Positions 1 through 64,000 are shown, numbered from the stretch's first letter. The stretch: 64,000 nucleotides of DNA from a virus (IMGVR_UViG_3300006990_004842:1-64000), one strand, 5' to 3'. Numbers and translations: made by a program. The notes: generated by a model not told the origin, from the letters alone.

Positions 1-291
1 CTACTCGAAATAGTATTTTTGGCCTGAATTGTGCATTTTTTTATGCGGAAATTGGTTCAAATGGTTTACTTGGAAGTCTTTACGGTCTTGGTCGCATTCA
101 AAACTAGCAAATACTAACAACTGTAAACCAAAGCCTTGTCTGTCATACTCTTGTGTAAATGTCACATCTACACCTGCTTCTTCGGCCCACTTCCAATATG
201 GTTGCAGTGTGTTGTGTACTGCATTTTCAGTCAAGTACTCATAATCTGCATCGTCGTTGACGTTTGCACTAATCACACATAATTTACTCAT
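1..291 (-). CDS. hypothetical phage protein (96 aa)
   Basis: ATG at 291 overlaps the TGA of the upstream gene (ATGA), so it is preferred to the start at 429; TAG at 1-3. Confidence 0.6.
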   Translation of the reverse strand: MSKLCVISANVNDDADYEYLTENAVHNTLQPYWKWAEEAGVDVTFTQEYDRQGFGLQLLVFASFECDQDRKDFQVNHLNQFPHKKMHNSGQKYYFE

Positions 292-698
292 TGTACAAAA
301 TACCTTATTAGTCCACCAAACAGCATGATTGTGATAACACCATTTAACAGAATGAGAGCTCTGTCTTTCCACATGAAGCCCACAATAAACCATCCTGCCG
401 CTCCAAGCCAACTTAGCAGTATATCCCAAACTTGTAATGGCATACCAAACATGAGCTCGTTGGGCACATTAGCACTTCTGATTGTTATAGCACACAACAC
501 AATAATACTACTGGTCCATTTGATCCACCAACTGAGATCTCCTTTGGGTGTTGCACTTTTTACGATACGATTACTGTGTTTGATTTCAGCAACTGTGTAT
601 TCTGCTTTTTGTCCTTCGATAACTACGTTATCTAACTTCTCCGTTTCTGGAGTTACTTTGCGAGTCACTATAGATTCCTTATCTGCTTTTCTATCCAT
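288..698 (-). CDS. small membrane protein (DUF6552-like)
   Basis: Three hydrophobic segments; KW..SIIVL, GWFIVGFMWKDRALILLN pattern recalled from a marine bacterial/phage family. Confidence 0.6.
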   Translation of the reverse strand: MDRKADKESIVTRKVTPETEKLDNVVIEGQKAEYTVAEIKHSNRIVKSATPKGDLSWWIKWTSSIIVLCAITIRSANVPNELMFGMPLQVWDILLSWLGAAGWFIVGFMWKDRALILLNGVITIMLFGGLIRYFVQ

Positions 699-1705
699 TT
701 AATTTCTTCTTCCACTTTCGTTGCAAACAGTTGATTATTAAATTCAACAATGTCTCTAACTACTCGTTCATGTTTATGTTCTAATAATTGTTTTGCACTT
801 CGGCCTACCATTTGCATTCTTCTCACTATGTCCGGACATAGATCGTAAGATTCATCTATAACACTATCAAATGTTTTATAGCCTAACTTTCTCAGTTCTG
901 CAAGTGTGCCTGGTGTGCTACATATCACAAAAGGGTGATTATTGTATATAGCATAATAAGTTTTTTCTGTGATAAAAATATGATGATAACATGTAGTTTC
1001 AGGTACAATACTTATTGCAGAGTTTGTAAACTTTGTTTCATCATATGGAAATCCTTGACAATGTAAATTGAGGTCATCTTGTTGAACATACTCAATGTCA
1101 TCAATTGACTTATTGTATTGTGACAACACTTTATAACTGTATACGTCATTGAACATTGTTAGCGATGAAAGTTTTTTCAAATGTTCATCTTTGCACAAAA
1201 TACTTGCATGACTGTTAGATAATAAATCTAGACTGTACAGTTGTACTAATAAATTTGCTCTGTTGGGTTTATCAGGTTTGCCTATAACACATCTAAAATC
1301 TTTTTCTGCATTTGGATTATATCTAACATTGTGTTTTTGCCCGTGTACTCTGTGTAAAAATTCTGTGTATAACAAAAAGTAATCACACCAAATAACATTT
1401 ATTGTGGGCAGTAGTGTTAGTTCTTCCTGTACATAATAATTGTTCAGTATAATAGTTGCATCAGTTATATTGTGTTTGTCTAAGAATGTAGACAGCAAAT
1501 CAATCACAGGCTCAGGTGTGTATATTTCATGCGGACGCACAAATATAATTTTTTTACCATTAGGCACATACGTTTCTAAGCGGTGTTTGATTACGTGTAT
1601 AACACCATCTGAAATGTTAATTATTTCAAAGTTACTTACGTCAGGACCTTCCCAATATGGCGATTCAAATAACCAATCTAAATTGAGAAGATCGTTGGTA
1701 ATCAT
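668..1705 (-). CDS. glycosyltransferase-like protein, paralogue 1 (GT10-like C-terminal motif)
   Basis: SIVPET..FITEKT...HPF...GYKTF...DESYD motif shared with five other ORFs in the window. Confidence 0.55.
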   Translation of the reverse strand: MITNDLLNLDWLFESPYWEGPDVSNFEIINISDGVIHVIKHRLETYVPNGKKIIFVRPHEIYTPEPVIDLLSTFLDKHNITDATIILNNYYVQEELTLLPTINVIWCDYFLLYTEFLHRVHGQKHNVRYNPNAEKDFRCVIGKPDKPNRANLLVQLYSLDLLSNSHASILCKDEHLKKLSSLTMFNDVYSYKVLSQYNKSIDDIEYVQQDDLNLHCQGFPYDETKFTNSAISIVPETTCYHHIFITEKTYYAIYNNHPFVICSTPGTLAELRKLGYKTFDSVIDESYDLCPDIVRRMQMVGRSAKQLLEHKHERVVRDIVEFNNQLFATKVEEEIKWIEKQIRNL

Positions 1706-1884
1706 TTTTTCTTACCAAAAATCCTTTCCCAACCATCCTCATATTTTGTTTGATCATTTTCTTTGCGTCTAGCAGAACCTTTACCGCCATGCCAATTTTT
1801 CAAGTGATCAGTTCCACTTGGTGGATTACGATCAGTACCCATTGAACCTTCATGGGTAGATTTACTATCATTATCCTTCGCCAC
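1702..1884 (-). CDS. small hypothetical protein
   Basis: Overlaps both neighbours; WHGGKGS..R and WERIF motifs typical of small phage proteins. Confidence 0.55.
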   Translation of the reverse strand: MAKDNDSKSTHEGSMGTDRNPPSGTDHLKNWHGGKGSARRKENDQTKYEDGWERIFGKKK

Positions 1885-2143
1885 TAAATGTGTCCTCCGT
1901 AAACATAGAAATTTGTTTTAATAAATTATCAACCTCTTTGTCAGTTAAGTAGCCAATTACATCTTCAAACAAAGGAGGTTCGTAAAGCAATGCATCATCT
2001 TTTAACAATGCTAACTCCCATTTATCATCTTTGCCACCATAACTGAATTCGTGTTTAACAACACTAGCACCATATCCATTTGGGAAAGTGTATATTCTTT
2101 GTATGCCCCCATTGCACTCTTGTTCTATAAATTGGTACTTCAA
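1871..2143 (-). CDS. conserved phage hypothetical protein
   Basis: FPNGYGASVV...SYGG...WELA motif; coupled to neighbours. Confidence 0.7.
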   Translation of the reverse strand: MKYQFIEQECNGGIQRIYTFPNGYGASVVKHEFSYGGKDDKWELALLKDDALLYEPPLFEDVIGYLTDKEVDNLLKQISMFTEDTFSGEG

Positions 2144-2598
2144 CGTCTCATCCTAGCAATATCTTTTGCTTGTTCTGTGCCTTTCATTACAGGTACTGCG
2201 TTAGACTTATGCATAGTTGCAATACCTTCAATGAGATCGCCTGTGTACTTCATTGTTTCTTGTTTCCTACCTGCACCATTGTCCTTTGGACTAATAGGCA
2301 TACTAGGATACTTTTCTCTGTGGAGCCTATCTTGTTCTGCTCGCCAATTAACTTGTGGCTTGTTAGGCTTGAAGTTGTTGTAGTCACGTGGATCAGGCTT
2401 CTTGTTAAGACCATAACAATATGCAATGTACTCTTCCAGAGTACTGTATCGCATGTCATGTAAGCCTTTCTGCTTCATGCTCTTGTTATGCTGTCTCCAA
2501 CGTACTTCAAGTTCAGCCATCTTGGCTTTTGTAATCTTTGGTGTTTTACGTTTCCTAGTATTTATTGAACTAAGACCTTGTGCTAAATGCATTGTCAT
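2140..2598 (-). CDS. conserved T4-like phage hypothetical protein
   Basis: C-terminal YTG...GIATMHKSNAVPV motif. Confidence 0.7.
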   Translation of the reverse strand: MTMHLAQGLSSINTRKRKTPKITKAKMAELEVRWRQHNKSMKQKGLHDMRYSTLEEYIAYCYGLNKKPDPRDYNNFKPNKPQVNWRAEQDRLHREKYPSMPISPKDNGAGRKQETMKYTGDLIEGIATMHKSNAVPVMKGTEQAKDIARMRR

Positions 2599-2855
2599 TT
2601 GCCACCTCTCATTTTTCTAAATGCACGTTCCATATCCAATTCTTTTTGAATCTTCTTACTTCTGTATTCGTGCCAAAGTGAATGTCCTGCAAACACCCCA
2701 AACTCCACACTGAACCAAAACAGTATAATCATAGAAGTTACACTGGTTAATTGTTCAGCAGATAATATGGGTTTGAGAATTGCGCCTATGAAGTAAATGC
2801 AGTATATGCTCACTGCTATACACACACAAAGCATAAAAGTTCGTAGTAAATTCAT
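2595..2855 (-). CDS. small membrane protein, first gene of an early operon
   Basis: Two hydrophobic helices; ATG 6 nt downstream of TATAAT. Confidence 0.6.
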   Translation of the reverse strand: MNLLRTFMLCVCIAVSIYCIYFIGAILKPILSAEQLTSVTSMIILFWFSVEFGVFAGHSLWHEYRSKKIQKELDMERAFRKMRGGK

Positions 2856-2861
2856 GCTATT

Positions 2862-2889
2862 ATTATAGCAAATTACAGGGTTATGTCAA
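2862..2889 (-). promoter_or_regulatory. sigma70-like early promoter
   Basis: TTGACA-16-TATAAT with TGC extended -10. Confidence 0.8.
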
Positions 2890-3053
2890 CCGTTTATTAT
2901 GAGACTTGCGAGTAACAATAGCATGGATATGGATCCTAAGAATGCGAAACCTACTGCTATTGCTGTTATGAGGATTTGTGAGGGTGTTACTGTGCTGTGT
3001 TCTGACTTACCTACACCTATTAGTAATCTAAAGGTGTTTCTAAAATAAGACAC
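2886..3053 (-). CDS. micro-ORF, 55-aa membrane peptide
   Basis: GTG start, (M)SYFRNTFRLLIGVGKSEH...ILITAIAVGFAFLGSISMLLLLASLIING; overlaps upstream ORF; not in ORF track. Confidence 0.55.
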   Translation of the reverse strand: MSYFRNTFRLLIGVGKSEHSTVTPSQILITAIAVGFAFLGSISMLLLLASLIING

Positions 3054-3246
3054 TGTTTAGTGCAAACACGGCTAACATAGAGAAGAATACAGTTATCTGT
3101 ATGACTGCTGGTATAACCACAAATAATTGCATAGGGCTAAAGTCGCCTTTCATGAAGTAGTCTGTTTCAAACCATTCTGCTTGTTCTTCAGGTGTTGCGT
3201 CAACAGTTTTGTTTAACTGTAATTCATTTTGTTGAGGGTACCTCAT
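3040..3246 (-). CDS. micro-ORF, 68-aa membrane peptide
   Basis: MRYPQQNELQLNKTVDATPEE... with C-terminal TM helix; ATGA overlap with upstream 20-aa ORF. Confidence 0.6.
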   Translation of the reverse strand: MRYPQQNELQLNKTVDATPEEQAEWFETDYFMKGDFSPMQLFVVIPAVIQITVFFSMLAVFALNSVLF

Positions 3247-3305
3247 TTGATACATCCTTCTGGATGCCAAGGTGCTATCCAGTATTTGTAAAAAAATCTA
3301 ATCAT
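3243..3305 (-). CDS. micro-ORF, 20 aa (MIRFFYKYWIAPWHPEGCIK)
   Basis: ATGA overlaps at both its start and its stop. Confidence 0.45.
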   Translation of the reverse strand: MIRFFYKYWIAPWHPEGCIK

Positions 3306-3415
3306 TTTGGTTCTAAGTAATATGTGGCATTGTTTACATCTCTGAGTCCTCGTAGAACTCCAGCAATATTATCTGTTTGTACTGCAAACAAAAGCACTGT
3401 GTATATCATTGCCAT
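3302..3415 (-). CDS. micro-ORF, 37 aa
   Basis: MAMIYTVLLFAVQTDNIAGVLRGLRDVNNATYYLEPK; starts 2 nt after the previous stop. Confidence 0.5.
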   Translation of the reverse strand: MAMIYTVLLFAVQTDNIAGVLRGLRDVNNATYYLEPK

Positions 3416-3417
3416 TT

Positions 3418-3543
3418 TCACAGTTGCGGAACCACGCCGCCAACTGCCAAACAAAAGATAGACACCAATGTAACTAGTTCTAACGAATCACGCAGAACTA
3501 GACCATCTACTGTTTTTAATTTAGTCTTGATTTTATCTGTCAT
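3418..3543 (-). CDS. micro-ORF, 41-aa membrane peptide
   Basis: MTDKIKTKLKTVDGLVLRDSLELVTLVSIFCLAVGGVVPQL; first ORF of the chain. Confidence 0.5.
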   Translation of the reverse strand: MTDKIKTKLKTVDGLVLRDSLELVTLVSIFCLAVGGVVPQL

Positions 3544-3565
3544 GTTTATCTATATTATTAACTAT

Positions 3566-3594
3566 AAAAAGAGGGATATGTAAACATAACCCTC
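3566..3594 (-). terminator. probable intrinsic terminator
   Basis: GAGGG-t-TATG-ttta-CATA-t-CCCTC followed by TTTTT on the minus strand. Confidence 0.55.
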
Positions 3595-3711
3595 AATTTA
3601 TAAAATTTATGTGGAGTAACATATAAGATAAGTTTATAATACCTTATACGATCTATTTATGATAAAAAAGAGATTACTTAATTAAATGGATTGATTTTGA
3701 TCTTTTCTGAT

Positions 3712-4215
3712 TTACATTCCGTTTTCAGGATATGTTTCAACGTTGTTGCTGTTATGCCCAATCATGGATTTGTCATCTTTCTTTTGCATCTCATCGATCC
3801 ATGATGTGGTTCGACCTGCTTTCTTTTCTTCCCAGTCTTGGATAGCACGTTTAATTGAATCCTCTGCTAACACTGAACAGTGTATTTTGATAGGAGGTAA
3901 TTCAAGTGCTTCAGCAATCTCTTTGTCTTTGATTTGCTTTGCTTCTTCGATTGTAAGACCTGTTAACATTTCCACAAACATACTGCTAGAAGCAATAGCA
4001 CTACCACAGCCATATGTTTTGAATTTGACATCTATAATTGTGTCAGTTTCTGGATCTAGTTTTAGATCTAATTTCATTACATCACCACATGCTGGTGCCC
4101 CTGTCATACCTGTTGCTACAGTAGGATCTTTTGGATCAAACTTACCAACACCATGTGCCGCAGGGTTATTTGTCACTTGCTCGAAACGGTCGATTACTTT
4201 CTTTGAATATGCCAT
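3712..4215 (-). CDS. iscU: Fe-S cluster scaffold IscU/NifU
   Basis: GAPACGDVM, FKTYGCGSAIASSS, LPPIKIHCSVLAEDSI. Confidence 0.95.
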   Translation of the reverse strand: MAYSKKVIDRFEQVTNNPAAHGVGKFDPKDPTVATGMTGAPACGDVMKLDLKLDPETDTIIDVKFKTYGCGSAIASSSMFVEMLTGLTIEEAKQIKDKEIAEALELPPIKIHCSVLAEDSIKRAIQDWEEKKAGRTTSWIDEMQKKDDKSMIGHNSNNVETYPENGM

Positions 4216-4223
4216 ACTGTTAT

Positions 4224-5042
4224 TTATCTCTTATCTAGTATGTGCTCTGCAAGTTTCTCGCCTATAAAAGTATGTCCCAATTGACTGTAATGTGATTTAT
4301 CAAATTCTATTGGTTCAAATCCTTTAATGGTGTCCCACCCCAATAGGTATTCGTTGTTATCAAAATTGTCCACAACTTTCATTAAATCAGCCCATATAGC
4401 ATGTTCATGAAAACCATCTTCCCAATGCTTTATGTTGCTTGTGAGTTTAAGGGACTTATAATGATCATGCCATAGTCCTGTACATCTATGAAACACATAC
4501 ATCAAATCAATGTTGTGATGTTCTAAAAAGCCTTCTAACATTATACTTTGAGTTTGCCAATTATGCAAAATAAATCGTTCATTAACAGAACCCAAAACTT
4601 CAAGTGCTTCTGATTGATTTTTTGCCGCTTCGAATAACTCAGTAGGGATATTACAACCGTTGTGATGGTAATCATGTAATAATGGTTTGTAATTATAGTA
4701 ATTGTATCTACCAAAATCACTATCTCTGATCATACCGTTTATAGTATTGTAAATGTATTCTGGCCACTGATCATTTTCGTCTAGATAATGATTAAAAGGA
4801 GACATGACTTCCTGTCGATGAGGATCAGGATATTGTATACAAACAAGATCACCGCTTACAAGTTTTCCATCACGTACTGATTGTACAATGGATTTATACA
4901 CTCGATCCTTGCTTGAACAACCTTGTGCTAAATGCAAATAATCAAGATTGAGACTCTTGGCGGCTACTGCACCATAAGTGTTTTTTATGGAGTCACCGGT
5001 GTAATCTGAAAAACTACAGCCACAAGAGGCAAGGGTTGGCAT
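4224..5042 (-). CDS. SGNH hydrolase-like protein, paralogue 1
   Basis: N-terminal GCSFS (GDS variant), C-terminal DKSHYSQLGH. Confidence 0.5.
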   Translation of the reverse strand: MPTLASCGCSFSDYTGDSIKNTYGAVAAKSLNLDYLHLAQGCSSKDRVYKSIVQSVRDGKLVSGDLVCIQYPDPHRQEVMSPFNHYLDENDQWPEYIYNTINGMIRDSDFGRYNYYNYKPLLHDYHHNGCNIPTELFEAAKNQSEALEVLGSVNERFILHNWQTQSIMLEGFLEHHNIDLMYVFHRCTGLWHDHYKSLKLTSNIKHWEDGFHEHAIWADLMKVVDNFDNNEYLLGWDTIKGFEPIEFDKSHYSQLGHTFIGEKLAEHILDKR

Positions 5043-5043
5043 T

Positions 5044-5484
5044 TTAACTGAAGTCTCTGAGCATCTTTTTGATTTCTAATGCATGTTGTTCTTCCATGCC
5101 AATTTGTCCTCTGGCATATTCTTCTAACATAACACTAGCATCAGCAACTTCTTCTAGTAATTTTTTATACATCATTACTGCTTGTTGCTCATGTTCGAGA
5201 CTTTCCTTTAATATTTGTAATACACCGTGGTCATGATTTTCCTCAATCACAGCAATACGTTGACTTGGGTGTCCACCAAAGCCTGTGATGTATTCACCTG
5301 CTTGTAAGGCGTGTGCTAAACTTTCGTTTGCTTGTTCTTGTAAGAAGGCAACAATGGGAATCCTGTTTGGACCACTTACCATTAGTGAACTGTGAGCATA
5401 ACGTACAACTCCAGCCATCTCTAATTCTATAATTTGATTTAACAAATAAATTACTTTATCAGTGTTTAATTCTTTCATCTCCAT
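5044..5484 (-). CDS. ferritin/bacterioferritin-like diiron protein
   Basis: Four-helix diiron pattern ELE..Y, EQANESLAHA, LEHE, EEQHA; the heme-ligand Met of Bfr is absent (Leu). Confidence 0.85.
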   Translation of the reverse strand: MEMKELNTDKVIYLLNQIIELEMAGVVRYAHSSLMVSGPNRIPIVAFLQEQANESLAHALQAGEYITGFGGHPSQRIAVIEENHDHGVLQILKESLEHEQQAVMMYKKLLEEVADASVMLEEYARGQIGMEEQHALEIKKMLRDFS

Positions 5485-6258
5485 TTATTCTCCGTCATAA
5501 TATTCTAGACGTTCTATGTCGTCTTCTGATGTTTCTTCACCATATTGTATTTCTATGATATGGCAAGGTTCATCAAATGGATTAAATGCTTGATGCCAAT
5601 CACCTTGTTTAACATGAAAGAACTGATCCTTTTCTATAGTGTGTACTTGAAAAGTATCAGGTGTGCTAAAACTGTGTTTAACATTAAGTCTACCTTTGCT
5701 GATAAACCACATCTCACTTCTCTTGAAGTGTCGTTGATAACTGATTCCTTTACCTGCTTCAATTACTAACTCTTTAACACGAACAACATCATCTTGAAAC
5801 AAGTCACTGAACTCGCCCCATACTCTGCGTTCTGTTGGATACTTCCATTCCTTTAATATCCAACTGCTACTGTTGGCTTTGTGATCGCCACCAACACTAA
5901 ACTTAAAATCGTATCCTTCAACTTCCATTTCTGGAATGTTATCTTTGCCTCTATCACCACCATTACAAAATATATATTCATGATTGTGTCCGAATGCATT
6001 CCTTACATCTATGAGGCCTTGGGTTACACTTCCATCTTTATCGTCAACACCATACACATTGTCTACCATGTCCATGCGTTGAATAATAGTTGATCTTTCT
6101 TCAAAAGGCATAAAGGGTCTGCCTTTCTTTCTAGTGAGCCAATCGTCACTGTTTACCAGTACAATTAATTTATCACCAAATGCGGAGGCTGACTCTAATA
6201 GATTTATATGACCAGTATGTAGCGGATCAAACCCTCCGCTAACTACTGCAATACGCAT
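5485..6258 (-). CDS. cytidylyltransferase (TagD/RfaE-like) fused to mannose-6-phosphate isomerase type II cupin
   Basis: SGGFDPLHTGH, NSDDWL.RKKGRPFM, NGGDR; C-terminal RVWG, SYQRHFKRSEMW, IIEIQYGE..EDDIER. Confidence 0.9.
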   Translation of the reverse strand: MRIAVVSGGFDPLHTGHINLLESASAFGDKLIVLVNSDDWLTRKKGRPFMPFEERSTIIQRMDMVDNVYGVDDKDGSVTQGLIDVRNAFGHNHEYIFCNGGDRGKDNIPEMEVEGYDFKFSVGGDHKANSSSWILKEWKYPTERRVWGEFSDLFQDDVVRVKELVIEAGKGISYQRHFKRSEMWFISKGRLNVKHSFSTPDTFQVHTIEKDQFFHVKQGDWHQAFNPFDEPCHIIEIQYGEETSEDDIERLEYYDGE

Positions 6259-6657
6259 TTAGAGTGTTCCTCTTTTTCTCTTAGAAGAAATAAATGCGTT
6301 TCTCAAGTCTGAATATGCTCTACGTTTTCTCTTAGACTTCATGAACTTTTGACTTGATGGTGTTGGTAATGGAGCATCACCAGCAACAAGATTTTTCATT
6401 CTTTCTTTCTGAACTCTCTTTTTGGCTTGTGATTTCCTACGTTGATTTTTAGCACTTGGCTTTTCATAAAACTCTCGTTTCGCAAGTTCTTTTTGGCGGT
6501 TATCATTTTCCAAGATTTTTTTCAATCTTCTCAATGCACCATTTACATCACCGTTGCGAACGATAACCTTTGCACCAAAAGGTTTTTCTTCCTTTTGCTT
6601 ATTTTTATTGAAAGGGCGTTTTTGAAAGTTACCTTTTCCTCTAAAATTATTTCTCAT
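6259..6657 (-). CDS. rpsU: ribosomal protein bS21 with N- and C-terminal extensions
   Basis: VIVRNGDVNGALRRLKK...REFYEKPS core. Confidence 0.9.
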   Translation of the reverse strand: MRNNFRGKGNFQKRPFNKNKQKEEKPFGAKVIVRNGDVNGALRRLKKILENDNRQKELAKREFYEKPSAKNQRRKSQAKKRVQKERMKNLVAGDAPLPTPSSQKFMKSKRKRRAYSDLRNAFISSKRKRGTL

Positions 6658-7906
6658 TTATACCTCTATATAGTTTATATTTTGTGTCACTAATAATGTT
6701 TCCATCCTCATATTCTAAATCTGGATTGTAATCATTGTCAGGATATTTATTCATAAGTATCGTTACAACGCCTTCTTCTCGAAGATTAGGAGCTCTATAC
6801 ATTAGATTTATTAATGAATTGTCAACAATACTTCTAATGCCTCTAGCACCAATATTCATGTCAATTGCCTGTTCAGCAACAGAATTTATATACTCGTCAC
6901 TAAACTCAATATTAATGTCGTCGATACTTAAAATATACTTTACTTGATCAAGAACATTATTTTTAACATTTTTAATTATACTATATAAATGTGTTTTGTC
7001 AAGTTTATCTAATACTGCAATTATGGGCAGTCTGGATACAAACTCAGGAATGAGTCCGTATTCTATAACATCTTTGTGTTCTAAGAATTGCACAAAGTTC
7101 TCAGCATCTGATACTATGTTAGCACCAAATCCTATGTTATTCTTGCTTTTAAGTCTCTTCTTAATAACTTTGTCTATGCCTACAAATGCACCGCCTACAA
7201 TAAACAATACATTAGCAGTATCAAATTCTACATAATCTTCTACCATTGATTTTTTATTGTTTGAAACTTTTATTTTAACTACTGTGCCTTCTATTAGTCT
7301 TAGGAGTGCTTGTTGAACACCTTCACCACTAACGTCGCGTGTAGCCGTGTTAGATTCGCTCCTACGGGCCTTTTTGTCTATCTCGTCTATGTATACAATA
7401 CCTTTCTGTGCTAGTTCTAAATCATAATTAGCAAGGCTCAACAGACGCTCTAAGACGCTCTCTACGTCTTCTCCAACGTATCCTGCTTCAGTTAGTGTAG
7501 TTGCATCTGCTATAGCAAAAGGTACACCTAATTTTTTTGCTAGTGTTTTAGCAAATAGTGTTTTACCAGTACCAGTAGAGCCTGTTAACAAAATGTTACT
7601 CTTGTCTACTTCTAAATCGCCTGGGTTATTGTAAACTCTTTTGTAGTGGTTGTATGCACTAACACTTAACATTTCTTTGGTTTGTTTATGACCAACGATA
7701 TGGTCATTTAAGAATTCAAATATTTCGGGTGGGGAGGGTAAATCAACGGGTGCTATTTCTGGGTCTTCAGTTTCATTAGTTACAATGTTGTAACTTAATG
7801 TGATACATTCATCACATATAAAAACATTAGGGCCGGCTATAAGTTTTTTAACTAAGTCTCGTTTTTTACCGCAAAAACTGCACTCTAAATTAGTATTGTC
7901 TGACAT
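6647..7906 (-). CDS. clpX: ATP-dependent Clp protease ATPase ClpX
   Basis: CSFC..CDEC zinc domain, [45 protein letters not shown] loop. Confidence 0.95.
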
Positions 7907-7920
7907 GCTAGTATTTATAG

Positions 7921-8676
7921 TTAATCAATGTTTGCGGTGTCGTCTTTAGGATAATCTACTGCCCAAAACCCTAATTTTTCTTTTACTTCTTTTTCGGAAG
8001 TGTTTAGCAGTATATTGTATATTTCTTTTTCTGACCAATCCTCTTTGTTAAGTTCACTTCCTGCCATTAGTCTAGCGGCTTCACGTAAATCGCCTGATGC
8101 AGGAACTTCAACTTGTACTTCTTTGACTTTTTGTTGAGATTCTTGAGATGCAATTAATTGTTTTTTGAGTGTATTATATCTTGCTTCTAGTTTGTTAAAT
8201 TTATCTTGTTGGCTTTCATCAACAGTCTCAACTGGCACTTCAACTATTTTTTCAACTTCTACAATCTTTTCAACTTCTACAATCTTTTCAACTTCAACAG
8301 GTTTCTCAACCTCAACAATTTTTTCAACCTCGATAATTTTTTCTTCTTGCTTACTTTCTTGTACTAATTTTAATTTGCTTTTGAGTTGATTGATCTCTTT
8401 TTGTAATTCAAATACATGATCATTATCAACTACTTCTACAATTTTTTCGACTTCGACGATTCGCTCTGGACCTGGGACTTCCTTTTCGACAATTCGTTCA
8501 ACCTCCTTGACGACCTCAATCTCCTTTGGGACTTCAACTTCAACGACCTTTTCAACTGGCACCTCCTTTTCTACAACTTTAGGATTATCTAATGTGTCAA
8601 TCAACAATGTCAGCAAACCGCTATACTTTTCATTGACTTCGTTTATATATTTCTGTATGTCTTCAGCTCTCGCCAT
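7921..8676 (-). CDS. VEKIVEV-repeat coiled-coil protein
   Basis: Many V/E/K/P-rich hexapeptide repeats. Confidence 0.7.
   Translation of the reverse strand: MARAEDIQKYINEVNEKYSGLLTLLIDTLDNPKVVEKEVPVEKVVEVEVPKEIEVVKEVERIVEKEVPGPERIVEVEKIVEVVDNDHVFELQKEINQLKSKLKLVQESKQEEKIIEVEKIVEVEKPVEVEKIVEVEKIVEVEKIVEVPVETVDESQQDKFNKLEARYNTLKKQLIASQESQQKVKEVQVEVPASGDLREAARLMAGSELNKEDWSEKEIYNILLNTSEKEVKEKLGFWAVDYPKDDTANID
8240..8340. repeat. 18-nt degenerate tandem repeat encoding (VEKIVE)n
   Basis: ttttcaacttctacaatc-like units; further copies near 8430-8580. Confidence 0.8.
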
Positions 8677-10156
8677 CCTGTTCTAACCTTTTCTTTAATC
8701 TGTTTTCTAATATCTGTATGTGTTCGGGTGTGTCTATGTCAACATCAAATTCTTGATCTCTACTGTATCCGCTCATTATGTCAGCGGCATCATCAACAGC
8801 ACTTGGTAATTCTTCCTTGTCCTCTGGTATGTCGGGCATGTTGTCTCCATATAGTTCCCTTGATTGCTCCTCAAATGATGAGTCGTAGTATTGCTCCTCA
8901 ACTTCTTCTGGAGTTGGTTTAGTTGGTAATGGAGGTCCTTTGCTTTCTAAGTTAATGCCATACCTTAATAATGTTTGGTTAGCCGCGATAACCAGCATAA
9001 CTGCTAATGGATCAAACACAAATACTAGCATAAGAATAAACACTTGTACCGCTTTGTCTAATAAGTCTGCTTCGTCACCGCCAAATAATAATTGTGCTAC
9101 GTATTTGATTGGACCCACTTCTTTTTCTAAGGCACGAACTTCTTGTTCAGCCTCAAACTTTTCGTCTTTAAGTGTTGCTATCTTACCGTAAATTGTATCA
9201 ATTTCCGTGTTAAAAGTATCGATCTGGTCTAAAGTATCATCTTGCGATTGTGTACTTTGATTTCTCAACCTGTTTATTTCTGCATTAGCATCTTGTATTG
9301 TGTCCTGTGCTTGACCTCTATATCGGTCAATAGCATCTTGGAACACTTTGATGTCTGCTGTTGCCTGTGTTCTTAAGTTCTTTTGTTGTTCTGATATTTG
9401 ATCACGTTCTGCTTGTTGCGTGGCTCGCAACTCATCTGCTTGTGCAACGTAATCTATTGTTTCTGTTTCAGCACGTCTAAATGTACCACCTTCTTCAGTG
9501 GTAATAACTTCTACGCCCTTTTCTCTGAGATCATTTACTGCCTTATCTAATGCTGACAATCTAGTCTCAAGTGATGCCAAATCAGAAGTAAGTTGTGTTC
9601 TTACACTTTCTATTTGACCTTGGTTGTAATCTATGTCACCTTGTACTTGTTGCCAAGCAGTATCACGTATTTGGATTTGTGCATCTATGCTGTCTTGTAC
9701 ATCTAGTCCTGTACCAGAAGTGAGACTTTGTATTCTATCTTCTATGATGCCAATACGGTTTTCTTCACGTGCTATTTGTCCGTCAATACGTTCTACAAAA
9801 GCAATAGCATCACCACTTACGCCAGCCTGGTCTAAGTGAGCCTTACTGAGATAACCAAAGATTCCCATACTGGTTATAAGCATGAGCACAAGAACTGCGG
9901 TACTAAGATATGCTTTTAGTGTAAGACTGGTTTCGTCCCAATAACGGTACAACCAACTTGCTGTGAGTAGTTTACCTACTTCTAATGTACCAGCCATTAC
10001 CGCAATAGGTAAAGCCGCCGCACTGAATATGGCCATAAGACCTGCGATACTAAACCATGCCGCAACTCCGGCTATGGATAGTGCTGTTATAAGTGTAAGT
10101 ATACCAAACCACATAGTACTACTATTTAGTCGGTTTGGTTGGGGTAATTCAGTCAT
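8663..10156 (-). CDS. membrane-anchored long coiled-coil protein
   Basis: Three N-terminal TM helices (SIAGL..LEVGKL..TSMGIFGYLSKAH), long coiled coil, EVGPIKY..VFDPLAV TM. Confidence 0.75.
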   Translation of the reverse strand: MTELPQPNRLNSSTMWFGILTLITALSIAGVAAWFSIAGLMAIFSAAALPIAVMAGTLEVGKLLTASWLYRYWDETSLTLKAYLSTAVLVLMLITSMGIFGYLSKAHLDQAGVSGDAIAFVERIDGQIAREENRIGIIEDRIQSLTSGTGLDVQDSIDAQIQIRDTAWQQVQGDIDYNQGQIESVRTQLTSDLASLETRLSALDKAVNDLREKGVEVITTEEGGTFRRAETETIDYVAQADELRATQQAERDQISEQQKNLRTQATADIKVFQDAIDRYRGQAQDTIQDANAEINRLRNQSTQSQDDTLDQIDTFNTEIDTIYGKIATLKDEKFEAEQEVRALEKEVGPIKYVAQLLFGGDEADLLDKAVQVFILMLVFVFDPLAVMLVIAANQTLLRYGINLESKGPPLPTKPTPEEVEEQYYDSSFEEQSRELYGDNMPDIPEDKEELPSAVDDAADIMSGYSRDQEFDVDIDTPEHIQILENRLKKRLEQDGES

Positions 10157-10173
10157 TAAGTACCTTGTTTAAG

Positions 10174-10273
10174 ATAGTGGCCCCCACTCGTCAGTGAGGA
10201 AAGCCGACTACGTTCTAATCTCATCATATATCATCATATAGCACTGTTATAGACCGTCGTCGAGCAAACAGTG
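10174..10273 (-). ncRNA. candidate structured ncRNA (two GACG-loop hairpins)
   Basis: GC-enriched non-coding gap with two long hairpins flanking a perfect 10-nt tandem repeat. Confidence 0.45.
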
Positions 10274-10288
10274 AAGCTCTGTTAGTGT

Positions 10289-10765
10289 TTAACTAAATTT
10301 TACTTTAGTATGGTCGTTAAGTTCAACAGTAGCACTATTATGCTCATGTTCTCTTACTGTGACTTTTTGTACCCAGCATCTTCCATTTGTTAATTCCTTA
10401 ACAATTTCATCTGCTTTGTCAAAAGCCATTTCAGCAAATCTTTCACAACCTGTGTGCGAAACAATTCTCAAATCAACTAAACTTTTTGCTTCTAGTTCTT
10501 TGAATGTTTCTAACTCTGGATCATCTTCTGCTACCAAGTAAGTATGGTCAAACATCTGTTTACACCATTCTTTAAGTGGCTTCAATCCACCAAAGTCTAC
10601 GATCCAATTACGCTCGTCAAGTTCGTCTCCACCAAAGGTGAATTCAAACTGTAATGCATAACCATGGATCAAGTTGCAATGACTGTCTGCCCGCCATTGC
10701 CTAAACGCACAACTGTGGCCAGTTGAATGCGAATATGTTTTGCCTGAATAAAATCTTTTGTTCAT
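10289..10765 (-). CDS. queD: 6-carboxytetrahydropterin synthase (QueD/PTPS)
   Basis: SHCNLIHGY, WIVDFGGLK, FDHTYLVAEDDP, CERFAE, VREHEHNSA. Confidence 0.9.
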   Translation of the reverse strand: MNKRFYSGKTYSHSTGHSCAFRQWRADSHCNLIHGYALQFEFTFGGDELDERNWIVDFGGLKPLKEWCKQMFDHTYLVAEDDPELETFKELEAKSLVDLRIVSHTGCERFAEMAFDKADEIVKELTNGRCWVQKVTVREHEHNSATVELNDHTKVKFS

Positions 10766-10794
10766 CTATGTGCCTCGATAGAAATAATAAAGTT

Positions 10795-10822
10795 ATTATA
10801 CACTCTATTTAGGCTTTGTCAA
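10795..10822 (-). promoter_or_regulatory. early promoter with embedded late core
   Basis: TTGACA-16-TATAAT with TAAATA inside the spacer. Confidence 0.75.
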
Positions 10823-11973
10823 GCATTAATTTTGAGAAATGTGGTTAGTATGTCTATTTGGGATTGTTCTGATAGTGTAGGCCACTCTGGCATCAAAGCA
10901 GACATTGTTTTGTGATGTTCTGCAACATTGTTATCAAGTGTATTGAGATTGTGCTGTATAGTTTCTTGTATTGTGTCAACATCTGGTGAAATTAAAAATT
11001 TTTCAAGCCATTTGTTCATATGCACATAATCTCTATCTTGTTGATTGTAGAATAACTTGTAACCTAATTTTTCAAGGTAGTCAGTGCCGTGTTCTTCAGA
11101 GTAGTGTATAAAGGGTCTGCCGGCTACAATACAAGCATAAGTTTTTTCAGTAAAAAAATTACTACCTGGGCAAGTTTCTACCAATGCTGATATTGATGTG
11201 GTTTCTGCTAGTCTATAACCAATTAATTGTGTGTAGTTGTTTATGTTCAATTGAACAGAGTCTACTAAATCACTTTCGTATTTTAGCATGAACGGGTAAA
11301 CTTCATTTTCAAAATTAATAGTTCTTGGACCATATTCATTTATCATGGTCCTTGTACTTTCTATCCAATCATTCAACTGCTGTTTTTGATTTGGATCGAC
11401 AGGCATACCCTCACCTGCTAAATTTCTATTCATTACATAGGTTACATTGTCTGGAAAATAATGTAATAAATTTTTTATAGCAAGATAACGAAAAGGTCTC
11501 AACTTACCTGGTGTGTACAGAATCTGTTTTGTAAATGGTTGCCAAGGTACATTATGGTGCCAACTTGGCCACAAGTCATATATTAGTTTAGTTGATATCT
11601 CAAACGTCTCTATGTAATGCAAGGTATCAGGAAGTTCAACTTCTGAATAATTTGTAATATCCGTGCCTTTGTTCAACACATAGTTACATGGTATATCTAC
11701 AAGTGATGGAAACTGCCTGTAAAGTTCTTCTTGGAACCATATAAATGATCCGGCTTCACTTACGCAGGCTTCAAATACATTCCACATCACAACAATGTTA
11801 TGAACATCTACTCGTTCATAATTTTCCTGCTTGTTGATGCCAGGCATGCAATTCCAGTGGTCACGCTCATCAATTGCGGACCACACGTTGCTGATTCTGA
11901 TTAGTAAGGTTTTGCCAACTAGGTCAAACCTAGGACCCATTTCCTTTTTTCGTGTTCTATTGTGATTTGCCAC
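10819..11973 (-). CDS. glycosyltransferase-like protein, paralogue 2
   Basis: SALVET...FFTEKTY.....RPF...LGYK. Confidence 0.5.
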   Translation of the reverse strand: MANHNRTRKKEMGPRFDLVGKTLLIRISNVWSAIDERDHWNCMPGINKQENYERVDVHNIVVMWNVFEACVSEAGSFIWFQEELYRQFPSLVDIPCNYVLNKGTDITNYSEVELPDTLHYIETFEISTKLIYDLWPSWHHNVPWQPFTKQILYTPGKLRPFRYLAIKNLLHYFPDNVTYVMNRNLAGEGMPVDPNQKQQLNDWIESTRTMINEYGPRTINFENEVYPFMLKYESDLVDSVQLNINNYTQLIGYRLAETTSISALVETCPGSNFFTEKTYACIVAGRPFIHYSEEHGTDYLEKLGYKLFYNQQDRDYVHMNKWLEKFLISPDVDTIQETIQHNLNTLDNNVAEHHKTMSALMPEWPTLSEQSQIDILTTFLKINA

Positions 11974-12448
11974 TATCGCTAATTCCTGCTTGTTCTGCAG
12001 TCATATTTACGATACCTTCTCTGATCAACTTGCTTCTATTGGCCAAATGCTTTTGATCAATCTCATCTTTGTCGCCACCAAAGTATGCTACAGCATGTCC
12101 TTCTTCAACTAATAATTCAGTGAGTGGACGCCATGCATCTTTGTTGCCATCATAAACAGAAAAGTCGCCAAGAATACGACCAAACTTACCTTTCATATCT
12201 TCGCCTTTTTTGTTTATTTGCGTTTTGAGAATTGGACCTGATTTGCCACCGAGTAATTGCTTTACTCGTTTTTTAGCCGCTAATCCAAATTGCTTTTCTA
12301 CCTTGTCGCGTGTCCTGCTTTCTGGTGTATCTATACCCATTAACCTAACACGTTCATCTTTTAATACGATACCGAAACCTAAATCAATATCAACGTCTAC
12401 GGTGTCCCCATCTACGATTTTAAGAACTTTTACCCTATACTCATACAT
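11957..12448 (-). CDS. thermonuclease (SNase-like)
   Basis: IVDGDTVDVDIDLGF, RVRLMGIDTPES, KGKFGRILG. Confidence 0.9.
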   Translation of the reverse strand: MYEYRVKVLKIVDGDTVDVDIDLGFGIVLKDERVRLMGIDTPESRTRDKVEKQFGLAAKKRVKQLLGGKSGPILKTQINKKGEDMKGKFGRILGDFSVYDGNKDAWRPLTELLVEEGHAVAYFGGDKDEIDQKHLANRSKLIREGIVNMTAEQAGISDSGKSQ

Positions 12449-12484
12449 ACTACTCTCCTGTGTGTATTTTATAGTAGTATTTAT

Positions 12485-13114
12485 CTAGTGTACGAAGAAT
12501 GCGTGGTTGTCTATAATTGCTACTTGGGTAAAGACGTATTGCCATTTTGGATTGGCAAGTCTAGGGTTGAAATAGTGTGTTGCACCTTGTGTTAAATCTG
12601 GTAGTTTTCCTTCGAGTGCCATTCTTGCTATTGCTATACTTTCTATCCAGGCATCCATATTTGCTTTTATAGTTCTACCTTGATGATCTGTGAGCATTAT
12701 AGCATCGCTTTTGCCATCACAGTACCAAGTGAATTGACACATGTTTTTAACAGGAACTAATCTGTTGTGATTTTCTTTCCACCATGTAGAATGGACCGCT
12801 TGGTATACAACATCACAAACTGTGTTTGGATATCTGGTACTATTGACTCTGTTGATGGTCACATTAGCAACTGCTGTTTTACCACGTGAACTTTCACCTC
12901 TTGCTTCAAAATAAATATTTTTTGCAAGGCAATGCATTTGATCTAAATCTACGTCTGGAATAGTAGGCTTTATTTCTACAGTTTCTTGCACCACTTCTGG
13001 CTCAGGTTCAACAGTTTCTTGCACTTCAGCAGGTGTAAACAACCACGCCGCTACAACTGTAGAAATCACTCCTATAGGAAAGAAAGCGAATATCAAAATT
13101 GCAAACTTTTTCAT
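12485..13114 (-). CDS. cell wall hydrolase, SleB/Hydrolase_2 family, with N-terminal TM anchor
   Basis: CLAKNIYFEARGE, AVANVTINRV, CQFTWYCDG, GATHYF, IDNHAF. Confidence 0.9.
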   Translation of the reverse strand: MKKFAILIFAFFPIGVISTVVAAWLFTPAEVQETVEPEPEVVQETVEIKPTIPDVDLDQMHCLAKNIYFEARGESSRGKTAVANVTINRVNSTRYPNTVCDVVYQAVHSTWWKENHNRLVPVKNMCQFTWYCDGKSDAIMLTDHQGRTIKANMDAWIESIAIARMALEGKLPDLTQGATHYFNPRLANPKWQYVFTQVAIIDNHAFFVH

Positions 13115-13132
13115 AAGTCCTCCTTACATAAA

Positions 13133-13426
13133 CTATTTTGCTAGTGTAATGTTTGTAGTACTCTGTAAGTATCCTTTGCTAATTTCTTCTTCAGTTGCAA
13201 CATAAGCAACAACCGTAGTTCTATTTATTAAAAACTTTTCGGCTCTGCTAGTCATCATCCACGGAATAATACCCATTTTGCCATCTGGCGTAGCACTAAT
13301 TGTTGCGGGTTTGGTAACAACTAGATTGGCATCTGTATCATCTTCATAACATGCAATGACTTCTTCACCGCTTGTAAGTTTGATTGATATGGTAGTACCT
13401 TGCTTGATTGGTTTCTCTAATAACAT
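13133..13426 (-). CDS. Sm-like domain protein
   Basis: ISIKLTSGEEVIA..KP..PW pattern; resembles 46764-47087. Confidence 0.6.
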   Translation of the reverse strand: MLLEKPIKQGTTISIKLTSGEEVIACYEDDTDANLVVTKPATISATPDGKMGIIPWMMTSRAEKFLINRTTVVAYVATEEEISKGYLQSTTNITLAK

Positions 13427-13448
13427 AATATTTTTACCTGTTTAATAC

Positions 13449-13477
13449 ATTATATACGTACTTTATAGATAAGTCAA
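13449..13477 (-). promoter_or_regulatory. early promoter
   Basis: TTGACT-17-TATAAT. Confidence 0.65.
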
Positions 13478-13540
13478 GCAATTTTTAGGCTATTTTTGCC
13501 GTGAATAGAGTGGATTTTTATTGTTTTGAGTAAATATTAT

Positions 13541-13659
13541 TGTGACAGACATGTTTAATGTCTAACAAGTAATAGTAAAAGTGTCCCTCTTAGAATACAC
13601 TATATAGTAGAAGAGCACTACAAACCATCTGTCACAGCTCATTAAGTTGTCCGGACAAC
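13541..13659 (+). ncRNA. candidate late structured sRNA
   Basis: TAAATA at 13531-36; 9-bp closing stem TGTGACAGA/TCTGTCACA with two inner hairpins; 14-bp palindrome at 13646-59. Confidence 0.4.
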
Positions 13660-13662
13660 GAC

Positions 13663-14436
13663 TTATAAGTAAAGTACTTCGTCTTGTTGATAGACAAATT
13701 CACCTTTGCTTAACATTTCCATCAACCTTAATCTGGAATCAGATTCTCTACTTCCATGGACATGAACTGCACCTGCATAAGATAAATCTATTTGATTAAA
13801 CTGCTTGTTCATTGACATACAATCACTTAACCTCACATGATCAGATTCATCAAAGAATAAAAACTGATAGGCTAATCGAGGATCATAGTGATCTTCAAAC
13901 TTGATGTCTTGACTCCACAACATTGCATTGTATATGATTTGCTCACTGTCCCATCTATCAGGATTCCAATTCTCAACCATGCTGATACCTAAATCCCAAA
14001 CATCTTGGCTCATGTCTTTTGGGTAATAACGTAATCCACAGTTGAAATACTTTTCAAATTTGATATCATAGTGTTCGTCAGTTGTACTCACTGGCTGTGT
14101 AAAATTAAACATTTTGAAATACTTGGTATCCCAAAAATAATCTACACCCTTGATAAAAAGTACATCAAGGTCAGCATATAAAATATTATGTCCTTGTTTC
14201 CACAAGTCATATATTTCATAAAAATTTGTTTTGAATACATCTCTGATGTTGTCTGCTTCGCCACGGAATACTTTTACTTCATCTAAATCTTTGATGTGTT
14301 TCCTTGCAGACTCTGTGAGTATCTCTTCCATACGAGCATAGTCGTTTTCAAGTTGATCTACTTTATCAGATTTGTCGTCCCACCATTTAGAATGATCAGA
14401 TATTTTGTAATTCTTTGCAACTAGAATGTTACTCAT
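13663..14436 (-). CDS. GT-A fold glycosyltransferase
   Basis: ILYADLDVLF (DxD), YFNCG, EQIIYN, VHVHGSR. Confidence 0.75.
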   Translation of the reverse strand: MSNILVAKNYKISDHSKWWDDKSDKVDQLENDYARMEEILTESARKHIKDLDEVKVFRGEADNIRDVFKTNFYEIYDLWKQGHNILYADLDVLFIKGVDYFWDTKYFKMFNFTQPVSTTDEHYDIKFEKYFNCGLRYYPKDMSQDVWDLGISMVENWNPDRWDSEQIIYNAMLWSQDIKFEDHYDPRLAYQFLFFDESDHVRLSDCMSMNKQFNQIDLSYAGAVHVHGSRESDSRLRLMEMLSKGEFVYQQDEVLYL

Positions 14437-14984
14437 TTAACCACCCACCAAGTTGCAAATTGTTCATCTGTTTTATTAAGTGGTAGATTGTTTGCTTCTC
14501 TGAATTCATCAACTGCTTTAATTACACCAAACTCTTCGATATGACTTTTTGAAATATAATCATGTCCTGCTAATATTCCGCCTGGTTTAATTTTAGGCCA
14601 CCATGCATCTATGTCTGCTTTAACAGGTTCATATTTGTGATCAGCATCTAGGTATACAAAGTCTAAACTTTGATTTTCAAAATGCTTAGAAGCACTCACA
14701 CTGTGGGCTCTCCAAATTTCTGCACAATCAAATTCTTTTTCAAACGAATCTTTAACGTTCAAATAAAGATGATCTAAACTTTCTTGGCTTTTGAATTCAT
14801 TACCAGGCTTATCAGTGTAGCCTTCGTATAACTCCCAAGGGTCGATACCTATAAATCTTTTAGGCTTAAGAGTTCTAATAATAGTCCTACTGTAGTCGCC
14901 TCGCCACACACCAACTTCAATTGCTGTGTCTATGTTTTTTAATTCTTTGCTAACAACTGAAGTTAGCCAACCTGTTCTTTCCAT
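14433..14984 (-). CDS. class I SAM-dependent methyltransferase (Methyltransf_24-like)
   Basis: IEVGVWRG, GIDPW, DFVYLDADHKY, PGGILAGHDY. Confidence 0.9.
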   Translation of the reverse strand: MERTGWLTSVVSKELKNIDTAIEVGVWRGDYSRTIIRTLKPKRFIGIDPWELYEGYTDKPGNEFKSQESLDHLYLNVKDSFEKEFDCAEIWRAHSVSASKHFENQSLDFVYLDADHKYEPVKADIDAWWPKIKPGGILAGHDYISKSHIEEFGVIKAVDEFREANNLPLNKTDEQFATWWVVK

Positions 14985-14994
14985 ATTTAATCCA

Positions 14995-16296
14995 TTAAGC
15001 CATTAAGAAACCAAAGTTATCATTCTCACCTAAATCTGCTCTAGGACCTATGTCTCTCATAATACTTCTATTATGTAGCAGAATATTGAGATCTTCTTTC
15101 TTTTTTTGATATAGTTTTTCAGCACCCATGCCAAGTATTCTTTTTACTTCTTCCTTGTATAAATCCCATCTAACTTGTTCTGTAAATGGTTGCATTCTTT
15201 CTTGCCAAGGATCTGGATGTTCTGGTGTGCTGGTGTCGTATGTGTAGTCAATCCATGAAGGAAATTTGAATCCATAATCTTTTGATAAGTGATATATAAA
15301 TTTAGGTCTACCAAAAGGCATAATAAAATGTCCTTTGACCATTGGTGTAAAAGTTTTTTCTGTGGCACACATTGTATCAAACCACCCTTTATATATCAAA
15401 GTTTCTACATAGATACTTAATGTAGAAGAATCGTAATATACATTACTTGGAGGTGAAAATCCCCAACCATTTAATCCTAACAAATCCCAAGTGTCATGTC
15501 TATATTCATCCATATCAGGTAACATTGCTAGTCCTTGTGATATGTCTCCTATGTAACCTTCGTACTCAAACAACAATCTATTAAGTTCTTTTCTCAACAC
15601 ACTTCGCTGTGCCAGACGAGGCCTAACTCTAGATGTGCTAGGAGCCACAAACATCTTTGGCGTTATTTCGTGGTTGTTAATCCTCATCCTGAATTCTTTT
15701 AACCGGTATAATATATCATGATCTGGCGTTATGTCAAAAGTCTTATCAGGAAATGGTTCTTGCTCAGTTTGTAAATGAGGTGGTGCAATTTGATACCAAT
15801 GGTTTCTGGTACTAGTAGCATACTTGTCCCTGAGCACTTCTCTTTTGAAATGCATCACATGTGATCTATTAAATAGAAAGTCTGTGTACAGAAATGTGTT
15901 TGAGTTATATAAGATCTTTGACCAATCGCTGTGTAAATCAATAATCTTCTTAAAGGGATGATTGCTACCGATCATATTCTCTGTGAGATTTTCAGGATTC
16001 ATAACAGTTTCGTCGATGTGACAAAGCCATCGAATATTAACTGCTATTTGATTATTGTTAAATTTATCACTGAAAAAATCCATTGTTGCTTGAGGAATTT
16101 CCGGATTGTGTATCAACAATGGAATAATATCTGCTTCTGCAAAATCTCTAGTGTACTCAAAAAGATCACTATTTTGGAATAGTATATAAACTTCAGGTGT
16201 AGGACCGTGATGCCTCCAAAACGTTTCATCGTCAACAGGCTCCGGTACTCCGTTTGCCTGTATCATACATTCTAATACTTTAACTTTTCTTTGCAT
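14995..16296 (-). CDS. glycosyltransferase-like protein, paralogue 3
   Basis: SIYVET...ATEKTFTP...GFKFP.WIDYTYD. Confidence 0.5.
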   Translation of the reverse strand: MQRKVKVLECMIQANGVPEPVDDETFWRHHGPTPEVYILFQNSDLFEYTRDFAEADIIPLLIHNPEIPQATMDFFSDKFNNNQIAVNIRWLCHIDETVMNPENLTENMIGSNHPFKKIIDLHSDWSKILYNSNTFLYTDFLFNRSHVMHFKREVLRDKYATSTRNHWYQIAPPHLQTEQEPFPDKTFDITPDHDILYRLKEFRMRINNHEITPKMFVAPSTSRVRPRLAQRSVLRKELNRLLFEYEGYIGDISQGLAMLPDMDEYRHDTWDLLGLNGWGFSPPSNVYYDSSTLSIYVETLIYKGWFDTMCATEKTFTPMVKGHFIMPFGRPKFIYHLSKDYGFKFPSWIDYTYDTSTPEHPDPWQERMQPFTEQVRWDLYKEEVKRILGMGAEKLYQKKKEDLNILLHNRSIMRDIGPRADLGENDNFGFLMA

Positions 16297-17326
16297 TTAT
16301 TGCCTGCTCATATAGTTGTTGGCTTGCCAAATTCTTAGCCTTAGCCTCGCATTGAATGTCGAACTGTGACCAAAAGCTCAATGCCCATGCATTGGCATCA
16401 TAGTTAGGATAGTAATCAGAGTGAGCTCTTAGTTTTTGCTTCTTGTGACCCGCTTCAAGTAGTCCCACGATATCATGCATATTAGAGTGGGTATCGTCAC
16501 CAGCAGGTAAATGCTCGTCACGACTGTAACTATAATGCATAGCAGGGCGAACTCCACGCCAACTGTCGATAACTGCTTTAACGCGGTCGTCCTCTGGTTG
16601 TATGTACTCTTCATCTCGTATCCAGTGATGGTGTATGTCTAGCACTAGTGCAAGATGATCTTTAAGTTTAAGACTCTCATCTAAACCCCAACACATTTCG
16701 TCATTCTCAATAGTTATAGTATTTAGTGCTTCGGGTGATAATCGCGGTAAAACTTTGATGATACCTTCGGCACCTTGTCTACCTGAGATGTGTACGTTAA
16801 TCTTAAAGTCCTGGAACTGTTTGCCGTAGCCCATCCAACGTGCCATACTAGCATGATATTCAAATTCATCTATGCTACGTTCAACAACGTCAGGCTTGTC
16901 ACTGGCAAGTACACAAAACTGCCCAGGATGGAAACTGAGGCGTACATCTTTAGCACGAGCAAGTTCGCCAATACGTGCAAAGCCTTTGCGTAATTCTGCA
17001 CGATTGTTGCTGTCCTCCCACAAGTATCGCCATGTGGGTTCAGTTGCCATGGGTATTTGATTGCTACCTAGACGTACCATTTTGCGATTGTCTGGCAGTG
17101 TACTAACATACTCTACAAGATTGTAGGCACTTTGCATGTTGTGTGTAACAACTTCAAGCAGTTTGCTTTCTGCAACTACTTTATCTTGTCTATTACACCA
17201 AGCAACAGTTGTACCTTTCTCAGTAAAGTTTTGTTGTATTTCTTTTAGTATTTTTGGCTTCTGTGTTTGATCTGAATCAAGATACTTACAGCAAAAACCT
17301 ATTCTTTGGATGTCTTGTTTGAACAT
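16280..17326 (-). CDS. uvsE: UV damage endonuclease
   Basis: RIGFCCK, RLSFHPGQF, INVH, IENDE, LDIHHH, HYS, RAHSDY, EAKAK. Confidence 0.93.
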   Translation of the reverse strand: MFKQDIQRIGFCCKYLDSDQTQKPKILKEIQQNFTEKGTTVAWCNRQDKVVAESKLLEVVTHNMQSAYNLVEYVSTLPDNRKMVRLGSNQIPMATEPTWRYLWEDSNNRAELRKGFARIGELARAKDVRLSFHPGQFCVLASDKPDVVERSIDEFEYHASMARWMGYGKQFQDFKINVHISGRQGAEGIIKVLPRLSPEALNTITIENDEMCWGLDESLKLKDHLALVLDIHHHWIRDEEYIQPEDDRVKAVIDSWRGVRPAMHYSYSRDEHLPAGDDTHSNMHDIVGLLEAGHKKQKLRAHSDYYPNYDANAWALSFWSQFDIQCEAKAKNLASQQLYEQAINAKKS

Positions 17327-17601
17327 TGTTTTAGTATATCTATGGCTGTGTTAGTTACGTATTTGTCTGCATCACTGCTTGACACTTTCTCATCAAACAT
17401 TGTAGCATCTAATACAGGCTTTGTCAAGGCACTCATTTGATTAATCATATCATGCATTAGTTCTTCGTGTGTTTCACCAAATGCAGGAACAGCCTTTTCT
17501 GTAAAAGCAACAGGCTGATCGTCTTCGTAATACACTTCGTGGACGGAGTAAAATACTTGGCCATCTTTGTCGTGCTTGACTATTCTATGATTCCATGACA
17601 T
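17299..17601 (-). CDS. conserved phage hypothetical protein
   Basis: MSWNHRIV...VHEVYY motif; leaderless start 6 nt after TATAAT. Confidence 0.75.
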   Translation of the reverse strand: MSWNHRIVKHDKDGQVFYSVHEVYYEDDQPVAFTEKAVPAFGETHEELMHDMINQMSALTKPVLDATMFDEKVSSSDADKYVTNTAIDILKQCSNKTSKE

Positions 17602-17607
17602 ACTGCT

Positions 17608-17654
17608 ATTATATATGAATTATCTTATATGTCAAGTAGCATTTTTGATAAATA
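17608..17654. promoter_or_regulatory. divergent promoters: early (minus) and late (plus)
   Basis: Minus TTGACA-16-TATAAT at 17608-35; plus TAAATA at 17649-54. Confidence 0.75.
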
Positions 17655-17694
17655 CAACTGTAACTTTTACAAATGGACAAAATGGGAGACATAA

Positions 17695-18300
17695 ATGGCC
17701 ACTGTTAAGAAATATAATTTAGCAGGTTTGAATGCAAACGTCGAACTTGGTAAGCAAGGTTCATATATCACGGGCGGAGCAAGTGAGATTGGATTCTATG
17801 CAAATGGAGGTGCTTTACAAAAACTTAAGATCGCAAACGCGACAGTAGCAAGTGAAGCAATTACAAAAGCTCAGTTGGATGATGTTGCGGCAGACTTATT
17901 ACAACACGTCACAGTTGATGTTGATTATGATAGCGGTTCTGCTAATATTGCAACAGTTGGTGCCGGCACTAGAGTAATCAGTGTTACAGTAGATGTACCA
18001 AGTGCATGGTCAGCAACAAACAACACTGGAACGTATGTTGAAGTAGGTGACAGTGATAACCAAGCAAGATATATCAGAGCACAAGATATAGATGTTTTGA
18101 AAGCGGCACAATATCACAGCCAATACCAATATGAATATTCAGCAGAGGGAACTCTCACATATGATATTACTCAAGGTAGTGCATCGGCTGGACAAGCAAC
18201 AGTTAGTATTGTGTTAGCAAGTGATAGTGTAAGTGTAACAGACTATGGTACAATTACTCAAGCACAAAATAGTAATAGCGACCTCGGTAACATTAGTTAA
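17695..18300 (+). CDS. probable virion structural protein, paralogue A
   Basis: Late promoter and GGAG RBS; Ala/Thr/Ser-rich; VKKYNLAGLNANVELG start shared with 18315 and 59812. Confidence 0.65.
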   Translation: MATVKKYNLAGLNANVELGKQGSYITGGASEIGFYANGGALQKLKIANATVASEAITKAQLDDVAADLLQHVTVDVDYDSGSANIATVGAGTRVISVTVDVPSAWSATNNTGTYVEVGDSDNQARYIRAQDIDVLKAAQYHSQYQYEYSAEGTLTYDITQGSASAGQATVSIVLASDSVSVTDYGTITQAQNSNSDLGNIS

Positions 18301-18314
18301 TATAGGAGTTTAGC

Positions 18315-18866
18315 ATGGTTGATTCTGTAAAGAATTACGGCATTGCAGGTGTAAGTGCAAATGTAGAATTAGGCAAAGGCGGACCAAGAGTAATAAGCAG
18401 TAGTGATGATATCTCCCTATTTGCAAATGCTGATACTCTTGCCACAGCAAATATTGCGGCAGGCACCGATGATGCTCATGCTGTAACCAAAGCACAAATG
18501 GAAGAAGCAACAGGATCACGTGTACAGAATATTACTGAAACTGTTACATATGATGGTGGTAATCAATTTTTGTTTACTGTACCAGCAAACTCGACTATTC
18601 TTAGTACCATGATTGAAAAAACAACAGGTAACTGGACTAATTATAACACCACCACTGATATAACTGTTGGTGATGCTGGAAATAATAGCAGACTGTATGG
18701 TGTAGGTTTTGAACCAGATGGCTCTCAGCAAATTGATGAGACTAATCACAAATACACTGCTGAAACTGATTTGTATGCGTATGTAACACAAGGTGGTGCA
18801 TCAAGTGGTAGTGCCACAATTAGAATTATGTTTAGGGGATCGGAAGTAGATCAAACTGCTCCATAA
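18315..18866 (+). CDS. probable virion structural protein, paralogue B
   Basis: MVDSVKNYGIAGVSANVELG; AGGAG RBS. Confidence 0.65.
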   Translation: MVDSVKNYGIAGVSANVELGKGGPRVISSSDDISLFANADTLATANIAAGTDDAHAVTKAQMEEATGSRVQNITETVTYDGGNQFLFTVPANSTILSTMIEKTTGNWTNYNTTTDITVGDAGNNSRLYGVGFEPDGSQQIDETNHKYTAETDLYAYVTQGGASSGSATIRIMFRGSEVDQTAP

Positions 18867-18872
18867 TATTGT

Positions 18873-19868
18873 ATGATTTTGTCTGAGATTAGTGATTTCA
18901 AAAAACGTGAATTAGAATACGAACTAAGACACGAAAAAAATAACTATGCTGTTACCATTAATGGTAGACCATGGAAAGTTGTTGCTGATCGTAAACGTGC
19001 AGAAAAGATGGCACGTACTCTAGTTTCCAAAGGTAAAGATGCTAAAGTGGTAGTTACTGGTGCCCCTATTAGTGAAGGACCAGTTATTCCTGGTAATTTT
19101 CCTAATGCTAGAAATGACAAAATTGCTAAAGCAATGAGCAATGATCATCTTGAACTTGTTGGTGAAAAATTAAATGGTGCATTAGTTGCTGTGAAACAAG
19201 CAGTTGAAAGAGGCATGGGACCAATTGATCTTCTTGACTTACAAGATGCACTAGTCAAAGGTATCAGAGACATTAGACAATTTACTCTACCCGAAGGCAG
19301 TAAACCTCAAAAGCCAAAGCCATACGATAAAAGAAATCCAGTTGCAAAAAATATTGAAAAGTTTAATAGACCAGCAACGCACATGGACAAGAAAAAAGAA
19401 TTAAAGAAAGGCACAATCAAACACAAAGGTAAGGAATTCGAAGAAGCAGTTGATGATGGTCAGTATGTTATAAAAGTAAACATCAATGGCAGAGCAGTAG
19501 AATTTACAGGCTCACAGGGCTTATCAAAAGTACAAGCAAACGATGCTGTAGACATGCTGATATCAGGTAAGAGACCTGGTAACACACCAGATGCCGCACG
19601 ATACCTACCAAAAGATGTAATGTTGTTTAGAAATGGACAACAGATTCCTCACAATCATCAAGATCGTATAAATGAAAAAGAAAATAATTTATACAGCGAC
19701 TTGATGGCATTAGAAGCAAAGTCTAAAAAGAAGAAAACTAAAAAAGACGCCTGCTATCACAAAGTTAAATCCAGATACAAAGTTTGGCCCAGTGCTTACG
19801 CCTCAGGTGCATTAGTACAATGCAGAAAGAAAGGTGCGAAGAATTGGGGCAATAGTTCTAAAAAGTAA
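18873..19868 (+). CDS. modular basic late protein (putative head-internal)
   Basis: MILSEI tag; C-terminal KDACYHKVKSRYKVWPSAYASGALVQCR module typical of marine myoviruses. Confidence 0.65.
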   Translation: MILSEISDFKKRELEYELRHEKNNYAVTINGRPWKVVADRKRAEKMARTLVSKGKDAKVVVTGAPISEGPVIPGNFPNARNDKIAKAMSNDHLELVGEKLNGALVAVKQAVERGMGPIDLLDLQDALVKGIRDIRQFTLPEGSKPQKPKPYDKRNPVAKNIEKFNRPATHMDKKKELKKGTIKHKGKEFEEAVDDGQYVIKVNINGRAVEFTGSQGLSKVQANDAVDMLISGKRPGNTPDAARYLPKDVMLFRNGQQIPHNHQDRINEKENNLYSDLMALEAKSKKKKTKKDACYHKVKSRYKVWPSAYASGALVQCRKKGAKNWGNSSKK

Positions 19869-19879
19869 TAAATACCTAT

Positions 19880-20452
19880 ATGAAGGTAAACGATGCTTTT
19901 GCCAGAGGGCAAACTAAATTTTTCAGATTCTTTGCAGACACGTTCTTTGCAAAACGTTACGGCCATAGAGCAGTAGTTTTAGAAACTATTGCAGGTGTGC
20001 CAGGTATGGTTGCAGGCATGTGGATACACTTAAAAAGTCTACGCCAAATGAAAACTGGCTACGGTCCTACTATTAGAGAACTTCTTGCAGAAGCAGAAAA
20101 CGAACGTATGCATCTCATGTTCTTTATTGAAATAGCAAAACCTAATTGGTTTGAAAGACTACTTATACTTTTAGCTCAACTTATTTTTTGGAACTATTAC
20201 TTCATCATGTATGTGTTCTTTCCTAAAACAGCACACCGCATGGTACATTATTTTGAAGAAGAAGCAGTAAAAAGTTATCAAAGTTACCTAGACATGATAG
20301 CACATGGTGAAATTGAAAATGTGCCAGCACCTCAATTAGCAATTGATTATTATGGTTTGAAACCTGATGCCAAACTGTTCGATATGGTCTACAGGGTACA
20401 ACAAGACGAAAAGAAACACAGTGAGGTTAATTTACGTCTGTCAAACCGATAA
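19880..20452 (+). CDS. aox: alternative oxidase
   Basis: RAVVLETIAGVPGMV, HLKSLR, EAENERMHL, FEEEAVKSY, DE..H diiron motifs. Confidence 0.93.
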   Translation: MKVNDAFARGQTKFFRFFADTFFAKRYGHRAVVLETIAGVPGMVAGMWIHLKSLRQMKTGYGPTIRELLAEAENERMHLMFFIEIAKPNWFERLLILLAQLIFWNYYFIMYVFFPKTAHRMVHYFEEEAVKSYQSYLDMIAHGEIENVPAPQLAIDYYGLKPDAKLFDMVYRVQQDEKKHSEVNLRLSNR

Positions 20453-20460
20453 ATAATTGT

Positions 20461-20799
20461 ATGAAGATAACACAAATACTTTCAGAGACTATTGAAGCAT
20501 CGCAAGATCTCAATGCGTTAATGCAGGGTATCGAACACGACCTAGCAAACAGAGACAGAGAGATAGACGAAAACTTACGCAAGTGGTTCAAGGACAAATG
20601 GGTACGTTTTGGTCCTGATGGTAAAATCAGGGGTGATTGTGCCAGAGGATCAAGTTCAGAAGGCAAACCCAAATGTTTACCACAAAGCAAAGCTCACGCT
20701 CTTGGCAAAAAAGGTCGCAAGACTGCGGCAGGCAGAAAACGTCGAAAAGATCCTAACAAGAATCGCAAAGGCAAAGCCAAGAACGTTAAAACCAAATAG
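20461..20799 (+). CDS. small basic late protein (putative head-internal)
   Basis: MKITQILSE tag; ENLRKWFKDKWV...C...KPKCLP module. Confidence 0.7.
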   Translation: MKITQILSETIEASQDLNALMQGIEHDLANRDREIDENLRKWFKDKWVRFGPDGKIRGDCARGSSSEGKPKCLPQSKAHALGKKGRKTAAGRKRRKDPNKNRKGKAKNVKTK

Positions 20800-20808
20800 G
20801 AGTAATTT

Positions 20809-21009
20809 ATGGATAAGTTAAAATTAATGTATTCAATGGGCAAAGGTTGGCTAATGGCTCGCCTAGGAGAAAGAACATCTTGGGACGGTGGCATACTTGT
20901 AGCAGTATGCGGTGGCTACCTTGTGCTTGGCGGACTTATTGATTTAGTAGCATGGGCAGGTTTACTGTACGGTGCATGGACAATATGGAAAGCAGAATCA
21001 AGCAAATAA
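20809..21009 (+). CDS. small two-TM membrane protein
   Basis: AGGAG RBS; ERTSWDG then two hydrophobic helices. Confidence 0.65.
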   Translation: MDKLKLMYSMGKGWLMARLGERTSWDGGILVAVCGGYLVLGGLIDLVAWAGLLYGAWTIWKAESSK

Positions 21010-21401
21010 TTTGTTCGGTAATTTTCACTACACTCTTAATAGCAGGGTGTAGTGATTCTTCACAAGTCGGCAAAGACGGCTATAAATTTGAAAACAAAGA
21101 GTACGAAAAATTAGACTTAGAAATAAGTTTTGTACTTTTACAAGATCAAACAGAATTCAACGAGCAAGCCAAAATTTGGGCACCTGGTGTAGAAGGCTTA
21201 CAAGCATTTAGTAGACTACAACCAAAAGTTAATCGTTGCATCATATACATCAAAGATCCAGATTGGAAGTATGAGCCAGAATGGATTGGTCACGAAGTGT
21301 CACACTGCGTATGGGGTCGTTGGCACGAAAAAATAAATGCAAAGCAGGCCTCTGAAGGCCATAGACCTGAAAACTTACCTTTACCTGATTCGTCATTATA
21401 A
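20985..21401 (+). CDS. lipoprotein with HExxH motif (putative metallopeptidase)
   Basis: Lipobox IAGC; GHEVSHC..GRWH. Confidence 0.65.
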   Translation: MESRIKQIICSVIFTTLLIAGCSDSSQVGKDGYKFENKEYEKLDLEISFVLLQDQTEFNEQAKIWAPGVEGLQAFSRLQPKVNRCIIYIKDPDWKYEPEWIGHEVSHCVWGRWHEKINAKQASEGHRPENLPLPDSSL

Positions 21402-21423
21402 ATATCCTGTATAAAGGAGAATC

Positions 21424-21567
21424 ATGGCTACTAGAAGTAACAGTTATAAAAGCACTCATGTCGGTATCAAAAAAGGTACCTCTATTGGTAATAGTCCAAA
21501 ACGTATGAAGACTATGAACAAAAGCAAAAAGAGATCTTTTAAGAAATATCGCGGACAAGGTAAGTAA
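21424..21567 (+). CDS. 47-aa basic peptide ending KKYRGQGK
   Basis: TATAAATA at 21397-404, AAGGAG RBS; not in ORF track. Confidence 0.75.
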   Translation: MATRSNSYKSTHVGIKKGTSIGNSPKRMKTMNKSKKRSFKKYRGQGK

Positions 21568-21568
21568 T

Positions 21569-22750
21569 GTGTCAGATCAAATTGAGTTCTATTCAGATTC
21601 AGTACACGTAAATGGTATTGATCCAAAATTTGGAGATGCTGGTAAAGATTTCCCAATTGACTACCCAGTAGATGCTCTCAATTTTTTTGCCATAGAGCAA
21701 AAGTACACTGACGATTGTTGTGTACTAACATCGAGTCCTAAAAGAAATTACCTATACAGTATAAAATGGTTTGCATTTAGAACTGGCGCTCAGATGCCTT
21801 CTAAGTTTTTCCATATACCCACTAATATTTTATCCGATGTCAAAGCCGGCAGATGTAAGATTGCAATCAACAATGCAACTGAAGGTGTTGATTATGACTT
21901 CACGGATACCAACTTACAACTTAAAAAGGTCAACATTAACGGCACTGACTTTTACACATTGTCAGAAGTGTTAGCAAACACATGTAAAGTATATGATTTA
22001 CAAATGGAACACTTTATATATGTGACATCAAACCTGAGACTAAAGCCAAAGATGCCTATTACAGTTGTTAAGTATGATTATCTTTTTTATAACCTGATTG
22101 ATAAAAGTTATGACTATCCTATTCTACATGATCGAGAGCACAAAATTCTCTCATTGAATAAAAAGCAAAGACCACACAGAACAAAATTTATAAATTACTT
22201 AATACAAAGTGACCAACTAGACGGGAATTGTGTTTCGGCCCATTGGTTAGATATGAGAATAAACCCTACACACGAACTTGATCCTAGGTTTCATACTCGT
22301 GAACATCACAACGATGTAGGCAATCCAGAATTGTATTTAGACAGTTATGTAAACTTTGTTAGTGAAACGTGGTTTGAAACTAGCGACCAATATGTTCATC
22401 CTGAAGAAGAGTTGGTGTTAACAGAGAAGTTAGCCAAGCCACTGATGATGAAACTGCCGTTTGTGCTGATTGGAAGAAGTGGCATGTTAGAAGAATTACG
22501 TAACAGAGGTTTCAAAACATTCATGGAATGGTGGGACGAGAGTTATGATTTAGAAACTGACAGTGACATACGTGCTGATATAATCATAGACTTATTTGAT
22601 GAGCTCAATAGTTTTTCAAAATCCGAATGGATAGAGCTCATAAAAGAAATGGAAGATATACTGAACTTTAATTATAACCATTTTATCTATCTTGCAAAAA
22701 AAGAGAACAACAATTTTGTAAAGCAGATTCTAACTATTTTTGATAAATAG
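21569..22750 (+). CDS. glycosyltransferase-like protein, paralogue 4
   Basis: LSLNKKQRPHR; NFVSET..LTEKLAKP...PF...GFKTF..WDESYD. Confidence 0.55.
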   Translation: MSDQIEFYSDSVHVNGIDPKFGDAGKDFPIDYPVDALNFFAIEQKYTDDCCVLTSSPKRNYLYSIKWFAFRTGAQMPSKFFHIPTNILSDVKAGRCKIAINNATEGVDYDFTDTNLQLKKVNINGTDFYTLSEVLANTCKVYDLQMEHFIYVTSNLRLKPKMPITVVKYDYLFYNLIDKSYDYPILHDREHKILSLNKKQRPHRTKFINYLIQSDQLDGNCVSAHWLDMRINPTHELDPRFHTREHHNDVGNPELYLDSYVNFVSETWFETSDQYVHPEEELVLTEKLAKPLMMKLPFVLIGRSGMLEELRNRGFKTFMEWWDESYDLETDSDIRADIIIDLFDELNSFSKSEWIELIKEMEDILNFNYNHFIYLAKKENNNFVKQILTIFDK

Positions 22751-22755
22751 TTTAT

Positions 22756-24612
22756 ATGAAACTATTAGATATCGGCGAAAGTATTACAACTGAATCAGTA
22801 GACTTAGATGCATTGCAATCTAGGTTATATGATCTTGAAGCGGCACAAAAACGTGCCAGAGAAATCACAAAAAATATAAAGTATGTTGATCAGCATATGA
22901 ATATTATCAGCGAACTTGAAACTCTTGCTGACGAAGTTGGCTTACAATTAGATGACTATAATGTACGTCAAGTCTACAAAGCCCAAAATAATGTAGAAAG
23001 TGCAATATACGAACTCGAAGAAGCATTTGAAGATGCAATCAGAGATGCACAAAATGCTGTTGACGATGCTGAATATGATATGGAAGAAGGCCGTATAGAA
23101 GATACATTTGGTACTAAAACCATAGACAAACATGATAAGCCTCAAAAGAAAAAGAAAAAAGAAGTTGACGAATCACTTAAAGCATTAGCAAGACATGTCA
23201 AAGAGGGTGTACCTCTAGTAGACAGTCTTTTTAGATATCAAAGCGAATCCTACTTTGATACATTTATAAAAGCCAAACAATTACGTGAAGCAGGTTCACT
23301 TCCTGAACTAGATTGGGAAAGTGAAGAAATGCTCGGTACCGACATAGGTGAAAGTGTTGCGTTGAAAGGTATTGGTAGAGTTTGGTTGGATGTTCCGTAT
23401 CTAAATGAAAGTGATGACGAATATGATGATTGCGAAGAATGCGGTGGTGATGGTATTGACCTAGACACACTTTATTATGGTTCGGACTATGACAAGGCAG
23501 GCACTGAAACTGATTGTAGTGCATGTGGTGGAACTGGGCAACAACCTAAAGAAGAAAGTGTCAATGAAGGTCCAGAGGTATTTGGAGAGAAGAAAGAAGA
23601 AGCAATGAAAATGCTGAAAATTCTTCACAAGCAATATGTACGCACAGGTCAAATAAATGCATTTGAGTTACCAGTGTTACTTAGACAGCACATGCCAGAA
23701 CTTAGTAAGCAAGAGGTTAGACAAATTACTGGTGAGTTCTTTGACAACTTCAAAGCATATGAAGAAAGCCAACAGTTTAATGAAATGTATGATAAAGATC
23801 TTATCAGCATGTTAGCAAGGTTTGAAGACGATTGTAATGAGTTTGGATATTATGGTGATACTGATGTTGTTACAATTAATAACCTAATACAACAAGATAA
23901 ATTAGAGGATGCCGCAGAAGAAATGGCTGGCGCAATGTCAGACCAAGATGGTGGCAGTGATAGATTTGATTATGTATACGACTTAGCAAAAGACACACTA
24001 GAAGATTATATGTATGAAATGTCTGAAGCAAAAGGCGATATCAGAAAAGCGGCAATGGGTGTAGGCCTAGCAGGAATGTTAGGACTAGGCATAGGTGCAG
24101 TAGACAAGAAACTTGATCAACAAGCATACAGTGCCAGTGAACAATTACCAAAACTAGAACTATACTTAGACCATGCTAAACAGCAAGGTGATCAACGTAT
24201 GGTAAAACAACTGCAAGATAGATTACGCAATCATAAATTTAGATTGGAGATGGGCAAAGGTGATGTTGTTGGTTCAAATGGTCAACCTATTGAAGTTGTT
24301 TATGATAAAGAAGGCAAAGCACAAGCACCTGTCAAAGAAGCAGAATATCAAGGTAAAAAAGTACAACTTAACAAACCAAAACGTGGTGGCAGTAAAAAAT
24401 ATTATGTTTACGTTAAAACACCTAAGGGCAATGTTAAGAAAATATCATTCGGTGACGTCACAGGACTTAAAACTAAAGCGAATAACAAGAAAGCCGCTAA
24501 GAGTTTTGCCGCAAGACACAACTGTGAAAAGAAAAATGATAAACAGAAAGCCGGTTACTGGGCATGTCGTTTACCGCGATATGGTTTAGTAAAAGGTGGT
24601 ACGTGGTGGTAA
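22756..24612 (+). CDS. large acidic modular late protein (putative head-internal)
   Basis: MKLLDIGE tag; CxxCGGxG pair; C-terminal KVQLNKPKRGGSKKYYVYV...SFAARHNC...YWAC module (DUF6321-like). Confidence 0.7.
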   Translation: MKLLDIGESITTESVDLDALQSRLYDLEAAQKRAREITKNIKYVDQHMNIISELETLADEVGLQLDDYNVRQVYKAQNNVESAIYELEEAFEDAIRDAQNAVDDAEYDMEEGRIEDTFGTKTIDKHDKPQKKKKKEVDESLKALARHVKEGVPLVDSLFRYQSESYFDTFIKAKQLREAGSLPELDWESEEMLGTDIGESVALKGIGRVWLDVPYLNESDDEYDDCEECGGDGIDLDTLYYGSDYDKAGTETDCSACGGTGQQPKEESVNEGPEVFGEKKEEAMKMLKILHKQYVRTGQINAFELPVLLRQHMPELSKQEVRQITGEFFDNFKAYEESQQFNEMYDKDLISMLARFEDDCNEFGYYGDTDVVTINNLIQQDKLEDAAEEMAGAMSDQDGGSDRFDYVYDLAKDTLEDYMYEMSEAKGDIRKAAMGVGLAGMLGLGIGAVDKKLDQQAYSASEQLPKLELYLDHAKQQGDQRMVKQLQDRLRNHKFRLEMGKGDVVGSNGQPIEVVYDKEGKAQAPVKEAEYQGKKVQLNKPKRGGSKKYYVYVKTPKGNVKKISFGDVTGLKTKANNKKAAKSFAARHNCEKKNDKQKAGYWACRLPRYGLVKGGTWW

Positions 24613-24884
24613 AACCTTACACCCAATCTCAAATATCTAAAAATAAATTTGAACGTATATTTCGTGAGCATACAAAAGATGATGAACTTGTATGGCATAG
24701 AGATCGCAAAGACAGAACAGTTAAAATTATAGAAAGCACAGGCTGGAAGTTCCAAGAAGATAATAAATTACCTGTAGAGATTAAACCAGGTGATGTAATT
24801 AACATCAAAGCAAAAGAATATCATAGAGTAATCAAGGGAACAGGAAGCCTTGTTGTAGAGATTACTGAACATGAAACTAGTTAA
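24606..24884 (+). CDS. small cupin-like conserved phage protein
   Basis: ELVWHRD..W.FQ.DN.LP..YHRVIKG; GTG start chosen. Confidence 0.6.
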   Translation: MVKPYTQSQISKNKFERIFREHTKDDELVWHRDRKDRTVKIIESTGWKFQEDNKLPVEIKPGDVINIKAKEYHRVIKGTGSLVVEITEHETS

Positions 24885-25503
24885 AACAAATAGCAAATTA
24901 AATCCTAGACGTACTTGGGGTACAGCCATAGACATTGGCTTTATACCTCATGCCAAGCACTTAGCAAACTTTGATCAAAACGGTTACGACTTAACTCCAT
25001 TAGAAAAAATGTATGCTGAAGTAAACAGTGGATACATTGGCAATACACGTTGGAGAGAAAGTATCAAACAACCTTGGTTTATAGATGAGGAACAAAGTGT
25101 AAAAGGTGTGCATCTCAATCATGCAGACTTATATGAACGTAAAGGTTATCACGGATATGCACTAGAACAATTAATGGCTCATGCTGAAGGCTTACCACTC
25201 ATACACAAAATTACACAAATGCGTCCTAAGTGGGGTATAGACATCAGCATAGACTATGTAAAATATCCTGATGTGTTTGAAGTATTTCATTTTGAGTGGG
25301 ATGATTTTGATCACGACATAGTTGCAGAAAAACAACAACACATAGAACAAATTGTGCTGAACACTGATTGGGAAGATGCCGCACAACAACTTATCAAACG
25401 CAAAGATGAATGGCATCACTTAGACTTCTTTGCACAAAGCAAATGGAAGTCAGACTTCTTTGGTGTTGAACCAGAGCAATTCAAAATGGTTGCTTGGTAT
25501 TAA
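24871..25503 (+). CDS. conserved phage hypothetical protein
   Basis: FDQNGYDL, PKWGIDISIDY; overlaps previous gene. Confidence 0.7.
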   Translation: MKLVKTNSKLNPRRTWGTAIDIGFIPHAKHLANFDQNGYDLTPLEKMYAEVNSGYIGNTRWRESIKQPWFIDEEQSVKGVHLNHADLYERKGYHGYALEQLMAHAEGLPLIHKITQMRPKWGIDISIDYVKYPDVFEVFHFEWDDFDHDIVAEKQQHIEQIVLNTDWEDAAQQLIKRKDEWHHLDFFAQSKWKSDFFGVEPEQFKMVAWY

Positions 25504-25524
25504 CACTACCTTATAAATAGTTGC

Positions 25525-26079
25525 ATGTTTGTAGAACTAATTAACAGCGACATAGATGCTGTCGCTCTGCATAATGATCTATCTAAATTACTTGCAGATC
25601 ACGATTTGTATTATCAAAATCAAATATCTATAACTAGTGTTATGGGCGATGATGACTGGACTTGCAGTATTGGTCGTAATAACTTAAAGTTCAAAGAAAG
25701 ATACTACAGCACTATAAACAAATCATTAGAAAATACCTATATGCATAGCATCATAGAAAGATATCCACAGTATTATAGATGGAGAGTACTTAAACTTTTA
25801 CCTAAGACCACATACAGTGTGCATGATGATTTTAATGGTGTTGATGATAACTTAAGATTACATGTTCCTATAACTACAAACCAAGATAGTTTTTTATGTT
25901 TCTTTGCAGGTATGCCAAGTAGTGGTAGCGAAGTAAAAGTTGCATATGAACATTTAGAATTAGGTAAAAGTTATGAAGTAAACACAACAGGATTACACAC
26001 CGCTGTAAACTACGGCACAACAGATAGATATCACTTAGTAGGAATACGTTATGAAAATAGGGATCACAGGACACACTAA
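25525..26079 (+). CDS. 2OG-Fe(II) oxygenase, Asp/Asn beta-hydroxylase-like
   Basis: YSVHDD, RLHVPI.TN, HTAVN...RYHLV. Confidence 0.75.
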   Translation: MFVELINSDIDAVALHNDLSKLLADHDLYYQNQISITSVMGDDDWTCSIGRNNLKFKERYYSTINKSLENTYMHSIIERYPQYYRWRVLKLLPKTTYSVHDDFNGVDDNLRLHVPITTNQDSFLCFFAGMPSSGSEVKVAYEHLELGKSYEVNTTGLHTAVNYGTTDRYHLVGIRYENRDHRTH

Positions 26080-26608
26080 AGGCATTGGTAAAGCATTACA
26101 TGACACACTGATCTATAAAGGTCACACTGTTTATGGCTTTAGTAGACAAAACAGTTACGATATCAGTGACCAAGAAGACCGTAATGCAATTATACATAAA
26201 GTTAAAGAATGTGATGTTTTTATAAACAATGCCTGGTTAGATTTTTACCAAGTAGATTTATTCAATGACATATTCGAACAGTGGAAAACTGATAAGACAA
26301 AAACAATCATAAACATAAACAGCAGAAGCAAATACGGCATTAGCGGTAATCCAAGTTATTCTGCTACTAAAAAAGAACTTGCAAAAGTTGCATACAAAGG
26401 AATGTTTGACATGGATAAAAAATGTCGAATCATAAATGTAAATCCTGGGTATGTTAAAACTGAAATGACCAAAAACAAACACGACACTATACCTATGTTA
26501 TCTGCTACAGAAGTAACAGACATGATATTATGGACTCTTAATCAACCTCAGCATATAGAGATTGGAGAAATAAGCATGTGGCTAACTTCTTTAGATCATG
26601 ATAAATAG
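26051..26608 (+). CDS. short-chain dehydrogenase/reductase
   Basis: ITGHTKGIG, FINNA, YSATK, PGYVKTEM. Confidence 0.9.
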   Translation: MKIGITGHTKGIGKALHDTLIYKGHTVYGFSRQNSYDISDQEDRNAIIHKVKECDVFINNAWLDFYQVDLFNDIFEQWKTDKTKTIININSRSKYGISGNPSYSATKKELAKVAYKGMFDMDKKCRIINVNPGYVKTEMTKNKHDTIPMLSATEVTDMILWTLNQPQHIEIGEISMWLTSLDHDK

Positions 26609-26613
26609 TGTAT

Positions 26614-28887
26614 ATGAAACAAGTAGTTGTATATCCAGGCAGATTCCAACCTATGTTACCGCACCATGCGGCAGTATTCACTGGGTTACAAAGCTCATTT
26701 CCTAACGCAGAAATCTATATAGCAACATCAGACAAAGTAGACTATCCCAAATCACCATTTAATTTTGCTGAAAAGAAAGCAATCATGTCTGAAATTCACA
26801 GCATACCAGCAGACAAAATACTAAATGTAAAACGTCCTTACAATGGTGACGACTACGCACAATATTTTGATGCTGATTCAACACAACTTATACTGATAGT
26901 TGGCGAAAAAGACATGCAAGCCGATGCTCGTTTTAATTTTAATAACGTAGATCCTGAATCAGGCCTCGATATGAAACTTAATGGAAGTGGGCCAAAATGG
27001 ATGCAAATGATAAATAGTATTAAGGACGGTGAGCCACTACCACTTAGTCGTAGAGGTTACTTAGCAACTGCTCCTACAGTAGAGCGTGATGGTGAAGTTG
27101 CTAGTGCAAGTGCATTCAGAAATGCATTTACAAATGCAGTAGATGGGGATCACCGTAAGGAAGTTATGAGAAATTACCTTGGCAATTTTGATCAAGGAAT
27201 ATTTAACTTACTACAAGATAAAATATTGGATAATAAAATGAGTGAAGACATTAATCGAATTAAACATTTAGCAGGATTAGACGAAGCACCAGTAAATTTT
27301 GATGACTATCAAACTGTTAGTCCTAAAGATGCTAAGGCGGCGGCTGAACGCCCTGATAAGGCAAAAGCAAGTGATCCTACTAAAGCAGAATTTTTTCCAG
27401 CAGATCCACAAATGTTTCACAGTACAATTAAGAAGAGTATTGCTAACAGAGTAGGACCTGAAGAAGATCCAAATGATCCTCAAGTAAAGAAAGATCATTT
27501 TATGATGGAACTACTTAAATCACCTGCATTATTGCTAGGTGAAATCAATGCACGTCTTAAAAATGACGATAACGGTTTAGCAGTTAGTGACAGACTAAGT
27601 GCAATTATTTCAAGTTTAGACGAAGTAGGTTCTGTTATGAATCTACCAGAAGACGACAAAAAGTTTATTATTCAACTAGTTTCAAATGCTCTTAAAAACA
27701 TGGATTTGGTAAAAGATCCTAAAGCAGATCAAGAAAGAGCTGATTACGAAAAAGAATATGAGAGTGTTGACTTATCAGATGTACGCGAAGACTATGGTAT
27801 AGAAGAAGCAGAAATCAGTGAAAGAGCTTGGGACTGGAAAAATTATGACAAAGAAGCAGGATACGATGCTAACTTTAGTTTATGGTCACAAGAAGCACAA
27901 TCCGAAAGAAGTGCATATGGTGATAAGCCATTTAGTAATGCAGAAGAAATGCATACAATATTTGCAGACATGATGAAACGTAATGGTATTAATGTCATGC
28001 AACAAAAACAGATAAGTCAAAAATTAAAGGCTCAACAACGTCAAGCAGAAATAGACAAGTATAGAGACATGAAGTTAAAAGATTTTGATGGAAAAAGATC
28101 TGCAATGAGTGAGTTGAAAAAACTTGCTGGTATTGGAATTAACGAGTTAGCAAACGAAGAACCAGACATGAGTGAAATCAAATGTCCTAACTGCGATAAA
28201 GATCACCCAGTAAGTGCAAATGCATGTCCACATTGTGGTACACCAAATCATGTTGCAGAAGGTGCAATTAAAGATCAAGCACAAGAAGACTTTGATATAC
28301 TAGCAGGCATGAAAGGGGATGGTGCTAGTGAGGAAGAAATAGAATCAAGAGCATCAGAATTAATGTTTGGTATGGACGTTTTACATGCTGTATTAAATGA
28401 CTGGGAAAGTCCTTTTGCAGATCCAGATGCAGAAGAAGAACCAGACATGGAAGAAGCGGCAAAGCCAGACTACATTGACATTGACGGCGATGGCGACAAA
28501 GAAGAGCCAATGAAAAAAGCCGTAAAAGATAAGAAAAAGAAAGAAGAAAGTTTTGATGTTGATGCAGAACAAAGCCGAGAAGAAGAAGCATACAACGAGT
28601 TAATGGATGCTTATGCACAAGGTGGCGAAGAAGCATACGCAAAAGCATGTGGTTTATCCATGGAAGAACTAGATCAGGAAATGAGTGAGATTGGCAGAGA
28701 CTTAAACTTACACATGGATGACGACAGAGATGAAATACTTCAAAGACATGCTGAAGATACTGTAGACAATGCAGATTGGAAAGACCATGGTGAACATGAT
28801 CATGACATGGGCGAAGCCATTGATGGTACAGTAGACAAAGCCATTGAAGAAGCAATGTATGAACTTAGAAAATTAGCAGGTATTTAA
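26614..28887 (+). CDS. nucleotidyltransferase-like domain fused to long acidic modular tail
   Basis: YPGRFQP, SPFNF.EK, VGEKD, SASAFR; three LAG(I/L) motifs, CPNC..CPHC, DIDGDGD. Confidence 0.7.
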   Translation: MKQVVVYPGRFQPMLPHHAAVFTGLQSSFPNAEIYIATSDKVDYPKSPFNFAEKKAIMSEIHSIPADKILNVKRPYNGDDYAQYFDADSTQLILIVGEKDMQADARFNFNNVDPESGLDMKLNGSGPKWMQMINSIKDGEPLPLSRRGYLATAPTVERDGEVASASAFRNAFTNAVDGDHRKEVMRNYLGNFDQGIFNLLQDKILDNKMSEDINRIKHLAGLDEAPVNFDDYQTVSPKDAKAAAERPDKAKASDPTKAEFFPADPQMFHSTIKKSIANRVGPEEDPNDPQVKKDHFMMELLKSPALLLGEINARLKNDDNGLAVSDRLSAIISSLDEVGSVMNLPEDDKKFIIQLVSNALKNMDLVKDPKADQERADYEKEYESVDLSDVREDYGIEEAEISERAWDWKNYDKEAGYDANFSLWSQEAQSERSAYGDKPFSNAEEMHTIFADMMKRNGINVMQQKQISQKLKAQQRQAEIDKYRDMKLKDFDGKRSAMSELKKLAGIGINELANEEPDMSEIKCPNCDKDHPVSANACPHCGTPNHVAEGAIKDQAQEDFDILAGMKGDGASEEEIESRASELMFGMDVLHAVLNDWESPFADPDAEEEPDMEEAAKPDYIDIDGDGDKEEPMKKAVKDKKKKEESFDVDAEQSREEEAYNELMDAYAQGGEEAYAKACGLSMEELDQEMSEIGRDLNLHMDDDRDEILQRHAEDTVDNADWKDHGEHDHDMGEAIDGTVDKAIEEAMYELRKLAGI

Positions 28888-28888
28888 T

Positions 28889-29263
28889 ATGAATGAGATA
28901 GATAGACTACAACATTTAGCAGGTATTGTAACAGAAAAAGATGCCGGTGACAGTAACAATGTCAAGATGGCAGTTGGTCATGTTGATAACGAAAGAGACA
29001 TGATTCGTAGAGAACTATTTCAAATGGGTAGTTACTGTGTTGAACTATTCAAAATGCTAGATGAATTACCTGATGCAGATTTCCCACATTGGTGGCAAGC
29101 AAAAATTGTCAAAGCAGGCACGTATTTAAGTGGTGCAAAACACTATTTAGAAAATTCATTATCAGTACCGCCCGGTGATGATATGACACAAGATGGTACT
29201 GGTCCTGGTGATATTGAAGTATCAGATCCAGACTATAATGACGACCCTAGTGGCGTCAGTTAA
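28889..29263 (+). CDS. small acidic late protein
   Basis: MNEIDRLQHLAGI start; FPHWWQAKI..A..YL motif. Confidence 0.7.
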   Translation: MNEIDRLQHLAGIVTEKDAGDSNNVKMAVGHVDNERDMIRRELFQMGSYCVELFKMLDELPDADFPHWWQAKIVKAGTYLSGAKHYLENSLSVPPGDDMTQDGTGPGDIEVSDPDYNDDPSGVS

Positions 29264-30140
29264 ATTTATACTCAACTGCTGACAGTATCAAATCTAAAAT
29301 ACAATATTGACCTAGTAAACTAGGGTGTCCACCGTCAGGAAACAGATAAGGTTTTATATACGGATCATCTATTGAATCTTTGTAAAACTTTTGTTGTTCA
29401 TTCATTTCATCTAATACTTTGTAATCCCAATCAGTGTTTACTTTAATATCAGTAGACAACTTCCAATACCCAAAATCTAGAAGATCATGTTGAGAAAAAT
29501 ATCCATGATTTACATGTTGCTTTATCAATGTGGCAATAACATCATCTGCGCCTAATACAACTGGTGCATTTTTATTTAATCGTTTCCACTTGTTAAATGT
29601 GCTTTTATCAAACTTACTGTGTCCACCTAACAAAATTACTTGTTGTTTATTTTCTATTGCCCAGTCTGCTATGTTAATTAAACTGGTAGTGTTTATTTGC
29701 TCAATGTAATTATCAAGTTCTTTTTTATTGTGTACTGGTGCATCTGTGGCTAGGCCTCTAATTATATTAGAATAAAAAATTACAGAATAGCCTTCTTCAA
29801 TTGTGCTATCCCATAGATGAGGACTGTTATTCCAATTTAGTCTCTCTACTATTCCGCCATTTAATTTTGTTGCTAGTATAGAACCTACTGTTATATTCCA
29901 ATCTTGTGCTGGAAAGCAGAAACATTTAGTTGTGTGTCCTAAATGTTTTAGATAGATATCATATAAACTATGACCTTGTGTCCAAGAATGCTCATGACCT
30001 AAATAATCTGTTACAGCAATTTTATTTAGATCTATTAATTGATTGCTACGGATGTATGGTGGCTCTGAGGCACCTTTTCCCTTAGGGCCTAAATTCCAAG
30101 TCCAATACCAACTGTCACCAAAGAAATTAAAATTAGCCAT
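29256..30140 (-). CDS. SGNH hydrolase-like protein, paralogue 2
   Basis: FFGDSW; DGGHPS. Confidence 0.55.
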   Translation of the reverse strand: MANFNFFGDSWYWTWNLGPKGKGASEPPYIRSNQLIDLNKIAVTDYLGHEHSWTQGHSLYDIYLKHLGHTTKCFCFPAQDWNITVGSILATKLNGGIVERLNWNNSPHLWDSTIEEGYSVIFYSNIIRGLATDAPVHNKKELDNYIEQINTTSLINIADWAIENKQQVILLGGHSKFDKSTFNKWKRLNKNAPVVLGADDVIATLIKQHVNHGYFSQHDLLDFGYWKLSTDIKVNTDWDYKVLDEMNEQQKFYKDSIDDPYIKPYLFPDGGHPSLLGQYCILDLILSAVEYKFN

Positions 30141-30978
30141 TTGTATTATTAACTAACTCGTCTGCATATTCAGGCCAAAACTTTCCTGCACGTGGTCCTC
30201 CATTACCTGTACCATCGCTTTCGCCTGGTACCTTGATCCAAAGAAACGCATCACACAATTCTTCGCCTGTGTCTGTTGTTGGAGGTATACCTAATGCTCT
30301 ACCTGGAGGATTGCACCATTCGTTGCCATAAGGACCATTACCATTACGACTAGTGTCTATTACAAAGTGTTTTAACTTAGCATGTTCGCTTACACGTTTA
30401 GACCACGACATACTTTCCTTGGTACTTCTAAAGTTGCTTACGTTAACACTAAAGCCTCTACAACCGTCTACATAAACAGCATTAAGCATCTTACCTGCTT
30501 GTTCTGGGTCTAACCAATTACTGTGTCCTATATCCACATACACTTTTGCGGCACAATTTTTTGTGATGATTTTTAATCCTTGCCGCATAAGACCATGTCT
30601 CCATTGCATAGCCTCCTCGTCCATTAAAGTAGAATGGGGTAATGCATCTGGTTCATAGATTAAAATGACTTCTCTGTCGCCTATTTGTTTTGATATCTCA
30701 TCACAAAAATTTAGATAATCTTCTGTGTATTTTGCACCACCTTTACTGTGATGTCCCATGTCTCTATCTGGAATATTGTAAATTACCATAATAGGCAAGT
30801 ATGGGTCTGTGCGTTTGAAAAAACGTTTAAGTCTCTTATCTAAATTGCAAGTACCTCTACCATTGCGTTCACCAAACCAAAATGATACTGGATGTTCAAA
30901 TATTTTACTTACTGATGGATAAACTAATTTATGATCTTTGACTCTATCGAAATCATTGATATAGAATGGGTAGTCCAT
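30133..30978 (-). CDS. glycoside hydrolase family 6 (endoglucanase-like)
   Basis: YNIPDRD, YEPDAL, YVDIGHSNWL, GFSVNVSNF, IDTSRNG, WCNP, WIKVPGESDG. Confidence 0.92.
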   Translation of the reverse strand: MDYPFYINDFDRVKDHKLVYPSVSKIFEHPVSFWFGERNGRGTCNLDKRLKRFFKRTDPYLPIMVIYNIPDRDMGHHSKGGAKYTEDYLNFCDEISKQIGDREVILIYEPDALPHSTLMDEEAMQWRHGLMRQGLKIITKNCAAKVYVDIGHSNWLDPEQAGKMLNAVYVDGCRGFSVNVSNFRSTKESMSWSKRVSEHAKLKHFVIDTSRNGNGPYGNEWCNPPGRALGIPPTTDTGEELCDAFLWIKVPGESDGTGNGGPRAGKFWPEYADELVNNTNG

Positions 30979-30983
30979 ATATC

Positions 30984-31493
30984 CTAGGCCATTTGCTGTC
31001 TGATAAGTTTTTTAATGTTTTTATCTCGTTTTTTAATAGCACGTTGTAACTTCATGTCACTGGCATACTCTAGAAATACTTTGCCTTCAAGGTGATCGTA
31101 TTCATGTAAAAAACATCTAGTATCTATTCCTGTTAGCTCTTCTTCAACAAATTCTTTATCTGCATTTTGATACTTGACTTTGATTGCCGCAGGTCTTGTT
31201 AGAATTACAAACAGTAAAGGGAAAGTTAAACAACCTTCCTCTATGCTAATAGACTCATCAGATACACTAATTATCTCAGGATTATATACACCTATCTCAC
31301 CATGTACAGTGTGGTGCATTACAAACATTCTGTAATTATGGCCTACTTGATTTGAACTTAGGCCAACACCAAACCTTTCTCCCATTAGAGTAAGCATGTC
31401 TTGTTCATAAGACTTGACATCATCTAATTCAAAAGGGTCGGTTGTACAGCGAGTTATAATTGCTGGATGATTAGGTTCTACTAATTTTAACAT
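30984..31493 (-). CDS. def: peptide deformylase
   Basis: GVGLSSNQ, EGCLT, HEYDHLEG. Confidence 0.93.
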   Translation of the reverse strand: MLKLVEPNHPAIITRCTTDPFELDDVKSYEQDMLTLMGERFGVGLSSNQVGHNYRMFVMHHTVHGEIGVYNPEIISVSDESISIEEGCLTFPLLFVILTRPAAIKVKYQNADKEFVEEELTGIDTRCFLHEYDHLEGKVFLEYASDMKLQRAIKKRDKNIKKLIRQQMA

Positions 31494-31501
31494 ACAAGTA
31501 T

Positions 31502-31798
31502 TTATGCAGTATGTTTACAGTTTCCACGAAATGTGAATCCAGGACATGAACATTTGCCATCTTCAATGTAGTAAACTTTACCATTGCTACCTTGTACAGT
31601 AACCACACCAACGGCTACCTCTTCAGGTCGTTCACCAATCTTTTTGAACTTACGTCTTGCTTTAGAGAACTGCTTGATTGGATTCTTGAACACTGTGTCG
31701 TTGTGCTGAACAAGTTGTCCAGCACCATTCACATGATACACGCCATTAGCGACTTTGTATTTGCCCCACTCAGTTACTTCTTGTAGTATCTCAATCAT
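31502..31798 (-). CDS. SWIM zinc-finger protein
   Basis: C-terminal CSCPGF...CKH. Confidence 0.75.
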   Translation of the reverse strand: MIEILQEVTEWGKYKVANGVYHVNGAGQLVQHNDTVFKNPIKQFSKARRKFKKIGERPEEVAVGVVTVQGSNGKVYYIEDGKCSCPGFTFRGNCKHTA

Positions 31799-32321
31799 CA
31801 GCAGTCTCTATAACAATTTTTGCACGTTCTACTAATACAGGATCAGCATCAACCAGCAGATCAAGTATCCTCAATTTTTCTTTCTTGTACACTTTCCAAA
31901 AGTTTGGATCATTTTTGTAAATGTCCAACGAATTATCAATAAGGTCTGCAATCTTGATTGTCTGTGCATCAGCAGGACCTTTAGAGTAGTGTACAGCATC
32001 TATTTCTTTTCTAGTGGCTCGATTGCCATCTTCTGGCTTACTGATGTCTGTTAACCAGTAAACAAGATTAGCAACTGTATCACCAAACTCTCTTTCAATC
32101 TCATCAATAGTTACGTCGGTGTCTTCAACTACATCATGTAAGTATGCCGCCGCAATCATTTCTGGTGTGTGCTTAACCGTTGCAACAATTTTGGAAACAG
32201 CCACAGGATGGATAATGTAAGAAGCACCCGAGTACTTCCTTTGTTGTCCATCGTGGGCCTTGGTAGCAAAATCCAAGGCTCTCTGTGGCATATCCCAATT
32301 ATGCATTATTGCATCGTGCAT
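31791..32321 (-). CDS. stand-alone RelA/SpoT-type HD hydrolase (Mesh1/small alarmone hydrolase-like)
   Basis: AHDGQQRK..YIIHP, LHDVVEDT, KIADLIDN. Confidence 0.85.
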   Translation of the reverse strand: MHDAIMHNWDMPQRALDFATKAHDGQQRKYSGASYIIHPVAVSKIVATVKHTPEMIAAAYLHDVVEDTDVTIDEIEREFGDTVANLVYWLTDISKPEDGNRATRKEIDAVHYSKGPADAQTIKIADLIDNSLDIYKNDPNFWKVYKKEKLRILDLLVDADPVLVERAKIVIETADD

Positions 32322-32647
32322 TAATCTAACCTTGAGTTTGCGTATACTTTGGCTTCAGGGAAGTACTTTCGAATCACATCAACGTATGCTCGAGCACCTT
32401 CTTCCTTCTCAACAATACACTGACCACCAGTGTTTGCAGGATCCCACAATTTGTAGCCTCCGTCGTAGGCCTTAGAAAAGCCACCGTTCTTCACAAAGCT
32501 CTTACCGAACTTAGTGTTGCCTTTCTCGTAGGAAGTAACCCATGCAAAGCCACAACCAAAGAATCCATTAGGATGTTGTGATCTGTGTTTGGCTACTGCG
32601 TTCTTGGCCGCTTCGATTGCTTCGTTATGAATTTCTACTGTCAACAT
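32321..32647 (-). CDS. conserved phage early protein
   Basis: CGFAWV...KE.GA.AY...SRLD. Confidence 0.7.
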   Translation of the reverse strand: MLTVEIHNEAIEAAKNAVAKHRSQHPNGFFGCGFAWVTSYEKGNTKFGKSFVKNGGFSKAYDGGYKLWDPANTGGQCIVEKEEGARAYVDVIRKYFPEAKVYANSRLD

Positions 32648-33063
32648 TATACTGCCTCCTGGATTTTTGCAAGACGCTCGTCTCTGTAAGCAAGAGCTCC
32701 TTCGCCTAAGTAGATGTTACCATCTGTGTGTCTGAACAAAGTGTCTAGTGATGCTGATTGGTCTTTGTTCTTTTGTATTAGTGAGAACTCAGCCTGTTCA
32801 AAAGTGATAGCACCAATTTGTACAAAATCCAAAAGCATGTCTGCAAAAGGAACCTCACCGTTTGATTTCCAAACTGTAAGTCCATCGACTTGAGCAGTAT
32901 CTTGAAACTTCTCCTCAATACTTTTTGAGAAGTCATTACGCTTCTGGTCTGTGAAAAGAACATCACCTGTAAAGGTTCTGTTTTCTGGATTGCTACTAGC
33001 AAGACCAAAACGTTCTTTGTTTACTGTCTCACCTGCAATCTTTACGGTATTTTCTAAAATCAT
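32647..33063 (-). CDS. early hypothetical protein
   Basis: AGGAG RBS; WKSNGEVPFADML. Confidence 0.7.
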   Translation of the reverse strand: MILENTVKIAGETVNKERFGLASSNPENRTFTGDVLFTDQKRNDFSKSIEEKFQDTAQVDGLTVWKSNGEVPFADMLLDFVQIGAITFEQAEFSLIQKNKDQSASLDTLFRHTDGNIYLGEGALAYRDERLAKIQEAV

Positions 33064-33093
33064 TTACAACTCCTATTTCCTAACTATGTATAT

Positions 33094-33121
33094 AGTATAG
33101 CAAATTTTGAGGATTTGTCAA
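33094..33121 (-). promoter_or_regulatory. early promoter
   Basis: TTGACA-16-TATACT with TGC extension. Confidence 0.8.
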
Positions 33122-33141
33122 CCGTTTTGAGGGTGTGTAAC

Positions 33142-33351
33142 CTATTGATTTTGCTGATATTCTGCAGAATCTTCGGGTCTAATAAACTCAATATCGCCGT
33201 TTGAATGGCGTTTGAATAGCAAGAATTTGGATAACATTAGTGTTTCAATGGTAGCATCAGCACCTTTTCTGACTCCAGATTTGAAGCCAACCCATAAGCC
33301 AAATGCTGTGCCCACAACGTAGGCCACAGCAAAAAGTACATATAATTCCAT
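33142..33351 (-). CDS. small membrane protein
   Basis: N-terminal TM helix; coupled to upstream stop. Confidence 0.6.
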   Translation of the reverse strand: MELYVLFAVAYVVGTAFGLWVGFKSGVRKGADATIETLMLSKFLLFKRHSNGDIEFIRPEDSAEYQQNQ

Positions 33352-33863
33352 TAAGCAATTACTCCATTTGCTAAGTCGTATTGTATAGCAAGGCTGTCAT
33401 ACAATTTGTAATATTCAGCATCACTATTTGGTCTGTGATCACTGCCATAAAGGTCAGCATCTACAAAGTTCCAGTTGATTGAACCATCTTCTTCAACATT
33501 CTCAGGTGAACTAACAGCATTGTTAAATGCTCTTGCAAAGTCTGGATTGTACTCAGCAGTTCTGTAGTTCATGCTTTTTGCAAAGAAACCTAATTTCTCA
33601 AGTTGCAATACCAATGCATTCATGCCTGGAAATTTACCAGTGTCTTCATACTCACCTAAAGTGATTTGCATTGGATCATCAATGACATAATATTCACTGT
33701 CAGATGGAACAAAATCTAGTTCAGCAACAAACTCTTCGACAAGTTCTTTGCCTTTTTCAAATGCTTCTGCATCTCTGGTTCTGTATTGGAAGTCATGGAT
33801 TTCATGACCTTTCATTAAGCCTGTTGGCTCTTTTTGCATTCCTAAAATTCTAATACTCAACAT
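33351..33863 (-). CDS. early hypothetical protein
   Basis: AGGAG RBS; C-terminal DGSINWNFVDADLY motif. Confidence 0.7.
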   Translation of the reverse strand: MLSIRILGMQKEPTGLMKGHEIHDFQYRTRDAEAFEKGKELVEEFVAELDFVPSDSEYYVIDDPMQITLGEYEDTGKFPGMNALVLQLEKLGFFAKSMNYRTAEYNPDFARAFNNAVSSPENVEEDGSINWNFVDADLYGSDHRPNSDAEYYKLYDSLAIQYDLANGVIA

Positions 33864-33897
33864 AAAAACTCCTACCTTTTTATTTAATTACTATACT

Positions 33898-33925
33898 AGT
33901 ATAGCAAATTTTTGAGATTTGTCAA
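33898..33925 (-). promoter_or_regulatory. early promoter, near-duplicate of 33094-33121
   Basis: TTGACA-16-TATACT. Confidence 0.8.
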
Positions 33926-33929
33926 CCAG

Positions 33930-33952
33930 AAAAAAAGGGCGTTTCCGCCCTT
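33930..33952 (-). terminator. rho-independent terminator
   Basis: AAGGGCG-GAAA-CGCCCTT followed by a T run. Confidence 0.88.
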
Positions 33953-33971
33953 GTTTGTAAGGCAAACTTAC

Positions 33972-35021
33972 TTATTGGCAAACATATAATCCGTCACTGT
34001 TTGGACTACAAGTAATTGGATCTGCCAATTCTTGACCAAGCAAATCAATAGTGTTTTGCATGTCTGCAATGATTGCAGTATAGTTAGTACCCTGTGAATC
34101 AAGCAAATTCATGCCTGTTGTACCAACTGTGCCTACAGCATCGATACCTGCTGTACCAAGTGTAGTAAGGTTTGTCATACCTGCTGTACCTAGGTTTTCC
34201 ATTCCATTCATACCAGCAAGGCTTACTGCACTGATTGTGGTCATACCATATTGACTAACTTCATTTAGATTAGTCATGCCTGCAATACCAACATTCTCAA
34301 TACCAGTCATACCAGCAAGACCAAGTGTAGCCATGCCTTCCATACCAGTAGTAGCAATGCTGTCGGCAGTTGCAAAGCCTAAGCCAGCCACTGTGGTAGT
34401 TGCATTAAACCCTGTTGTTGCAATGTTTGCATTGGCATCGAAGCCAGCACCTGCAATACTGTCAGCAGTGTTTAATCCTGCAACACCTAATTCAACAGTT
34501 TGCCCACCAGCAACATTTAGTGCATCAAATCCAGCAATACCTAAATTAGCAAGTTGTTGTCCACTTGCCGCGGCACCCTGTGACCAGGATTCACCCAGAC
34601 TGGAAACCATGTTTTGCTGTCCTAACTGAATTGATTCGTTAGATGCAAAACTTGCAAGTTGAATATCACGTGCATTATTGCTTGAATTTTTAGCCACATC
34701 TGATTGAATCCATAAGCCGCCAAGTGTTGCAACTGGTGTTGCAAGTACTTTAGCCCAACTTAGTGCTTGGTCTTCAATATATTGTGGGGCGATTGTAGCA
34801 TCCTTGCTCATTGCAATAGCCATCGTGGCCACTGCTTTTGATGCCGCGTCACCAGAGTTTGCAATAGTGGCTAACGCCCTATAACGTGCTTCGGATTGTG
34901 CGGCTTGTGCTTGTGCTGACTGTTGCACTGCGAGATAGTAGTCTGACCTAGCACCAGAATTGGCACAGGCAGATACTAATACAGTGGCAGTTAACACAAA
35001 CAATAGTCTAACTACGTTCAT
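33972..35021 (-). CDS. lipoprotein with twelve 11-residue Gly-containing repeats
   Basis: Lipobox VSAC; in-register 11-mers at 34095-34490; C-terminal C-x9-C. Confidence 0.75.
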   Translation of the reverse strand: MNVVRLLFVLTATVLVSACANSGARSDYYLAVQQSAQAQAAQSEARYRALATIANSGDAASKAVATMAIAMSKDATIAPQYIEDQALSWAKVLATPVATLGGLWIQSDVAKNSSNNARDIQLASFASNESIQLGQQNMVSSLGESWSQGAAASGQQLANLGIAGFDALNVAGGQTVELGVAGLNTADSIAGAGFDANANIATTGFNATTTVAGLGFATADSIATTGMEGMATLGLAGMTGIENVGIAGMTNLNEVSQYGMTTISAVSLAGMNGMENLGTAGMTNLTTLGTAGIDAVGTVGTTGMNLLDSQGTNYTAIIADMQNTIDLLGQELADPITCSPNSDGLYVCQ

Positions 35022-35127
35022 GATTGTATCCTCTTTGTTTATATAAACTACTCGTCAAAGTATTCCTCAACGAAACACTTTGAAAGTAACTCAAACAATG
35101 CATGATACCACTGTACATTGAAACAAC

Positions 35128-35155
35128 ATTATATAACATGCCAAGTAATTGTCAA
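35128..35155 (-). promoter_or_regulatory. early promoter
   Basis: TTGACA-16-TATAAT, followed by a roughly 100-nt leader. Confidence 0.75.
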
Positions 35156-35199
35156 CCTATATATGCTGTGTAAAGGTATTTATTGTAGTAAATAACATT

Positions 35200-36345
35200 A
35201 TGCAAGATAATTTGAACAGAAATATAACTGCTATGTACGGGTCAGTAATAGACACAGTACACATTAAAAAGCCTGTGCTATATCATTGTTTAATAAGACA
35301 AAAGGATTATGATGCACTAGACTTTAATCCACATGACGGCACAACGTATGTGCCAAAATTTGATTTCAGTGGTATATGGAGTAAGCAGGAAATTAGACAA
35401 ATAGTGTTTTCTAAGGGTGCTGTAATTGTTGATTTTTCCGGAGAAAATTATCATGATAATCTTGATGTATGTAAAGGTGTCGTTGATGCGTTAGGTGAAC
35501 TAGGAATACCTGGTAATCAAGTAATATATCTCAGTGGTAAACACAATGAAGCATCTATAAGAAAAACATCTGCGTATGTTTTACACTTGCCTGTGTTTGA
35601 TTATTACATGAGAAAAAGATACAACGACAGTGTAGATCGGGTAAAATTTTTGCAGGATAATACACAAGAAAAATTATTTGTATGCCCGATGCGTAGACTG
35701 CACAGTCTTAAAACATTTCGCACTAGAATGTTACTTGATATGTATGATGCTGATTGTATACAACATGGCATGATATCACATATGAGTATGCCTGAAAATT
35801 ACAGACGTTTTTTTACAGATGAAGAATGTAAAAAACTAGACAGTATTCTACCTTTGTGGATCGATTATAATATGGATGACACACACGGAAGTGAAATATC
35901 ACACGATCCTTATAAGGGTAAAGGTTACTTATCACCATATTCAGACATGATGGTAAACACATATTTTCATGCTACTGTTGAAACCTGGATAGATCAATTC
36001 TTCATAACAGAAAAAACATTTAGGCCAATGTATCACAAGATGCCTGTGCTTATATTAGGTGGCGTAGGATCAAACACAAAAATACAAGAGTATGGATATA
36101 AGACATACGAAGACTGGTTTGATTTGAGTTGGGACAACGAGCCTGATGATAACAAAAGAATTAAATGCTATGTTAAAGAAATACAACGTGTATGCAACTT
36201 GCTAAAAAATATGTCTGTGCAAGAACGCATAGATTGGAGTACAAAAAATTTAGAAGTGTTAGAACACAATTACAATAACATGAAACAATCTAATTTTTTA
36301 GAGAACCAATTTGCCAAATTAGCAGACTATGTGAACCAACTATGA
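35200..36345 (+). CDS. glycosyltransferase-like protein, paralogue 5
   Basis: CPMRR; HATVET..FITEKTFRP...GYKTYEDWFDLSWD; start placed 5 nt after TAAATA. Confidence 0.55.
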   Translation: MQDNLNRNITAMYGSVIDTVHIKKPVLYHCLIRQKDYDALDFNPHDGTTYVPKFDFSGIWSKQEIRQIVFSKGAVIVDFSGENYHDNLDVCKGVVDALGELGIPGNQVIYLSGKHNEASIRKTSAYVLHLPVFDYYMRKRYNDSVDRVKFLQDNTQEKLFVCPMRRLHSLKTFRTRMLLDMYDADCIQHGMISHMSMPENYRRFFTDEECKKLDSILPLWIDYNMDDTHGSEISHDPYKGKGYLSPYSDMMVNTYFHATVETWIDQFFITEKTFRPMYHKMPVLILGGVGSNTKIQEYGYKTYEDWFDLSWDNEPDDNKRIKCYVKEIQRVCNLLKNMSVQERIDWSTKNLEVLEHNYNNMKQSNFLENQFAKLADYVNQL

Positions 36346-37520
36346 ACAAATGGCAGATAGGTAAAGACGCTTCAAATGAATCTTTGAGAACTTTTGACAT
36401 TGCATTAAATGGTTTGTCGTTTGAGCAATTCTTATACCCTATTATGGGCGAAGGTGAATATGACTTGCAAACAATCGCAAAGTCCAGTATCTTGCCTTTA
36501 GATCAAGGTGATATATCACAGCCAACCCATTATAAAGACCTATTTGTAAAACCCAAAAAAGGTTATACAAGATTACCAACATTGCAATTATTCCTAGGCG
36601 TATGGAATCACAAGTATACAAATTATTTTTCAGCAATATCACCTGCTGTATTACAAATGTTAAAAAACAAAGGAGTAGTGATTGTGTTCAACAACTTCAG
36701 TGAAGCATGGCCGCATGACATGTATAACATTCCTATTGCTATAGAAAATGAAGCAATTAAATATGGCTTTCCATTAGAAAACATTGTTTACATTTCAGGT
36801 AATATGTACGACCGTGAACGTTATATAAAGGAAAGTATATATAAAACACTAAATGTAGTCAGCATTTCTTACTGGCATGTGATGACACATTTTAATAATC
36901 ACAACTTTGATCATTATAAAAAACCTGCTACATACAATAAAATATATGCTTGTTTGATGAGGAAAAACAGAATACACAGAAAAAAATTGCTAGACATGCT
37001 CGAAGAGAATAACTTATCTCAACATGGCTTGATTTCCTTTCCAGATGTTCATCAAATTGATCAGCCATTACACAGTGTACAGTTTCTCAATACACTAGAA
37101 CACATACATCAAGATTGTATGTTTAGTATTACAGCAGAAACACATCATAACAGCACAGTTTACACAGAAAAAGTTATCAAACCAATGTTATGCAGAATGC
37201 CACAACTGATAATCGGCAATGTGAATGCAAACAGAGATCTCAAATTAGCAGGTTATAAAACGTATGAGGACTGGTTTGATTTAAGTTGGGATAGCGAAAA
37301 CGACTTAGAAAAGAGGCTTCATTGTGCTGTTGAAGAAATTAAAAGTGCTGTAAGACGGTTATACGCACTCACAGACACCGAAAAGCATGCCTGGGTGAAC
37401 AAAAATACAGAAGTTTTAGAACATAATTATCAACAAACAGTTAATAATAATGCTTGTAAAAAAGAACTAATTAGGCTTTTGAATGTCTTGAATACTGATC
37501 CAGTAAAGCCTGACCAGTAA
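36342..37520 (+). CDS. glycosyltransferase-like protein, paralogue 6
   Basis: CLMRKNRIHR; SITAET..YTEKVIKP...GYKTYEDWFDLSWD (same block as paralogue 5). Confidence 0.55.
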   Translation: MNKWQIGKDASNESLRTFDIALNGLSFEQFLYPIMGEGEYDLQTIAKSSILPLDQGDISQPTHYKDLFVKPKKGYTRLPTLQLFLGVWNHKYTNYFSAISPAVLQMLKNKGVVIVFNNFSEAWPHDMYNIPIAIENEAIKYGFPLENIVYISGNMYDRERYIKESIYKTLNVVSISYWHVMTHFNNHNFDHYKKPATYNKIYACLMRKNRIHRKKLLDMLEENNLSQHGLISFPDVHQIDQPLHSVQFLNTLEHIHQDCMFSITAETHHNSTVYTEKVIKPMLCRMPQLIIGNVNANRDLKLAGYKTYEDWFDLSWDSENDLEKRLHCAVEEIKSAVRRLYALTDTEKHAWVNKNTEVLEHNYQQTVNNNACKKELIRLLNVLNTDPVKPDQ

Positions 37521-37746
37521 GTCTTTCACCAAAAACATGTATAAGTTTTCCGGCCTTATACCTTTCTATGACCCCATTGTTATAGGCACGGTCTGTAACA
37601 CATTGGTCACCTTCTGTGTCTTGTGGTCTATCATCATACCACATACTACTCAATGAATGTACATGAAGGTCTTTAAGACCTTTTGCCCACTCTTCTGCTT
37701 CAAGTAATAATCTTTGCCTTTCCACTGCTTTATTATGTTCAGTCAT
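37471..37746 (-). CDS. hypothetical protein
   Basis: ATGA overlap with exonuclease stop; MWYDDRP. Confidence 0.6.
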   Translation of the reverse strand: MTEHNKAVERQRLLLEAEEWAKGLKDLHVHSLSSMWYDDRPQDTEGDQCVTDRAYNNGVIERYKAGKLIHVFGERLTGQALLDQYSRHSKA

Positions 37747-38282
37747 CTTTCTAATACTCCAAAGTGTGCAAATGTTTGCTGAACACATACTGCTTGATAG
37801 TATGCATCGGCGTCTGCACTGTGTAAATCTTGTTGTATGGCTTTACGTGGGTCAACTGGCATCATATTAAAGATTGTTCTACAATCTTGTACTTGCCAAA
37901 ATGCCCAACGTCTATGATGATCAAATTGTTTGAACAAGTCCTCAAGAATTACCATATCAAATTGTGGACCTTGACACCAAATTTTGTCAACGTCCCATAA
38001 CCATTTATTTAAGTCCTTAAAAAATTCATCTAGTGGCAGTCTACCTTCTTCGCTGAATGCTTCGTCTTGGATATGCTGTGGTAACTTTGCCCACCATTCT
38101 AATGTGCTTTCTAACACACTACGTCCAGATTCCATTTGTTCATCAGCACTTGGGCGCCACAATGTTTTAGTATGCGGTTCTTGTGAAGTGTAAGGATTAA
38201 ACTTAACAGCACCAACAGATAAGACAACACAATCAGGTTCTGTGCCTAGTGTTTCTATGTCTATCATAGCATGTGTAGCCAT
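37743..38282 (-). CDS. DEDD 3'-5' exonuclease (DexA/Rv2179c-like)
   Basis: MIDIETLGT, TLEWW, FDMVILE, DCRT, HSADADA. Confidence 0.88.
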   Translation of the reverse strand: MATHAMIDIETLGTEPDCVVLSVGAVKFNPYTSQEPHTKTLWRPSADEQMESGRSVLESTLEWWAKLPQHIQDEAFSEEGRLPLDEFFKDLNKWLWDVDKIWCQGPQFDMVILEDLFKQFDHHRRWAFWQVQDCRTIFNMMPVDPRKAIQQDLHSADADAYYQAVCVQQTFAHFGVLER

Positions 38283-38305
38283 ACGATTACTCCATTAAAA
38301 GTAAT

Positions 38306-38334
38306 ATTATACTATGTTATGAGAGAATTGTCAA
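38306..38334 (-). promoter_or_regulatory. early promoter
   Basis: TTGACA-17-TATAAT. Confidence 0.75.
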
Positions 38335-39024
38335 GAATTGTGCCGCAAAATATTTATGGCCTTTTGCAGATATATGTCCATCATGTGTTTCTCCAAACCG
38401 CATTGCCGCACCTGTCATTGTAAAAGGCATAGATATATTATTCCAATGTGGGTTGCTTATGTGTGTGTAATTCCAAATTTGGTTAGAAAATTTTACTTCT
38501 GACAACATTTCATATTCTGGTACCAATGGTACCGCTGTGTGGATAATTTTATTTACACCTATATTTTTCAAGTATGTATCCACATGATTCATATACAAAA
38601 GTGTGTTTATAAAACCATCAGTAGAATTATGAAGATTACTGTAATAACTAATTACTGGTTCTTCCTCCAGCCATGGGCCAATGGTATAGATATCACTTTG
38701 GTATATGTCAACAGAAGAATCATCTGATGTTCTTGTTTCAGGATAACGATCAGGTGTATATGCATCAGTGAGTATGCTTACTCTATCTGGGAACGACCAA
38801 CAAAGTATTACTGTGTCATCTTTTTTGTGCTCTGAGTTTAAGACAACATGCCAAATATGTTTGTTACCAATTCCACAACATGCTCTGTTAGAGCAATCAA
38901 AATTTAATGACTTTGCTAATATATACGGCCACGAATTTTTGTCTGGTATTTCTGGACTTAGGTCATCTAGATCTAGACCTTGTCCTACAGTAAAACTATC
39001 GCCGTAAGCAACAATCCTAGACAT
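38317..39024 (-). CDS. SGNH hydrolase-like protein, paralogue 3
   Basis: AYGDSFTVG, SWP, N.A..G.GN, WS..DR, DGHISAKGH. Confidence 0.7.
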   Translation of the reverse strand: MSRIVAYGDSFTVGQGLDLDDLSPEIPDKNSWPYILAKSLNFDCSNRACCGIGNKHIWHVVLNSEHKKDDTVILCWSFPDRVSILTDAYTPDRYPETRTSDDSSVDIYQSDIYTIGPWLEEEPVISYYSNLHNSTDGFINTLLYMNHVDTYLKNIGVNKIIHTAVPLVPEYEMLSEVKFSNQIWNYTHISNPHWNNISMPFTMTGAAMRFGETHDGHISAKGHKYFAAQFLTILS

Positions 39025-39025
39025 T

Positions 39026-39889
39026 TTACAAGACTAATTTTTCTTCGTCAGCAATCTTGTTTTTATTAGCATTTACTGAACTGAGCTGACCAGCACCTTT
39101 AACACCTTCAGCCCAAACCATTTTTTCAAATGGATCTTGTTCGCCTGTTTTGACTCTTTCCCAAAATTCAGACTTTTGTCCTATTCTTTCTAAGAACCAA
39201 GAAATCTTGTATGCACTACGCACTCTGGCATTTTGCATATCAGGATGACCAAAGTCTCTGGGATCGTCTGGATTACCTTCCATGTACTTTCTATTTTGGA
39301 AAGTTTCGTCATCATTGTTGCCTGTGATATCAGCTCTATCGTGAATAAACTCTACATCAATTCTTTCAAAGATATCCAGCATGTATGCAATGTGACTAAG
39401 CCAAGCATCGTTCTGTGCATTTTGGCTGAGATGATCCATTAAGCGGAACCAATCTTTAGGCACAATAGGTAGAATAGCATATGGGTGTCCACCATGATTA
39501 TCTCTAGGTGCTAGTAATTTGAATTGACCATTATACTTGGTAATTTCATCGTCCCAATTATCACTAACCATTAATGCATCATCATTCCAAAAGAATAACC
39601 ATTCTCCAGTAGAACTTCCTGCTAGTGTGTTCACATAGGTGTGCAGATTTTCATATCCAAGAGGTTTGAAAATATTTGCTCTACATTCAATTTCATGTTC
39701 ACGCAAATAAGGAGCAATTTCATCTTCAATGTATTTTTTTACATCGTTATCGTCTTCATCTAATCCTAAGATGATCTCTATTCGTTTAGTTACTCTTGCC
39801 TTTGATACTAAAGTTTCTAAACTTGTTTTTAATACTTCTGTTCTCCCTCTTGTGGGTAACAGTACCGTGATTATTGTTTCATCACTCAT
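39026..39889 (-). CDS. GT2-like glycosyltransferase
   Basis: LLPTRGR, LDEDD, FFWNDDA. Confidence 0.78.
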   Translation of the reverse strand: MSDETIITVLLPTRGRTEVLKTSLETLVSKARVTKRIEIILGLDEDDNDVKKYIEDEIAPYLREHEIECRANIFKPLGYENLHTYVNTLAGSSTGEWLFFWNDDALMVSDNWDDEITKYNGQFKLLAPRDNHGGHPYAILPIVPKDWFRLMDHLSQNAQNDAWLSHIAYMLDIFERIDVEFIHDRADITGNNDDETFQNRKYMEGNPDDPRDFGHPDMQNARVRSAYKISWFLERIGQKSEFWERVKTGEQDPFEKMVWAEGVKGAGQLSSVNANKNKIADEEKLVL

Positions 39890-40785
39890 TGAGGATTACC
39901 TGTAAATAGTTTTCTGATATTGCCACGGAATGTGTAATGTCCTACATGGCTAAGTGCTGTACGTGGATCTAAATAAACTTTACCACCCATTTGTTGCCAC
40001 AGTCTACAGAATGTGTAGTCCTCTGACAAATAACGTCTTGTATCAGGATCAATCATTGTGTCAAACAATGCATACATAAATGGTTCAAACTTTTGATCTA
40101 CGTTGATGTCATTGTTGTATTTCATCTCTGGGTGAGCATCAAACATTTGTTGTATAGTATCTTTACGGATACACATAAATCCTGTACCAGCATCTTTGAG
40201 TTCTATCAAGTTGTCTGTGATTTGAACCTGTGTTGTTTTTTCGCCTTTATCATTTTTCATAAAGTCAAAATTTACAACATAGTTTGAACTATGTCCCTCA
40301 ATAGTATTTTCATTCTCTTCTGGATTGGCTCTAGCCGCACCAATAATACTTTGCCAGTTAATTGCTTTTTTAGGATAAGCACCAACCACAACAGGTTTAT
40401 CATATGCTACCATGCGTAACATATCTTCAGGATTGAATTCAATGTCAGCATCAACAAAAAATAAATGTGTTGCTTCTTTGTTTTCCATAAAGAAACTTGT
40501 TAGTGTGTTTCTTCCTCTGGTAACTAAACTTTCATTTGCAAGTGTACTAACAGTATAAGGAATATCATACTTGCCAAAAAGAATAGCAAGTCTCATCATA
40601 CTTCTAAAGTAAGGTTCACCAATTTGTCCACCATAACAAGGTGTAGCAATAAAGATATGTTTTTGTCTTAATAATCCTACTGGTATTTCGATCTTTTGAT
40701 CAAGTAATTTATGCATTACAGATTCGTCATTCTTTGGGTTCTGTTTTGCAGGTGGTTTTTGTTTTGCTTTTTTCTTAGCCGGCAT
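39886..40785 (-). CDS. GT-A fold glycosyltransferase-like protein
   Basis: IATPCYGG, ESLVTRGRN, FVDADIEF, GTGFM, YLSEDYTFC. Confidence 0.78.
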   Translation of the reverse strand: MPAKKKAKQKPPAKQNPKNDESVMHKLLDQKIEIPVGLLRQKHIFIATPCYGGQIGEPYFRSMMRLAILFGKYDIPYTVSTLANESLVTRGRNTLTSFFMENKEATHLFFVDADIEFNPEDMLRMVAYDKPVVVGAYPKKAINWQSIIGAARANPEENENTIEGHSSNYVVNFDFMKNDKGEKTTQVQITDNLIELKDAGTGFMCIRKDTIQQMFDAHPEMKYNNDINVDQKFEPFMYALFDTMIDPDTRRYLSEDYTFCRLWQQMGGKVYLDPRTALSHVGHYTFRGNIRKLFTGNPQ

Positions 40786-40846
40786 GTGTATGTCCTGTAA
40801 TTTATATCTATACTTAGTTAGTAATTACTATTGTTTAGTAGTAATC

Positions 40847-40936
40847 TGGCGGAGAGTGAGGGATTCGAACCCTCGATACAGTTACCCGTATAACACCTTA
40901 GCAGGGTGCCGCTTTCGACCACTCAGCCAACTCTCC
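40847..40936 (-). tRNA. tRNA-Ser(GCT)
   Basis: Cloverleaf with long variable arm, GGTTCGAATCC, encoded CCA. Confidence 0.95.
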
Positions 40937-40941
40937 GAAAT

Positions 40942-41016
40942 TGGAGCGGATACCGAGAATCGAACTCGGATCTAAACGTTGGCAACGTCTTGTAATAGCC
41001 GTTATACTATATCCGC
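40942..41016 (-). tRNA. tRNA-Gly(GCC)
   Basis: GCGGATA acceptor stem, loop TT-GCC-AA, U discriminator plus CCA. Confidence 0.93.
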
Positions 41017-41023
41017 AACATAA

Positions 41024-41608
41024 TTATTTAACGAACGTGACCAAATTATTCTCATAAGTTTGGTTAGTATCTATTGTAGCATTAGATATGTGAATGTCAA
41101 GAGTTAATCTCAAGGTATTATTGTCAGGTACACGGACCTTGTGCTTGATATGACCACTGTGAATTATCAGTCTATTGTACATATTGTGAAAGTATTGGTC
41201 TTCTAAAAACAAGCCAGAGTTTTTATCTTTGTCTAATGGATTTAGAAACAATGTAGATGACACATAAAATGTATCATCATTAACACCAATAAAATCTTGG
41301 TGCTCAGAAACTTTACTGCCATGAGAAAAAATTGGCATGTCTGATTTTACTTTCTGAGATAATGTTGCACGTGGTTCATATTCTGTGAGATAATCTGTAA
41401 ACCAATGTTGCAATAAAAAAGTTTGTTGTAGAGTACCTTGTTTTACGGGCATGCCAAAATGAATATGTTTAGATTCTCCATATTCTTTGTAGTAATTAGT
41501 AAAATTTGCTTTGGTTTTAATCCACGTTTGTATGGATTCTAAATGTTGGGCAGGAATAGCATTGTCTATAATATGTACAGGACTATTTTTAATTTTTGTT
41601 TTAATCAT
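41024..41608 (-). CDS. 2OG-Fe(II) oxygenase
   Basis: HQD, LFLN, NRLII...H.V....RLT. Confidence 0.7.
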   Translation of the reverse strand: MIKTKIKNSPVHIIDNAIPAQHLESIQTWIKTKANFTNYYKEYGESKHIHFGMPVKQGTLQQTFLLQHWFTDYLTEYEPRATLSQKVKSDMPIFSHGSKVSEHQDFIGVNDDTFYVSSTLFLNPLDKDKNSGLFLEDQYFHNMYNRLIIHSGHIKHKVRVPDNNTLRLTLDIHISNATIDTNQTYENNLVTFVK

Positions 41609-41617
41609 AATCCTACC

Positions 41618-41693
41618 TGGTGGAGCCGACAGGGGTCGAACCTGCGACCTTCTGGATGCAAACCAGACGCTCTCCCAACTGAGCTACGGCCCC
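41618..41693 (-). tRNA. tRNA-Ala(TGC)
   Basis: GGGGCCG acceptor with G3:U70, anticodon TGC, CCA. Confidence 0.95.
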
Positions 41694-41698
41694 GAATT

Positions 41699-41774
41699 TG
41701 GAGCTCGTAATCGGAATCGAACCAATGACCTACTGATTACAAATCAGTTGCTCTACCTGCTGAGCTATACGAGC
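41699..41774 (-). tRNA. tRNA-Thr(TGT)
   Basis: Stem ACTGA/TCAGT, loop TT-TGT-AA, CCA; TATAAATA just upstream. Confidence 0.95.
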
Positions 41775-41802
41775 ATAACAGTTTTTATTTATAGTTCAGT
41801 GA

Positions 41803-41970
41803 TTACCTTTCGTTTGGCTTTTTGGATACAAATTCATTTAGACGTTCGGCTTCTTTGAGTACGTCTTCAGTGGTAGGCATGTCCTCAGGATTTTTTGCTC
41901 TAGCCTGTAGGATTTCTCTTGCCTCGCGAACTAGATCAAGTCTAATCTCATATGGTGTTTTATTGGACAT
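41803..41970 (-). CDS. 55-aa conserved phage protein
   Basis: MSNKTPYEIRLDL...PTTEDVL..AE.LNEFVS; AAGGA RBS; not in ORF track. Confidence 0.75.
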   Translation of the reverse strand: MSNKTPYEIRLDLVREAREILQARAKNPEDMPTTEDVLKEAERLNEFVSKKPNER

Positions 41971-42074
41971 TTATTAATTTCCTTTACAAATTATTATAAA
42001 CATATTTATCAGTATCTAAATAATTAGTTAACACGAGCTTTAAGTTGATAAATAGAACATCAACAAGGAGAGAA

Positions 42075-42281
42075 ATGCCTATAAAATTTAAGCCCTCACA
42101 AAAAACATTCGTAAAAGGACGAGGAACTAGAATTGAGCATTTCTACATCAAGAACACATCGACTAAAGAACTTATTGAGTACATCAATAAAGGTCAAAAA
42201 CCAAAAGTAAAACAAAAGTGTCGTAATGAACTCGATCGTAGAGGTGTAAATTTAGTTTGGGTTCCAGTAACGTCTGACTAG
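42075..42281 (+). CDS. small basic late protein
   Basis: TAAATA and AAGGAG before MPIKFKPS. Confidence 0.7.
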   Translation: MPIKFKPSQKTFVKGRGTRIEHFYIKNTSTKELIEYINKGQKPKVKQKCRNELDRRGVNLVWVPVTSD

Positions 42282-42650
42282 TTTGTATTCTAAACCGTAC
42301 GCCTCAACTTCACGTTGATCTCTGCCTTTGTGGCTTTTCCTAGATTCAAAAGTACACCCTTCTATAAGTTGTTTTGCATGAACTAATTCATGTGCAAAGG
42401 TCACAACAACTTCATCAAAGTCATACCTTTCGTATTCATAACCTATGTTGGTGCCTCTTGCTAATTCTATAATAATAGATTCGTTGTCTCCTAAACAATA
42501 ACCCATAGCACCATCCAGATGTTTTTCAGATCTTATTTCTATATCAACGTCGTGATCGATGTCTTTACACAGATGATTTAGAACATCTTGACCAAACTGT
42601 TCTAGTTGACGCTTCTGCTGGAGTTGTCCTGTAAAGAAAAAGTGAATCAT
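42252..42650 (-). CDS. zincin-type metallopeptidase
   Basis: TFAHELVHAKQ...EVEAY. Confidence 0.75.
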   Translation of the reverse strand: MIHFFFTGQLQQKRQLEQFGQDVLNHLCKDIDHDVDIEIRSEKHLDGAMGYCLGDNESIIIELARGTNIGYEYERYDFDEVVVTFAHELVHAKQLIEGCTFESRKSHKGRDQREVEAYGLEYKLVRRYWNPN

Positions 42651-43711
42651 ATGTCTGTACCAATCCTATTAGAATTTTGTATATCCTTATCTTTGACATA
42701 GTCATTAAAAATTTCAAGCAAAGGTTCAAAGTTGTGAAACTTTGGAGCAAGTTGATACTGTCTTTTATTATACCAATCAGTTAGTTCATTGTACTTAACC
42801 AATGGTTTTCTGTACAGGGTATTAAAATAATCTAAATTGCCAGATTGTTTCATATAGTGTATACGAAGTAATTCAAAACCTGTTTCTTTTCTAAATGGTA
42901 CTTTGTATTCTGCCCAATCAAATGCTTTGTAATATTTTATTTTGTAATCATACTGATCATATCTAAACATTTTATCATTGAGCATGTAAGGCATTTCATG
43001 ATATTGTTTGATTACACGCATATTATTATAGTATGCAAGATATAAAATTTCACTACTCATATAGAAAGGGTCAACAATCAAATCTATATTATTTTTATTT
43101 GCAAAATTTAACCATGGCACATATCTTCTTTTATAAAGATCTTTATCCTGCTCGATCCTCATATCAGTAGATACTGGATTTGGTTTATAACCTGGAGGAT
43201 AACATTTGCCATCAAAGTAACCTATGTGTTGAGCCTCGCCACCTATTACAAATGTACTGTCATCTAAATTGTCTAATATGCATTTAGCCTGTGTTGCAAT
43301 TTGAGGACTGTTAAAATAATATTCCTTAGCAAAATCTAACACATGATTGTCTTCTATGAAATCACGCAAATCAAAATCAACGTATGTGTGGTCAGCACCC
43401 ATATGGTCTGCAAATATTTTACTAGATACTACATCGCCTGGGTTGACCACACTGTCGTCCCACATAAATCTAAAGGTTATACATTTTACATTATTACAGT
43501 ACCTATTAAACACATTAAAAGCAAACTGGCTGTCTATGCCGCCACTTAGTAACAATGTAATGGGTTTATCTTTGTAAGGTTCTAATGCTTTTTTGAAATG
43601 ATGTTGTATGTCATAATTGGTTGGCTCTTGTATATAGACGTTGGATACTCCTTCAGAAAAATCAAAAGAAAATGATTTAGAGTCACCAAAAGATAGAGCG
43701 TTTGTTGCCAT
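42647..43711 (-). CDS. PP-loop ATP pyrophosphatase (asparagine synthase-like)
   Basis: LLLSGGIDSQ; SPQ; RKETGFE. Confidence 0.65.
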   Translation of the reverse strand: MATNALSFGDSKSFSFDFSEGVSNVYIQEPTNYDIQHHFKKALEPYKDKPITLLLSGGIDSQFAFNVFNRYCNNVKCITFRFMWDDSVVNPGDVVSSKIFADHMGADHTYVDFDLRDFIEDNHVLDFAKEYYFNSPQIATQAKCILDNLDDSTFVIGGEAQHIGYFDGKCYPPGYKPNPVSTDMRIEQDKDLYKRRYVPWLNFANKNNIDLIVDPFYMSSEILYLAYYNNMRVIKQYHEMPYMLNDKMFRYDQYDYKIKYYKAFDWAEYKVPFRKETGFELLRIHYMKQSGNLDYFNTLYRKPLVKYNELTDWYNKRQYQLAPKFHNFEPLLEIFNDYVKDKDIQNSNRIGTDI

Positions 43712-43792
43712 ACAATGTATTTATTCTAGTAAAATATGATAAATACTTATTAGAAATATCCATACATTTAGGACATTACTGGAGCAAATAAA

Positions 43793-45367
43793 ATGGCAAA
43801 ATATTTAATATCGTTAGATAGTGAAGTATATGCTGATAATGCGGCTGGTGCTACAGCCATTACTGATACGGGTGCATCAATTTACACTACGTTTAACTTA
43901 CCGTTAACGTATGAAATTGAAGCAACGCCAGAGCAAATGAACGACATCAGTAATATTACATTACAAGAATATTCAACACTTTCAACGCAAATTATACCTC
44001 AAGGTGCAACATTTAGTTTAGCACACTTGAATTACACTCAAGATCCGCAAGGAAACATTACGTATCAAAACGTACAAAATGGTGCAGGAGTAGATGTATT
44101 CTTGATTGATACAGGAATCAACCCATCTCACCAAGAATTTACAACTGCAAACATTTCCAACTTGTGGTCAAATTTTTCAGATGATAGCGAAATAGATGAT
44201 TACCTCGATGTTGTTGGGCATGGAACAGCAGTTGGAAGTTTAATTGCAGGTGGTAACATTGGCGCGGCTCCAGGCGCACAAATTCACAATGTTAAACTGT
44301 TTAATGCAGTTGACGGTAATGTCACTATAGGTCAAATTGTAAACAGTCTAGATGCTGTATATAACTATCACCAAAGCAATGATAACACAAAACCTAAAAT
44401 TGTTTGTACACCATGGGTAATCAGCCAAAACAGTTTTGTTGATGCAAAGATTCAACAGATGAATCAGAACAACATGATTGTTGTTGCATCAGCCGGTAAC
44501 AATGGACAAGACGTAAACATGTATTCACCAGCAGGAAATGATTTTGCAATCACTGTAGGTGCATTTAACAGCAGTAATGAAGTAACAACATTTACTAATG
44601 GTCCTACAACAGACGGTAGTAGTGGTTTTGTAAACTATGGTTCGGCACTAGATTGTTTTGCACTAGCAGTAGATATTAGTGTTGCTGATAGCAGTAATGT
44701 TGCAAACTATAATACGTCAACAGGAACAAGTTTAGCGGCAGGTATTGCGGCAGGTGCTCTTGCAGGTTATGCTCAACGTGATACTGATCTAAGTGCTCCA
44801 GAACTTAAAGAAAGATTCTTAGCAGAAGGTCACATGTGGGGAGTCAACGACTTAACATATGATAATGCCAATGTTAACTATAGCACAGTTTACAAATCAA
44901 TGGTAACAACCATAAGTAATCAAACACCAGTTTTGTTTGCAGAACAATCAGGTAGAATTAAAAACGTACAACATGGTACAACTACAACTTTTGATTTAGG
45001 CAAAGTTGCCAACTCTGCAGAAATTGCAGTACTAGACTTTGCTCCTTTACCACCGTGGATCAGTTTAGATGTAAACACAGGTATTGTGACAATTGATGGC
45101 ACTCATGCAGACTGTAGTGCAGATTTAGCACCAGGTGTATATATCTTTGCTGTCAAAGGCACAGTGTCACCTACAGCAGATTCTGCAGACAATGTTATTG
45201 TTGTTGAAGAATACAGTGTTGGTTTATATACAACAAATGAATCAGAAGTGGATGGCAGTGGTGACGGTGCAATCAGTTCATACTACTATGATAATAGTAA
45301 TAACGAATATGATGAAGTTGTAAACTATCAAGTTGCTCCTTCAAGTACACCATCATTTAAGCACTAA
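43793..45367 (+). CDS. subtilisin-family (S8) serine protease with C-terminal Ig-like region
   Basis: IDTG, GHGTAV, SAGN, GTSLA triad; LPPWISLD..TG; late promoter; no signal peptide. Confidence 0.88.
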   Translation: MAKYLISLDSEVYADNAAGATAITDTGASIYTTFNLPLTYEIEATPEQMNDISNITLQEYSTLSTQIIPQGATFSLAHLNYTQDPQGNITYQNVQNGAGVDVFLIDTGINPSHQEFTTANISNLWSNFSDDSEIDDYLDVVGHGTAVGSLIAGGNIGAAPGAQIHNVKLFNAVDGNVTIGQIVNSLDAVYNYHQSNDNTKPKIVCTPWVISQNSFVDAKIQQMNQNNMIVVASAGNNGQDVNMYSPAGNDFAITVGAFNSSNEVTTFTNGPTTDGSSGFVNYGSALDCFALAVDISVADSSNVANYNTSTGTSLAAGIAAGALAGYAQRDTDLSAPELKERFLAEGHMWGVNDLTYDNANVNYSTVYKSMVTTISNQTPVLFAEQSGRIKNVQHGTTTTFDLGKVANSAEIAVLDFAPLPPWISLDVNTGIVTIDGTHADCSADLAPGVYIFAVKGTVSPTADSADNVIVVEEYSVGLYTTNESEVDGSGDGAISSYYYDNSNNEYDEVVNYQVAPSSTPSFKH

Positions 45368-45397
45368 AAATTATATCAAGAATTTTTTAATTCTTTG

Positions 45398-45446
45398 AAA
45401 CCTCATTATAAATACTAGCAACAGTAAATTATAATGAGGTTTTTTT
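45398..45446 (+). promoter_or_regulatory. late promoter inside an RBS-occluding hairpin/terminator
   Basis: 14-bp perfect inverted repeat 45398-411/45429-442; TATAAATA at 45407-14; GAGG in right arm; T run. Confidence 0.75.
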
Positions 45447-46475
45447 ATGGAACTTGACTTAACAACAAAGAACAATGTTTTTAATGCAGTTGGCTCTCAG
45501 GGGCAATGGTTTCAACACAGATGGGGTAAACGTTCTTACCCAAACTTAGAGCTCGACTTTGACGACGTAAAGAAAATTGTTTCTAAACTTGGCAAAGATG
45601 AATCTGTATATGCAAAATCAGTATACGGTGATTCCATGCAATGGGAAAACATTGCCGATTTAGCAAAGTTGTTAGGCGAAAAACTTATTATCACAACATA
45701 CGGTATGGCTGGCGAAGACCAAATAGAAGCCATTAATAAAACTGGTGCATTTGTGCATGTCATGTTAGATGGCATAGATGATTTATGTGGTAAAGTTTTT
45801 CTTAGAGCAAAATGGTCTAAGATAGATAAATTTATCGAAACATGCAATAACAGACTAATTGAGTTTTATGTGTATGAGCATAACAAACATCAAATTCCAG
45901 ATCTTATTAAGTACTGTCATAACAAAGACATTTTCCTAAAACTATCACCTGGCACAGCAAAAGATGCAGTTGGTAGTGCAATCATTGATCAAATGGGAGA
46001 GTGGCTATATGATGTTATGCCAGAGGCAGTAAACACAGACTTTAAGGGGCCTGGATATTGGACTGACGAACTTGAAGATTATGAAAATATCAAACCTATT
46101 GAACTTCAACGTAACACAGAAAATCACACATCATTAAGAACTTTTATGACCAGTCCTGAAGGACGAAGTGTGCTAGAAAAGCCACTGGTATCATCATTCA
46201 TTCCCAACGAAGATTATTTTGATGACTTTGCTGATGAGTACAAAGAAGAAACATCAGATAATTGCTATATTGCAGTGTCTGGTCATGTGTTTAAGAACCA
46301 TGAAGAATACACAATGTTTTCTCAAATGCTCTCACCTGATTGGGACGTATCTACCGAAACTTGTAAAACAGATGCAGTAACACATAATTTATTTGCACAA
46401 AAAGTTTTATGGTACGCCAAAAGATTCGATGAAGAATACATCAACGAAATCGAAATAGATAAAGTCTTTTCTTAA
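45447..46475 (+). CDS. degenerate radical-SAM-fold protein
   Basis: YGD, ITTYG, MLDGIDD, VYEHNKHQI pattern, but no CxxxCxxC. Confidence 0.5.
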   Translation: MELDLTTKNNVFNAVGSQGQWFQHRWGKRSYPNLELDFDDVKKIVSKLGKDESVYAKSVYGDSMQWENIADLAKLLGEKLIITTYGMAGEDQIEAINKTGAFVHVMLDGIDDLCGKVFLRAKWSKIDKFIETCNNRLIEFYVYEHNKHQIPDLIKYCHNKDIFLKLSPGTAKDAVGSAIIDQMGEWLYDVMPEAVNTDFKGPGYWTDELEDYENIKPIELQRNTENHTSLRTFMTSPEGRSVLEKPLVSSFIPNEDYFDDFADEYKEETSDNCYIAVSGHVFKNHEEYTMFSQMLSPDWDVSTETCKTDAVTHNLFAQKVLWYAKRFDEEYINEIEIDKVFS

Positions 46476-46759
46476 ACTAACCCAACGTATGTATTAGGAG
46501 ACCCTGTTGATACAGGGTGTCCACACGTGGCTAATGCGCCGATATGTGCAGGTGGTAATCCAGAACACCTAACTCTTGGAGCACCTTGTGCAATAAATGA
46601 AACTGTGTGAGGAGGTTCGCCGTGGGCTGATATTGCATCACCCAAAAGGCTTACAGGAATACCATTTACATTAACTCCAAAAGGAGGTATAGCACCAGGG
46701 CCAACAATGACTCCTAGTGTAACTAAATCTCCTATTTTTGAAATTGGTACGCCTGGCAT
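46472..46759 (-). CDS. PAAR tail-spike tip protein (gp5.4-like)
   Basis: VNVNGIPVSLLGD..H...PH, CGH..TGSPN; start 5 nt after TAAATA. Confidence 0.85.
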   Translation of the reverse strand: MPGVPISKIGDLVTLGVIVGPGAIPPFGVNVNGIPVSLLGDAISAHGEPPHTVSFIAQGAPRVRCSGLPPAHIGALATCGHPVSTGSPNTYVGLV

Positions 46760-46763
46760 GCAA

Positions 46764-47087
46764 TTATTTATCTTCAGTAGAATCGGAGCCTTGCAACTCC
46801 ATCTTAACTTCTTGATCAATCATGTCTTTATAATCATTTGCAGTAAGTTCTAAACTCTCTGCCAGTGTAAATATTTCTCTTGTACTTAATATAAGTTCTT
46901 GAGATGGTGAGGTTAGTAAGAAAGGTAGTAAGACAACATCTTCTTGATTAACATAAACTACTTTAGGTCTATCAACAGTGAGATACTTTTTATCTTCATC
47001 AACACCATTTAGTTTACATATAATCTCTTGTCCGTTGTTAGTACGAATAGTAACAACTTTACCTATTAGGTCAACAACGTTGTACAT
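46764..47087 (-). CDS. Sm-like domain protein
   Basis: VVTIRTNNGQEIICKL..RP..LPF. Confidence 0.6.
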   Translation of the reverse strand: MYNVVDLIGKVVTIRTNNGQEIICKLNGVDEDKKYLTVDRPKVVYVNQEDVVLLPFLLTSPSQELILSTREIFTLAESLELTANDYKDMIDQEVKMELQGSDSTEDK

Positions 47088-47329
47088 TAGATATCACCTA
47101 ATTTGCTAGTATCCAGTAATGCTTTGAACTCAGTGTAGCCGCCAATCTTTTCACCGTCAACAATAATTTGCGGAAAAGTTCTTGCTCCTGGAAATGTTTC
47201 CATTAGTGTTTCTCTGTCAAAGTCCTCGTCTAACATTTTGTATGTTAGTTCGTGTCCTTCTCTTTCTGCTAATGCTTTTGCCTGTACGCAAAAAGGACAT
47301 TGCGGTTTGCTGTATATTTCTACTATCAT
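47087..47329 (-). CDS. nrdC: glutaredoxin
   Basis: CPFC, RTFPQI, IGGY; follows nrdB. Confidence 0.92.
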   Translation of the reverse strand: MIVEIYSKPQCPFCVQAKALAEREGHELTYKMLDEDFDRETLMETFPGARTFPQIIVDGEKIGGYTEFKALLDTSKLGDI

Positions 47330-48411
47330 TATAAACTTAATCCCTTAAATGTGTCTTCAGTTACATCTTGTTTAGTGCCACCAATAACATAACTGCTGAT
47401 CTCTGTCTCTTGTGGTGCAACTTGTACTTCGCCACCGCTTATCCATTTTTGTGTCCACGGTAACGGATTACTTGCACTAACACTATATGGTGCAGTTAAT
47501 CCAACTGCTCTCATACGTTTTGCACCAATCCATTCTACATAGTCTTTGAGAAGTTGTGCATTTAGTCCAATCATGGAACCATCTTTGAACAAATACTCTG
47601 CCCAATCTTTTTCTTCTCTGATTGCACTCATAAACATTTCAATACACTCGTTCTCACATTCTGCTTTAATTTTTGCAAAGTCTTTATCGTCTTGTGGCAA
47701 AAACTTCAGCATCTGTTGAGTACTAGCCAAATGTACATTTTCGTCTCTGGCTATCAATTTAATTATCTTGGCATTACCTTCCATTTTCTTTAATTCGGCA
47801 AACGCCCAACTACAAGCAAATGACACATAAAAGCGAACACCTTCTAAAATGTTTACTGCCATTAGTGCTAACCATAATGCCTTTTTATGTTCATAACTAC
47901 CAAACTCTTTGTCCTCAACATCATTCATATCCATGAGGTTATCATAATACTTGCTGATGCTATCACTACATTTTACAATTTCTTTGATGTCTAGTAATTC
48001 ATCAAACACTTTACTTGGATCAGAATAAATGTTTCTAATAATATGAGTGTAACTTCTGCTGTGAATAGTTTCTGAGAATGCCCATGTTTCTATCCATGTT
48101 TCTAGTTCAGGTAAACTCACAATAGGCAATAGTGCTAAATTAGGAGAACGTCCTTGTACACTATCTAGCAATATCTGTCTTTTGAGATTGCTTGTAAAAA
48201 TATGTTGTTCATGTTCAGTGAGATCTTTGAAATCTTTACTATCTCTACTAATATCAACTTCTTCAGGTCGCCAAAAGAAACCCAACTGTTTGTCAGTTAA
48301 TTTATCAAACTGTCTATACTTTAATGTGTCGTACCGTTGAATATTTACACCACCATCAAAGAACATTTTGTTTTTAGTGTGGTCTGTTTTTTTAGCATTA
48401 AATACTGTCAT
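47329..48411 (-). CDS. nrdB: ribonucleotide reductase class Ia beta subunit
   Basis: FFWRPEEVD, LLDSVQGR, ETIHSRSY, EGVRFYVSF, RDENVH, APQETEISSY. Confidence 0.97.
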   Translation of the reverse strand: MTVFNAKKTDHTKNKMFFDGGVNIQRYDTLKYRQFDKLTDKQLGFFWRPEEVDISRDSKDFKDLTEHEQHIFTSNLKRQILLDSVQGRSPNLALLPIVSLPELETWIETWAFSETIHSRSYTHIIRNIYSDPSKVFDELLDIKEIVKCSDSISKYYDNLMDMNDVEDKEFGSYEHKKALWLALMAVNILEGVRFYVSFACSWAFAELKKMEGNAKIIKLIARDENVHLASTQQMLKFLPQDDKDFAKIKAECENECIEMFMSAIREEKDWAEYLFKDGSMIGLNAQLLKDYVEWIGAKRMRAVGLTAPYSVSASNPLPWTQKWISGGEVQVAPQETEISSYVIGGTKQDVTEDTFKGLSL

Positions 48412-48413
48412 AG

Positions 48414-50714
48414 TTAAATTTTGCAACTGTCGCAATCCTCATCATCTGTGATAGTTTGTGACAAAGGAGTTTCTGATTCATTAGATTCAATATCTAACTC
48501 ACCTTGTCCATCAAACGTGTTATTGTAATATAATTGTTTGCCACCATATTTGTAAAACATGATGATATGTTGTAACAAAACACTCATTGGAATCTTTTCA
48601 TCTTCGTAGTGTTCTGGATTGTATGAAGTATTTACCGAAATACCTTGATCTATGTACTTTTGTAATACAGCACAAATTTTCAAATAACCTTCTGGGCTCT
48701 TTTGATCCCATAATAAATCATACTTGTTTTTTAATTTAGCATACTGCGGCACTACCTGTTTGAGTACTCCATGTTTGCTTTGTTTAACACTTACAAAACT
48801 ACGTGGTGGCTCAATGCCGTTTGTGCTGTTACTAATTTGTGCAGATGTTTCTGCAGGCATAAGTGCCATTAATGTACTGTTTCTAATACCAGTTTCTTTT
48901 AATTGCTTACGTAATCCTTTCCAATCCATACGCTCTTTGTGTTTAACAAGTTCGTCAATGTCTTTCTTGTATGTTTGATTAGGAGTAATACCCTGTCCAT
49001 ATTTTGTTTCGTGATTACCAGGTATACAGCCTTTTTCAAGTGCTAGATCTGCACTGGCTTTGATCAAGTAATAACTCCATGCTTCTGCCCATTCATCAAC
49101 AAGTTCCAAGTTAGGATCTTGATAGTTTGTATCATTTTTAGCCAACCAAAATGCAAAGTTAATAATGCCAATACCTAAAGGTCTGCGTTTCTCAGTTGCT
49201 AACTGTGCCGCAATAACCGGGTACTTCTGGTAGTCTAGCAGTGCGTCTAAGCCTCTTACAGCAAGTTCGCAAGGCTTCTGGAAGTCTTGTGTTGCTTTAA
49301 TCCTACCCCAGTTAATTGCACTTAAAGTACACAATGCAATTTCACCATCTTCGTCGTTTGCACTCATTAATGGCTTCGTTGGTAGATTGATTTCACAACA
49401 AAGGTTGCTCATTCTAACAGGTGCTTGTTCTTCTACAAAACTACTATGTGTGTTAGCATGATCAACATTCATCAAGTATATTCTACCTGTGTCTTTACGT
49501 TCTGTTACAAACGCAGAAAACAAATCAATTGCTTTGATAGACTTCTTTTTAATACGTGTATTACGTTCTGCTGTTTCGTATAACTCTTTGAACCTGTCCT
49601 GATCTGCGTAGAATGCATCATATAATCCCGGCACATCATGCGGAGAAAACAATGTAATATCACCGTTACCTAATAATCTTTCATACATTAACTTGTTAAA
49701 TTGCACACCATAATCCATGTGCCTTACACGATTTTCTTCTGTGCCTTTGTTGTTCTTTAACACCAGCATGTCTTCAATTTCTAAGTGCCAAATAGGATAG
49801 TATAGTGTAGCGGCTCCGCCTCTTACACCACCTTGGCTACATGACTTAACTGCTGATTGAAATAATTTATAGAAGGGGATAACGCCTGTGTGAGTTGCAT
49901 CTCCACTCCTGATAGGTGAACCAATTGCTCTAATACTTCCTGCACCAATACCAATACCTGCTTTTTGACTTACATACTTAACAATACTACTGGTAGTAGC
50001 ATTAATACTATCAAGGCTATCGTCGCTCTCAATGAGAACGCACGAACTGAACTGACGTTGCGGAGTTCGTACACCAGCCATGACAGGAGTAGGAAGAGAG
50101 ATATAGTGTAAACTAATTGCATCATAATACTCCTTGATCCATTGTAATCGAGTTTCTGCTGGATAATCTGCAAACAGTGTTGCTGATATCAGCATGTATG
50201 CAACTTGTGGTGTCTCAAATATCTCACCTGTTGCTCTATTTTGTACTAGATACTTGCCGCGGAATTGTTCCATAGCCGCATAAGTCAATTCTTCATCACG
50301 AGTGTGATCAATATATTCACTAAGCTCGTTGATTTCTTCTTTGCTAAACTTTTCTAATATTTCTGCATCATAAAATCCTCTGTCAATATTATCCTGAATA
50401 ATATCGCATAAGCAAGGAGGATCAAAAGAAGTATATACTTGCTTTCGTAAATGATAGTTAATAAGCCTACCAGCAACAAACTGGTAGTTGGGTGTTTCTT
50501 CTGTGATTAGATCTGCGGCACTTTTAATCAGTGTTTCTTGAATATCCGAACTTGTAATGCCACTATAGAATTGAATGTGGCTTTTGATTTCTACTTCACT
50601 TGCACTGACACCGGTAATACCATCACATGCATGAAAGACAACTTTATGGAGTTTATCTAAATCTAAATCCTCTTTACGGCCGTCTCTCTTTGTAATCTGT
50701 ATGTGTTTTGACAT
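48414..50714 (-). CDS. nrdA: ribonucleotide reductase class Ia alpha subunit with ATP cone
   Basis: TKRDG, QFSSC, NLCCEI, LCTL, LYY, C-terminal CDSC. Confidence 0.97.
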   Translation of the reverse strand: MSKHIQITKRDGRKEDLDLDKLHKVVFHACDGITGVSASEVEIKSHIQFYSGITSSDIQETLIKSAADLITEETPNYQFVAGRLINYHLRKQVYTSFDPPCLCDIIQDNIDRGFYDAEILEKFSKEEINELSEYIDHTRDEELTYAAMEQFRGKYLVQNRATGEIFETPQVAYMLISATLFADYPAETRLQWIKEYYDAISLHYISLPTPVMAGVRTPQRQFSSCVLIESDDSLDSINATTSSIVKYVSQKAGIGIGAGSIRAIGSPIRSGDATHTGVIPFYKLFQSAVKSCSQGGVRGGAATLYYPIWHLEIEDMLVLKNNKGTEENRVRHMDYGVQFNKLMYERLLGNGDITLFSPHDVPGLYDAFYADQDRFKELYETAERNTRIKKKSIKAIDLFSAFVTERKDTGRIYLMNVDHANTHSSFVEEQAPVRMSNLCCEINLPTKPLMSANDEDGEIALCTLSAINWGRIKATQDFQKPCELAVRGLDALLDYQKYPVIAAQLATEKRRPLGIGIINFAFWLAKNDTNYQDPNLELVDEWAEAWSYYLIKASADLALEKGCIPGNHETKYGQGITPNQTYKKDIDELVKHKERMDWKGLRKQLKETGIRNSTLMALMPAETSAQISNSTNGIEPPRSFVSVKQSKHGVLKQVVPQYAKLKNKYDLLWDQKSPEGYLKICAVLQKYIDQGISVNTSYNPEHYEDEKIPMSVLLQHIIMFYKYGGKQLYYNNTFDGQGELDIESNESETPLSQTITDDEDCDSCKI

Positions 50715-50750
50715 GTGTTTCCTTTATGGTGTGAATGATTGCACAATAGT

Positions 50751-50779
50751 ATTTTATACTACTATACTTATCTTGTCAA
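50751..50779 (-). promoter_or_regulatory. early promoter of the nrd operon
   Basis: TTGACA-17-TAAAAT. Confidence 0.65.
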
Positions 50780-50784
50780 GCATT

Positions 50785-51213
50785 TTAGTTATCTAGTGCT
50801 ATATTATACTTGGAAAAAACGGTACAGTTATCGAGGGCATACTGGTCATCGACAAGTTGATCTGCAATAAAATTATAGCACTTGCCTTCGTGGAAAAATA
50901 CTGCACCATCCACTCCGTTTATATGATTACTTATGCCTCTGAAAATTAAATTTTCTTGATTAATGAAACCTAATTCTTTGAGAGTATGTGCAAGAATATA
51001 ACTGATTCCGGACTGGCAAAAATAGCCTTCTGCTACAATTTCAAACACATTAGGCCAGTCTTTACAATTATAGTAATCTAAGTATCTTGGAAGTATTTTG
51101 ATTTGGGAAAAGGTCTCGAGTACGTCTTCAACAGTTCCATCACTGGGGAAATCATTTCTGTATTGGCGCCAAACTCTTAATCTATCCGAGCTCGAATGTG
51201 TGGGTAAAAACAT
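50785..51213 (-). CDS. conserved hypothetical protein
   Basis: RL..W..YR, WP.VFEI; abuts upstream gene. Confidence 0.7.
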   Translation of the reverse strand: MFLPTHSSSDRLRVWRQYRNDFPSDGTVEDVLETFSQIKILPRYLDYYNCKDWPNVFEIVAEGYFCQSGISYILAHTLKELGFINQENLIFRGISNHINGVDGAVFFHEGKCYNFIADQLVDDQYALDNCTVFSKYNIALDN

Positions 51214-54200
51214 TTATGATGTACTTGACCAACGTCTAATAATATACTTTAATCTCAACTCTGCACCAATGTTGTGTGCAGTATAAGTAAATGGTGTAAC
51301 ATTCGGATCTACAATTTGATTTTGTAATTTAAGTTCTACTTCGTCGCCATTTAACACTGCTTCAAACTGTGGTTCTACTACAGGGTCACTTGAACTAATC
51401 TCGTATGAACTAGAGAATGTATCATTTAATACTACAGCATTTGCTGGGTCACTGAAATCAGTCCTTGCAGACACAGTCATAGTACCAATTCTCATATACT
51501 TGTTTGCAGAGCCTGCCTTCTCAGTTAATGTATAGTCTAATACAAAACTGTTAAACACACCAACACCAACACTAAACAAGGCGTCTCCAGCACTGTCGCT
51601 TAACAGTATTGGTTCAATTGTCAAAGAGTTATATGTTGTTGTAGTTTCGCCAAATGCCGCGGCTTCTCTGGTCTGTAATTCTAAATTTGTTTTTAGATTT
51701 AATAATCCTTTAGTACCATCAGATGTATCAGTTTCTCTGTCTATTGGACTTTGATTATAAATTTTATTTGACAACTCATTAAAATAACCTGCTTCTTCTC
51801 TGGTAGCAAAAGTTATTTCATTGTATGTTGTATCTATAACTAAATCAAATGAATCTGCTAAGTTATTATTAATATGTGTTAATCCACTTGCATACAAAGG
51901 ACCGCCTGTGAATACATCAACAAACATATTAACATCTCTGTCTTTAATTAATCCATCTAACCAAGTTTCTAATTTTGCTCTAACAGTATTATTTGCTCTG
52001 TCATACTCGCCCGGTGTTAAACCCAAAACACTTAAAGTTGGTCGAGTACTATCTTCATATAATGTGAACGGTATACCACCTGCCGCTACACTGGATAAAC
52101 TTGGTCTTTGCGATACATACAATTTATTCAAACTGCCATCTTCTTGCAAACTCCAATTCATTGTTGGGAAAATACTGGTGTTTGCACCTGTTGCTGTTGT
52201 CTGAACTAATGATCTATTAAGTGTAACAATCGCATCTTGCACACTACTAGCACTTGATAAATCAACTGATAATACTGGTGCTACCTTTGTTGTTCCTGTG
52301 TATGAAGAACCTAACACAGGCATCATTCCATTAGCACCATTAGAACCTTTTAATGCGGAAGTATCTGAACGCATTGAACCGTTAGTAACAAATACAGTAT
52401 TTGCTGTTGTTTGATCTGCATCAATAGTTGATGTAGTGTTTACTATTGTTCCGTCGTTGTCAACTGTTATAATAACACTTGTGACTAAACTTGTAAATCC
52501 ATTATCTTCTGATACCAGTCTAAAACTAGTATCAACGTTTGCTGAGCCAACGCCGTGATCTATAAATCCAACATTAGCAATATTTGCAGTCATGGTTGCT
52601 GTGTTACCACCAAGTATACCATTCTGTATTTCAATCAAGAAAGAATTATTAGCAGTAGACACTTCTTGTACTTCAAAAATAGCATCATCTAGTGTGCCTG
52701 CATCAACCATTCTCACATAATTACCTACTGCAAGTCCTTCAATAAAATTGCTGTCTGCACTAGAGATTGATACATTGGTTTCACCTGCTTGACTAGTAAC
52801 TAAATTAGCCTCGCCATATCTAACCAAATTCCATGATGTTTGTGGTATGGTAATATCTAATGTTTTTGCTGTGTCATTAATATTATGCACATTAAACATT
52901 TTGTTGTTGAGATAATCGTTTACATTAGGTGTTTTTACTTTTGCTTTATTATAACGATATGTTCCGCTGTCAACACTAAAGATTGAATTGAAGTTTGCAT
53001 TATCAAACTCAACAGTATATTTTGTAGGTGTACTTGTACCTGAATGATACGTGCTAACATTACCTGTTACATCAGCATCATAAAATTGATCTTCTCTGCC
53101 AATAATGAATGAACCTAATTGTAATGGACTTGGCAATGCAACAATATTTGCACCTTCTGCATATACTGCAATATGTTTATTTTCTAATGCAAAAAATCCA
53201 GTACCAGAACTTGTACTTACTCTGATATTCTGTTCTGGTATTTTTCTATGATGCGGAATACTGTATGCATCATAAAAACTATTTGCTTGGTTTGTTGCAG
53301 AAATATTTCCGTTAACACCTGTTAATGCTAAATTTACATTTGCGTTACCGTAATAGCAAACTGAAACATCGTCTGTTACATTTGGTGCTGTTCTCAATGT
53401 TAAAGTATGATAACCAGTAGAAGTAATATTGCTACCATTAAATGTATAATCTGAATTTGCACTTGGTATTGATAGCACAGAAGCATTGGATTCTGGTATT
53501 AGTTTAATACCATTTTTTCTCACAATAACATCAGTACTCTTAAATGTATCAGTGTTATGGTTATTAACAATGTTGTTAGGTATAAATTCTATATTGGAGT
53601 TTTGAGTTAGTGTTTGAGCTCTATTCAATGTAATTGTATAATTGTTAAAACCATCATTTACAATATTGAGAAGTTTAACTTGGTCTCCAGTAATCTCTGG
53701 ACCAGTTAAAAAATCACCTATACGTACACCATCAAAGTCTGCAGGATTTCCTGCATTATTAATCACAAAAGTATCAGAACCATTTACATCTGCATTTGCT
53801 AATAAATGTACACTGTTAGTTGTTTCGGTACTGAATACAGGAAAGTCAGAACTCATATTGTAGAATTCTGTTTTAACACCTGCACTTGAACCTGTTAATA
53901 AAGAACGTACTTCTTTTGCTTCGATAGAATCTGAAAATTGTGTACCATCAAACTCTCCCTTTTTGATAAAGTAAAAAGGAACTGTAAATGCAATAATGTT
54001 ATTGTTTGAAATACTTATTACATGGTCTCTGGCACTTACGGTGTTCTCAATAAAACTAGTGGTACTAAGATCAACAGAATTAGGATTATCAGGATCATGC
54101 CCAATATATACTTGCTTACTATCAACAGCCAAACCAATTTCACCTGGTCGCAAAGGCTGTGGGAGATCTTGTTTAAGTCCTCTTCTGTGTTGTATTCTAG

Positions 54201-54228
54201 ATACTATAGTTTTATCGTTTTCTGCCAC
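51214..54228 (-). CDS. large virion structural protein with Mtd N-terminal-like domain
   Basis: RIQHRRG...LP.PL.PGEIG.A.D...YIG; Asn/Thr/Ser-rich; late promoter and GGAG RBS. Confidence 0.75.
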   Translation of the reverse strand: MAENDKTIVSRIQHRRGLKQDLPQPLRPGEIGLAVDSKQVYIGHDPDNPNSVDLSTTSFIENTVSARDHVISISNNNIIAFTVPFYFIKKGEFDGTQFSDSIEAKEVRSLLTGSSAGVKTEFYNMSSDFPVFSTETTNSVHLLANADVNGSDTFVINNAGNPADFDGVRIGDFLTGPEITGDQVKLLNIVNDGFNNYTITLNRAQTLTQNSNIEFIPNNIVNNHNTDTFKSTDVIVRKNGIKLIPESNASVLSIPSANSDYTFNGSNITSTGYHTLTLRTAPNVTDDVSVCYYGNANVNLALTGVNGNISATNQANSFYDAYSIPHHRKIPEQNIRVSTSSGTGFFALENKHIAVYAEGANIVALPSPLQLGSFIIGREDQFYDADVTGNVSTYHSGTSTPTKYTVEFDNANFNSIFSVDSGTYRYNKAKVKTPNVNDYLNNKMFNVHNINDTAKTLDITIPQTSWNLVRYGEANLVTSQAGETNVSISSADSNFIEGLAVGNYVRMVDAGTLDDAIFEVQEVSTANNSFLIEIQNGILGGNTATMTANIANVGFIDHGVGSANVDTSFRLVSEDNGFTSLVTSVIITVDNDGTIVNTTSTIDADQTTANTVFVTNGSMRSDTSALKGSNGANGMMPVLGSSYTGTTKVAPVLSVDLSSASSVQDAIVTLNRSLVQTTATGANTSIFPTMNWSLQEDGSLNKLYVSQRPSLSSVAAGGIPFTLYEDSTRPTLSVLGLTPGEYDRANNTVRAKLETWLDGLIKDRDVNMFVDVFTGGPLYASGLTHINNNLADSFDLVIDTTYNEITFATREEAGYFNELSNKIYNQSPIDRETDTSDGTKGLLNLKTNLELQTREAAAFGETTTTYNSLTIEPILLSDSAGDALFSVGVGVFNSFVLDYTLTEKAGSANKYMRIGTMTVSARTDFSDPANAVVLNDTFSSSYEISSSDPVVEPQFEAVLNGDEVELKLQNQIVDPNVTPFTYTAHNIGAELRLKYIIRRWSSTS

Positions 54229-54259
54229 TGCTAAGTCTCCAATTGCTTAACAGTATTTA

Positions 54260-54934
54260 TCACTTTTGTTCATAATAATCCAGCAGACGTTTGCCCCACT
54301 TCTCACAATACTCGTCAAACTCGTCACCTTCAATTACAAAATCTTTATATTGTCCTTCTCTGTCTACCATTAAGATAGCAACTTGTTTGATGTTTGTACC
54401 AAACATTTCATTGTGTGCTAGTGCATATGCACAACCTTGCATAAAGTAATCTTCAATCCATTCTCTTTTCTTGATCTTTTTAGCAGTCTTAAAGTCAATA
54501 ATTGCAGGTTTGCCGTTCCACATGCCTATTGCATCACTGGTACCTGCATAAAGTCCTTCGCTGATCAATGCTACTTCAACACCCCACAATTCATCAATTT
54601 GGCTCATGCCATCTCTGACCATTTTGTCTACCATTTGTTTAGCCATAATACTGATTAAATTGTTTCCAGTAATTTCCCATGTTTCGCCTAATACATATTT
54701 TTCTAATGCATTATGCACTTTAGTTCCTAGGCCTGCGGCTTCTCTGCTCACACGGTTTGCTTCTTCCTCACCAACACGTTTACGCCATGCTATGAGAGCA
54801 GTTTTATCTCCTGTATCAGAAAGTATTGTTGTTACACTAGGCACCGGTTTATTGTCTTCGCCTGTGTATTGACGTTGTCCTGATTTTGCTGTTACCCTTT
54901 TTAATGTAGGGTATTCATATTTTTCAACTAGCAT
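54260..54934 (-). CDS. PD-(D/E)XK exonuclease (Cas4-like/MGME1-like)
   Basis: PSVTTIL, WRKRVG, GT.VH, YAGTSD, IIDFKT, Q..AY. Confidence 0.9.
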   Translation of the reverse strand: MLVEKYEYPTLKRVTAKSGQRQYTGEDNKPVPSVTTILSDTGDKTALIAWRKRVGEEEANRVSREAAGLGTKVHNALEKYVLGETWEITGNNLISIMAKQMVDKMVRDGMSQIDELWGVEVALISEGLYAGTSDAIGMWNGKPAIIDFKTAKKIKKREWIEDYFMQGCAYALAHNEMFGTNIKQVAILMVDREGQYKDFVIEGDEFDEYCEKWGKRLLDYYEQK

Positions 54935-55754
54935 CTAGTATCTCCAGTAATTTATTAGCCATTTGATCATGGCAATGTAGGTTAGGGTGAAATTGGCAAG
55001 GGTGTATATATTCTTTATGAATTGGATGGGATTTATTAACTCTGAATTCAACTGCTTGATATTCATTTTCGGTTGTGCCTTTTGTTATCGGCATTCCCAA
55101 TATATCAACATAATTTGTTCCGGTTGTCAAACCAAAAAGTGTATCTGTTTTTTTGATAAGCCAGCATTCATCGGGTACTAAATTTATTTCTTCAGATATG
55201 TGTATTGGTCCCCACACGTTAAAAATATAGAACTTTATATTATGTGCTTTACATACGGAATACATTTCATTTATTGTTTTAGTTGATTCATACTCACTAA
55301 AAGGAATAAGAGGTCTGAGCTTGTCTTTGAAAAACACTTTGTGGCGTTCTGCATGTCGTTGAATGTTTTGATGATAGTGACAAAGGTCTTCTTCAGTTCT
55401 AGCAAAATCTCTGCTTTGTGCAGTAGTACTTAAAAAAACTATATTATTATGCTCTAACTCTTTTGGATACTTTTTAATCCACTCATACAGATTATACAAA
55501 GCAAACGATATACTGCCGCCACTAAATCCAAAATTCCAATGTTTTGCACCAATTGTATCACTTACTTTTCTTCCAAAAACAAAATTAGGCATGTTATAAC
55601 CAAATGTAGCATTAGGAACATATTTTGGAGAAACATAGGCATTTGCAAAACCGCCTGTCTCTGGATCTCCACTACCATTCCTGAACCTAGGCTCTTTGTA
55701 AAGTTCGGAACCAATAACCCAACTATCACCAAACCATAAATGATTAGTTTTCAC
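54924..55754 (-). CDS. SGNH hydrolase-like protein, paralogue 4
   Basis: WFGDSWVIG; NFGFSGGS; HPNLHCH. Confidence 0.6.
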   Translation of the reverse strand: MKTNHLWFGDSWVIGSELYKEPRFRNGSGDPETGGFANAYVSPKYVPNATFGYNMPNFVFGRKVSDTIGAKHWNFGFSGGSISFALYNLYEWIKKYPKELEHNNIVFLSTTAQSRDFARTEEDLCHYHQNIQRHAERHKVFFKDKLRPLIPFSEYESTKTINEMYSVCKAHNIKFYIFNVWGPIHISEEINLVPDECWLIKKTDTLFGLTTGTNYVDILGMPITKGTTENEYQAVEFRVNKSHPIHKEYIHPCQFHPNLHCHDQMANKLLEILDAS

Positions 55755-56502
55755 TGAGGGCCTCCATTAACTTAATATGCATCTGTTTGTGCCCTGATAT
55801 ATTGAGGTGGTAATCATTTATATAATTTGCATTGATATCATTGTTTTCATCGTTCCAAACATCATATATTTCAGCACCAAATGTTTCATTAAATAAGGTA
55901 CCTGGGAGCAAGTAGTGTGTTGATAAATTAAAAACATCAATATGTTTTAATGTTGTTATTTGCTCCCAGGTAGATAGTAAATGTAGTTTTACATTGTAAT
56001 TTTTACAGAGTGCAACTACTTGATTTAGAATTCTAGTGTTGTTGTATTCAAAAAATACAGGTACTTCCCATTTATCTGTTAAAAAATTATGTTCGCTTTC
56101 TTTACTTAATTGTCCTTTAGGGTGTACATGGTATTCTTTATGCTCTATATCATCAATAAAAAATGCTCGTGTGTTTCCACTAACACAAAAAAAGATTGTG
56201 TAATTAATGTTAGGTTGATAAATGTTCTTGAAAAATTTTGTCAATTGGACTAATTGAAACTCTATTGAACTACCAGGGAAAGCAAAATTAATGTATTCAA
56301 CATCTCTTTCTTTACTGGTCAAACTTGCAAAAGAATACTCAGGGTGCGACCAATCTCTCGTTAAATTTGGAAAACGCCCTGTGTGTTTTAATTCTTGATG
56401 ATGTAATTCTGGTGTTTTAGATTTATCTTGTTGGTATATTTCGTCATACAAACCTGTACCAATGACCCAACTATCACCAAACCATACGTCTGTTTTATTC
56501 AT
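55744..56502 (-). CDS. SGNH hydrolase-like protein, paralogue 5
   Basis: WFGDSWVIG; NFAFPGSS; DYHLNISGH. Confidence 0.6.
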   Translation of the reverse strand: MNKTDVWFGDSWVIGTGLYDEIYQQDKSKTPELHHQELKHTGRFPNLTRDWSHPEYSFASLTSKERDVEYINFAFPGSSIEFQLVQLTKFFKNIYQPNINYTIFFCVSGNTRAFFIDDIEHKEYHVHPKGQLSKESEHNFLTDKWEVPVFFEYNNTRILNQVVALCKNYNVKLHLLSTWEQITTLKHIDVFNLSTHYLLPGTLFNETFGAEIYDVWNDENNDINANYINDYHLNISGHKQMHIKLMEALSEN

Positions 56503-56564
56503 AATAATTTATCAACCACTACTAATATATAGTAGTTGTACGGTTTAATTTAATTAATTATTGA

Positions 56565-56879
56565 TTACCAGGCAACGTTCCAGATTATGGTTTGAGTATC
56601 ATTCTGTTTGATGTTTACTCCGTAACCTAAATCTGTAAAGTATTTTTTGACGTAATTTATTTGATCTACTTTTGCGGCGTCAGTTGTAATACTAAAGTAT
56701 GCCTTGTAAAAAGCATTACTATCAGTCATTGTTGTACCGCTTGACACGTTTGCATACAACACACCAGCAGATACATTTGCTAGAATAGCACTTTCTATAC
56801 TACGAACTTCGCCATGTATAGTTACATTGTTCCTAGTATCTATTCTTGCATCTTTAGCATTTGTAAATATGTTTGCCAT
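56565..56879 (-). CDS. small probable virion protein
   Basis: Last gene of a late operon; A..AR, YF..LGY, terminal W..W. Confidence 0.6.
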   Translation of the reverse strand: MANIFTNAKDARIDTRNNVTIHGEVRSIESAILANVSAGVLYANVSSGTTMTDSNAFYKAYFSITTDAAKVDQINYVKKYFTDLGYGVNIKQNDTQTIIWNVAW

Positions 56880-56880
56880 A

Positions 56881-57228
56881 TTAATTCGCCTTTATATCAC
56901 TTAGTGCTTTGTCGCCTGCCATTTTACCAACATCAACTGTAGGTTCTGCATCAGTGTCAACATCGCCACTTAATTCATCTGCAGGCACAATTTTTTCTGA
57001 ATCTGCACTACTTGCAAATCCTGAATCTCTTACTTTTTTAACAAGTGTGTCTATGTCAATTAAATGTCCTTGTTTTGCTAACAAGTCCTGAAATAATTCT
57101 GTAGGTATAGACTTTGCATCCATTCTAGTCATCACTTCAGACGATAGCAAGTCACCGATAGCATCATCCATTTCGCTATCTGCTGTTTTTTGTGCATACT
57201 CCAGCAATGTGACTTCGCGAATTAACAT
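56881..57228 (-). CDS. small acidic putative head protein
   Basis: MLIREVTLLE tag; V.KMA..A C-terminus. Confidence 0.6.
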   Translation of the reverse strand: MLIREVTLLEYAQKTADSEMDDAIGDLLSSEVMTRMDAKSIPTELFQDLLAKQGHLIDIDTLVKKVRDSGFASSADSEKIVPADELSGDVDTDAEPTVDVGKMAGDKALSDIKAN

Positions 57229-58550
57229 TAAATTTCAGCTCTGCCCAATGGCTCCTCTTCAGGACCAGCACTTGCAGGAATATTATCTTCTAAGTCACCC
57301 TCAGGTTCGCCTAGTCCCATATCGCCAGTATCTAAATCGTCGCCGCCTAAATCACCAGTGTCAGCCATTGCTCCACCTGCTACAAAACCTTCTCCTGAAA
57401 GTTCTGCAACTGCTTGATCAAAGCCTGTTTTAATTGCTTTTGTTGCTTCTAAGTGCTGAGACAACAATCCGTTAATGTTATCTGAAAAACTAACTGCTTT
57501 GTCTCCGCCCATTTCGCCACGTACTTGATCAGCAATAGCAGGCAAGTCTTCGTTCATCATACGACCTAATCTTTCTACTTGATCTTGAATATCATCTGCT
57601 AATGCACGTACAGCCATAACAACTTCTGCTTCTTCAACGTTTACTTCTTCAGAAATCATTTCACTTAAGATATCATCAAACATGCTATTAAATTCTTCTT
57701 TAACGTTTGATTTTTTTGATTCTGTTTTATTCATTGCATCTGTAACTTCTTCAGGTTTCATACCTAATTCTTTAGCAATGTCTTCGATACTTTTTCCGTC
57801 TTTCTTTAGTTTATGCATGTATTGAATACTGTCATTTAATTTTCTTTCTGCAATTTTGCGACCAAACATTTGAATACCACTTACAACTGCATCTTCTTCG
57901 AGACCATTAAGGAAACCAACCACTGAGTCTCTGCTTTTACCTGATACTTCTGCAAATTTACCTAACGTTTCTTCGATAGCATCGTAACTGCTAGTGTCAA
58001 CAATTTCAACACCAATCTCTTTAGCAAGTTCTGATAATAGACGTTCATTAAGATCGCTGTCTATACTTTCTGCACTTGCCATAACAGCACCGCTACCACA
58101 TTCATCCATGTAGTCTTTTGCCGCTTTGATAACAATAGTCTTTGCTGTGTCATCGTCGTAAGCAAAACGATTGTCCATTCTGTAACGGTTCATGCATTCT
58201 GTACATGCTTCATCCATTGTATAACCGCTGTCCATAAGTTGTCTTACACTGTCAGAAATCATGCCTTTCATTTCCATATATGCAGGTGATTCTGCATACA
58301 TGCCTTCTGCTAACATGACGTCTATTGCATCTCTAATACCTAAAAATTTTGCATATTCAGGTTCTAGTTGAAACTTTTTATTGCTGTTGCGAAGTTTGAC
58401 TACGGCCAAATTAGCAGTTTCTTTTAACTCAAGCAACTTTCTCTTTGGCAAAAATGCCTTCTTAAAAGAAACACCAAACTCTTCGCCCAACACTTTTGAT
58501 ATTTTGCCTAGTTTGGAACTAGGTGTTGGATTTAATTGATTTAATAACAT
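57228..58550 (-). CDS. acidic helical protein, probable prohead core/scaffold type
   Basis: Glu-rich, many (I/L)xE sites, EEAEVVMA..D..E.L..M..EDLP; TAAATA at 58583-88. Confidence 0.55.
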   Translation of the reverse strand: MLLNQLNPTPSSKLGKISKVLGEEFGVSFKKAFLPKRKLLELKETANLAVVKLRNSNKKFQLEPEYAKFLGIRDAIDVMLAEGMYAESPAYMEMKGMISDSVRQLMDSGYTMDEACTECMNRYRMDNRFAYDDDTAKTIVIKAAKDYMDECGSGAVMASAESIDSDLNERLLSELAKEIGVEIVDTSSYDAIEETLGKFAEVSGKSRDSVVGFLNGLEEDAVVSGIQMFGRKIAERKLNDSIQYMHKLKKDGKSIEDIAKELGMKPEEVTDAMNKTESKKSNVKEEFNSMFDDILSEMISEEVNVEEAEVVMAVRALADDIQDQVERLGRMMNEDLPAIADQVRGEMGGDKAVSFSDNINGLLSQHLEATKAIKTGFDQAVAELSGEGFVAGGAMADTGDLGGDDLDTGDMGLGEPEGDLEDNIPASAGPEEEPLGRAEI

Positions 58551-58615
58551 AGTGGTTTCCTATTCATAACTGTAATAGTACTTATTTATCATTTTATTGA
58601 GAATTGTGAAAGGAC

Positions 58616-59068
58616 TTAGAATAGGTTTTGTACATTGCTTAAGGCATATTTCTGCCTTAATACAGTTTCTATGAGTCTGTGACGTGTGGCTTCAAACTTA
58701 AAAGCGTCTTTTGTGGTCTTCATAGTGTGTCTATAAAACATGCATTCGTTTTTTGCATCAACATATTTGTTTATAAGCTCTTGTGGCTTTCTAAACATAC
58801 CACCGTCTCTAATAGTCTGTTGGTGCAATTTCTTGCTGTTTAGACGCACACAGAGCACGTTAGCAAGTTTTTTAGTGGGAATGTAGGTCAATACTACCCT
58901 TTTGGTTATAGCCTCTAAAATTTGATACATTTCTATGGACTTGTCATAGGAAATCACAAAGACACCACGTTTAGCAACATTTTGTGCTATCTTGTCTAAC
59001 TTTTTACCTATAACTCTTTTATTCAATTTTACTTTTTTGTGGGTAGACCTTGAAACCAACGATATCAT
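58616..59068 (-). CDS. basic hypothetical protein (start uncertain)
   Basis: Continuous ORF within the operon. Confidence 0.55.
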   Translation of the reverse strand: MISLVSRSTHKKVKLNKRVIGKKLDKIAQNVAKRGVFVISYDKSIEMYQILEAITKRVVLTYIPTKKLANVLCVRLNSKKLHQQTIRDGGMFRKPQELINKYVDAKNECMFYRHTMKTTKDAFKFEATRHRLIETVLRQKYALSNVQNLF

Positions 59069-59243
59069 TTTTTCTGACCTTTTGTAGTATGTTTCTACAA
59101 TACATGTCTTCTGCCATGTATCTTGTTCTCTCGTCAAATTTATTTATTGGACAAAACTTTTCAAAATCTATTTTATTGAACAGGCGAGTCTCATCTCTGG
59201 TGATGAAACTTAAATTACCATTTTTGCATTTAACTGCTTTCAT
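59019..59243 (-). CDS. small hypothetical protein
   Basis: Starts 2 nt after the previous stop. Confidence 0.55.
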   Translation of the reverse strand: MKAVKCKNGNLSFITRDETRLFNKIDFEKFCPINKFDERTRYMAEDMYCRNILQKVRKNDIVGFKVYPQKSKIE

Positions 59244-59245
59244 GT

Positions 59246-59800
59246 TTAACCGCCGGCATGCATTGCGGCCATATGTGCTTTATATTTTTTAGTGCCTTTC
59301 TTATGTGGGCTTTTACCTTCGTCTAAACCTAATTCTGCTATAGCATCTTCTATTGCTTTTCCTGTGTCTCTGCCACGATAAAACTCTGGCATGTTATCAG
59401 ACATAAATGATTCTATTTCATCTTTGCTTTCGAAGTTATCTAAACCTTTTTCATTAACTAATGCAACTAATATACTTACAGCCTGTTCTCTTTTGGGATT
59501 GCTTTCAGACACTTTCTTTTTCTTAGAAAACACAGAAGGATTTTGGCGTCTGTGCAGTTTGCCCATTGGCATGGCAAAACTTCCTATTGCTCCGGCTACT
59601 GTTTCTTTTAATGATTCTACGATTTCAAAATCATCATCTGATGTACCACTATAACGTGATGCTCCTACAGCACCTGATTTGATCCTGGCCTTTTGTTTGG
59701 CACTATTGTCGCTCATAGCCGTAACATGATATACTTTACCAGTTTTTTTATGCTTTACTTTGTAGTGCTTAAATGATTCTGTTAGGTCTGAAATCTTCAT
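59246..59800 (-). CDS. modular basic late protein (putative head-internal)
   Basis: MKISDLTE tag 5 nt after TAAATA; terminal EGKSPHKKGTKKYKAHMAAMHA module. Confidence 0.7.
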   Translation of the reverse strand: MKISDLTESFKHYKVKHKKTGKVYHVTAMSDNSAKQKARIKSGAVGASRYSGTSDDDFEIVESLKETVAGAIGSFAMPMGKLHRRQNPSVFSKKKKVSESNPKREQAVSILVALVNEKGLDNFESKDEIESFMSDNMPEFYRGRDTGKAIEDAIAELGLDEGKSPHKKGTKKYKAHMAAMHAGG

Positions 59801-59811
59801 AATAGTATTTA

Positions 59812-60978
59812 TCAATCATAAGATACGTTGGGAATAGAATAACCTAAACTGTTTAAGCCGTTAATAACTTGGTTTGCATAGTATGTAGCATTTGCTCCAG
59901 CAATCACATCAGTTTCAACACGTACTTCTACGTTTGCTCTATCACTAAGTCCTGCTGTACCACTGTAATTACCAGTACCATTTATAACAGCATTAACATA
60001 ATCTTTATATCCGCCATAACTACCAGGCCCTGTGTTTACTTGGAACAACACACTTCTAAAATATGAACTGCTATTTGCTGTTTCTGCAGTTGCTATTGTA
60101 CTTCTCAGTGAAGTAATATCAGTGGTATGTTGAGTAGTTGGGTTAGTTGGATACGTACTAGTTGCACCATACGGTGAGTTTTCATCTGAGAATACCAAAT
60201 TAATGACCTGCGTAACATTTGAATTTGAACCCATTGTTTCCATTTGGCTCCATACTCTTTCATTGCCTTCTTCTGTGAATGAAACATTATTATCATAAGC
60301 ATCACCGTCGTCATCATAAAAAGGTAATAATGCATTTTTAAGTACATCATTTTTCATAGTACGTAAAGGTGTTAACGAACTATTCATACTACCACTGCTG
60401 TCAAAGAATATATTGATTTCTGTTTGCGTATCAATTTGATTTTGCGGTGCGGCAAACAATGTGCCACCTGAATATAAAATCATTACTCTTGCTGTACCCG
60501 AAGTTGCACCACCTTGTGTTACTGTGCTTCTCAATGTTGTTCTATTACTGTAAAGATAGTTTGTTTCATCAACTGTAGAAACTGTGGGATCAAAATGTGT
60601 AAACAATCTATCAGGATCTGCACTATCACCAATAGTAATATTTGTATTAGCATCAGCACCAGCCCAATTTGTTAATGCTTCTATACTAACACTTAAAACT
60701 GTTGTGTTAGCAGGAACAACTATCATATTAGTAGTACTGCTATCATAAGAAATAACGTTGCTAAATGTTCTATTAATGTTTATACTTTCCAATTGAGAAA
60801 GTGTTTGTGCCTGGTCTGCATTTTCACCGGGTGCTACTTTTGCTCTGTTGAGATCGTTGTTTCTATCAAACAGAGAAATGTCATCATCACTGGAAACAAT
60901 AGTTGCTTGATATTCTCTACCAAGTTCAATATTTCCACTTACACCAGTTATGCCATAATTTTTAACTGAATCTACCAT
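59812..60978 (-). CDS. virion protein paralogue C fused to vWA-like domain
   Basis: MVDSVKNYGITGVSGNIELG N-terminal half like 18315; FFDSSGSM MIDAS motif, later FSDE. Confidence 0.65.
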   Translation of the reverse strand: MVDSVKNYGITGVSGNIELGREYQATIVSSDDDISLFDRNNDLNRAKVAPGENADQAQTLSQLESININRTFSNVISYDSSTTNMIVVPANTTVLSVSIEALTNWAGADANTNITIGDSADPDRLFTHFDPTVSTVDETNYLYSNRTTLRSTVTQGGATSGTARVMILYSGGTLFAAPQNQIDTQTEINIFFDSSGSMNSSLTPLRTMKNDVLKNALLPFYDDDGDAYDNNVSFTEEGNERVWSQMETMGSNSNVTQVINLVFSDENSPYGATSTYPTNPTTQHTTDITSLRSTIATAETANSSSYFRSVLFQVNTGPGSYGGYKDYVNAVINGTGNYSGTAGLSDRANVEVRVETDVIAGANATYYANQVINGLNSLGYSIPNVSYD

Positions 60979-61556
60979 TATTTTTTCTTCCCACCTTTCA
61001 TGTTAGCACACCAGTGATACATTTTACCACGTTCACCACTGTACTTTTTTGCTTTTGCTCTTAAACTTGTTACAGAACCTTTACAACTGGCTCCTGCTTT
61101 TTTAACTCTGCCCGGTCTGCTTTTGCCTTTTTTCTTACCGTCAGCAAAGTTTTCGTCTAATTTACTTGCGTCTATATACCAAACTTTTGCTTTGCCTTTT
61201 GTACTAATAAGTCCTATAAGTCGTGTGTTGCCTGCTATAAGTTCTAATTTACCGTTTGGCATTTTCATCACAATAGGCATTTCTATTGTACCTGACTTCA
61301 TTGCTTTTTTCAATCTTTGAACTTTTTCAGGTTCTAAATCTGCAAGTGTCTCTGATCCATCTGCGCCAGTGTTGCCTATCTTCTTTACAATATTACTATT
61401 TACATTAGCAACTTTACCAGTCTGTGCTAATTCTATCCATCCATCTTTACCTAACTTGTCTAAGAACGGATAGCGATTTGCTTCTTCCCATTCTAGATCA
61501 AACTGTGGCTCAGCAAAGTTTTCATCTAGTATACTTATAATTTCACTTATCAGCAT
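60978..61556 (-). CDS. ParB/Srx-like domain plus basic module
   Basis: MLISEI tag; PIV...LIAGNTRL; ENFADGKKKGKSRPGR...HWCANM. Confidence 0.65.
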   Translation of the reverse strand: MLISEIISILDENFAEPQFDLEWEEANRYPFLDKLGKDGWIELAQTGKVANVNSNIVKKIGNTGADGSETLADLEPEKVQRLKKAMKSGTIEMPIVMKMPNGKLELIAGNTRLIGLISTKGKAKVWYIDASKLDENFADGKKKGKSRPGRVKKAGASCKGSVTSLRAKAKKYSGERGKMYHWCANMKGGKKK

Positions 61557-62274
61557 CGTCGATGTCCTTTTTCAAATCATCTAAGTCTGCTTCTATATCA
61601 TATAGTCTAAACTTATTTACTTTGTCTTCTTGTCCTGGTTTTAACTCAGGATGAAATTTCATTTCAACTATTCTAGCATCTTTCTTTATAGACTTACCAT
61701 CCACTAATACTTCAACTTCAAATGGTACATGTTTTTCATACCAATATGCCATCTCATATCCGCCATCGTCTAATAATTTTACTAATAGTCCTCTGTCGTA
61801 ATCTTTTTCTTCTGCTTTGAGTACTTTCATTTCACCACGTGGTAAATTCAAAGCAATGTTCCTATCACCTGATGTAGGTTTATCTTCTTTTACTTTTTCA
61901 TTTTTGACACAGTTAGGCACACGTTTTCCAAACATGGTTTTCATGCCCTTCTTCTTGTAGCCTTTCCAACATTTTTCAACTATTGTTTCTACAATGCTTG
62001 GGTCTATTTCTTGTGCTGTAAATTGTTGCATCAATTCAACAATGTCATCATCGTGATCTAAAATTTTATAATCAGCATCAACTATGAGTGCTACATTGTC
62101 TTCGTAACCATGATTCTCACCACTAAGTACATGCATTCCATTACTTAATTCTATATGGTCTTCTTGGTTGACCCATTGATGAATAACTGATTCTACTTCT
62201 TCATGTGGCAGTTTACCTAACTTAGGTGCTGTATTAAGAGTAGTTAAATCTTCTATGATTTCGTTAATAAGCAT
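61543..62274 (-). CDS. modular late protein
   Basis: MLINEIIE tag; EKCWKGYKKKGMK...VPNCVK module. Confidence 0.7.
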   Translation of the reverse strand: MLINEIIEDLTTLNTAPKLGKLPHEEVESVIHQWVNQEDHIELSNGMHVLSGENHGYEDNVALIVDADYKILDHDDDIVELMQQFTAQEIDPSIVETIVEKCWKGYKKKGMKTMFGKRVPNCVKNEKVKEDKPTSGDRNIALNLPRGEMKVLKAEEKDYDRGLLVKLLDDGGYEMAYWYEKHVPFEVEVLVDGKSIKKDARIVEMKFHPELKPGQEDKVNKFRLYDIEADLDDLKKDIDDADK

Positions 62275-62278
62275 GTTA

Positions 62279-63433
62279 CTACATCATGTCCTTGTACTTG
62301 TCTTTGAATATTTTCCAAGACTCTTGTTCATCATACATCCATTTAGGATCTTTGCGTTTTTCTTGAAACCAATGTGTAAAGTTTTCAATAGGACTCTGGT
62401 TTCGATTATATTTCCATTCATTATCTAATTCGCGTCTAGCAGGTACCATAACATCTAACATGCCATCTCCCGAGTCTTTTCTAGGATTCTTAAAGATGTC
62501 ATGATTTCTCTGAAACGTTTGGCTTCTACCCCTTCTAGGATTATTAGATCTTTTGTAAGTTTTGATATCTTCAGCAGTGTGTGCAAAAGTTTCCATTATG
62601 GAATCTAACTTTGCTTCAACCTTGATTGCTTTTACATACTTTTTATTTAATTCTAAGACAACATCTAATCTATGGTGACCGTTTATTAATACATTGTTTT
62701 CATCAATTATTAAAGGGTCGTAATTATTACTAGTAATTTTTTCAAATGCCTTTTTATGCATTTTTTTAGATCTGTCTTTTTGTACAGTGACTATACTTTC
62801 AGTTTTTATAAAACCTTTTTTATATGATATGTTTGCATCTAGTAAATCTTGTTCATTAATTTGAGGCATGTCTTTTCTTTCATACACGCCTTTGCCAAAG
62901 TCAAATCCACTGCTTGATTTCTTTTTCTTCTTTTTCTTTTTAGAATTTTTACTAGGACGTAATCCATAAGCAAAAAAGTGTCCTACGCCACGTGGTTCTG
63001 CAGTAGGGGTGGAGTCAGGGGAATTCGAATCGCCAGTATCGGCAACTCCGGAATCTGCAGACCCGCTGTCTCCACTTGAACCTGTTGAACCGCCATCACC
63101 ACCAGCACTTGCACCAGCACCAGCACCAGCACCAGCACCAGCACCAGCACCAGCACCCGCACCACCGCCTCCGGCTTCAGCATCTATACGTGATTGCGAA
63201 CGTACTTGTTGCTTATTTTCTTGTTCCCAACGTTGAATAAGTGCTCTTGCATCACGTGCCATAACATGGAATCTTGCTTGAAGCTCACGTTGTATTTGTA
63301 CTTTACCCATGCCTCGTTGTACAAGTTTTGATATTACATCGGTGTACACCGAATAATCATGCATTCCGTACTTGTCGTAAGTGAGGTCTGGAAACCTCAT
63401 ATCGCCTTCTCTAAAAAATTCGTTTAATTTCAT
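62279..63433 (-). CDS. modular late protein with (GA)n linker and ParB-like domain
   Basis: MKLNEF tag; R.DMPQI; PLIID...INGHHRL. Confidence 0.65.
   Translation of the reverse strand: MKLNEFFREGDMRFPDLTYDKYGMHDYSVYTDVISKLVQRGMGKVQIQRELQARFHVMARDARALIQRWEQENKQQVRSQSRIDAEAGGGGAGAGAGAGAGAGAGAGASAGGDGGSTGSSGDSGSADSGVADTGDSNSPDSTPTAEPRGVGHFFAYGLRPSKNSKKKKKKKKSSSGFDFGKGVYERKDMPQINEQDLLDANISYKKGFIKTESIVTVQKDRSKKMHKKAFEKITSNNYDPLIIDENNVLINGHHRLDVVLELNKKYVKAIKVEAKLDSIMETFAHTAEDIKTYKRSNNPRRGRSQTFQRNHDIFKNPRKDSGDGMLDVMVPARRELDNEWKYNRNQSPIENFTHWFQEKRKDPKWMYDEQESWKIFKDKYKDMM
63111..63164. repeat. (GCACCA)n hexanucleotide tandem repeat
   Basis: Seven perfect units, GCACCC, then GCACCA; encodes Gly-Ala repeats on the minus strand. 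Confidence 0.92.
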
Positions 63434-63975
63434 TCTGATAACCTTATAACCCCACAGCCAACTCTGTCACCAGCGTTTCCTGTTTTCAAACTTTCCTCGT
63501 CACCACCTTTGCCTAAATCATCTACATCAGCATGTACAACTATTGCTCTGCCTACAACACTTCGATCGCCATGTAAATCAACACGTGGTAATACTAAATC
63601 TATTTTTGCAACACCACTATCATCTGCAACAATATTGCCTAAGTCGCCTACATGGCCTTCTTTGATATTGCCATGATCGACTCCGTCTGGATTGTAGTGT
63701 GGTCCTGCACTTGCACAACCGTCACTTAAATCACCAAACTCATGTATGTGAAATCCATGCTCACCAGGTTCAAGTCCACTTACTTCACCCACTAACATTG
63801 TAGGCTGACCTGGATTTTGCTTAAACAAAAAATGTCCTACAACATCACCCTCTGTGTGTTCTAGTTCGCATTTTGCTTTGATTGTTTGTTCTGCTTCTTG
63901 TAAACCTTTGATACCTGCACAATCACAACCTTTTGCTTTTGTTCTAGGGCAACTTTTTACTTGTGAAAATTTCAT
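63430..63975 (-). CDS. sodC: Cu/Zn superoxide dismutase
   Basis: HGFHIHEFGD, C.SAGPHYNP, HVGDLGNI, RAIVVH, TGNAG.R..CGVI. Confidence 0.95.
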   Translation of the reverse strand: MKFSQVKSCPRTKAKGCDCAGIKGLQEAEQTIKAKCELEHTEGDVVGHFLFKQNPGQPTMLVGEVSGLEPGEHGFHIHEFGDLSDGCASAGPHYNPDGVDHGNIKEGHVGDLGNIVADDSGVAKIDLVLPRVDLHGDRSVVGRAIVVHADVDDLGKGGDEESLKTGNAGDRVGCGVIRLSE

Positions 63976-64000
63976 TATACTGTTCCCTTATTAAGTGTTA

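What the first reader, a model, noticed from the sequence alone, without database searches (positions are those of the whole stretch)
18873..63975. Candidate capsid-cargo system: shared N-terminal tag on modular, Glu-cleavable late proteins
Seen: otherwise unrelated late proteins begin alike: MILSEI (18873), MKITQILSE (20461), MKLLDIGE (22756), MLIREVTLLE (57228-), MLLNQL (58550-), MKISDLTE (59800-), MLISEIISILDE (61556-), MLINEIIE (62274-), MKLNEFFRE (63433-), MKFSQV (63975-). Their bodies are mosaics of short modules that often start right after a hydrophobic-x-E site, e.g. LDE|NFA twice in 60978-61556, IDE|NLRKWF, LDE|GKSPHK, IVE|KCWKGY, VKE|AEYQG. Established: T4 internal proteins carry an MKTYQEFIAE-type capsid-targeting sequence and the gp21 prohead protease cuts after (I/L)xE. 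Inference: these are packaged polyproteins, processed into small basic Cys/His peptides and enzymes and possibly delivered with the DNA, forming a shuffleable cargo platform.
Basis: partly seen in the sequence, partly recalled or inferred. Interest (0 to 1): 0.8.

Follow-up and report, generated by a model that had tools for sequence, protein, structure and literature searches.

The report
Capsid-targeting leaders on phage cargo
A fragment of an uncultured marine giant T4-type phage puts the same 8-12-residue leader, ending in the glutamate motif that T4-type head proteases cut, on about a dozen unrelated proteins, most likely to load them into the capsid; this extends a known T4 mechanism and has not been measured here.

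Summary
Fourteen of 125 ORFs in the 98.6-kb record begin M-[KLI]-h-x-[EDQN]-h. Column shuffles give 2.3; phage T4 has 2 of 262. The tagged genes sit in two blocks (18.9-24.6 kb; 56.9-72.7 kb). One hit, a TonB-type receptor, is a false positive.

In nine of the rest the leader ends in h-x-Glu at residues 8-12. This resembles the T4 capsid-targeting sequence and the gp24 and gp22 propeptides.

The record is about 27% of a jumbo phage and holds no head genes. Three relatives and phage PA5oct carry the T4 head set, including a gp21-type protease.

Conserved modules start directly after h-x-Glu, whether that Glu ends a leader or lies inside a protein. Glu preceded one module in 57 of 57 independent contexts.

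Relatives fuse or split the same parts. They replace the tagged Cu/Zn SOD with a tagged Fe/Mn SOD.

The minus-strand block is syntenic with a PA5oct block of virion proteins found by mass spectrometry.

Cleavage, packaging and ejection are all inferred. h-x-Glu is not enriched overall in these proteins.

The scan had already reported the same system on related DNA from other genomes.

Verdict: a new variant of T4-type cargo loading, confidence about 0.6.

The parts
18873..19868 (+). 331-aa protein with a weak leader (only LSE at residue 5). It holds DUF7230 (aa 153-189, nt 19329-19439) and a C-terminal two-Cys basic module that follows ALE| (nt 19716-19865).
   Evidence: The same module follows VNE|, LLE| and MTE| in cyanophage proteins.
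20461..20799 (+). 112-aa protein built of a 9-aa leader ending LSE| (20461-20487), a first module (20488-20571), then IDE| and a basic two-Cys module (20572-20796). A late-promoter-like ATAAATA lies at about 20449-20455.
   Evidence: The first module follows a leader in L046 and an internal IYE| in L020 and L021.
22756..24612 (+). 618-aa protein with an 8-aa leader ending IGE|. Its C-terminal basic module follows VKE| (24340-24609). ATAAATA lies at about 22743-22749.
   Evidence: In the relative G002 the same module follows LEE| in a 171-aa tagged protein.
56881..57228 (-). 115-aa acidic protein with a 10-aa leader ending LLE|.
   Evidence: Orthologues in L020, L021, L022 and G002 keep tag-type leaders.
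57228..58550 (-). 440-aa protein with a weak leader in this genome; orthologues start MFLKDF.. and MQIKDF... It is a homologue of PA5oct virion structural protein gp247.
   Evidence: phrog_14154 'virion structural protein'. BLASTP E = 2.6e-19 over the full length to PA5oct 156341-157528, which is annotated ESI-MS/MS.
59246..59800 (-). 184-aa protein with an 8-aa leader ending LTE|. An internal leader-like stretch ends LKE| before a module at aa 67. LDE| precedes the C-terminal His-rich basic module (59249-59317). ATAAATA lies at about 59806-59812.
   Evidence: Both modules follow a leader or an h-x-Glu in L020 and L022.
60978..61556 (-). 192-aa protein with a 12-aa leader ending LDE| and a ParB-like middle part. 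A second LDE| precedes a 57-aa two-Cys basic module (60981-61151).
   Evidence: The module was found in 3586 protein clusters. Glu precedes it in 57 of 57 unique contexts, and 75 of 118 full-length carriers begin with the tag.
61543..62274 (-). 243-aa protein with an 8-aa leader ending IIE|. IVE| precedes a CW-x-GY two-Cys module (aa 101-131, about 61882-61974).
   Evidence: The module has 1195 representative hits. P3 is hydrophobic in 112 of the 120 contexts that have a nearby Glu.
62279..63433 (-). 384-aa protein with a 9-aa leader ending FRE|, close to the T4 gp24 propeptide. It has Gly/Ala-rich and poly-Lys linkers and a weak ParB-like nuclease domain (aa ~184-294).
   Evidence: phrog_620; PDB 5k5d, E = 0.015; T4 gp24.
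63430..63975 (-). 181-aa eukaryote-type Cu/Zn superoxide dismutase without a signal peptide. A 27-aa extension (tag-like start, Cys-rich basic stretch) ends LQE| three residues before the native SOD1 start.
   Evidence: Sod_Cu, 4e-44; residues 32-180 align to SOD1 residues 3-152. It is fused to ParB-like parts in L022, and replaced by a tagged Fe/Mn SOD in L021 and G002.
63975..64000 (-). 3' end of a 2144-aa tagged multi-domain gene (63975-70409 of the record) that runs off the window.
   Evidence: Orthologues of 2120 and 1693 aa keep MKF-type leaders.
56565..56879 (-). Untagged 104-aa neighbour, a homologue of PA5oct virion protein gp245. It marks the block as virion genes.
   Evidence: E = 2e-19; ESI-MS/MS.

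Best explanation
The shared N-terminus is a capsid-targeting propeptide of the T4 type. It is an 8-12-residue amphipathic acidic leader, with consensus M-(K/R/L)-(I/L/F)-x-E-(I/L/F)-x(1-2)-E. It would dock the protein onto the scaffolding core while the prohead is built, and the clade's gp21-type prohead protease would then remove it by cutting after h-x-Glu.

The same motif at internal joints would let the protease cut fused forms into separate parts. These parts are enzymes (Cu/Zn SOD, ParB/Srx-like proteins, a ligase-like DUF6267 protein, a 2144-aa multi-domain protein) and ultra-conserved 30-60-residue basic two-Cys peptides. All of them would stay in the head with the DNA.

Shown here: the tag, its clustering and its portability; the position of h-x-Glu at module starts; the T4-type head genes in relatives; and virion location of homologues in PA5oct. 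Inferred: binding to the core, cleavage, retention in the head and ejection into the host.
For: (1) Enrichment and clustering of the leader. T4 itself has 2 of 262 ORFs matching the strict pattern.

(2) Among 153 distinct leaders, the next h-x-Glu ends at residue 8 (51 leaders) or 9 (38 leaders). That is a defined length, as in T4.

(3) The T4 record shows the same design. IPII and IPIII carry a 10-aa leader ending IAE|, gp24 one ending LRE|, gp22 one ending IAE|, and gp21 has LIE at residue 9. The review PMC9026906 places targeting at residues 4 and 7 and processing at residues 8 and 10, which is the same i/i+3 hydrophobic spacing.

(4) Relatives G001, G002 (91% complete) and G004, and PA5oct, encode the head set in T4 order: portal, a small tagged protein at the gp67 position, an acidic core protein, a PF03420 protease, a scaffold dense in h-x-Glu, and a gp23-like capsid protein.

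(5) Module starts. For the CW module, P3 is L/I/V/M/F in 112 of 120 contexts, against a 27% background. For the NFADG module the query excluded the Glu, yet P1 is Glu in 57 of 57 contexts. Of 118 full-length carriers, 75 are tagged, against 98 of 2113 clade ORFs (odds ratio 36, p = 4e-60).

(6) A leader and an internal joint are interchangeable in front of five different modules.

(7) Fusion and fission occur. The L022 protein joins tag, SOD, a ParB-like part and a module, whereas this genome has separately tagged genes. Non-homologous Fe/Mn and Cu/Zn SODs both carry the tag at the same locus.

(8) Virion evidence. The block 56.5-71.3 kb is syntenic with PA5oct gp254-gp245, of which 9 of 10 genes are ESI-MS/MS virion proteins. 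Genes 57228, 56565 and 70941 have direct homologues there. Three of four fully tagged PA5oct proteins are MS-detected (PMC7318152). S-SCSM1 ORF29, a mosaic of the same modules each after h-x-Glu, is annotated 'virion protein' (PMC9602691).

(9) Recognisable replication and metabolic enzymes are untagged.
Against: No protease, scaffold or capsid gene lies in this fragment. The link to a protease rests on relatives.

There is no proteomic or N-terminal sequence datum for any tagged protein of this clade.

h-x-Glu is not enriched in the bodies of tagged proteins, so many internal sites may be chance. The invariant Glu before a module could instead be part of the module's fold.

The leader is one residue shorter than the T4 CTS, and homology between them cannot be shown.

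Four or five leaders (18873, 57228, 63430, 63975, and the DUF6267 gene) lack a site at residues 8-12.

In PA5oct the pattern is barely above background (9 of 434 ORFs), and the enrichment of MS-detected proteins among them is weak (p = 0.03 to 0.09).

That S-SCSM1 ORF29 was itself MS-detected rests on the GenBank label. The supplement that is held did not list it.
Confidence: 0.6

Rival explanations
1. The leader and the h-x-Glu joints are processing signals, but the products are not capsid cargo. Another protease would cut them in the cytoplasm or the envelope. Candidates are the phage subtilase at 43793-45367 or the ClpX-type unfoldase at 6647-7906, which might read an N-terminal degron. The products would then act in the infected cell or in another virion part such as the tail.
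For: The window encodes an S8 subtilase and a ClpX homologue. Tail-fibre-like genes are interspersed with the tagged genes (Mtd_N in 51214-54228; three fibre-like paralogues). PA5oct mass spectrometry shows virion location but not location in the head.
Against: The motif is the T4 gp21 motif. Subtilases and ClpXP are not known to be Glu-specific (established knowledge). The protein at the gp67 position inside the head-gene row carries the tag in four genomes. The modules also occur in T4-like cyanophages.
Confidence: 0.12
2. The leaders and joints are recombination linkers. Short conserved boundary sequences would let cassettes be swapped between genes, and their retention would reflect shared descent and shuffling, with no targeting or cleavage role.
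For: Fusion, fission and cassette exchange are extensive. One module is 88-100% identical across thousands of proteins, which suggests recent exchange. An earlier scan note reports a 19/23-nt direct repeat at such a boundary.
Against: Conservation is at the level of pattern, not sequence. There are 44 or more different leaders and variable P2 and P3 residues. Codons for the same residues differ between the genes. The distance to the Glu is fixed at residue 8 or 9. The pattern matches a known protease motif.
Confidence: 0.1
3. The similarity reflects translation initiation, not protein function: A/T-rich early codons, or a downstream element for the leaderless late mRNAs of this phage.
For: ATAAATA lies 4-5 nt before the ATG of several genes and no Shine-Dalgarno sequence is visible. 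MK-type starts are common in AT-rich genomes.
Against: Only 3 of the 12 genes with that box carry the tag. Tagged genes that are translationally coupled inside operons also have it. Synonymous codons vary. Positions 5, 6 and 8 are constrained as amino acids. Leader-like stretches recur inside fused proteins. AT-rich T4 and PA5oct show background rates.
Confidence: 0.04
4. The leader targets proteins to the prohead core but is not removed, or the internal sites are not used. The proteins would then be packaged whole and the 'peptide cassette' idea would be wrong.
For: T4 data show that targeting and processing are separable: Asp at position 10 blocks cutting but not packaging (PMC9026906). Overall h-x-Glu density is ordinary. 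SPN3US work shows that processing of ejection proteins varies between related phages (PMC5694885).
Against: Glu, not Asp, is invariant at module starts (57 of 57). Stand-alone proteins made of a leader plus one module exist, for example the 65-aa protein of G002.
Confidence: 0.1

Closest known systems
Phage T4 capsid-targeting sequence (CTS) on internal proteins IPI, IPII, IPIII and Alt, removed by prohead protease gp21
   Same: A short N-terminal leader is shared by otherwise unrelated, often basic, non-essential proteins. Hydrophobic residues are spaced i/i+3 and the leader ends in (L/I)-x-Glu. The genes lie in variable regions. The phage lineage has gp20, gp21, gp22-like and gp23 head genes.
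   Different: The leader is 8-9 residues, not 10-19, with a different consensus (M-K-I-x-E-I-x-E against MKTYQEFIAE). The repertoire is far larger. It includes enzymes such as SOD and ParB-like proteins, a protein of more than 2000 aa, and multi-module proteins with internal sites. Nothing has been measured.
T4 prohead core proteins gp22, gp67 and gp68, cut by gp21 into small internal peptides
   Same: Proteins dense in h-x-Glu would be cut into short peptides, some of which stay in the head. The clade's scaffold and acidic core protein look like this. The small protein at the gp67 position carries the tag.
   Different: The cassettes here are conserved basic two-Cys peptides spread over thousands of environmental proteins, not acidic scaffold debris.
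Polyvalent proteins of phages (Iyer et al. 2017, PMC5512222), including P1 DdrB with a ParB-like domain packaged in the head
   Same: Several unrelated effector domains, ParB/Srx-like ones among them, are strung together in one late-gene product that is predicted to be packaged and delivered. Fused and solo forms alternate between genomes.
   Different: No embedded zincin-like or other peptidase domain was found by Pfam. Release would depend on the prohead protease acting in trans at h-x-Glu joints, and loading on a short N-terminal leader.
Propeptides of inner-body and ejection proteins of phiKZ-like giant phages (SPN3US, 201phi2-1), cut by the gp21-related protease at (S/A/G)-x-Glu
   Same: In giant phages, many head-internal proteins are processed after Glu by a T4-related protease, and paralogues share conserved N-termini.
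   Different: Those propeptides are mostly longer than 100 residues. The lineage is unrelated (a nucleus-forming clade with virion RNA polymerases). The leader here is short and T4-like.
Pseudomonas jumbo phage PA5oct (closest cultured relative; terminase 58.6% identical)
   Same: The genomes are syntenic over about 50 kb and share the head-gene row, with a tagged 73-aa protein between portal and protease. The PA5oct block that corresponds to 56.5-75.8 kb consists of MS-verified virion proteins.
   Different: PA5oct has only four or five tagged genes and none of the basic cassettes or the SOD. The marine clade has expanded the block.

Membership tests
T4-type CTS / internal-protein cargo system | A short N-terminal propeptide shared by otherwise unrelated proteins | tested here: met
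   14 of 125 ORFs match, against 2.3 expected. There is no paralogy between them.
T4-type CTS / internal-protein cargo system | The propeptide ends in the gp21 motif (L/I)-x-Glu at a fixed distance from Met1 | tested here: met
   Nine of 13 genes have the site at residues 8-12. Among 153 distinct leaders the Glu falls at residue 8 or 9 in 89. Four or five leaders in this genome lack it.
T4-type CTS / internal-protein cargo system | The genome encodes a gp21-family (S77) prohead protease and a scaffolding core | tested here: inconclusive
   Absent from this 27%-complete fragment. Present, in T4 gene order, in three related records and in PA5oct.
T4-type CTS / internal-protein cargo system | Sequence relatedness to the T4 CTS | tested here: inconclusive
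   The pattern is the same but the register is shifted by one residue. The closest likeness is between the leader of 62279 and the T4 gp24 propeptide. The sequences are too short to show homology.
T4-type CTS / internal-protein cargo system | The proteins are in the virion with the propeptide removed | not testable with these tools
   The evidence is indirect only: PA5oct homologues and tagged PA5oct proteins are ESI-MS/MS virion proteins, and S-SCSM1 ORF29 is labelled 'virion protein'. No N-terminal data exist.
T4-type CTS / internal-protein cargo system | The leader is sufficient to package a foreign protein | not testable with these tools
   This needs a cultured host-phage pair.
Polyvalent proteins (Iyer et al. 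2017) | Two or more unrelated effector domains in one polypeptide in a phage late or virion context | tested here: met
   The L022 460-aa protein joins a SOD, a ParB-like part and a basic module. The 2144-aa gene gives only a weak Amidoligase_2 hit. In this window most parts are separate genes.
Polyvalent proteins (Iyer et al. 2017) | An embedded peptidase (zincin-like MPTase, assemblin-like and others) for self-processing | tested here: not met
   Pfam and PHROGs scans of the tagged proteins and of the 2144-aa protein found no peptidase domain.
phiKZ-type inner-body / ejection protein propeptides | Long (over 100 aa) propeptides in a chimallivirus-type genome | tested here: not met
   The leaders are 8-12 aa. 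The terminase and head genes are T4/PA5oct-like.

The most novel reading that the evidence does not exclude
Ocean T4-type phages (this jumbo clade, and in longer mosaic form the cyanomyoviruses) share a general cargo system. A minimal 8-9-residue address and Glu-delimited joints would allow any enzyme or peptide to be loaded into the head and released by the prohead protease. A family of near-invariant basic two-Cys peptides, present in thousands of protein clusters, would be the main cargo, acting as DNA-condensing or anti-defence molecules that enter the host with the genome. The swap between Fe/Mn and Cu/Zn SOD would then mean that a packaged antioxidant enzyme is itself under selection.
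Probability: 0.35. Interest if true: 0.8.

Novelty: new variant of a known kind. Interest (0 to 1): 0.6.

Why it matters
If the reading is right, T4's capsid-targeting trick is not a peculiarity of T-even coliphages. It would be a widespread system in abundant marine phages with a much larger and more varied cargo: SODs of two folds, ParB-like nucleases, a ligase-like enzyme, giant multi-domain proteins and ultra-conserved basic peptides.

It would assign a role to several families of unknown function (DUF7230, DUF5872, DUF6321, phrog_727, DUF6267 leaders). It would predict exact mature N-termini that can be checked in existing virion proteomics data. It would also offer a very short natural address for loading foreign proteins into large phage heads.

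Tried and rejected
1. Complex prediction of the G002 prohead protease with the 65-aa leader-plus-module protein gave no verdict (score 0.00, controls not run). It counts neither for nor against.

2. tblastn of three tagged proteins (57228, 62279, 60978) against cultured phages found nothing. Megablast of 18-30 kb found nothing. The PA5oct homology of 57228 appeared only with local BLASTP.

3. I tested whether h-x-Glu is enriched in the bodies of tagged proteins. It is not: observed/expected is 1.14, against 1.16 in untagged proteins. This argument was dropped.

4. I tested whether the record is circular with the terminase continuing across the ends. It is not; the terminase ORF simply runs off the contig end.

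5. A PDB sequence search with the 2144-aa protein and with the DUF6267 protein found nothing useful.

6. The held supplement of the S-SCSM1 paper does not list ORF29 or its accession. Its virion status therefore rests on the GenBank label.

7. Literature searches for DUF7230, and for capsid-targeting leaders or prohead-protease processing in jumbo phages and cyanophages, found no prior description of this system.

8. The leaderless-translation idea was rejected.

Full report
WHAT THE DNA IS
The window is the first 64 kb of a 98,634-bp IMG/VR virus record. CheckV rates the record 27% complete, so it is a fragment of a phage of roughly 350 kb. Its large terminase, cut by the contig end, is T4-like and 58.6% identical to that of Pseudomonas jumbo phage PA5oct. 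About 50 kb of the record is syntenic with PA5oct 129-165 kb. Many related marine contigs exist in IMG/VR. Recognisable enzymes include ClpX, peptide deformylase, glutaredoxin, both ribonucleotide reductase subunits, ThyX, MetK, a UvsW-like helicase, gp32, DnaB, a primase and an exonuclease.

THE OBSERVATION
All quoted N-termini and junctions are present as stated. The pattern M-[KLI]-[ILFVY]-x-[EDQN]-[ILFV] occurs on 14 of 125 ORFs. Column shuffles give 2.3 +/- 1.4 and none of 20,000 reaches 14. The rate at internal positions predicts 0.45. One hit is a TonB-type receptor with a signal peptide and is a false positive.

A regex-free ranking by BLOSUM similarity of residues 2-9 puts the same genes on top. 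The other high scorers in that ranking are mainly two true paralogue pairs. The tagged genes cluster: ten lie among fifteen consecutive minus-strand genes (56881-72749) and three lie in 18873-24612. They are not paralogues of each other by BLASTP. Phage T4, which is equally AT-rich, has 2 hits in 262 ORFs. PA5oct has 9 in 434 with a relaxed pattern.

THE LEADER HAS A DEFINED LENGTH AND ENDS IN GLU
I collected 153 distinct tagged N-termini from this clade and from environmental proteins. In these the next h-x-Glu ends at residue 8 in 51 cases and at residue 9 in 38. Untagged N-termini show a flat distribution. Position 5 is Glu or Asp in 138 of the 153, and positions 3 and 6 are I/L/F/V.

In this genome nine leaders have the site at residues 8-12. 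The leaders of 18873, 57228, 63430 and the 2144-aa gene do not.

For comparison I took sequences from the T4 record rather than from memory. IPII and IPIII begin with a 10-residue leader ending IAE. IPI has a 19-residue leader ending ITE. gp24 begins MAKINELLRE, gp22 begins MLKEQLIAE, and gp21 has LIE at residue 9. The review PMC9026906 states that CTS residues 4 and 7 carry targeting and residues 8 and 10 carry processing. [quoted passage not shown] The leaders here have the same i/i+3 hydrophobic spacing and the same P3/P1 logic, one residue shorter.

THE PROTEASE
This fragment has no PF03420 protease and no gp23. Three related records do have them: G001 (250 kb), G002 (340 kb, 91% complete) and G004 (83 kb). 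Their terminases are 68-82% identical to the one here. Each carries, in T4 order:
- a gp20-like portal;
- a 66-70-aa protein with a tag-type start, at the gp67 position;
- an acidic protein of about 260 aa;
- a gp21-type protease (E = 1e-25 to 1e-28);
- a 370-aa scaffold with about 23 h-x-Glu sites in its first 200 residues;
- a gp23-like capsid protein with an LLE|G site in its propeptide, like that of T4 gp23 (PLLE|GEG).

PA5oct has the same row, with a 73-aa tagged protein between portal and protease.

MODULE BOUNDARIES
A phmmer search with the 32-residue CW-x-GY module of ORF 61543 found 1195 representative clusters. When the module is N-terminal it is preceded by a tag-type leader ending in Glu; 36 different such leaders were seen. 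When it is internal, 120 of 134 unique contexts have a Glu within five residues upstream. P3 is then L/I/V/M/F in 112 of those 120, against 27% for any Glu in the same proteins.

The second search used the 57-residue basic module of ORF 60978, and the query began after the Glu. It found 3586 clusters at 88-100% identity. Glu precedes the module in 57 of 57 unique contexts, and P3 is mostly V/I/A/F/L. Of the 118 full-length carriers, 75 begin with the tag, with 44 different leaders. In the clade as a whole 98 of 2113 ORFs are tagged, giving an odds ratio of 36 and p = 4e-60.

Within the clade, five different modules follow a leader in one protein and an internal h-x-Glu in another.

Cyanomyovirus proteins hold the same modules in other orders, each after h-x-Glu. 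The examples are S-PRM1 AXN58544, P-TIM68 AIR93496 and S-SCSM1 ORF29. Pfam knows some of the modules only as DUF7230, DUF5872 and DUF6321.

FUSION, FISSION AND REPLACEMENT
A relative (L022) encodes one 460-aa tagged protein that joins the Cu/Zn SOD, a ParB-like part and the basic module. In this genome these are separate genes, each with its own leader.

Two relatives carry a tagged Fe/Mn SOD where this genome has the tagged Cu/Zn SOD. These are two unrelated folds with the same activity, the same address and the same locus.

The Cu/Zn SOD is of the eukaryotic cytosolic type and has no signal peptide. Its 27-residue extension ends LQE three residues before the native SOD1 start.

The DUF6267 protein has a K-x-DG motif typical of ligases. 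It carries a 22-residue leader here and a 10-residue leader ending in h-x-Glu in another lineage. It has no leader in the cyanophages S-CAM9 and P-HM1.

VIRION EVIDENCE BY HOMOLOGY
The PA5oct record marks proteins found by ESI-MS/MS in virions; the paper reports 93 (PMC7318152). Nine of the ten genes gp254-gp245 are so marked. This PA5oct block is syntenic with 56.5-75.8 kb here. ORFs 57228-58550 (tagged), 56565-56879 and 70941-71345 have direct homologues in it.

Three of the four PA5oct proteins with a full leader are MS-detected, against 90 of 457 others (p = 0.03).

S-SCSM1 ORF29 is labelled 'virion protein' in a record whose paper reports a 45-protein virion proteome. Its neighbour ORF30 starts with a near-T4 CTS.

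WHAT ARGUES AGAINST, AND THE RIVALS
h-x-Glu is not enriched in the bodies of tagged proteins, so the number of sites proves nothing. The invariant Glu could belong to the module fold.

A role in translation is unlikely. Only 3 of the 12 genes with the ATAAATA-N4/5-ATG box are tagged. Coupled genes inside operons are tagged as well. Codons for the same residues differ between genes.

A purely recombinational role for the boundaries fits the shuffling. It does not fit the pattern-level conservation or the fixed distance to the Glu.

Processing by another protease (the S8 subtilase at 43793-45367) or recognition by the phage ClpX cannot be excluded. Neither explains the match to the gp21 motif or the tagged protein inside the head-gene row.

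The complex prediction gave no verdict.

COMPARISON AND NOVELTY
The mechanism proposed is that of the T4 CTS and internal proteins, together with gp21 processing of core proteins. The domain content overlaps the 'polyvalent proteins' of Iyer et al. (PMC5512222), but without their embedded peptidase. The long propeptides of phiKZ-type phages (PMC5694885) are a more distant parallel.

I found no paper that describes this leader, these cassettes or their Glu boundaries. Earlier follow-ups of this scan reached the same reading on related contigs from other genomes. I saw those after forming mine. They are not independent evidence.

I rate this a new variant of a known kind, with confidence 0.6 in the capsid-cargo reading and interest 0.6.

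Noticed in passing
window 6647, 19880, 20461, 22756, 25525, 26614, 30984, 35200, 42647, 46472, 59800; record 80954: A T4-late-promoter-like ATAAATA lies 4-5 nt before the ATG of 12 genes and no Shine-Dalgarno sequence is visible. This implies leaderless or near-leaderless late mRNAs. Both tagged and untagged genes have it.
   Followed up: partly
window 63430-63975; L021:1582-2121; G002 194765-195304: Related phages carry either a eukaryote-type Cu/Zn SOD or an Fe/Mn SOD at the same locus. Both lack signal peptides and both carry the leader.
   Followed up: partly
record 73462-74817 (L001:9562-10917): The DUF6267 protein contains a K-x-DG motif like the nucleotidyl-transferase motif I of ligases. 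In cyanophages it lies next to the cytidyltransferase T4-GC190, which Sullivan et al. 2010 list as an experimentally determined virion protein. A cytidyltransferase-like gene is also in this window at 26608-28887.
   Followed up: partly
window 60981-61151: The 57-aa basic two-Cys module is 88-100% identical across more than 3500 protein clusters of very different length and context. That degree of conservation is unusual for a phage peptide.
   Followed up: partly
window 17695-18300, 18315-18866, 59812-60978: Three paralogues share an N-terminal region of about 180 aa (27-43% identity) and have no family match. They may be fibre or adaptor proteins interspersed with the cargo genes. ORF 51214-54228 has an Mtd_N tail-fibre N-terminus.
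   Followed up: no
window 668-1705, 10819-11973, 14995-16296, 21569-22750, 35149-36345, 36342-37520; record 79029-80102: Seven dispersed paralogues of one unannotated family of about 350-430 aa (BLASTP E down to 1e-38).
   Followed up: no
window 54924-55754, 55744-56502: Tandem paralogues that begin with a GDS(W)-type motif typical of SGNH/GDSL hydrolases. A similar gene interrupts the head-gene row of G002 (273683-274498).
   Followed up: no
window 6647-7906 and 43793-45367: A phage-encoded ClpX (zinc finger plus AAA domain; 44% identical to the PA5oct homologue) and a 524-aa S8 subtilase.
   Followed up: no
record 97264-98634: The large terminase ORF runs off the contig end. It aligns from residue 86 of the PA5oct terminase. 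IMG/VR labels the record 'provirus', which does not fit its content.
   Followed up: partly
window 62279-63433 and relatives L020, L021: Long Gly/Ala-rich and poly-Lys (8-12 K) linkers separate the modules in the ParB-like cargo proteins.
   Followed up: no
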